Assembly: GCF_000002075.1 (NCBI RefSeq) | Contig: NW_004797520.1 | Location: 242,088-302,984 of the forward strand | Length of the DNA: 60,897 bases | Reading direction: 5' to 3' | Source: Aplysia californica | Taxonomy: Eukaryota | Part shown: positions 1-60,897 of the stretch, in pieces | Position numbering within the stretch: position 1 is the first letter of the stretch | Layout: each line of letters starts with the position of its first letter | The notes under the pieces: generated by a model | The model's input: only the letters and a program-made list of their open reading frames with translations | Database searches by the model: none | What the model was told of the DNA's origin: nothing | Made by a program: the position numbers and the translations under genes

Positions 1-538
1 CACACACACACACACACGCACACACACACACCAATTTTCTTAATGTAAATCAAAGAAACATGTATTATCTTTGTGTAGATTACGAAACGTAACTAAGACA
101 TTTTTTTCTTTACAGATGGGAAGGATGTCCGATGCACTGAGAGAAAAATGTTCCTGTCCGCAGCTTATTAGTATAATACATAAATAATATATAGAATACA
201 TCGATCTACCTAACAATAATAATTATATTGATAAAATGGTTGTGAAATCTGAAGGACGAAGGACTATTCATTAATTTGTTTCGTTTTTCATTAAATTGGT
301 ACGGCTAGAGAAAATAAAGTACAAGAAAAACTATTGCAATATTGTCAGGAAACTATTGCCAAGTATTTAAATTAGGACCCTGGTGCAATGATTTCATTCT
401 ATAATGTTGTGGAAATATATATCTACACAAGGTGATAAATTTATTACTCTAATCGGACTATTATAATTTTTTATTGGCAGGTTTTCGATTTGTTTTGAAC
501 CGTGAAAGGGGAGAAGGAAGTGATATATTTAGAATAAA

Positions 539-674
539 ATGGCGGGAGCCGAGGGTGATAGAAACCGTTCTCTGAGAGAAATTATATTTGATAGCCTGCA
601 AGCTATTTTGTCTCCGGATTTATTAACACGTTCTGGTGGAGAAGAGCAGATAAAAGCTTTGGAAGTAACGGAAG
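539..674 (+). CDS. IPO9: IPO9 coding exon 1
   Basis: ATG at 539; [14 protein letters not shown]; donor GTATGA at 675. Confidence 0.88.
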
Positions 675-3600
675 GTATGAATCAGATTGTTCTCTATGGT
701 TTTGAAGATATTTTAATGTTTACAGTCAATTTACGTTCAGTTTGTCCACCACGCGCCCAACAAAAAATGCCAACATCACATGTCACATGCTGCACACAAA
801 AACATTGTAAATACAGTCGAACCTGCCTTAACGGAAACCTGTCTTAGAGGAATGTCCCCGCTCCCCCCTTGATATATTCCATCTTTAATTTCTGGTATAA
901 AAGGGAAACCTGTCCAATGTGGAAACGGAAAGAAAAATCCGTTCCTTCCGAGGGTTTCTCACCTAACCTAAGCCTGAGAGGGAAAAAATGCTTTGCCCGC
1001 TCAGCCAATGTTTGAAACAAAACTTGCAAGTTTGGTTCAGCTGACTCTAAACTTAACGCCATCGCCACGCCGCTGGATGAGGGAGGGAAGTGGGGGTTGC
1101 CTAGATGTTACCCTGGAAAGCCTAGATCTAGAATCTAGATCTAGATAGATCTAGTTTAAAACCTACCCCATCCATCATCCTGTGAGTCCTGAGCGATGCA
1201 GATGGTCAGGGTTGTAATGTATGGGTATGAAATCTCACGACTGCCCATGGATGAGTGTTCGAGTAGCGAGCCACAACGGAAACATTCCTGGATAGCCAGA
1301 GGTGTGAAATTAGTTTGACCAATGCCTGCCGCCCTGATCGTAAGAGGCCAGCCGAGAAAAAAGTTCCTCAATTCATTGTTGCATGGTGGCAGTGAGGGGT
1401 TGCATTAGTTGGTGCTTTTTCGGTAGTTCCCACCGCCCTTATTTGAGCTTGACCTACATCTAGATCTAGATCTAGATCTGTACGTTTAATGTGCGGCGAG
1501 CTAAGATATCAAACCTAACAACTGCAAAACATTAAATAGTTGTAAAATTCAGGGGGCATGCCCCCCCTGAAAGCCCCCGGTCACCATATTTTTAGGTAGT
1601 GTCAATTGCCACCGAGTGACGCGGTGGCAATTGACAAAAATTGACTTTTTGTCAGTTGCCAACGAGTAAATTGGAGCTCTTTTGCATTGGTGGGTAGATC
1701 AAGCTTATTGTGCTCGAGTGCTCGGTGTTGTGCGTTCGCCTCTCTGTCCCTCTGTGTGTGTGTGTGTGTCTTTTCCTGACCCCTGTCCCCCGATTTATGT
1801 TTCCCGATATAACGTGAATTTTTGCTTGAGTTCGTGTGCATTTGTGATCTACTTCTAGAATTGCCTGTGTTGGTTCTACACCAAGGCAAAGTGTAGGCTA
1901 AGGCGCTAAGGCTAAGGCTAGCCTAGATCAGAATCTAGATCTAAATCTAGGCCTACGTCTCATTGAAAACACGCCAAGTTGGTACCGTAGCTCTAGACTA
2001 GATGTTCGTCCAATGAAATCAGTTGAGAACAAATTGACCCATTAGACACACATTATGTATAAAGCTAACGATAGTGTTTTTTTCAGACTTGACACCGCTT
2101 CACTTGGTGGCAATTGACAAAAAGTCAATTTTTGTCAATTGCCACCGCGTCACTCGGTGGCAATTGACGCTACCATATTTTTATTAGTCTGAAACCCCCC
2201 TACTCTTGGGACCAAAACCGGCGAATAACAATTGTGGGGTGGGAACTACCGAAAAGGCGTCCATTAGCTGACTGCTTGTTACATGGAGTTAGGGAAGTAC
2301 TTCTATAACGAGCGACCACCCCATCAAACGCTTGTCCTAAACCTACCCCTACCCCTACCCCTCGTCCTCAATTCTTCTCTGTCTCATAGTGGTCGCTCGT
2401 TACGGAAGTCCTCCCGGAGTTGGAGCTAACGAGAGCACACTACACTGGCTTCTGATTGGCTAAAATATATCAATGAAACGACGTCACGAGGACGATAGCC
2501 TACACCGGCTTCTGGTTGGCTAAAATGATCTAAAATCCAGTCATTTTGACTACCGGTATCTATTTTACAATGACTTGATTAACATGGCAGTCAGTAGAAC
2601 AATTATAGTTGACGCAGGGGGTAGATACTAGTGAACTACTTTGCAGTTTTTATCTGTACTGATCTTTGCCTGGTCTCTGCTCTACAATAGAGGTCACCAG
2701 CAGAACTGTGTAGCTGATCAGGTAGGCATGGCGACTCGCACCTTCCAATCCTCCCCAAAAATCATGATTTGCGATTGCCATGCCAATGCACGTTTGATGT
2801 TTACAAATAAGTGTGTGATGAAATTACCATCTCCATTCAACCTTGTGGATTTGGGGTGTGATGAGATGACTGTGATGTCTACAGGTCTTTAAATTTACGT
2901 CTGTAATTCTTACCTTGTTTTGTCCTCATCCCCTCTAGAGTTTGGAGTCTACCTTGCTGAAATCACTGTTGATGTCCAGGGCCCCCTAGCCATTCGTCAG
3001 CTGGCATCAGTATTGTTGAAGCAGTATGTACAGTGCCACTGGTCGAAACAGTCAGACAAGTTTATCTCTCCAGAAGCAACAGATGCGGTAAGTGGGGAAA
3101 TATGTCTTCTCGATAAATTAATAATAATTAATTTAATGTTTTGATTCATTTCAGTTTTATAGCTTTTTCTGTCACAAATTTGGCGGGGATGAGACCGAGG
3201 CAAAGGGTGTGTCCTGGAATTATTAATAAACAGAGGCACAAAATGTTCCTGTTCATAGACTACTGCATCCCTTGCCTTTCAAACTATTAAGGCATGTTTT
3301 ATTATTTCTTGTTGTATTTCATACAATTTAATTCGTCAAGTGTCCATCTTTATGGTGCATTGAGTTTTCAAAATCTTTATTGATGGGTAATGGTCCATAA
3401 TGTCCGATTTTGATTTGAAGTAAATGTATAGTTGTTGCTATGTTGAAGCTATTTTTCAAGGTCAGAATTGATTGTTTCAGGCGAAAGCTCACATTCGACA
3501 ACTGCTGCCCCAAGGCCTGTCCGAGTCCATCAGTAAGGTGCGCTCGAGCATCGCCTACGCTATTTCAGCAATAGCACACTGGGACTGGCCTGAACTATGG

Positions 3601-6600
3601 CCGGACCTATTTCCTCTCCTCATGCAAGCGCTGACAAGTGGCCAGCCTAATGCAGTCCACGGTTCAATGCGAGTTCTCTCAGGTACGCTGAAGGGGCAGG
3701 AAATATGATCGCGGTTAAGCACAAGTGGGCTATCCCGAAAAATGCTGTTTTGAGAAAATCAAAGTTAAAGTTTTTGGATCCTTATTCAGTCTCTTTAAAA
3801 GACAAGGAGATTTTTCTCTATATAATCAAACAAATATACACACCAGTGAAACCAAACTTCTCCTATAGGTAGGGCAATACTCACTTTTGGTATAGGTCAA
3901 GATTTCTGGAAACTCCCGAAATCTGGGTTAGCTCGCTTGTCCTTAAAAGCGACCGTATAACAAGTTGTTTGGGACCTGGCCTGTGCATTTTCAGAGGGTT
4001 TTAGGTTTTGAGATTGATATTTGGGTCAACACTTGGAGCTAAAAAAAAGTATGAATGATGGGAATATCTTTCAAAGAAACCACAATGATCGCTTTTTTCT
4101 GCACATTTGATGAGGCGTTTTTAACTTCAGGAATACCTGTTTGGGTGCCAAGTTAATGTAGGTATGGTCAGAAGTTTTATTTTCCTTCAGCCTCAGTCTT
4201 AATCTGGCTTAGTAAGGCTCTAGACTACTTGAAAAAGTAAACATGTCTGCAGTCCCATTTGTGTATATGTAGGGGTACTAACCTGATGGACCTTAGCATG
4301 GCTGCCTTTATTATTCAGTGCTCCAAACACATGCTGGGGGGGCTCAAGTGCACAGGTCTCGGGGGAGGGGGGGGGGGTTGAAGTCTGAGCAGTTGAAAGT
4401 TGATTTGGGAGATTTATTGCCGTGGAAAAGTCCCTTTTCAGAACTGAAGCTGTTTGTTAGATAAATGATTATATGAACAATCAAAAATGACATGTGGTTA
4501 CGGAAAGTAAAAAAATAGGTGATATATATCGTCAGAAAGTTGTTCAATTGTCAAAAGCTCAGAAAGCAAAATTTTTCAAGGGAGAATAAAGACTGTCTCA
4601 TACTTTTGAAAATTGTACCTTCATTGTGTATCTCTTTCCTTGCTTTTTTTTAACATCTAGAATCTGAATTTGGACAAACAATTTCTTGAGCACATGCAGG
4701 CAATGCAATGCCACAAATTAAGAAACTGCAATTTAAAATAATAAAAAAATTGGGGATGTGTACATCTGAACAGCAGGCTGTCATTATGAAAATCAATTGT
4801 GCTGTGATCTGAAGAAATGTAGAAGGGGAATGGGGAGTATAATTTCCATGCACATTTTTTTTTTTGGTAATCACTGTCAGGAATTCATAAATTTTCTCTC
4901 CTTTTCCAAGCATTATATTATGTCATTGGTTTTATACATGGTGCAATCAGTAAGCAATTTTTAGCTGTGATGTCTTGATGATTCTCTGTTTCAGAGTTCT
5001 CCCAGGACGTGACAGACACTCAAATGGGTCACGTTGCTCCCATCATTCTGCCAGAGCTGTACAAAGTGTTTATTGGTGCTGAGGTGTGTATGTGTATGTT
5101 TTCATTCGTCTCCTCCTTGTAGCATGATTGTGTTCAGTCAGCACAGGAGGTTGGTGGGCACTGATGTTGTTTAATCTTTCTGCTTCTTTTTAGTGTAAGT
5201 AATTCGCTGAATCTTGAAATACTGGTCTGTATTTAACTATAGCATTCCTGTATAAGAATAAAGATCCACGAAGTGGTTGGTTGGCGGGTGCTCTGGTGCG
5301 GTTTGCTTCTTCTTTCCTGTCAAACACGTATCATCCTTATCTCCCCTTGTTCTTTTTTGTTTGTTACTCTCTTGCACCACCGCAAATCTTCTGGCGCTCA
5401 TATGACCTTATGCAGTGGCGAGCGCAGTAAAACCTCTACTAAAACTAAACAAAAAAAAAGATCCACGATGGGGGATTGGTCCTTGTTGGTCCACCTGCCT
5501 CAGATGGAAATGGGGGGCTATGCATCCAAAATTTATTCCTCAAACTTCACAAATTTTGTCCCGGGCCGAGGTCAGAAAGAGTCGAATGAGGTGGTGAGAA
5601 AGCAGAGAGGCGAGTAACAAGATTTTATGGGGTGGGGAAAGGTATGGCTCGACTGCAAGGAATTCAGGTCCTCTCCGATTACAATGTGATCTCTAAACCA
5701 ATTCTTTATTACACTGTTTTGGTAATAGTAGTAAAATAGATTTTTCGCAACATATTTGATTGTATCAGATTGCTCTTCTCTTTCTTCTGCTTGGAGTTAT
5801 GATTTTATTAAAAAGGACAAGGTGGTTCGCTGGTGTTCTGGTGTGGTTTGCTCCTTCTTTCCTATCGAACATCTATCTTCCTTATCTCCCCTTCTTTTTT
5901 ATGTTTGTTACTCTCTTGTAACACCTCTAATCTTCCAGCGCTCATATGACCTTATGCTGTTGCGAGCGCCATAAAACCTCTACTAAAACTAAACCTGACA
6001 GGGTAGGGGGAATACACCATAAATGCGTACTGAAGTTTGATGTTTGACTCGGTTTTCTGTTTACTGGTGGTAACCCTTTAACACATAAGTTGTACAGGCC
6101 ACAAGAGGAACTAGGCCCAGTATGTGATAGATAACCAAGTGTCATGTTATCGAATAAGGAGACTGGTGGTAACAGAAGTAGTGTGTTCACTCACCATAAA
6201 TGTTTCTTGACTCCCTGAGAAGCACGTCCTGATTCACATGATGTTGTGTTTTTCAGTCTTTTGGAGTGAGGACAAGGTCAAGAGCTGTGCACATTTTCAA
6301 CATTGTGGCTGGCATGGTTTCTACCATGCAGGAGTTCCAAAAAGTGAGTATTTCCTTCTTGCGTTTGCGTTGAATGAGTTGATGAGTACTCTGCTGTTTT
6401 CAGTCGTTGTGTTATTTCTGTGACATGCTGAAACAGTAGTGTTTCTGGGAAGCCCTTTTGAAAATTTGGTTTCAGGCTTCTATACACAGCTCAGATTTAT
6501 ATACATAACTCTTCGTCCGATTTCTCGGAGGGTCAGCACAACAACAACATTTCAACAGAAGTGTATAAGCATAAAATAATTTGCAATGTTTGTGGTGAAG

Positions 6601-9600
6601 ATCTGTGGCGTTTTAATCTTGGGATTGTTGTGTGGGGAATACTGTATTGTAGTGTGTGCCTTTTACTTTTTTTTTTCAATATTGCTATTGTCTTAGTCCA
6701 CCTCCTGGCTAAATGTGGTGACTATTGCACCACTTTGTCCGGCAAACTCGGATCAATTTACTTGACGAATTTAGTTGACATTATGACTGGGCTTTTTTTT
6801 TTTAAGGGGACGATGGCGCTTTTCCATTACTTAAGAACTAAGTAATTTAGAGGGATTTAAGCAGTTCTCCACATTGAGATGAAAGTTGTGGGTTTTTGGG
6901 CTAGAGATTCTTCCTGTTTGATATCCTGAATTGTGTGGAGATTCCAACTGAAAACGGCCACTTGTCTCCTTCCTCAGGGGGTGGCCAAGCAACTGTTGTT
7001 CCCCGTGGTGCCACAGTTCACCAAAGCCTTCATCCAGTGCCTGCAGCTCCCTGACTCCCACACCTGTGACAGCGGACTCAAACTGGAGGTCATCAAGGTA
7101 ATGGGTTTTATTTATTTATTGATTCCTTTAGTGGAGAGGGGGTGGGGTGGGGTGTTAGCTTGCATCTCTATTGGGTTTTTATTTGAACTTTAGTTTTGCC
7201 TTGAAAATGTCACAGTGCATTTCTTAAGATTTAAACGGGTCAGAGACACATTAGTTGCTAGATCTACTCGGACATGTTATGCAAGAACCGGATCCTGAGA
7301 AATTTCCTTTATGGAATTCTGAGTACATTTGGTTTCTTCTACATGTCTCTGATGTCTCTGACCCTATGGAATGCTTTCGTCTGCTGTCTTCTTTATGCAG
7401 TTTTGATGAGTTTTGTGTAAAGTGACTCTTTGACTGTTCTTTTAGTGGGTTTTTAGGAGGTGCTAAGCAACTTCTGTGTCAAAGCGGCCTGTCAATGGTC
7501 CACTGAAATAATCCTGGTGTAACTCTCAGACGTTCCCCCTGATTGCCACCTGTGGGTGGTGGGTGGGTGTTCAGGTGTGGTTTGCTCCTTCTTACCTATC
7601 GAACATATAATCATCTTTATCTCCCATCCTTCTTTTTTGTGTTTGTTACTCCCTTGTAACACCTCTAATCTTCAACATTTATACGACCTTATTGTGTTGC
7701 AAGTGCAGTAAAACTCTTACGGAAAGAAAAAAAGTCATTGCCCCTTGTCTGGTCTTACAGGCCCTGACAACACTCATCAAAGGTTTCCCCAAGACCATGG
7801 CGCCGTCGCTGCCGGAGATCCTCCCCTCGGTGTGGAGCATATTTACCCAGAGTGCAGATTTGTATCCTTTTGTGGTCCATAGGTGATTTGCTGGTGCTCT
7901 GGTGTTGGTTGCTTCTTCTTCCTCTTCTTTCTATCAAACGTCTATTGTCTTTATCTCCCCTCCTTCTTCTCTGTGTTTGTTACTTTCTTGTAACACCTCT
8001 AATCTACGCCACTTATATGACCTTATTGTGTTGCAAGTGCCGTAAAACGTTTACTAAAAATGATAACTTTTATGGTCCTCTTGGAAGGGTTTGCTACCCT
8101 GTGACAGGGAAGCACTTGAGGTGTAGAAAATTCCAGAAGTTACAGGTAAGAATATGACATTAGAAGTTATGATGGTTTTTTTCTGTAATTACTTTCTTGT
8201 GTTTGGCTTTCTCTGTCTTTGTGTATAATGAACCATAAATAACTGCAGCACAATGATAAGAGTGTATGTTGAAAATAAAGTTGTTTAAAAAACTGGCTCT
8301 AGAATTGGATTTTAATCAAAGCTGGATATATTTTTAGAAGCAAGTTTTTTTCAGCGAGATGAAAGATCTTTGACACATTCACAATTTGGTAGTTTTTGCC
8401 CTTAAAGCATGTCTCCCCGTAGTAATCTTTTGCATTACACTCATTATTTGATTGAGTTGCTTATTATAGCGTCTTAAAATGTTCATTGCTTTCCTGAATT
8501 TATGATTAGATATGTCCGGACGGTTGTGAATAATGTGGAAGATGCCGATGATCCTGTGGATTCTGATGGTAAGTCTAAAGAAATTGTTTGAGCCTTACCC
8601 AGACGAGAAACTAACTCTCAGTACGAGGGGAACTGACTTGTAGTAAATGTGCCTTGTAGTAGTGTATTTCCTGTACTGGCGATCACAAAAGCTGGTCTGT
8701 TGTATGTTGTATACTGCAGAAAAAAGGAGACCATCAAGAATTTGTTGTACTTAATTATACAACCTCTGTGGCTCCCTGCGCATAGCAAATTCTTTACTTC
8801 TTTAGTTGAGATGGTAGGTAAAGGTATGAGCCAGTGTTTTCTATAGATGAGAATTGAGGCTTGTAGAGCCTTTTCCCTTTCTAAAATTTATTTATAAAAA
8901 TTTTAAAATTTTTTTTTGGGGGGGTTGCTTACAATCTTCAATGATTATTGTGTTGTGTCTATACTGTCAAGATTTTGGTCTCTTATTTTGAGGATTTAAG
9001 AAATCTGTATTTGCAGGGCAAACTTGTGGATGCTTGTTGAAAGGTTAGGTGTGTTCTGCGCCTTCTACTTCTGTTCAGTGTTTACCATGATGCTGACAGA
9101 CTTGGTGCTTACCATGATGCTGACAGACTTCCTACTTCTGTTCAGGGCTTACCATGATGCTGACAGACTTCCTACTTCTGTTCAGGGCTTACCATGATGC
9201 TGACAGACTTCCTACTTCTGTTCAGGGCTTACCGTGATGCTGATAGACTTCTTGTTGGAATGCTCATGTTGTGCTGACCCTCTGAAAACTGCAGCTCACC
9301 TCAACGTAATTATTATAATTTATGCTTTCTTCATTCTCCTCCTCAGGTGACGTCTTGGGCTTTGAAAACCTTGTGTACACCGTGTTTGAGTTTGTCCACT
9401 GCCTGATAGAGTCGAGTCGCTATCGAAGCTCTGTGAAGAAAACTGTGGACCAAATCCTTTACTACGTGATTGTCTACACGCAGATTACAGAGGACCAGGT
9501 GAGGAAGAGATGTTACTTGAGATGTTACTTGAGATGTTACTTGAGATGTTACTTGAGATGTTACTTGAGATGTTCAGGAGCACTTTCCCTCTTGTCTGGA

Positions 9601-12600
9601 CGTTGAATGAACATTTTTTTAAATGTGACTCGTGGGTGGTTGGTGGTTGCTCTGGTATGGTTTGCTTCTTCTTTCCTATCCAACATCTATCGTCCTCATC
9701 TCCCCTCCTTTTTTATGTTTGTTACTCTCTTGTAACAGGTAATCTTTTCTTTGGCACTTATATGACCTTATTGTGTTGCAAGTGCCATAAAACTCTTACT
9801 AAAACTAAACTAAATAAAAAATATGTTAAGCTTCGGGTTCAGGGACGTGTCTGACTGTAGAAAGTAGTTGCACTTTTTGTTGGGTTGTAGTGTTTTGTGA
9901 CTTGCCTTGTTCCTTTATAACAAAATGTCATGTCATGATATAAATCATATTGTCAAGTCAAAGGCTTGGCAGTGCAGGGTTTAAGTTACAATGTGGACTT
10001 TGGTGGCATGGTTCAATGAGGGGAGTATTTTGTGCTATATTTGCTCTTTTCCTTTGTCTTTTATTTTTTTTGCTAATATTTATGGTAGGCCTACATATCT
10101 CTTTATCTTTTAAGACTATAATTATTTTAGTATATTTGCATGTTATTCTAACTTCTTGGGGTTTTTAAAAAAAACATTTTTTTTTCTTTCCTCAGATTCG
10201 TCTGTGGAGCAATAACCCCGACCAGTTTGTCGAGGATGAAGATGATGACAGTTTCTCATACTCAGTGAGGATATCGGCACAAGATTTGTTACTGGTGTGT
10301 TGTGTTGTGGGTTTTTGTGTGTGTGTGTGTGTTTTCCTTGAAGTTAAAGTAACAGTGATTTTAACCTAAGATTGCAATCTCACAGACCCTCCTGAATTGC
10401 CTTTTTTTTTTTGGACACAAACAACTCGTGACCTCAGTGCTTTCTTGTCGTATCTCCTTTAAAAAAAAAAAAAGTTAAAATGTGACTTCTTCTTAAGTTC
10501 ACTCTTTGTTATGAACTGTTTTCACCTTGTTATGAAAAATGCGAGATACGACAAGCAAGCACTGGGGTCGCGAACTGTACCGTAATAACGTGACATTGCT
10601 CGATAGTTTTACGCACACGACTGGTGGCTGTAGGGACATCAACACAGGCAGGTCGTGTTCAACGGTTATCGTGCATCTGTTTGACATTTTCTGTTTTTAA
10701 AAAAAAAACTGGGCTACTAAAGAGCAAGTTATGGTCTTTTGAGTCCCGACACTTTTTTGTACTGAATTTTAAAAAAAAATGTTTTTTCTTGAATTAAGCT
10801 TGAATTGATATATTGTATAGCTTTCTTCATAGCCTTTCCAATGTTCGAGGCACTTAAAAAGAAACACTAGCCCAACCTTGGACAGAGAGACACAACTCTC
10901 TATGGGAACCCGGGGGACCGATGGCAAACTGCAGCCTTTACACTAGAGACTGGAATGTCCATCGAAAGATAAATGCATGCTCATATGACCTTATGCTGTT
11001 GCGAGCGCAGTAAAGCTCTTACTAAAACAAACGAAAAATAAACAAGGAGAAGAAGGAAAAGAAGCTTCCTTCATATAAAGAAATTCTGAGACACCAATGG
11101 TGGGCCTGGTCAGAATGAGGAATCATGACAGTGATTTGTGACGATTATCTCAGTGAGAATTCTGCGATTTTAGTGTAGTAATCCCGCAGGAAATGTAACC
11201 CCGGACTCGTGTAAAGTTTTGTATGCATTTATGTCTATGTGACTCATGCAGAAACATCCAATCCTGAAGTTCTAATAAGATTTAACTCTTTAAACCCTGT
11301 GGGAGCGTCCGGCGGTAATGACCCCTTTCCCTGTTGCCGATACTAGTGTCAACTGTTTCGCTGCATTTAGTGCTAGTTTTTGTTTGTTTTTCGAAATTAT
11401 TCCCGATCAAGTTTTTTTAGTAATGAGTAAGCCTTTGTTTCTGCAGTTTAGAAGTTGGAGGCAAGCTTTTGGGGTTATAATGAGTCATAGTCCACCAGGT
11501 TTAGGTAGTTGTATAAAAAACTCCGGGAAACGGTTGGGAAAAACCTCAATGTTTCACACTTTGCCATAACAAGGCTCATATATAGTAATAACTCTTGCCA
11601 TCAAAGACGAAGGCATTTGGGGGGAAATCCAAAGAAACTGGGTGGTAAACATTGCTGATCGGCGAGGTGTGACGGCAAAGTGTTAAAGAGTTAAGACAAG
11701 TGCTGGTATCGCTCTCTGTTTTTCAGTCTCTGGGCACGGAGTTCCAGAGTGTGTGTCCGGAGGCGCTGTGTCAGGCTGTCACCAAGCACCTACAGGAAGC
11801 AGAGGCGGCCAAATCTGCCGGGAATCAGCACTGGTAAGTAAGCCACGCCTCCTTCCTCACTGGCCTTACCGTGTTTCCTAGGTGTATATACAACATGATC
11901 AATAACAACATTTACAACAGGAAGAGGTGTCAAATTTCTGGATAAATCCGGATTCCCGAAGTTGTCCAGATTTCATGCCAGTTGTTGAGAATTTGTTGTT
12001 TGTTTCATAAAACAGTCTCGTAGTTTTGATATGAGTTGTATTAGACTAAATTACATTACACTGTACACTCAGGCGGTGTGGTCCTTGGTGGGTTTTTTTT
12101 GTGTGTTTCTTTTGTCTGATTCTGTTTTGAGTAAAATCTGGATGTCTGTTGTTCCAACTTGTTGTAAAGTACCAACGCTATTTTGTGTGTGTTTGTGCAG
12201 GTGGAAAATCCACGAGTCGTGCATGCTTGCGTTGGGCAGTGTGAAGGACATGGTGCTTCAAGCCATCAAGGCGGGCACCGTGCAGTTCCATCTGCCAGGG
12301 TTTCTGCAGACGGTCGTTTTGGGAGATATGAACTATTCTGGTAAGGAACGCAGTGAGACCCACTGGTTTGATGTCTCTCTTTGTGATCTCAGAAATGTGT
12401 GGAGATTTGCCTCTCATGGCTATAATATTACGTGTGTGAATGGTCTCATAGCTCGGCTATTCTGACTACGAGAGTTGAGCATAGTTTCGTTTCATTAGAA
12501 AAGAAGTGTGACTGCCATTTAAAAAGGCCACAGAAAAAGCTTCTACAATGTTATCTGTAACGGGTCTATCCTCTGGGAGTGCCTCTTGTATCATCATGTA

Positions 12601-23980: not shown

Positions 23981-25199
23981 CACAGAAAGTATAAGGGCAT
24001 TGTCCACTTGGCACATCTTACTATGGGAGAAGAAGTGGTGGTGTGAAGAAGCTATAGATCTAGTCTTTGTTGATATTCCTTTATTGAAACTACTGCGTTT
24101 TTAAAGTAGTGTCTGCATGTTTCTGTTTGACTCAAAATGTTATTTAACACACTACACCCTAACTTGACCGCAAATTCTCGCTGCGACCAAGCATCTTTAG
24201 AAACCAGGTCTCGCTTTGACGACACTATGGAGCCGAGATTTTTATTTATATAGTTATTGCAAAATGTTTCTTCTTCCGTTTGATACCGAAACGAAATTTT
24301 TCGGGCCAGTCGAAGGTGTCTCGACTTGTTGAAAAGCAACACAACTGAGTTTGAATAAAGAAATAATGATGGATTTCAGCAAAAACAAGCATACGACAAA
24401 TCAGATATTGATGAAGACATTGTAGCAAGAGTTATGGGCGATTCAGATTTATCAGAGGTAGAATTTAGATCTAAGGCCGGGGTGAGAGTGATGGGTCAGA
24501 CTCCCCGATTGAACTAAAGTTAGAATATTTCCCACCGTTTGTGCATACATAGTTATATTTTTCTGAAATTACATTTAATTCTCTTTCTAACTAATTTTTT
24601 CTGGATTTTGGGAATTTTAGTATTTTTTAAACGCTTATATTCATGGGATTTGGGTTCCTTCCCCTTTCTTAGGATCTAGGAATGGACTTCCCGTCCAGGC
24701 CCTTTTCTAGTTATGTCCCTTTGCATAGTACTTGTGAAATGCCAGCGGGTAAGGCTTTGATAATCAGGGTGGAATGTGGAATTCTTTTTGTTTCATAAAT
24801 AGGCTACACTGTGTGTGCAGCATGGGTGAAAGTGACAAGAGACGATTTAGCCTCAAAATTCTGTTGTCAGAGAACTGATAACCTGAGAAGTTCATGGTAA
24901 ATTCCACGCAGCCTGAAAACATTAGGATCAACGCAAATCGCCTGTTTAGTGCTATACATGTAGCCTAGGCCTATCAATAATTTTCCAAGTACAGTTGTGC
25001 TCAGTATGACAAAAATACTATAGTTTGATCTCAAGTATTCTCAAGTTAATTGACCCACCTCTTTTTAATTGATCAACATGCTGCTCCTGTAAATGTCTGT
25101 CGAGTCGAGTTTGCAGAGTAGCCGGTCAGTGGATGAGGACAAAATCAGAAGTATAAGTATAATCCAGTGTTTGGGAGAAGCATAAAATCCATGTAGTCC

Positions 25200-25261
25200 A
25201 GAAAAGCATACACAGAGATCAGAAAAGCATACACAGAGATCAGAAAAGCATACACAGAGAT
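25200..25261. repeat. 21-bp tandem repeat x3
   Basis: AGAAAAGCATACACAGAGATC. Confidence 0.85.
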
Positions 25262-26615
25262 GCCAAATCTCCGGTTTTTTCCTACACTTGCAAAGGAAAG
25301 AGGAATGGTAAGAGAAATGTTTTTGTTTGCTCATTTTAAGATTTTACAAAGTACATTTTAGGTTGTTTTTTTTTTAAAAATCATTTGCAACACGATATGG
25401 TCATCATATCAGTGCCAAAGAATGGAAACAATTTTGACAAGCTTCTATGTAAATGTATGACTGCTGAACGAAATCTCTGTTGTTAATGGGTAAAGAAAGG
25501 GAATTTCTATCTTTTCAATGACAATCGAAGATTTTGGTTGAAATTATAATCCAGGTGTTTTTAGCTTTTTTCTTTTCCGTGATTCAAAGTACACGTGAGC
25601 TTTTTCTGCAGACGTTGGTGGCTTGATTGGTCTTGGGGAATGAATAGGCATTAGCATGATGGGTCTTGGGGAATGAACGCTTGCTTATCGTACGGTAGAG
25701 GGTCATCTCCTTCAGATGACAATGTGATACAAAGACGGGATATACGATTTTTACGCCGGTTTTGTCTTGTACATTAACACATAATTCCCTGGCTTTTTAA
25801 CTGGCATTTTGCATGTTTTTTAATTGTTGACAGCAATATTTTACTGACATGTCCATGCGAGATGGAATAAATTATTCTCTTATTGAAGCCCTGGACAATT
25901 TTGCCTTTTTCATTCATTGTTCTGCTTTTGTCAACATCTAATAACTTATTTTGACACAAAAGGGCCGCTCTTTTAAAAAAATGAAAAGTGATGATGATGA
26001 CCAATTAAAAATTTTAAGCAGCGATATATCAGATGATAGAGCCCTTCTAATTTTTGGTTGTTTTTTTTTTGTTGGTAGAATCAACCTTGCTCTAAGTCTA
26101 ACAAAACAAAACAAAAGAAGGCTCTATCTGTACTATATATCACTGTTTGGATCTGTTGCAGCAAGTTATGTATGTGTCACTGCAGTTAAATTTTTCATGG
26201 AATGGCCCAAAATGGCCTACTGAAGTTTTTCATTTTACAAACTTGAAAAACGATAAGACAAATCACGAGGGAGAGAACCAACAGAAAATGAAAAAAAAAC
26301 CTTCCTATCCCAAACCTGTCTTGGATACAGTTACTTGAGTGAGTTACTGAGGATTGTAAATGGTTTACAAAGTGATTGACTCACTTTAGATCAGTGAAGA
26401 AAAATTGTTGCTTCCACCTTGCCCTTCATCAGGATTAACCTGGAGTATGGGAAGTTGTAGAAAGATGCTGATATTACAGATAAGACCAGATGTTTTTTAA
26501 AATTGTCTGACTTGTACATATATTATGTCATTTTACATCTTGTACAAAAAGCATTAGTATTAGCCACTATGATCCAGACATTTTTGAGTCCCCGTACATC
26601 TCCATAGAGTTAAAA

Positions 26616-26680
26616 GGACGATAGATGTTTGATAGGAAAGAAGGAGCAAACCACACCGGAGCACCTGCCAACCACCCACG
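26616..26680 (-). mobile_element. Family A 5' fragment
   Basis: GGACGATAGATGTTTGATAGG..AACCACCCACG. Confidence 0.75.
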
Positions 26681-29600
26681 TCTATTGCGTAGTAAAAGGC
26701 AAATTAAAGAGCTTATGAACTTGACATTGAAAACACAACTGAACTAACACTTGTACTTATAATGGTAACATCCAAAAGAACAAGACCAAGGCCAATGAAA
26801 TAAGACTGCACATATATTTAATTCACAGGGAAAAAAAAAAAATAAAAACTTTGATAATTAATACAAAACCTACAGGTGATGAATGCTTTCAGTAAGATCA
26901 GCAGATCAAATTGTGTGTGGCCACCGACAGCTATACGACGATGTACCCATCGACCTCACTAGCAGCACAAGAAACATGTTGTGAAGCATGAGAACATTTG
27001 AGGGAGCTATGCTTCATAACTTGAGCGAAAAAGGAACAGAGCATTCCTTGCAAAAAGATATGATGGGACAAAATGAACGCATGTAATGAAGGTTTTATGA
27101 GTGCTTGACAAAATAAATGCTAGCGGAATGGCCATCAAAAAGATGTCAACTATGACTCGGGACGCAAAACCCGCGACAAAAATTACAAATGCAACTTCTG
27201 CTGCCTGTCAAATTGAGGCTTAAGCAGACAGGTACTAAGTAAATTTGCCCCTAAAAGTAAAATTTTCACAACAGATTTGATCCTTATTTAGCTCCTTTCA
27301 CTTCTTGACAATTTTGGTCCCGTGAATACATTCCCAGTTACTTCTATTTCTATGCTCAGTGGTCTTGGCTGCTCAATTCTTGACAAAGCGACATTACGTC
27401 ACAACTTTCTGTTCCCTGAAATAAAACAAAATCCCCCAAAACAAAACCAAAGGCTGTATTTAAATGTTTTCCCTATTTTATTATCACTTAAATAAAGAAT
27501 AGCATGCTGTCAGTTTTATTAGTATGCCTTCCGTACTTTTCCGGAATGCAAAAATTGACTCCATATATAAAGAGGAGCGTTCTCCATAACGAATGTGTGG
27601 GCATGAGGACCACACGGGCTTGAATTTCATATCTCTACTCTCATGGTAAAAAAAGTTTGATGCACTTGAAATCCTTATTGAAAATCTTGAAAGGAAGAGG
27701 GATCGTAAATCACCGGAAAAATGTACTTTTTGGGGCATCTATACATTGTAATAGAGGACCATTTTCAGAACTTGAGGCCCCCTTTTGAAGGGTCATAAAT
27801 GTCAAATGATTATCACATTTATCAGTGCAGAAAACAAATAGCTCTCACTCAAAGGCGAGGCACACACAGAGAGATTTATAAGCAAACATCTAAGATCATA
27901 AGACATGAGAAGACTCATAATATGTGAAACCAACATTTCTACAAATTAAACAATGAGGATGAAGAAAGATAGTACATAGTGATGCATTCAATCATTCATT
28001 CAGACAAATTGGCATTTCCCCCCCTAGCACAATAATAGGATACTGCATTCTATCTAAATATATCAACATGACATCACAAAAATGACAACTTTGCACATTG
28101 CCCGAAAAAGAAAACCATCATTCTATTCATATACATGTATATTATTATTATATATATATATATCTACACTAAAGGTACAGCTATGTTGAATGTACCGCTG
28201 ACATAGTAAGAGTAAGAGACAAAAAGCTGAACCCCCCCTCCCCCCCCCCCCCCAATCCATTCGTATTCATGATTCCAATAACCATGTTCAAATACAAAGA
28301 GAAAAAACAATAAAAGATTCTGCAGACTTTGGGAAGGAAAGAGGGGCAGGAGATGTTCCTTTCATGCAGTGGAGAGAGGTGAAATATGACCAGAAGAACA
28401 GTTGCCTCAAGTCTCTGTCAGACAAGTGCCATTCTGCAGGTTTTCCTCCCCCCCACCCCCCCTCCCTCTTGAATGTGCAGATCAAAAGTTGTTACCCAGC
28501 GACTTCATTCAACCCCCCCCCCCTCCTCCCAAGTTGCTGTAGTTATTTTTGCACCCACAAAAAGTGCATCAGATAGAAAATACCGGCTACTCTCGTACAA
28601 TGATAAATTTAAAAAATGATATGAAATGGGATCCAAACTTGTATTTTATTGAACAACTCCAGGAAACAGTCTTGAGTATCCATTTCATGCTGCCGAAACG
28701 AGAATTTCTTGACATAAACTCATAAACAAGACACTGATGAATGACAACTTAACGAGACACCAATGGAAAGTAAGCACCGCAGACCCAAGAGCGCACAATT
28801 CAAGCAGAACACAAAATGATGTTGATAAGTAAGCACCTGTAGGCCTACCTTGCACCTCAATGAAAATTAATTTCTGCTTACATTTTTCTGCCCACCAAAG
28901 CTCAAACTGTGCTGTAGCAAAACAGTTTACCTTACCGCAGAATGTTCAGTCAATCTGACTCAAATATGGAATGTGTCACAACTTACTTCAAGAGACTGCT
29001 CAAATATCAGGAAGATATGACTCTCGATTCTCCTCCCTATAATAAGAGGAGCCATAACTTTCAGGTAGCACAATAACAAACATTCTGAAACAATGTTCCA
29101 CGTGACCTGATTTTGTAGAATTATCTGAACGAAGCACACGTACTTACTTGCCAATCATAAGCTCTGGGTTTTTGGGTTTTATTTTCTCCTTTAGCTGCCA
29201 TGGGGTTACAAATTGCAATCTAATGTTATATATTATTCATATTATATTCAATTTTGTAACTGAGTGAGCAAAGTGAATAGGTTTATCACCACTTCATAAC
29301 CCTCACTGCTACAACTACAAGTAAGAATTTCATGCTTGAAATTCAGTTATCATCCTAAATGTAAAAATGCAACAACTGAGAAAATGTCCAATAATCCAAT
29401 AAAGGACACACCACAAGATACACTGGCATGTGATGTAACACAAGACTCAAGGATCCACGCGAGCAGACGGGTGACCTACTGGAACAGTCCAATGACCACT
29501 GGGGACCTGGCACGACCATGTTGGCCTACTGGTGCCCGGGACCCGAAAAACATGTACCGTTTTTTTTTTCTGGTACCTAAAAATCTTTGTAGCGTACGGG

Positions 29601-31639
29601 GAACCAACTTCAAATGTTTGTTTAACCAATTAGATACACACATTATTTCTAATCCCCCCCGTTCAACAACACCATTGTGAGTCAACTACCAGGGGTCAAA
29701 GAGCAACACCCTGAGTTGATCGAATTTCCAGCAACGATCAAAATGGCAGCCCACACAAAATCTGTCTAAATCTGAAGTGCAGCTATGAAGTCTTTCTTGA
29801 TGTATTTGTCCCATCATCATTGTTACTTGTTGGAAATCATTTTTCTTGATTAAGGATCATATCCAAAGTCATGGCAATAGTCAGTTTAAAAAAATATTTT
29901 CACAGTACCGAATCATCTTCAATTACATTTTAAAATAAACAGACCTATAAATCATTTTTGCACATTTGGTCCAAATGCATGTAGTTTGTGTACCTCTACA
30001 CAAATTGATTTGAGTTCATGCCAAGTAATACGCCTGTCCAGTTTTTCATTTCTGTGTGCTAATTTTCTTTTTATTTATAAAAAGATCCTGCATTTTCAGG
30101 GAAATTTTGGGGAAACAAAGTGGCGTCGTCAGTAAGTTAAGACTCCTCAAAATGAGCCCACAAATAAAGCACTGGAACTACATATAGTAGTCAGCAAAAA
30201 CATAATGTATTAAAAACATCGGCAGGTTTTGAGAGAAATTATCAGTTCATTTTCTAAGATATCTGTCACATATCACAAAAGAAGAAGTCTACATGTAATT
30301 ATCTGAATATCTTCTTTTCATCCACAAGCAATTGTAGGACAGGCTCTGACAATTTCTTTGAGCATTCATCAATCAATTCCTTTGATCGTAATTTTCCAAC
30401 AAGCAGTACCCATGCTCTTCAATCATGAAAAAAGTACAACTTTGAACAACGATGTCATCAAACAAAAAGTACTCCTTTACAAACTGTCTAGTGAGTGGCG
30501 TCCCAGTGACGGCAACAAATGCTGGAGCACAGAACGCACAATTTTCTACACGCCACACACACACACAGCATTGTTGACATTATTACCATGAATCTAACAA
30601 AGAAACATACATTTGAAGAAATAGACACAGATTCCACTATTTTTACGGCAGTCAAAATGCTTCAAGCTGAAAATACGGATTGTGAAACACTTCGTAACAG
30701 ACAAGTTCAGATAGCTTTATATCCTCATACTTATGAGCTCTTGACAAAAACATTTGACCAAACCACACACCCACAACTCACAGCCCAGCTTGACACGCAG
30801 GCCGTATGTCACACCCCTACATTCAGACCACACACAACCAGCTATCGTACATTTATTTAATATGGCATGCCTAAAACGCGCGCCCTTCTACGTAAAAAAT
30901 TTGCTCACATACACCACTAGATTCAACTAAGAGCAAGAAATACAAGTCATAATTATACATAATAATACATTAGAGCTATCAGATGGAAAAGTAGGCTACA
31001 ATTATAAACAAATGCTCTTTGGTAACAAAAATGGCCAGAAGCACATCCATCATGAGAATAAAATGATGCTCAAGATTAACAACAACAACAACAATAACAA
31101 CAAAAGCCAAGGAACATCCATAGAAACCCTAATAATAGCAATCATATGTGAGGAGCCGCTCACAATTCCGAGCCACGTTTATAAAGTCTGACGAGATAAT
31201 ATGTCCCCTGAACCCAGTACCAGTGTGCCAAACCCTTACTCATCTCTTTGATGACAACAAGACCACAACTTCCACCTATGTGATTCAGAAACTGTGAGGA
31301 ACAATGTATTTTTGCCATCACTGTCGACAGTTTCAGACTTCCTGAAGCTAAAAATCTATGAGGCCTTCAATGTTAAAATATAATTAGAGTAATAATTATC
31401 AAAACTATTGGTACAAAAAGGTAATTGACAAGAATGCTACATTTGCCACTGATATGGTTAAGGAAAGTTTGACAATTCCTGAGACAAAGAAAACGGTACC
31501 CCATCTTTTCGAGAAAAAAAAATTGCATCAGTTATGTTGTTGCCGTTATTTATCAAGTAGTAGTGAGTACCCCACAGCAACTTGCCCTTCGGCACATCAT
31601 CATGACATCACTTCTAAATTTCTAAGGCGCGCATTTTAA

Positions 31640-32213
31640 CCCTATCCGTACGCCTGGGGTCATTTTGTACCCTAGGGGGTGTATTCTTCACATTTTAGAA
31701 TACTTCTAGTGCGAAGATCTCTTTCAAACTTTCAGTATTTCTCAAAGAATCATTTTGACAGACTGCTATGCAAGGCGTAAGGATCTGATTAAAGAGTAAA
31801 TTTCCTCTTTGGAAAGTGGTGGCACAGAGTTCCTCACGTCATATGGATACGATAGTAAAACACGACGTACGGATAGGGTTAAGTGGCGGCACAGAGTTCC
31901 CCACGTCGTATGGATACGATAGTAAAACACGACGTACGGATAGGGTTAAGTGGTGGCACAGAGTTCCTCACGTCGTATGGATACGATAGTAAAACACGAC
32001 GTACGGATAGGGTTAAGTGGTGGCACAGAGTTCCCCACGTCGTATGGATACGATAGTAAAACACGACGTACGGATAGGGTTAAGTGGTGGCACAGAGTTC
32101 CTCACGTCGTATGGATACGATAGTAAAACACGACGTACGGATAGGGTTAAGTGGTGGCACAGAATTCCCCACGTCGTATGGATACGATAGTAAAACACGA
32201 CATACGGATAGGG
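31640..32213. mobile_element. piggyBac-like MITE with tandemly amplified right end
   Basis: Left end TTAA-CCCTATCCGTACG; right end CGTACGGATAGGG-TTAA present six times (last copy with one substitution). Confidence 0.75.
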
Positions 32214-32215
32214 TT
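31814..32215. repeat. Tandem array of 6 x 67 bp (134-bp higher-order dimer x3)
   Basis: Unit AAGTGGTGGCACAGAGTTCCYCACGTCGTATGGATACGATAGTAAAACACGACGTACGGATAGGGTT; T and C alternate between units. Confidence 0.95.
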
Positions 32216-33756
32216 AAAAAAAGGGTAAACCATTCGGATCGTACTCGACTTACTACAAACCCCTGGGGGGTCTCCATTGTACATGGTCCCCACATCTGGG
32301 CCTCTGAAATGTCACCGGTCTCTCTCTCGGAGTCTCTTCCTACACAAAGACTTATGATGATCCCCTCAGCCCTCCCAAGGAATCGACAGTTACCAATCCC
32401 ACCACCCAGCCCCTCTATACAAACGACAACTGATGGTGATGTACTCTACAGCTACCCCCCCCGCCCCAAAAAAAAAGAAAGGTAAATCATGACTAGACCC
32501 AATATCTTCCCTGTACTTTTTAGATTGAAGTTAAAGCACAAAAAAAACCCCATTGAGTCCTTGGGCAAACAGAAAAAAAAAAAAAGAGAGAGAGAGAGAA
32601 GAAAAAAGAGCCAAATCTATTCATATCATATATTTATAAATATGTACATGTAGTAAGTTTAAGAAGAAACAATTTTTTTGAACACATAAAGTCTTATACA
32701 CCATCACAGGTAGTAGAGGGATTTTTTTAAAGGACATACGGGGGTCCACAGCTAAAAAAACTTCAACAAAAGAAAATATGGAGTTTAATTCTTTTCACAA
32801 AATATCCGCGATTCTTCCCTTGCAACCACTCACTTTAAAAACTTTCCAATTTTACATCTTCTAAGCCCACACAAAAGCCAACAATTTCTTATAATTATAA
32901 AAAGAAAAAAGATGCCACCTTAGCAAGTTTCCTGGCTTGTACAAAGTTCAAACACCAGAGGTTTTGTAAGTATTGAAGCTACATGTCCCATGCACCAGGC
33001 CACAACAACCAATATTTATCCTCTAGGTTAGTTATCCTGAACAAACTAAATCTTTTTCACTGTTCATGATTCATTTTCAAAATCTTCTTCCAAAATTTGT
33101 GGAACTCTACTTCCAGGTATATCAAAAATTCCGCAGAAGAAGTTTACAGTCAATAACCATGACAACCAGAAGTCCAACAACTCTTCCCTGACATCCTTAA
33201 AACATGGTCAGCCTTTTGCACGGCTTTACACAGAATCAGAGCTAAAAAAAAGAATTAAAAAATTATAAATTGTTCAGTAGTGGACCCCTGTAAGGAGAAA
33301 ATAACTAGAGAAAACAGCACCAAAAACATTTTTCAAACTGAGCCACAAGATTTGTACATTATATTATATTATACACTTTCACAAAACCCAGTTTGAACAA
33401 TTTTAGCCCCACAGACAAAAGCACACAGACAGACAGATAAGTTTGAGTTGTACGGACGCAGTGCTCAACATTTGTGATTTTAATTTGGACGACGTACCTC
33501 CCACAGACAGAGCTACATTTACACCAGTGAGCCATTCCTGTTAATCCCTTACGACAGATGGAAGGGCAAAATGTGTCCTTTTTGATGAGTAGGGGGTCAC
33601 CATGAGTCAGCAAAACATCACTTGGCTACATTTTGATTTGTGAAAAAATTCAAACTTCCAAAGACAGTTTTAGTAAAGGGCGGCCTCCCCATCAATCTCT
33701 TCCGACATCTGCCCCGAAGCACATCAGATGTTCACGACTCCTTGGGACAAACAAGT

Positions 33757-33934
33757 CTGTCCGCGTGGTTTTATGCACCCCGCACAATTTAGCAAATTAT
33801 GATCAATTTTTGCATAATTTCTCAGTATTTTCCTTTATCATTCTTTGTTAAAATTAACAGAATCGCATAATTTCATATTGTGGGCTCAGTTTGCTTAATT
33901 CCAGAATTTTTCTTGCATAAAACGATGGGGACAG
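33757..33934. mobile_element. ~175-bp MITE with CTGTCC..GGACAG ends and 6-bp TSD, copy 1
   Basis: TSD ACAAGT/ACAAGT. Confidence 0.82.
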
Positions 33935-34205
33935 ACAAGTTGCTGCAGTGCACTAACTAGTGATGACCTAGATGCACTTGGCAAATTACTACAAAGTACA
34001 AGTAGTTCCTACTTCTACCGACACAAAACAAGTGTCCACTGGACAGGGTCATCAACAGTTGAAGCTGTTCATTTATTGCACATTTTACTTTCAACAAACA
34101 ACAGTTTCCCCTGTACAGCCAAACTCCCATTGTGTAACAATGTCGTCAGACCAGACTTTCAAGTTCATTGAATCTGCATGTTCGCTATCAGAGAAAGATG
34201 CGACT

Positions 34206-34367
34206 TGTTTTAGCAAGAGTTTTACGGCACTTGCAACACAATAAGGTCATATAAGTGCTGAAGATTAGAGGTGTTACAAGAGAGTAACAAACACAAAAAA
34301 GAAGGACGATAGATGTTTGATAGGAAAGTAGGAGCAAACCACACCAGAGCACCCACCAACCACCCGC
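34206..34367 (-). mobile_element. Family A retroposon
   Basis: Reverse-complement match; TSD AAAGATGYGACT. Confidence 0.85.
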
Positions 34368-35052
34368 TAAAGATGTGACTAACGTGGGCATTTCTTCCTT
34401 GATAATGATAGGGATGTCTATTCTGAATGTATTACGATGCAAGTATAAAAGGAAAACACCAATGGTACCCAGAGCGCTTGCTCGTATGAGCAGTCGCTAC
34501 TTCCCACTGCACAGCCACAGGACAGTACAGCTGGGCTTGCCTGGGTTCAGGGACTTGACACAATTACTTTTTTCCCTTGACAAAGGTAACAAAACGTTAT
34601 TCTAGATTCCAAAACAGCCCACTACGATAAAATGATTGCCCACCATTTCTAGCCATTTCAACAACAAAATTTAGCTCCACTTTGAAGAAGCGACAAGCCA
34701 CAGTTAACCCTTTAGTTCACTTATTCAGTGTCGTTTTCCTTGCTTACTATGACTCATGATGACCTGTCGACTTTGTCAGCGTTTTTCTGTCCCAGTGCAG
34801 CTGGCTTCCAGTGGCAGAGACACTGTGTTGCAGAGTAGCTACGATCAATTATTTCTCTACACTACAAAGAAAAACGAGTTCCTGCAAACAAGGGGGAAGT
34901 AACCGTGCGATTCGTCCCAACATGAAAAAACTTGAGACCACATCCAATCCAATTACTGACGAACGCCAGGGGTAAAAAAACCAAACCAACAATAACCACA
35001 TCATAATCTGTGCAACACTCAGCGGCCTTTACACAAACACATCACATCATTT

Positions 35053-35297
35053 GGTCGCTTTTAAGGACAAGCGGACTAACCCAGATTTTGGGAGTTTCCA
35101 GAAATCTTGACCTACACCAAAAGTGGGCATTGCCCTACCTATAGGAGAAGTTTTGTTTCAATGGTGTGTATATTTATTTAGTTATAGAGAAAACTCTCCT
35201 TGTCTTTTAAAGAAGCTGACCAAGGGGCAAAAACTTTACCTTCGATTTTCTTTAAACAGCATTTTTCGGGATAGCCCCCTTGTGCTTAAAAGCGATC
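35053..35297. mobile_element. MITE, TTAA-flanked (Kolobok-like), copy 2
   Basis: Reverse complement of 3707..3954 over its full length. Confidence 0.75.
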
Positions 35298-35393
35298 AAT
35301 TACAGCCCTGTCATAACATGTCTCCCTGTACATCATCACAACAACGCAGTCCTTGCCTGCTCCCCCCACCCCACCCCCCGCCCCCAAACAGTC

Positions 35394-35729
35394 NNNNNNN
35401 NNNNNNNNNNNNNNNNNNNNNNNNNNNNNNNNNNNNNNNNNNNNNNNNNNNNNNNNNNNNNNNNNNNNNNNNNNNNNNNNNNNNNNNNNNNNNNNNNNNN
35501 NNNNNNNNNNNNNNNNNNNNNNNNNNNNNNNNNNNNNNNNNNNNNNNNNNNNNNNNNNNNNNNNNNNNNNNNNNNNNNNNNNNNNNNNNNNNNNNNNNNN
35601 NNNNNNNNNNNNNNNNNNNNNNNNNNNNNNNNNNNNNNNNNNNNNNNNNNNNNNNNNNNNNNNNNNNNNNNNNNNNNNNNNNNNNNNNNNNNNNNNNNNN
35701 NNNNNNNNNNNNNNNNNNNNNNNNNNNNN
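35394..35729. other. Assembly gap (336 N), likely hiding the last TAF3 coding exon
   Basis: N run; the second half of the PHD was not found elsewhere. Other gaps: 37307..37411 and 58965..59064. Confidence 0.8.
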
Positions 35730-36335
35730 CACACAGCACTTTACTTTACACACACATACACAGGGCATGCAAGAAAAAACACACAAGACTTTACTTTACA
35801 CACACAGGGGCTGGAAGGAAAGAACACACACAGCACTTTACTTTACACACACATACACAGGGCATGCAAGAAAAAACACACAAGACTTTACTTTACACAC
35901 ACAGGGGCTGGAAGGAAAGAACACACACAGCACTTTACTTTACACACACATACACAGGGCATGCAAGAAAGAACACACAAGACTTTACTTTACACACACA
36001 CACACACATGGGCTGGAAGTAAGGAACACATAAAACTTTACTTTACACACACATGGCCTGGAAGGAAAGAACACACAAGACTTTACACACACAGGGGCTG
36101 GAAGGAAAGAACAGACACAGCACTTTACTTTACACACACACACAGAGCATGCAAGAAAGAACACACAAGACTTTACTTTACACACACACACAGGGGCTGG
36201 AAGAAAAAACACACAAGACTTTACTTTACACACACACAGGGGCTGGAAGGAAAGAACACACGCAGCACTTTACTTTACACACACACACACACACAAGACT
36301 TTACTTCACACACACACACACACATCCACAGGGCC
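35730..36335. repeat. Compound CA-rich minisatellite next to an N-gap
   Basis: Alternating units ..CTTTACTTTACACACAC.. / GGGGCTGGAAGGAAAGAAC / GGGCATGCAAGAAA. Confidence 0.92.
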
Positions 36336-36346
36336 TGAAAGAAAGC

Positions 36347-36513
36347 TTAGTTTTAGTAAGAGTATTACGGCACTTGCAACACAATAAGCTCATACAAGTG
36401 CCGAAGATTAGAGGTGTTACAAGAGAAACAAACATTTTTAAAAAAAATATTTGAAAAGGAGGAGAGATCAGGATGATAGATGTTTGATAGGAAAGAAGGA
36501 GCAAACCACACCA
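36347..36513 (-). mobile_element. Family A retroposon
   Basis: Reverse-complement match. Confidence 0.82.
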
Positions 36514-36578
36514 GCTTCGTTAACACCGTTTTTAAAAAAAAGAGTCTGGCAATCCGCGCGGACTGAAGCACAACTCAC

Positions 36579-36679
36579 CAGTGGTACCAGTTATCACATG
36601 TGTCACAGCCAATCATCTCACTCCCGTCATCCTGTAGCTTGCACGCCGGACAGATCCACACCTTCTGGCCCGAGTCATC
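36579..36679 (-). CDS. TAF3: TAF3 coding exon 8 (first half of PHD finger)
   Basis: DDSGQKVWICPACKLQDDGSEMIGCDTCDNWYHW; GTGAGT donor. Confidence 0.93.
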
Positions 36680-39600
36680 CTGTAAACAATCAAAACACAA
36701 TGTGGAGTCTGTCCCTGTCATTTTATGCAAGAAAAATTTAGAATTTATGTTAACTGAGACCAAAAATATGAAATTATGCGATTCCGTTAATTTTAACAAA
36801 GAATGATAAAGGAAAATAATCAGAAATTATGCACACAAAAAAATCAAATTTTGCTAAATTATGCGGGGTGCATAAAACGACAGGGACAGTAGAGTTCACA
36901 CGCCACTATGTCAGACTTTCACAGATACGCCATTATTGTCAGGACTTTTTTATGTTGTCAAATTTTTTCAATACGATTGAAGAATAGCAACATTTTTAGA
37001 AAGGTCGTCATTTAATTTTTCCCCGTTTTTTCAGAAGCTCTGACCCGACAAAGATAAAACATGAATTTCAACTGCACCCAAGAAGTATTTTAAAAAAAAA
37101 TTATAGTAGAGGGTTTTACGGCACTCGCAACTGCATAAGGTCATATGAGCGCCAAGGGGTGGGTGTCAACAGAGAAGTCTTTACAGGGAATCAGACCCAC
37201 TCTGCCCACCTCTCTAGCTTCAACAGCACAAGGTCTGCTTCAACTATCAAGGCACCCCGGAAATAGCAGGTCACAAGAGAGTGACAAACATACAAAAGAA
37301 GTAGAGNNNNNNNNNNNNNNNNNNNNNNNNNNNNNNNNNNNNNNNNNNNNNNNNNNNNNNNNNNNNNNNNNNNNNNNNNNNNNNNNNNNNNNNNNNNNNN
37401 NNNNNNNNNNNGAATCAGCCCATTTTCTACTGCACTTGAACGAGAAATGTCTCCCCTTTGGGAATGGCCTAAAGACACTACAGTCAGTGGCACCGCCCCG
37501 GGAGGTACCCAAGATGTCACGGACAGTTGAAACCCATGAGGGGTTGAACAAACAATTCTGCTAAACCATAAGAAAAAGATAAACAATGTTTCTTCAGTGA
37601 TTTACTTTAATTAAACTCAACTAAACAGTCTCTACTATCACCAGTACTCACATAGAAGACAAACACACAGTCTCTTTAGTTTTAGTAAGAGTTTTATGGC
37701 ACTTGCAACACAATAAGGTCATATAAGAGCCGAAGATTAGAGGTGTTACAAGAGAGTAACATACACAAAAAAAATGGAGGGGAGATAATGACAATAGATG
37801 TTTGAAAGGAAAGAAGAAGCAAACCACACCAAAGCACACCCAGAAACACTCACATAGAAGACGCAGACAGTCTCTGCTTCCACGGTGCGACTTTTGGACA
37901 CGGAGGACGAGGACTTCCCTGAGGAGGCCGGGGATGGGTTGTCTTTGATGTTCTTGGGCTCCGGAGTGCTGTGAAGCCTTGAGCTAGGGCGAGACGAGCT
38001 GGCAGGGGCAGCAGGCGGGCTGGGACTCCGGTGAGGGGCGGGGCTTGCCGCCAGAGACGAGTGAGTCGGGGAGAGGGGGATGTCACGGGACGGGGACCCC
38101 GTCGGGGTGCGGGGGGTGGGGTTCGGAGACTGGTGGTGCGTGGGGGATACGGGCAGACTGATGTCGGGCGAAGCAGGAGGAGACGTGGAGCCCGGGGTCG
38201 GGGGTTTGGCAGGCGAGGGGGAGGGCGAGCGTTGCTTCTGCTGTTTGGGTGGCACGGGAGAGAGGGATGGGGGTGAGGCGGGCTTCCGCCGAGATGGAGG
38301 GGGCGGGGTTGGGGAATGGCGGACAGGGGCTGGGGAGTGAGAGGGCGACCGTTTGGTTCGCGAGGGCGACCGTTTGGTTCGCGAGGGCGGCCGCGGCGAG
38401 GTGTCTTGGCTCCGAGCCGGTGGGGGTGCGGGAGATTTCTCCACAGACGAGGATGACATGCGGCTGAGCCTCGGGGGCGACGGACGGGGACGTGGAGGGG
38501 GGGATTTCGACGGTGACGGCGATGATAATGATGAGGACGACAAGGGTGATAATGAGACGGCTCTCTCCTTTTTCTTCTCCTTCCGACCCCTCTTGACGGG
38601 TGATCTGCCCCGTCGCTCTTTGAGGGAAGTTTTGCTCTTTTTCTGATCCTGATGCCGATTGTCTTTGCTCGGAGCGGGAGAGTGGGTAGCCAAATCGGAA
38701 TGGCGGGGAGGGGGAGGTGGGGTTGGCGTCTTGCGCGGAACAGGGGGAGTCGGAGTTTTGCTCGGTGGGGTGGGGTCTCTTGACTTGGGCGACGGGGACG
38801 GAGTGTTGGATCGCGACTTTGAGGACACCGCTAGGGGAGAGGACTTGTGCTTGCTACCACCAGAGCTTCCTGGATGCTTGCCGGGCTTCTTGGGCTTCTC
38901 CTCCGTATTCTGTCCCTTCTTGGTAATATATCTGAAACAAGAGGCAGGCGCAGACGTCTTTTTTTTAAACCCAAACAAATAGAAAAAAAACTGATCACAC
39001 CATCAATGGATATGGAAAATCTCAAAGAAAGCTTCACGTGTTAATATGAAACACATTTTCCTTTTCAATGCCAAAGTTCTTTCAACACTGACCATCCCCT
39101 GCCACACCTTTAAAACATCAACAAGCTTTGGTTTAGTTTTAGTAAGTTTTACAGCACTTACAACACAATAAGGTCATATAAGTGCCGAAGAATAAAGGTG
39201 TTGCAAGAGAGTAACATGCACAAAAAAAGAAGGAGGAGAAATCAGGACGATAGATGTTTGATAGGAAAGAAGGAGCAAACCACACCAGAGCAACCGCATA
39301 TCACCCACATCAACAAGCAAACCCAAAGACAAGATCATCATCTTATCAACACTTTGAGATTTTCCACACCAACAAATTTATCATTCAAGAGGGGGTGGAT
39401 GGACAGAACAGACCCACTCCCTCCTACACTCTCAAAGAGTTACACTTCAACCTCCCAAGCATCCTAAAATCATACGGACATGAACGGGCCAGAAAAAAAA
39501 AGTAAAATAGAAAGTGGTGTAAAAATGAAAAGGAGAAAGAAGTTTAGTTTTACGGCATTTGCAACACATAGGGTCATATAAGTGCCGAAGAATAAAGGTG

Positions 39601-42600
39601 TTGCAAGAGAGTAACATGCACACAAAAAGAAGGAGGAGAAATCAGGACGATAGATGTTTGATAGGAAAAAAGGAGCAAACCACACCAGAGCACCCGTCAA
39701 CCACCCACGAAAGAAGAGAGAAACAAAGTTTTAGTCAGGGTGAGTCAGTATGACGGTGACTATATTTCAGAGGAAATAGTCTAAGATAACAGTAATACCC
39801 AAAAAGTCGCAGGACCTGATCACATCACAGCCACGACAAACCACCAAGATACAAACACAGCATGTCTCAACTTGCCGTCTTTTTGTTTTTAGTAAGGTTT
39901 TACGGCGCTCGCAACTGCATAAGGTCGTATAAGCGCCAAGGGGTGGATTTCAAAAGAGAAGTCCAAACGGAGAATCAGGCGTACTCTGCTCACCTCTCTA
40001 GCCTCAACAGCACAAAGTCTGCTTCGACTATCAAGGCACCCCGGAAATAGCAGTTCACAAGAAAGTGACAAACATACAAAAGAAGTAGAGGAAAAATGAC
40101 GATAGTAAGGATGAGGAAAGAAAAAGCAGCAGTTCCCCGTATGTTGTTTCGACACAGTATGAGCATGACATTGTCGAATCGGCCCATTTACAATTCTACT
40201 GTGCATAAGAACATGTTAATATTCCCCCTTTGGGAATGGCCTAAAGACACTTCAGTCAGTAGCACTGCCCTGGTGGGTACCCACAGAGTATGTCTTAACT
40301 TGCACAGTCTATTCTACAAGAGAAGACAAAAGAGGATGGGGCAGACCTAGAGCAAATTGCTGAGAGAACCTGAACAGATTGATGACGAGAAGAGACCAGG
40401 ATAATATGTATGTGCCATGACGTGGTGGAATCAGGCACTCGTCAATTTTGGGGCATATGGGGTTATTGGTATCATCTTAAAGCCTGTTCATTTGCCATCC
40501 CTTTAGTGAAAAAAATATTGATATATGTTGAATAGAAGTCGAGATGTTTGCGACTGAAGGACGTCAGGGTCGCAGGTTTCAGAGGTAAAATTATCGAAAA
40601 AATGGCTGCCAAACTCTGGTAACTTTCATAACCTAAGAGTCCTTGGAAATTTCAAATTTAAATTTTTTGTGCCTTTCAGTAAAATCCACACAGAAATGTG
40701 TTTTTAAATGGACATAACAGGTGTTAAGCCAAAAAAAAGAAAATTAGACAAAAATTGCTCATCTGCCAAAAAAGATGCAGATTTCTTTGATTTCATTATT
40801 TTGACGAGCGCCTGATTTCACCACCATGCACCACAGAGCTTTTTTTTTAGTATCTGCTCAAAGAAATGAATGTGAGGACCCGTGACCGCAGACGTCGGCT
40901 TCCGATCGGGTACTTCATGACAAACGACAACGATTCTACGACACTCACAATTTGGGGATGGCCCTCGGTGGAGACATGGACTCCCTGGACTCTCTCTTGG
41001 AATCAGAGCTCAGGGCTGGTGAGGCGGGAGAGTTGTCTCCGGTCACCATCATGGACGACGACGGCCCTGCACTGCCGATTTTGATTTTAAGCTTCACGCC
41101 ACCGAGTCCTACAGCAGGGGACGACTCGCGGGATTCTCGAGATTCCTGCTGAGGACACAATCAGGACAAAAATATTGACATTTTTTTCAGGGATAGTAAG
41201 AAGAAAGGACCCCAAAAATAGAAGTAAAATATAAACCCAAAATCACAACAAGAAGAAGAGCTTCGCCTAAAGTGTCACGTTTTGAAAGTTTAATGTCAGC
41301 TTGATCTGACTGTCTTCCATTTTCTAAAAAGTAAATGACTTTAAAAGTACTAAATTCCAGGTGTGAACACAGGAATGAGTCCACACTAACTATAAGCTCC
41401 GTGGCAATGACCACAACGACTACAAACCGACAAAAGAGATGCAAACAGTTATACTATCCTCAGTTTGAGGGTGACTCGAAAGACAGATTTATATTGAATA
41501 AGTCAGTAAAGCACTCAAAAGGCATTGTCACATGAGAACAAATGGAAACTCTGTTTCTGGGATAACCACAGTGAGCACACTCTACTCAGACAACTCAATC
41601 CCCACACACTTATTTGGAAAACAAATCAGCTTCATTCCCTTCTTCCACCCTTTCAATGCCATAATTAAATACATGGCTGGTACGTCATGGAACTGCACTC
41701 TTTACACACTGCGACCTCAGTGCTTTCTTGTCCTATTTCCATTTTTTCAAACAGTGAAAATGTGACTTCTTCTTAAGCTTACACTTAGTTATGAATTGTT
41801 TTCACTGTTATTAAAAATAGAGATACGACATGGAAGCACTGAGGTCGCGACATCTTGCTAGTGGCCTAATAGGAAATGCAAAACATATCCTACAGAAAGG
41901 GCTAATGAAGAGAAATCGAACAAAAGTACCTGTAATTTATCATAACATTTATACATTTGTTAGTTATCACTCTGAGAAAAGCACCATATACCAATTTTTC
42001 TCAGTTGACCTTTCATATAAACAATTCATTCACAGGGCTCCAAAATTCACATTATTATCACATAAGTTTTTTTTTTCTAGTTCCTTGAAATGCACTGCTA
42101 CCATAATTTGGCACTAACGTATCATATATTTGTGATATAAACCAATAGTACAAATGAGTTTTACTGAAGACTACATGTGACCTCACACACAAGAAAACCT
42201 CGGAACTTTTCCCTTTATTGAACACATTCTGAGACCACGCTATCCCTTAACAAATGAATTCAGACCTATGACTATATGGATGGCACGCCTAAAATAAATG
42301 CTTTGATGCAGTTTATATCATATGAACATTTCAGTGGCGATAAAATAATCATTAAAAAATCCCAAATTGTGCAGAAGCAATACTAGCACTTTTCAAACAA
42401 AGTCACGAGCTATCATGACTTCATGAAATTTGCAGAACCCCCAAAGAAATAATTTAAATGCTGGTCATGAGAAAATCTACGAAAATAAAGAAAGAATTTC
42501 CTGTATAATTTGGTTAGCTTGGTGATCTGAGAACTACAAGTCTTTTTAATTAAGTCATGGTAGGGTGGGGTGGGGGGTGGGAGAGAGGAGGATAAAGGTA

Positions 42601-45600
42601 AGTAAACCAACATAAATAAAAAATCTGAAAAGAAGCAGATAGGTACAAAAAGACCTCTGAAGAAGCCTGGTAAGGAACACAGCACACAACACAGTACTCA
42701 CCAAGTAACCCATCTGTGGATGAAAGCAGCGGTAAAGGTCAACCTGAGCGCCCCAGTCTTAAAATGGAAGTTTAAAAAATTGTCTTTCCCACAGAACACC
42801 ACGGCTACATCCATGTTGGTCCCACAGAGAGTGGGGACCTGGGATGTGTGTGGCCGGTCAAGCAATGTTTAGTTTTACTAATTTAGTACATGTTTTACAG
42901 CACTTGCGACATAATAAGGTCATATAAGTGCCGAAGATTAGAGGTGTTACAAGAGAGCAACAAACACAAAAAAGAAGGAGGAGAGATCAGGACGATAGAT
43001 GTTTGACAGGAAAGAAGGAGAGCAAATCACATCGAGCACCTGCCAACCACCCACTTGGTCATATAAGTTCCGAACAGAGGGCTCAGGTAGACCTTTACTA
43101 CCAAAGCAGCTACAAACATTTCTAAAGAGAAATGAAAGAAATATGAGGAGCAGACCATCACACACCAACTACACGGGGACTAGGACTAGAACGGTTCACA
43201 GCACAAGGGATAAAATGCAGCACACATCGGGTTAGTGAGTGAGGCTGCCTCAGAGAGCCCAGCCTATCAACACTACTCACTTCTACAGGGCTGCCAACCC
43301 ATCTCCATGGATTTTAGTAATGACCATAAAGAAAATTAGTAATTTCCAATAAAAATTCGTAATAATGCTCTCATTTTCAAATTACTATATTACGACGAAC
43401 AATGCTTCTACTCGTGTACGGTATTATTGTGGGCAAGACTAACTCGCGTGAAGTGGGCCAGCTGTTCCTTTTTTTAGGGGAGGGGGGCAGGGGGATGATT
43501 TAAAGATTGGCGGTTTTCCGACCATTGGCAGACGATTTACAGGTCTGCACTAAGACTTGTAAAATGAAAAAAGAACCAAAAATATTTTTTTTATAGCCAA
43601 AAATCTGGTAACGGTAGAAATTGTAATAAATCGCCTTAAGATCGGAATTTCGCAGTGAGGCTAAAAAAATTGTAATGATTACGAAAAAAACGGAATGGTT
43701 GGCAGCCCTGCTTCTACGGACACAAGGTAGAGAGAAAGGTTCACACATCGGGTTAGTGAGTGAGGTTGCCTCAGAGAGCACACACCCGACACTACTCACT
43801 TCTAGAGGCACAAGGGAGAAAACGCAGTACACATCGGGTTAGTGGGTGAGACTGCCTCAGAGAGCACAGCCGACCGACACTACTCACTTCTAGGGCACAA
43901 GGGAGAGAGAGAAAGGTTCACAATACTCACATGCTTGATTCTCACCTTCACTTTGTCTTCCCTCTTTTTCTCCTTCTCCTTTTCTCTGTCCTTCTCTTTA
44001 TGCTTCTTCTTCTTCTCTTTGTCCCTTTTTTTCTCTTTTTTATCCTTCTTGTGTTCTCTCTCCTGCAAATAACACAACAACACACGATGATAAAGATGAA
44101 GAATTGGTGTTGCTAAAACATCAAGTCATCGAGCCACCAGTTAGTCATATACTCACAGTTTCTCCTGTTGAATCCCGCTGGTCGTTCTGACCATAGTCAA
44201 AATTTGTATGATATATTCTATACAGGCATACCCTACCACTATTTTGCTCTCTTAAGTGCCAAGGAGAAAAGGTGAAACAAAAATGAATCACGTTTTAAGC
44301 TTAACTCTCATTTCTTTTCAAGGGCAGGACTACTGCTTATTCAGCGTTTCAGTCCGGCCATATGAGAGACAGGGAAACAGAGGATGAGTGCACGGTGTGT
44401 CAGATGAGTGCACGGTGTGTCAGATGAGTGCACGGTGTGTCACTAGGCCTCCCAACTCCTAGACAATCTTTGGCTTTTCGAGCTCGACTTGGAGAAACAC
44501 ACAGGTAATCAATGGTCAATTTAGTACTGGGGAAAAGGTAAAACAGAGAGACAGTAACAAAACAGGAATAGAATAAGAGTAAGATCTATCAGAAGCTCCC
44601 CCAGTTTCATTTTGTCATTTGTTGAGTAGTTAGGAAAAGTACATCAACACAATAAAGAGAGAAAGAAGAGAAGTAGGACTTACCAGTAACGCCCTCTAAT
44701 CACCCATATTGAAAACTGGACTTACCCTATGGTTGCATGAGTGCTGAGGGCAGCAAAGCAAAAGATATACTCTTCTTCTAACAACACCAGCTATTTCACT
44801 GCATTTGGCTTACCGAAAACTCTGTAAAACGGACAAATAGATATACCTTAAATATGGAATGCAATACCCAAAAACTGTGGTAGTGCAAGGAAGAGTCACA
44901 ATAACAATTCTATAGCACAAAAAAATTACCTTGTGTTTGTCCCCCTTTGCGTCACTGGCCTTGTCCTTCTCTTTCTCATCCTTCACTTTTTCTTTCTTCT
45001 CTTTCCCCCTATCCCCTTTCTCCTCCTTTGATTTGGACTTCCCTTTCTCCTCCTCTGTCTTCTCCTTCTTGTCCACCTTCGACTTTGACTCCTGCTTCGA
45101 CGGTTTCCCACTGTCGTGGTGATCTGCCCTTGACTCCAGTTTGATCTCCGGAGCGAACAGATCGTCCTCCGGTGGCACATACTTGTGGTGACTCTTGTGA
45201 CCGCCAGAGGGGCCAGAGCTGGACGATGACGACGAGTGATGCTTCGTTGTGCTGGACGAGTGCTGCTCCGATTTGGAGCTTGTGTGAGCAGGAGGGGTGG
45301 GCGCTGGTGGAGGTGGGGGAGGAGGAGGAGGAGGAGGGTGAGGAGGTGAGGAATTCCCCGCAGCACTGGGGCGTCGCGACTTCATGCTGGCGTCGGGGGG
45401 ACTGTCGTTGAACTCGTAAACCTGCAACTCCTCCGAGGAATATTTGTCCGACACAAATGGCTTGATATCGACGGGTGGTGGGTCTGGAGCCTTCTCTTTC
45501 GGCTTCCTCCCAGGCTTCTTCTTCACCTTTTTGTCTTTGTCTTTATTTTTCACGCTAGCATCTGGCTTGGAGGACGACTCCTCGTTCTGTGACTTCGTTT

Positions 45601-48600
45601 CTCCCTTCTTGCCCTCTCCTTCCTTCTTCTTCTTCCTCGGCCGTCCTGGTTTGGCCGGGCCGTCCCGCAGAACAGCATTAATACTATCGTTAATGGCGTC
45701 GAGGCGAGCTTTCTTCTGCGCTCCTCCCTCACTATCGTTAGTAATACCCTGTTCTGGGGAGGGCTCGCGAGAAGATGATGGTGAGCACAGGTTTCTCAGC
45801 TCCTCGTCAGAGTCAATCACATTCGCTTTCTTCTCCTTTTTCGTCTTCTTGCTCCCCTTCTTACCATCCCTCTCCTCATCGCCCTGCGAGAGATACTTCT
45901 TCAGCTTCTCAGAGGACTGCCCGTCTTTCAGGTGATCGGACACTTTAAGATCTTTGAACCTAGATTTACTGAAAAATTTCGCAGACTTCTTTCCCGACGT
46001 GAGCTTTTTGAGGAATTTTGCAGCAGCTTTGCTACTGGCCGATTTCTTCCCAATTTCCTTTCCTGTCATCTCTAGAGCTGTTTTAGCCGCCTGTTCATGA
46101 CTGAACTGGAGCCCGGAACTTTTCTTGTGCATTTTCTTCTTGCTGCTCTTCCCACCACTCTTCCCGTTGACGGAGGGCTCAGCATCAATGCCCCCTCCAC
46201 CGACAGAAATCTTTGCGCTGTTCCCAGATTCTTTGGTTTTGCCGGAGTTCTCTTTGTTGGCCCCCTCCGAGAGGGTGTGTGGGTTGGGCGGAGGCATGCG
46301 TGGCTCCGGCTTCTTGCCCTGACAGCCCTGCCTGGTGGTGAGCACGCCGTTCTGGTTGAGGAACACACAGGTCATCTCGTAGTGAGAGTGGCCCGCCTCC
46401 TCCGGCAGGTTCGAGTTGGCCAATCTGGGGGCACGCGATGACAAAGTCAACTTATTACGAGAGAACAATCAAGTTAAAACGCGACAGCAAAGTCAACTTA
46501 TAAGGAGAAAACAGTCAAGTTATAACGAAAGAAAAATTTATTTATTATGAGAGAACAATAACGTGACAGCACACTCAACTTATTAGGAGAAAATAATCAA
46601 GTTATAACGAGTAAAAAAATCTATTTATTAATAGAAAAGAAAAAATTATTAAGAGAGAAAAATCTATTTATTAAGAGAGAGAAAAATAAAATTATTAAGA
46701 GAGAATAATCCAGTTAAAACGAGAGAAAAATCTATTTATTAAGACAGAAAAAAATAAACTTATTAAGAGAGGGAAATATATTTTTATTAAGAGAGAAAAA
46801 TCTATTTATTAAGAGAGAAAACAAATACATTTATTAAGAGAGAGGAAATCAAGTTGTTTCCGCAGTCTATGTTCAGTAATAGTTTACAGCTAACCAGCAA
46901 GGTAATAACCACGTTTCACTTTCTTCCAAGGCAATGAAACAGGAAAGGATATGAACTATCATACACAAACATGCATGCAATACTAATGTGACTTGAAACA
47001 AACAAATGTACACAGTTGACATTACAACATCCCCACAGGACTCATTTTATTCGAACTGTTTTCATCCAACTCTTATTCTTTGTGAGCTAAGTATTAAAGC
47101 ACCATGCCTAACCGGCCACGAAATTTCTGTTGCTATTGTGGAAATGCTACTATCATTTCCAGGCACAATTGCGCCCCCCCCCCCCCCCCCCCATCAGTAT
47201 GAACGAAGGTACAGCTTATCAGGGCGCAGCACGGTGAAATGGGAAAACCTCTAGGCCGTGAGTACCCCGAAACATTCCAGGCAAATACGGACAAATCAAC
47301 TCACCTCTGTCTCTTCACCGGGGGCCCCTCTGGAGTGGTACTTGATGCTATTCTTTTCTCGTTCACCAGTTCTTCCTCCCCGTTCTTCTCTTCAGAATTC
47401 GGCTCACTCTTGATGGGAGTTTCGGGTATTACTGCCGGGACTGCCGGTTTTTCTTCCGGGATTTCGTCTGAAGAAAAAAAAAAGCATTCAGGTTCAAATT
47501 AAAGCCTTTCCATATGTAACTGAATTATTTTAAATTAATAAATCATTTTAATGCATGAAATTGATTCAGTTTGTTTTACTTGTGAACTTGAGCTTAACAA
47601 AAAGGCAATGAAAAGAAATTATGATTACATAGACCCAAAAGGAAAAATTGCTAAATTAATTCAAAACTACGCTTTTGGAATCCTGATCAGTCGTGGTGTC
47701 ACATTCTCAGACTCCACTTTAAACAAACAATGTAAATGTTCCTCTCTGTCCAGCCTTTGACTTTCCAGAAACTTGCCAAGCCCTGTAAGTATGGCCTCTT
47801 AACCCGTTCTCACTAAAAAAAAGATACGTCCTTACCAAATATCAAGGCACTGGCCTGCACAATACCAGCTGAAATCAAGCTTGTGAAATAACACCCCCAA
47901 AAAAATTCAATATGTACACAGAAGGTTGCCCCAAGTAAGATTTCCACCAATTTGGATTATCAAAAAATAATCAAATAAATCAAATACACTTGGTGTATAT
48001 ATAATTTTTTTTTTTTTTCCCAAAATTTATTTGCATAAATTGAACAGAAGCACACACTTACCCTTCATGTTGGGGTACATATATGGCAAATGGTCGTCCA
48101 CATGCTCCTCTCTGTGCTGCAAAATTTCGCGACTTCTGGGGTTAGGGAACCCCAGGTCTGATGATCTGGCTGCTGGAAAAGCTACCACTTCATGAGCAAA
48201 GGGCAAAGGATCTACATGTCGCACATAATCCTCCAGCTCCGACACACTGATACCCAGCTGCTGAAAAGTCAATCCCAAGTCATCCAGGTTGGCTTCAGTA
48301 CGGCCATCTGTTTTCAAAAAATAAAATTTACCAAGTTTAACTCACCTTACTATTTTTCGAGGGAAGAGTGAAAAAAGTGGATGGTAGAAAAGATAAAAAC
48401 ATGTGACTAAAATCACTTTAAAAAAAAAAGAGTCTACATTTTAAAAAGTTCTGAACTAATAGAAGAGCAAGTGCATTATATTGACAAAAATTAATGTCAT
48501 GCTATCCAAGAATACAAGACCAATCAGATCAGAATGACAAAGGAGAAAAGGAAATAAACTACCCCTATCAAACGTAGCTTCAGTTTGCTCTAGTGAACAA

Positions 48601-59747: not shown

Positions 59748-60339
59748 ATTTCAATTGTAGCACTGTCACCTGTGTGTTCATCAGTAACTCCACTGCACTT
59801 GGTACGAATGTATTTTTTGTGTCCGTTGGTGTGTCTTGTTAAAATTATGCAATAAAATGTAGGCCGCACCCGATAGTACGTGATGGTATATATGAGTAGT
59901 AGTGAGAGCGGTGTCTATGGTTAGAGTAAGCTAGAGCAGACCTACCATTTAGGCACTTCGCCGTCCCACACCGAAGGCCTGAGTTCGAGTTCGATTGTCG
60001 TGTCCGTCTGGATTTGTTTGTTTGTTGTTGTTGGTTGGTTGTTGTTGTTGTTGTTGTTTTGGGGGGGGCGGGCTCATTCGAATCGCCGCCTAAAACTTTG
60101 TGCGTAATACGGGGTGCCCATTGAGAATGGGATCGGGTCGGGGCCGGTGCAATCGCCCAACTCGTCGCCTGAAAACTAAAAAGAAACACGTTTGTTTTTG
60201 AGTCGGGCCCGATTGGCTTGTGCCACGCAAGCTGCTTTGCACCCTCAATCTGGCTAGCAGCCCGCCCCGACAAGACCCAATCCCCAATGGGTACCTCGCT
60301 TCAGATAGACCTGGTCCGACCCCCAACAAACTGGCTTCT

Positions 60340-60527
60340 GTGGGTGGTTGGCGGGTGCTCTGGTGTGGTTTGCTCCTTCTCTTTTATCAAACATCTGTCG
60401 TCCTTATCTCTCCTCCTCTGTTTTGTGTACGGTACGTTACTCTCTTGCAACACATAATCTATTCTTCGACATTTATATGACCTTATTGTGTTGCAAGTGC
60501 CGTAAAACTCTCACTAAGTAAAACTAA
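60340..60527 (+). mobile_element. Family A retroposon
   Basis: Full-length match; TSD-like ACTGGSTTCT. Confidence 0.85.
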
Positions 60528-60897
60528 GACTGGGTTCTTGAAGGTATTTTCCTACCGGTAGGCCTATGCCCCCCCCCCCCTTCTCCCCTGATCTGGCTCG
60601 GCTATCCCTCTTGTTGGTCTCGTCATAGATGCTGAAAGGGGCGTCAAAGCCATAGCCCTAGCATTCATGATCCATACAGAATATGCAGTACAGCTTTTTG
60701 GCACAAGGGCTCGTCGTTTCTTGCTTCATGCAATCGATCGAGTGGGCCCGGCCGTCAAGTAGTGCAATCATCGAGGGGCCTTTGTCCCAGTCAATGAGGT
60801 CTAATTACGGGGCTGGCCTCGGCCGCTCTGCTGGGACTCCAGGTGGGAATGTCTTCTTAGTCAGCCCTGTACAGCGGAGTGAGAGGGAGGGAGGGAA

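What the first reader, a model, noticed from the sequence alone, without database searches (positions are those of the whole stretch)
5273..60527. Abundant short retroposon with no tRNA head, a sharp 5' end and a conserved RNA structure
Seen: about 23 copies or fragments of a ~170-bp element. Full-length copies begin at or within a few nt of (C/T)GTGGGTGGTTGG, end in an (AAACT)n-like tail, and have variable 7-28-bp TSDs. I find no GTTCRA B box and no tRNA, 5S or 7SL head. Established: variable-length TSDs with a simple-repeat tail indicate LINE-driven target-primed reverse transcription, and random 5' truncation would give ragged 5' ends. Inference: the RNA template has a defined 5' end made without a classical internal Pol III promoter, for example by processing or self-cleavage from a host transcript, by an external promoter at a master locus, or by a strong RT stop. 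This is the best candidate for an undescribed system in the window.
Basis: partly seen in the sequence, partly recalled or inferred. Interest (0 to 1): 0.72.

Follow-up and report, generated by a model that had tools for sequence, protein, structure and literature searches.

The report
Headless LINE-parasite family with fixed start
A 175-letter non-coding jumping element, with an estimated tens of thousands of copies in this animal genome, ends in the same hairpin as resident LINE retrotransposons that likely copy it, lacks the small-RNA head typical of SINEs, and shares with a sister family a fixed G-rich start that likely sets where its RNA begins.

Summary
The window has 25 copies or fragments. 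In loci not chosen for the element, 93 of 133 3'-complete copies start at +1 to +4. TSDs flank 54 of 115 full copies (control 6 of 345), and the genome holds roughly 70,000 copies (extrapolated). The partner is found: two I-group LINE families with intact ORF2 share the ~55-nt tail hairpin, the only structure with covariation. Pol III is unlikely: no B box, and a T5+ run inside 102 of 115 copies. No ribozyme was found. New here: a second abundant family (F6) with a different body and tail begins with the same 12 bases at the same +1. That head matches the 5' end of neither partner LINE. So the 5'-defining signal is probably internal and of unknown origin. Best reading: an internal Pol II promoter, as in LP-SINEs or Sadhu (about 0.45). 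Boldest rival: +1 is a splice donor (GT-GGGT plus G-runs) and the template is an excised intron (about 0.2); copies are sense-biased in the window's introns (16 of 17 sites). Verdict: a new variant of a known kind. Repbase and Dfam could not be checked.

The parts
5273..5449 (+). F1 full-length copy, LINE-A-like tail, ~15-bp TSD, one extra A at the 5' junction
5818..5993 (+). F1 near-full-length copy
7552..7728 (+). F1 full-length copy
7879..8062 (+). F1 full-length copy, 12-bp TSD
9632..9810 (+). F1 full-length copy
10979..11031 (+). tail-only fragment
14208..14384 (+). F1 full-length copy (subfamily c), ~19-bp TSD; head 14208-14237, internal T6 run 14285-14290
14325..14360 (+). LINE-derived 3' hairpin of that copy, followed by the ACTAAA-type repeat tail
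15477..15652 (+). F1 full-length copy
19447..19631 (-). F1 full-length copy (subfamily b tail), 10-bp TSD; the one antisense copy inside the importin-9 gene
22434..23080 (+). tandem cluster of five F1 copies or fragments in the last intron of the importin-9 gene
23794..23981 (-). old F1 full-length copy (81% identical to consensus)
25382..25427 (-). tail fragment
26614..26679 (-). F1 head-only fragment (positions 1-67)
34205..34367 (-). F1 full-length copy with a small internal deletion, 12-bp TSD
36346..36514 (-). F1 copy truncated at about position 21
37675..37853 (-). F1 copy whose +1 position coincides with the predicted splice donor of a host exon (exon ends at 37854); the TSD duplicates the exon end
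39131..39308 (-). F1 full-length copy, ~11-bp TSD
39546..39708 (-). F1 full-length copy, 8-bp TSD
42873..43054 (-). F1 full-length copy
58039..58217 (-). F1 full-length copy, 7-bp TSD
60340..60528 (+). F1 full-length copy
39877..40282 (-). F2: ~400-nt headless relative sharing the tail and the CT-rich mid-body, with a C-run start
58558..58968 (-). F2 copy
37102..37507 (-). F2 copy interrupted by an assembly gap
44493..44712 (-). two fragments of F6, the sister family with the same first 12 bases

Best explanation
F1 is a non-coding, ~175-nt, high-copy retroposon without a small-RNA head that shares its 3' hairpin with resident I-group LINEs, which likely copy it, and its fixed start is likely set by a ~30-nt G-rich signal inside the element that most likely works as an internal RNA polymerase II promoter firing at +1. 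Shown: TSD-flanked dispersed copies, the shared tail with compensated pairs, a sharp +1, no B box, an internal T5-6 run, and the same start in sister family F6. Inferred: Pol II makes an RNA from +1 that runs through the tail; LINE ORF2p binds the hairpin, primes in the ACUAAA repeats and usually copies the short template to its end; new copies carry the head, so some become sources, and template switching swaps bodies and tails behind the same head. The origin of the head is unknown; it may come from an extinct or unsampled LINE.
For: The tail matches LINE-A and LINE-B 3' ends (z 6.8 and 7.2, 0 of 300 shuffles). An older LINE-A-lineage copy ends in the same ACTAAA-type tail (L177). LINE-A has EN, RT and RNase H and intact 1226-1227-aa ORF2 in 5 of 16 fetched loci; its 3' fragments are ragged, 154 to over 1666 nt in 30 loci. 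93 of 133 unselected F1 copies start at +1..+4. T5+ occurs in 102 of 115 copies and the consensus has no B box, which argues against Pol III. F6 shares bases 1-12 exactly (z 5.9, 0 of 500) and 44 of 63 unselected copies start at +1..+6, with another body and tail. There is no conserved upstream flank, and at most 1 of 115 copies looks like a 5' transduction. One inverted copy ends its inverted part exactly at +1 (L045). The head holds GGGTGG and GGCGGG boxes, and both families have GGT at +28..30 (sequence; the Sp/KLF and DPE readings are recalled, post hoc). Precedent: LINE 5' UTRs carry internal Pol II promoters that are often replaced (PMC2881922, passages); LP-SINEs (PMC4758252, section 10); Sadhu (PMC2848041, passages).
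Against: No promoter activity or start site was observed. Three polyA runs from one study hold F1 in 0.13% of reads, on both strands, with heterogeneous upstream sequence and no start peak, which fits passenger transcription. The libraries look 3'-biased, so they cannot settle the 5' end. The head matches the 5' end of neither LINE-A, LINE-B (old copies included) nor one Ingi-like family. There is no cap-type extra G at the 5' junction (1 of 11 single extras), though full-length LINEs lack it too (0 of 5). The DPE-like match is complete in F6 but only 4 of 5 in F1. The first six bases equal a splice-donor hexamer, which this model does not explain.
Confidence: 0.45

Rival explanations
1. Intron-born retroposon: +1 is a 5' splice site. 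Sense copies in host pre-mRNAs are sometimes used as donors, the excised intron begins exactly at GU, and LINE RT primed at the internal tail stops at the branch or at the debranched end. No promoter is needed, and the head would be a captured host intron start.
For: Both families begin GT-GGGT followed by G-runs (donor consensus and G-run enhancers recalled). 16 of 17 F1 sites inside the window's two long genes are sense (hand count; p 0.0003), and F1 lies along the T-rich strand in 73 of 101 loci. F1 is abundant as a passenger in polyA RNA. There is no cap G; single extra bases are A 5, T 4, G 1, C 1, the pattern expected for branch read-through. One window copy has its +1 position at a predicted host donor (37853). 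No LINE source for the head was found.
Against: No spliced or lariat read at +1 was seen (low-power libraries). The A/T excess is not significant (p 0.12). The strand bias is shared by LINE-A, LINE-B and F2, which do not start with GT, and is not significant in the 40 fixed-offset stretches alone (9 of 17 loci). The 37853 case can arise from junction microhomology. No precedent turned up.
Confidence: 0.22
2. Exonuclease roadblock: passenger transcripts are trimmed 5' to 3' until a two-quartet G-quadruplex at +3..+16 stops the nuclease two bases upstream.
For: The only 2-quartet motif in F1 and in F6 lies at +3..+16, and the one difference between the families there is a loop base. The G4 fold is predicted favourable in F6 (-24.8 vs -19.6 kcal/mol). 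Truncations cluster just 3' of it (16 of 34 at 11-32, p 0.003, post hoc).
Against: The G4 gains almost nothing in F1 (-21.0 vs -20.8). Loop bases are conserved too. Trimming should leave variable flank bases, but 23 of 37 strict junctions have none. No precedent turned up.
Confidence: 0.1
3. One or a few master loci are transcribed from an upstream (external) promoter, and all other copies are dead.
For: No proven internal promoter; each subfamily is internally homogeneous (91-96% to its own consensus).
Against: Three F1 subfamilies and F6 differ in body and tail but share +1. A Pol III external promoter would still stop at the internal T run.
Confidence: 0.08
4. [quoted passage not shown]
For: This mechanism is known for R2, RTE and Ingi elements (PMC5786205, section 23). 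The minimum-energy fold pairs bases 1-7 with 53-59, starting with a G-U pair.
Against: No Rfam ribozyme match at E up to 10 for F1 or up to 5 for F6. No hammerhead core and no HDV-descriptor match (descriptor recalled and not validated, as the intended control was also negative). The 7-53 pair is broken in 28 of 115 copies, including a 26-copy subfamily, and F6 has a different body.
Confidence: 0.05
5. F1 is a bipartite (internally deleted) derivative of a LINE not sampled here, so it is an ordinary RIME/NARTc-like element. This is compatible with the best explanation and would supply the origin of the head.
For: The tail is LINE-derived. The body is homologous to F2 (z 7.3), whose 5' part weakly resembles the LINE-B 5' UTR (z 2.2).
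Against: All full-length LINE-A and LINE-B copies seen begin with a different 38-nt signature. Only F1 and F6 carried the head among 206 motif matches in 1.3 Mb, apart from 7 degenerate or chance cases. Two Ingi-like families' 5' ends were not reached.
Confidence: 0.1

Closest known systems
LP-SINEs (LINE-promoter SINEs) of gastropods and bivalves (PMC4758252: passages, section 10, supplement search and part 3 of 5 of file 4)
   Same: Short, TSD-flanked, no small-RNA head, tandem-repeat 3' end, proposed Pol II transcription; an ACTAAA hexamer before the repeats is noted there too.
   Different: The LP head is a ~70-bp piece of a LINE 5' UTR (Nimb-17_LMi type); the F1/F6 head matches no LINE 5' end found here. 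No F1 head motif was found in the 4 supplement files searched (file 1 not searched).
Sadhu retroposons of Arabidopsis (PMC2848041: passages)
   Same: Non-coding, no Pol III boxes, a conserved short 5' motif followed by a polypyrimidine stretch, TSDs of 7-16 bp, sense transcription reported to begin near the start.
   Different: About 900 bp, poly(A) tail, 39 copies, partner unknown. F1 is 175 bp, has a stringent LINE-derived hairpin tail and about 10^4-10^5 copies.
Bipartite non-autonomous LINEs: RIME, NARTc, Bov-A, RTESINE (PMC5786205: passages and section 23)
   Same: Headless, LINE 3' end, very likely Pol II.
   Different: They carry the LINE's own 5' end and are reported only for the RTE, Ingi, Vingi and R2 clades. 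F1 depends on I-group LINEs with ORF1 and does not carry their 5' end.
Mollusc tRNA-SINEs with Nimb-type tails: Nin-DC, Meta, V (PMC11481361, passages; PMC4758252)
   Same: Same kind of ~35-60-nt LINE-derived tail; a Nin-domain SINE in this genome (F3) carries the same hairpin.
   Different: They have tRNA heads with A and B boxes; F1 has none.

Membership tests
Non-autonomous non-LTR retroposon (TPRT) | variable-length TSDs | tested here: met
   54 of 115 vs 6 of 345 controls
Non-autonomous non-LTR retroposon (TPRT) | 3' end shared with an autonomous LINE and ending in simple repeats | tested here: met
   z 6.8 and 7.2 against LINE-A and LINE-B 3' ends; same hairpin
Non-autonomous non-LTR retroposon (TPRT) | no coding capacity | tested here: met
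   175 nt, indels among copies
Classical SINE (tRNA, 5S, 7SL, snRNA head; Pol III) | small-RNA-derived head | tested here: not met
   ARAGORN and Rfam negative
Classical SINE (tRNA, 5S, 7SL, snRNA head; Pol III) | A and B boxes and no internal terminator | tested here: not met
   A-box-like site at +22 with one mismatch, no B box within one mismatch, T5+ run in 102 of 115 copies (box consensus recalled)
LP-SINE | head homologous to a LINE 5' UTR (LP domain) | tested here: not met
   no significant match to LINE-A or LINE-B 5' UTR (z at most 1.5); the LP alignment figure itself was not available, so the LP domain was not aligned directly
LP-SINE | Pol II transcription from the head | not testable with these tools
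   polyA libraries gave no start peak and look 3'-biased
Bipartite non-autonomous LINE | 5' end identical to the 5' end of an autonomous LINE | tested here: inconclusive
   not met for LINE-A, LINE-B and one Ingi-like family; other LINE families not sampled
Ribozyme-capped retroposon (HDV, hammerhead, twister) | ribozyme fold at the 5' end | tested here: not met
   Rfam negative; head helix not conserved; own HDV descriptor unvalidated
Sadhu-like retroposon | conserved 5' motif followed by a polypyrimidine stretch, no Pol III boxes | tested here: met
   architecture alike; the motif differs from Sadhu's, so it works alike but is not a member
Partner: I-superfamily LINE | ORF1 plus ORF2 with APE, RT and RNase H | tested here: met
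   Pfam PF14529/PF03372, PF00078, PF00075 on a 1223-aa ORF2; ~500-aa ORF1 upstream
Partner: Nimb clade | RT phylogeny groups with Nimb | not tested
   homologue search gave no clade names; the label Nimb-like is recalled and rests on published tail partnerships

The most novel reading that the evidence does not exclude
F1 and F6 are promoterless retroposons born as excised introns: their first bases are a 5' splice site with G-run enhancers, the host spliceosome cuts their RNA out of pre-mRNA with a base-exact 5' end, and an I-group LINE reverse transcriptase copies it from the internal tail hairpin. The spliceosome, not a promoter or a ribozyme, would then define a mobile element's 5' end.
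Probability: 0.2. Interest if true: 0.85.

Novelty: new variant of a known kind. Interest (0 to 1): 0.55.

Why it matters
SINE-like elements need a way to make an RNA with a complete 5' end at every new site. Known solutions are Pol III heads, LINE promoters and ribozymes. Here two very abundant families solve it with a shared ~30-nt head that matches none of these in the tests run, so one short motif can be tested directly by reporter, splicing and nuclease assays. If it is a promoter, tens of thousands of copies scatter a minimal Pol II promoter through this genome's genes. If it is a splice donor, it would be a route to retrotransposition for which the searches here found no description, and a large source of cryptic donors. 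Either way the intact partner LINEs make a retrotransposition assay feasible.

Tried and rejected
A tRNA head upstream of the motif in one locus (L207) was an F6 copy inserted behind a truncated tRNA-headed SINE with a different body: rejected. The idea that the F1 head is an inverted copy of the F2 start was not significant (z 1.2). RNase H-bearing Ingi-like LINEs have other tails and are not the partner. Older LINE-A and LINE-B copies start with the same signature as young ones, so a replaced 5' UTR in these lineages was not seen. Rfam at relaxed thresholds on F1, F6, F2 and the LINE-A 5' end gave only sub-threshold matches. The HDV descriptor found nothing, but also nothing in its intended control, so it carries little weight. 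No RNA holder was listed on record among the indexed runs; three raw polyA runs were laid instead, and no small-RNA, CAGE or gonad-labelled run was offered. A cap-derived extra G was not seen in F1 or in full-length LINEs. Literature searches that found no description of the family or of a splice-defined SINE; subscription journals, Repbase, Dfam and SINEBase were not searchable, and supplement file 1 of PMC4758252 was not searched. Earlier scan notes held no look-alike sequence.
Full report
OBSERVATION. A profile built from eight window copies finds 30 hits, 25 from the ~175-nt element (here F1) or its tail and 5 from a longer relative, F2. 19 of the 25 begin at model positions 2-6. Under a strict filter, 93 of 133 3'-complete copies in sequence not chosen for F1 start at +1..+4: 18 of 32 in forty fixed-offset 10-kb stretches, 62 of 85 in loci fetched for other queries, and 13 of 16 in the window. 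The other 40 are 5'-truncated. The fixed-offset density is about 100 per Mb of called bases, which extrapolates to roughly 70,000 copies; this rests on large contigs only. The base before +1 is not conserved. TSDs were found in 54 of 115 full copies, a set that includes loci selected with F1, against 6 of 345 controls. Rfam and ARAGORN find nothing.

HOST. The window holds an importin-9 gene on +, a Bromo_TP/PHD gene on - (the name TAF3 is recalled) and an ARL6 gene. A sea-hare-like gastropod is therefore likely; no tool confirmed it.

PARTNER. Following the tail upstream led to LINE-A, about 6 kb, with a ~500-aa ORF1 and an ORF2 holding endonuclease, RT and RNase H. An endonuclease search led to LINE-B, about 60% identical in that domain. 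The F1 tail aligns to both 3' ends (z 6.8 and 7.2), and an old LINE-A-lineage copy ends in F1's repeat type. LINE-A fragments are ragged, a control from the same enzyme. The same hairpin ends F1, F2, F6, both LINEs and three other SINE families. Within F1, pairs 125/152 (AT 79, GC 13) and 128/149 (TA 84, CG 18) change together; this is one subfamily split, not many events. So the conserved structure is the usual stringent LINE recognition stem. The Nimb label is recalled; no tree was built and the homologue search named no clade.

NOT POL III, NO RIBOZYME FOUND. The consensus has no B box within one mismatch, and a run of five or more T lies mid-element in 102 of 115 copies. The first 120 nt fold no better than shuffles (z -1.5), and the helix pairing bases 1-7 is broken in a 26-copy subfamily. 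Rfam shows no ribozyme. My HDV descriptor is recalled and failed on its control, so it adds little.

THE SHARED HEAD. A second family, F6 (~135 nt, 20 copies in the 315 kb of fixed-offset sequence), has another body and a LINE-B-like tail but the same first 12 bases and a similar first 30 (z 5.9). 44 of 63 unselected copies start at +1..+6; its TSD support is weaker (13 of 59 vs 3 of 59). Among 206 matches to the shared motif in 1.3 Mb, 152 were F1, 47 were F6 and 7 were degenerate or chance. The head does not match the 5' UTR of LINE-A or LINE-B (z at most 1.5; the best score against any LINE UTR tested was 2.4, to the LINE-B 3' UTR), of their older copies, or the one Ingi-like 5' end reached. 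The F1 body is homologous to the middle of F2 (z 7.3). At most 1 of 115 copies could carry a 5' transduction (9 distant matches, 5 of them plus one further locus read, the rest judged from the printed matches as tandem or simple repeats). One inverted copy of 161 head hits ends its inverted part exactly at +1. Together these indicate a template RNA that begins at +1 and a signal that travels inside the element.

WHAT THE SIGNAL DOES. Three readings fit the 30 nt. (a) An internal Pol II promoter: strong precedent in LINEs (PMC2881922, passages), LP-SINEs (PMC4758252) and Sadhu (PMC2848041); GC/GT-box-like words and GGT at +28..30 in both families (motif names recalled, post hoc). (b) A splice donor: GT-GGGT at exactly +1, G-runs behind it, 16 of 17 sites sense within the window's two long genes (hand count), and one copy whose +1 position is a predicted host donor. 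Against (b): the strand bias (73 of 101 loci) is shared by LINE-A (34 of 45), LINE-B (28 of 36) and F2 (42 of 59), is absent in the Nin SINE (20 of 42), is not significant in the fixed-offset set (9 of 17), and may be inflated by unmasked T-rich fragments; the A/T excess among extra junction bases is not significant. (c) A two-quartet G4 blocking a 5' exonuclease: motif present in both families, energy gain only in F6. RNA-seq does not decide. F1 takes 0.13% of reads in a polyA run (19,548 of 14.8 million; similar in two more runs of the same study), on both strands, with mixed upstream sequence and no start peak; the libraries appear stranded and 3'-biased. I put (a) at 0.45, (b) at about 0.2 and (c) at 0.1. 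That I-type RT can start within tandem repeats of a longer transcript is recalled; only the title of that paper was seen, in the reference list.

COMPARISON AND VERDICT. F1 works like an LP-SINE or Sadhu element, fails the membership tests for classical SINEs and LP-SINEs, and is unproven as a bipartite LINE. PMC5786205 (section 23) lists only RTE, Ingi, Vingi and R2 as sources of ORF-less bipartite elements, so an I-group-dependent headless family at this copy number is unusual. Searches found no description, but repeat databases were out of reach and an unannotated entry there is likely. PMC11203168 and PMC11481361 were read as passages only. Verdict: real, a new variant of a known kind, interest 0.55, with a 0.2 chance of a splice-defined mechanism that would deserve 0.85.

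Noticed in passing
L148:2235-2272, L166 (minus strand) and other full-length LINE-A and LINE-B copies: Two LINE families only ~60% identical in the endonuclease begin with an identical 38-nt signature that could form an H-type pseudoknot (C-run with G-run, plus a 9-bp stem) around a TATA-like linker. No Rfam match. Four of five extra junction bases are C.
   Followed up: partly
window 39877-40282 (-), L031-L060: F2, a ~400-nt headless family, starts in a C-run of variable length and keeps a G-run motif like the one near the LINE 5' end; 11 of 20 unselected copies are full length. It may be an old bipartite I-group derivative (z 2.2 to the LINE-B 5' UTR).
   Followed up: partly
L292 (minus strand, positions 1709-1742 of the reverse complement): F1 bases 1-32 are fused directly to the first base of a full-length LINE-B: either a template-switch chimera or an insertion into F1 followed by deletion.
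   Followed up: partly
window 37652-37880 (-): An F1 insertion duplicated the end of a host exon and its donor; the upstream copy keeps the reading frame and the downstream copy has decayed.
   Followed up: partly
all loci: F1, F6, F2, LINE-A and LINE-B tend to be co-oriented within 5 kb (F1-F6 67 same vs 8 opposite; F1-F1 98 vs 29), while the Nin SINE with the same tail is not (11 vs 13). Unexplained.
   Followed up: partly
L002, L050, L162, L177, L207; window 22434-23080: F1 often inserts into or next to older F1 copies: same-strand F1 sequence lies directly upstream of 10 and downstream of 11 of 115 full copies.
   Followed up: partly
L054, L161, L220, L224-L252: At least four other SINE families occur in the genome: a Nin-domain SINE and two tRNA-headed families with the I-group tail, and a tRNA-headed family with a different tail.
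   Followed up: partly
window 52091-52705 (+): The ARL6/BBS3 coding sequence is a single uninterrupted ORF.
   Followed up: no
window 31747-32282, 35730-36320, 46460-46840, 18857-19244: Minisatellite arrays with 67-nt, 97-nt, ~22-24-nt and ~35-nt units.
   Followed up: no
window 23383: Many antisense reads begin here in all three runs, the likely polyA site of the importin-9 gene.
   Followed up: no
L305:1722, L306, L317: An Ingi-like LINE family has a sharp G-rich 5' end; not tested further for a ribozyme beyond the unvalidated descriptor.
   Followed up: no
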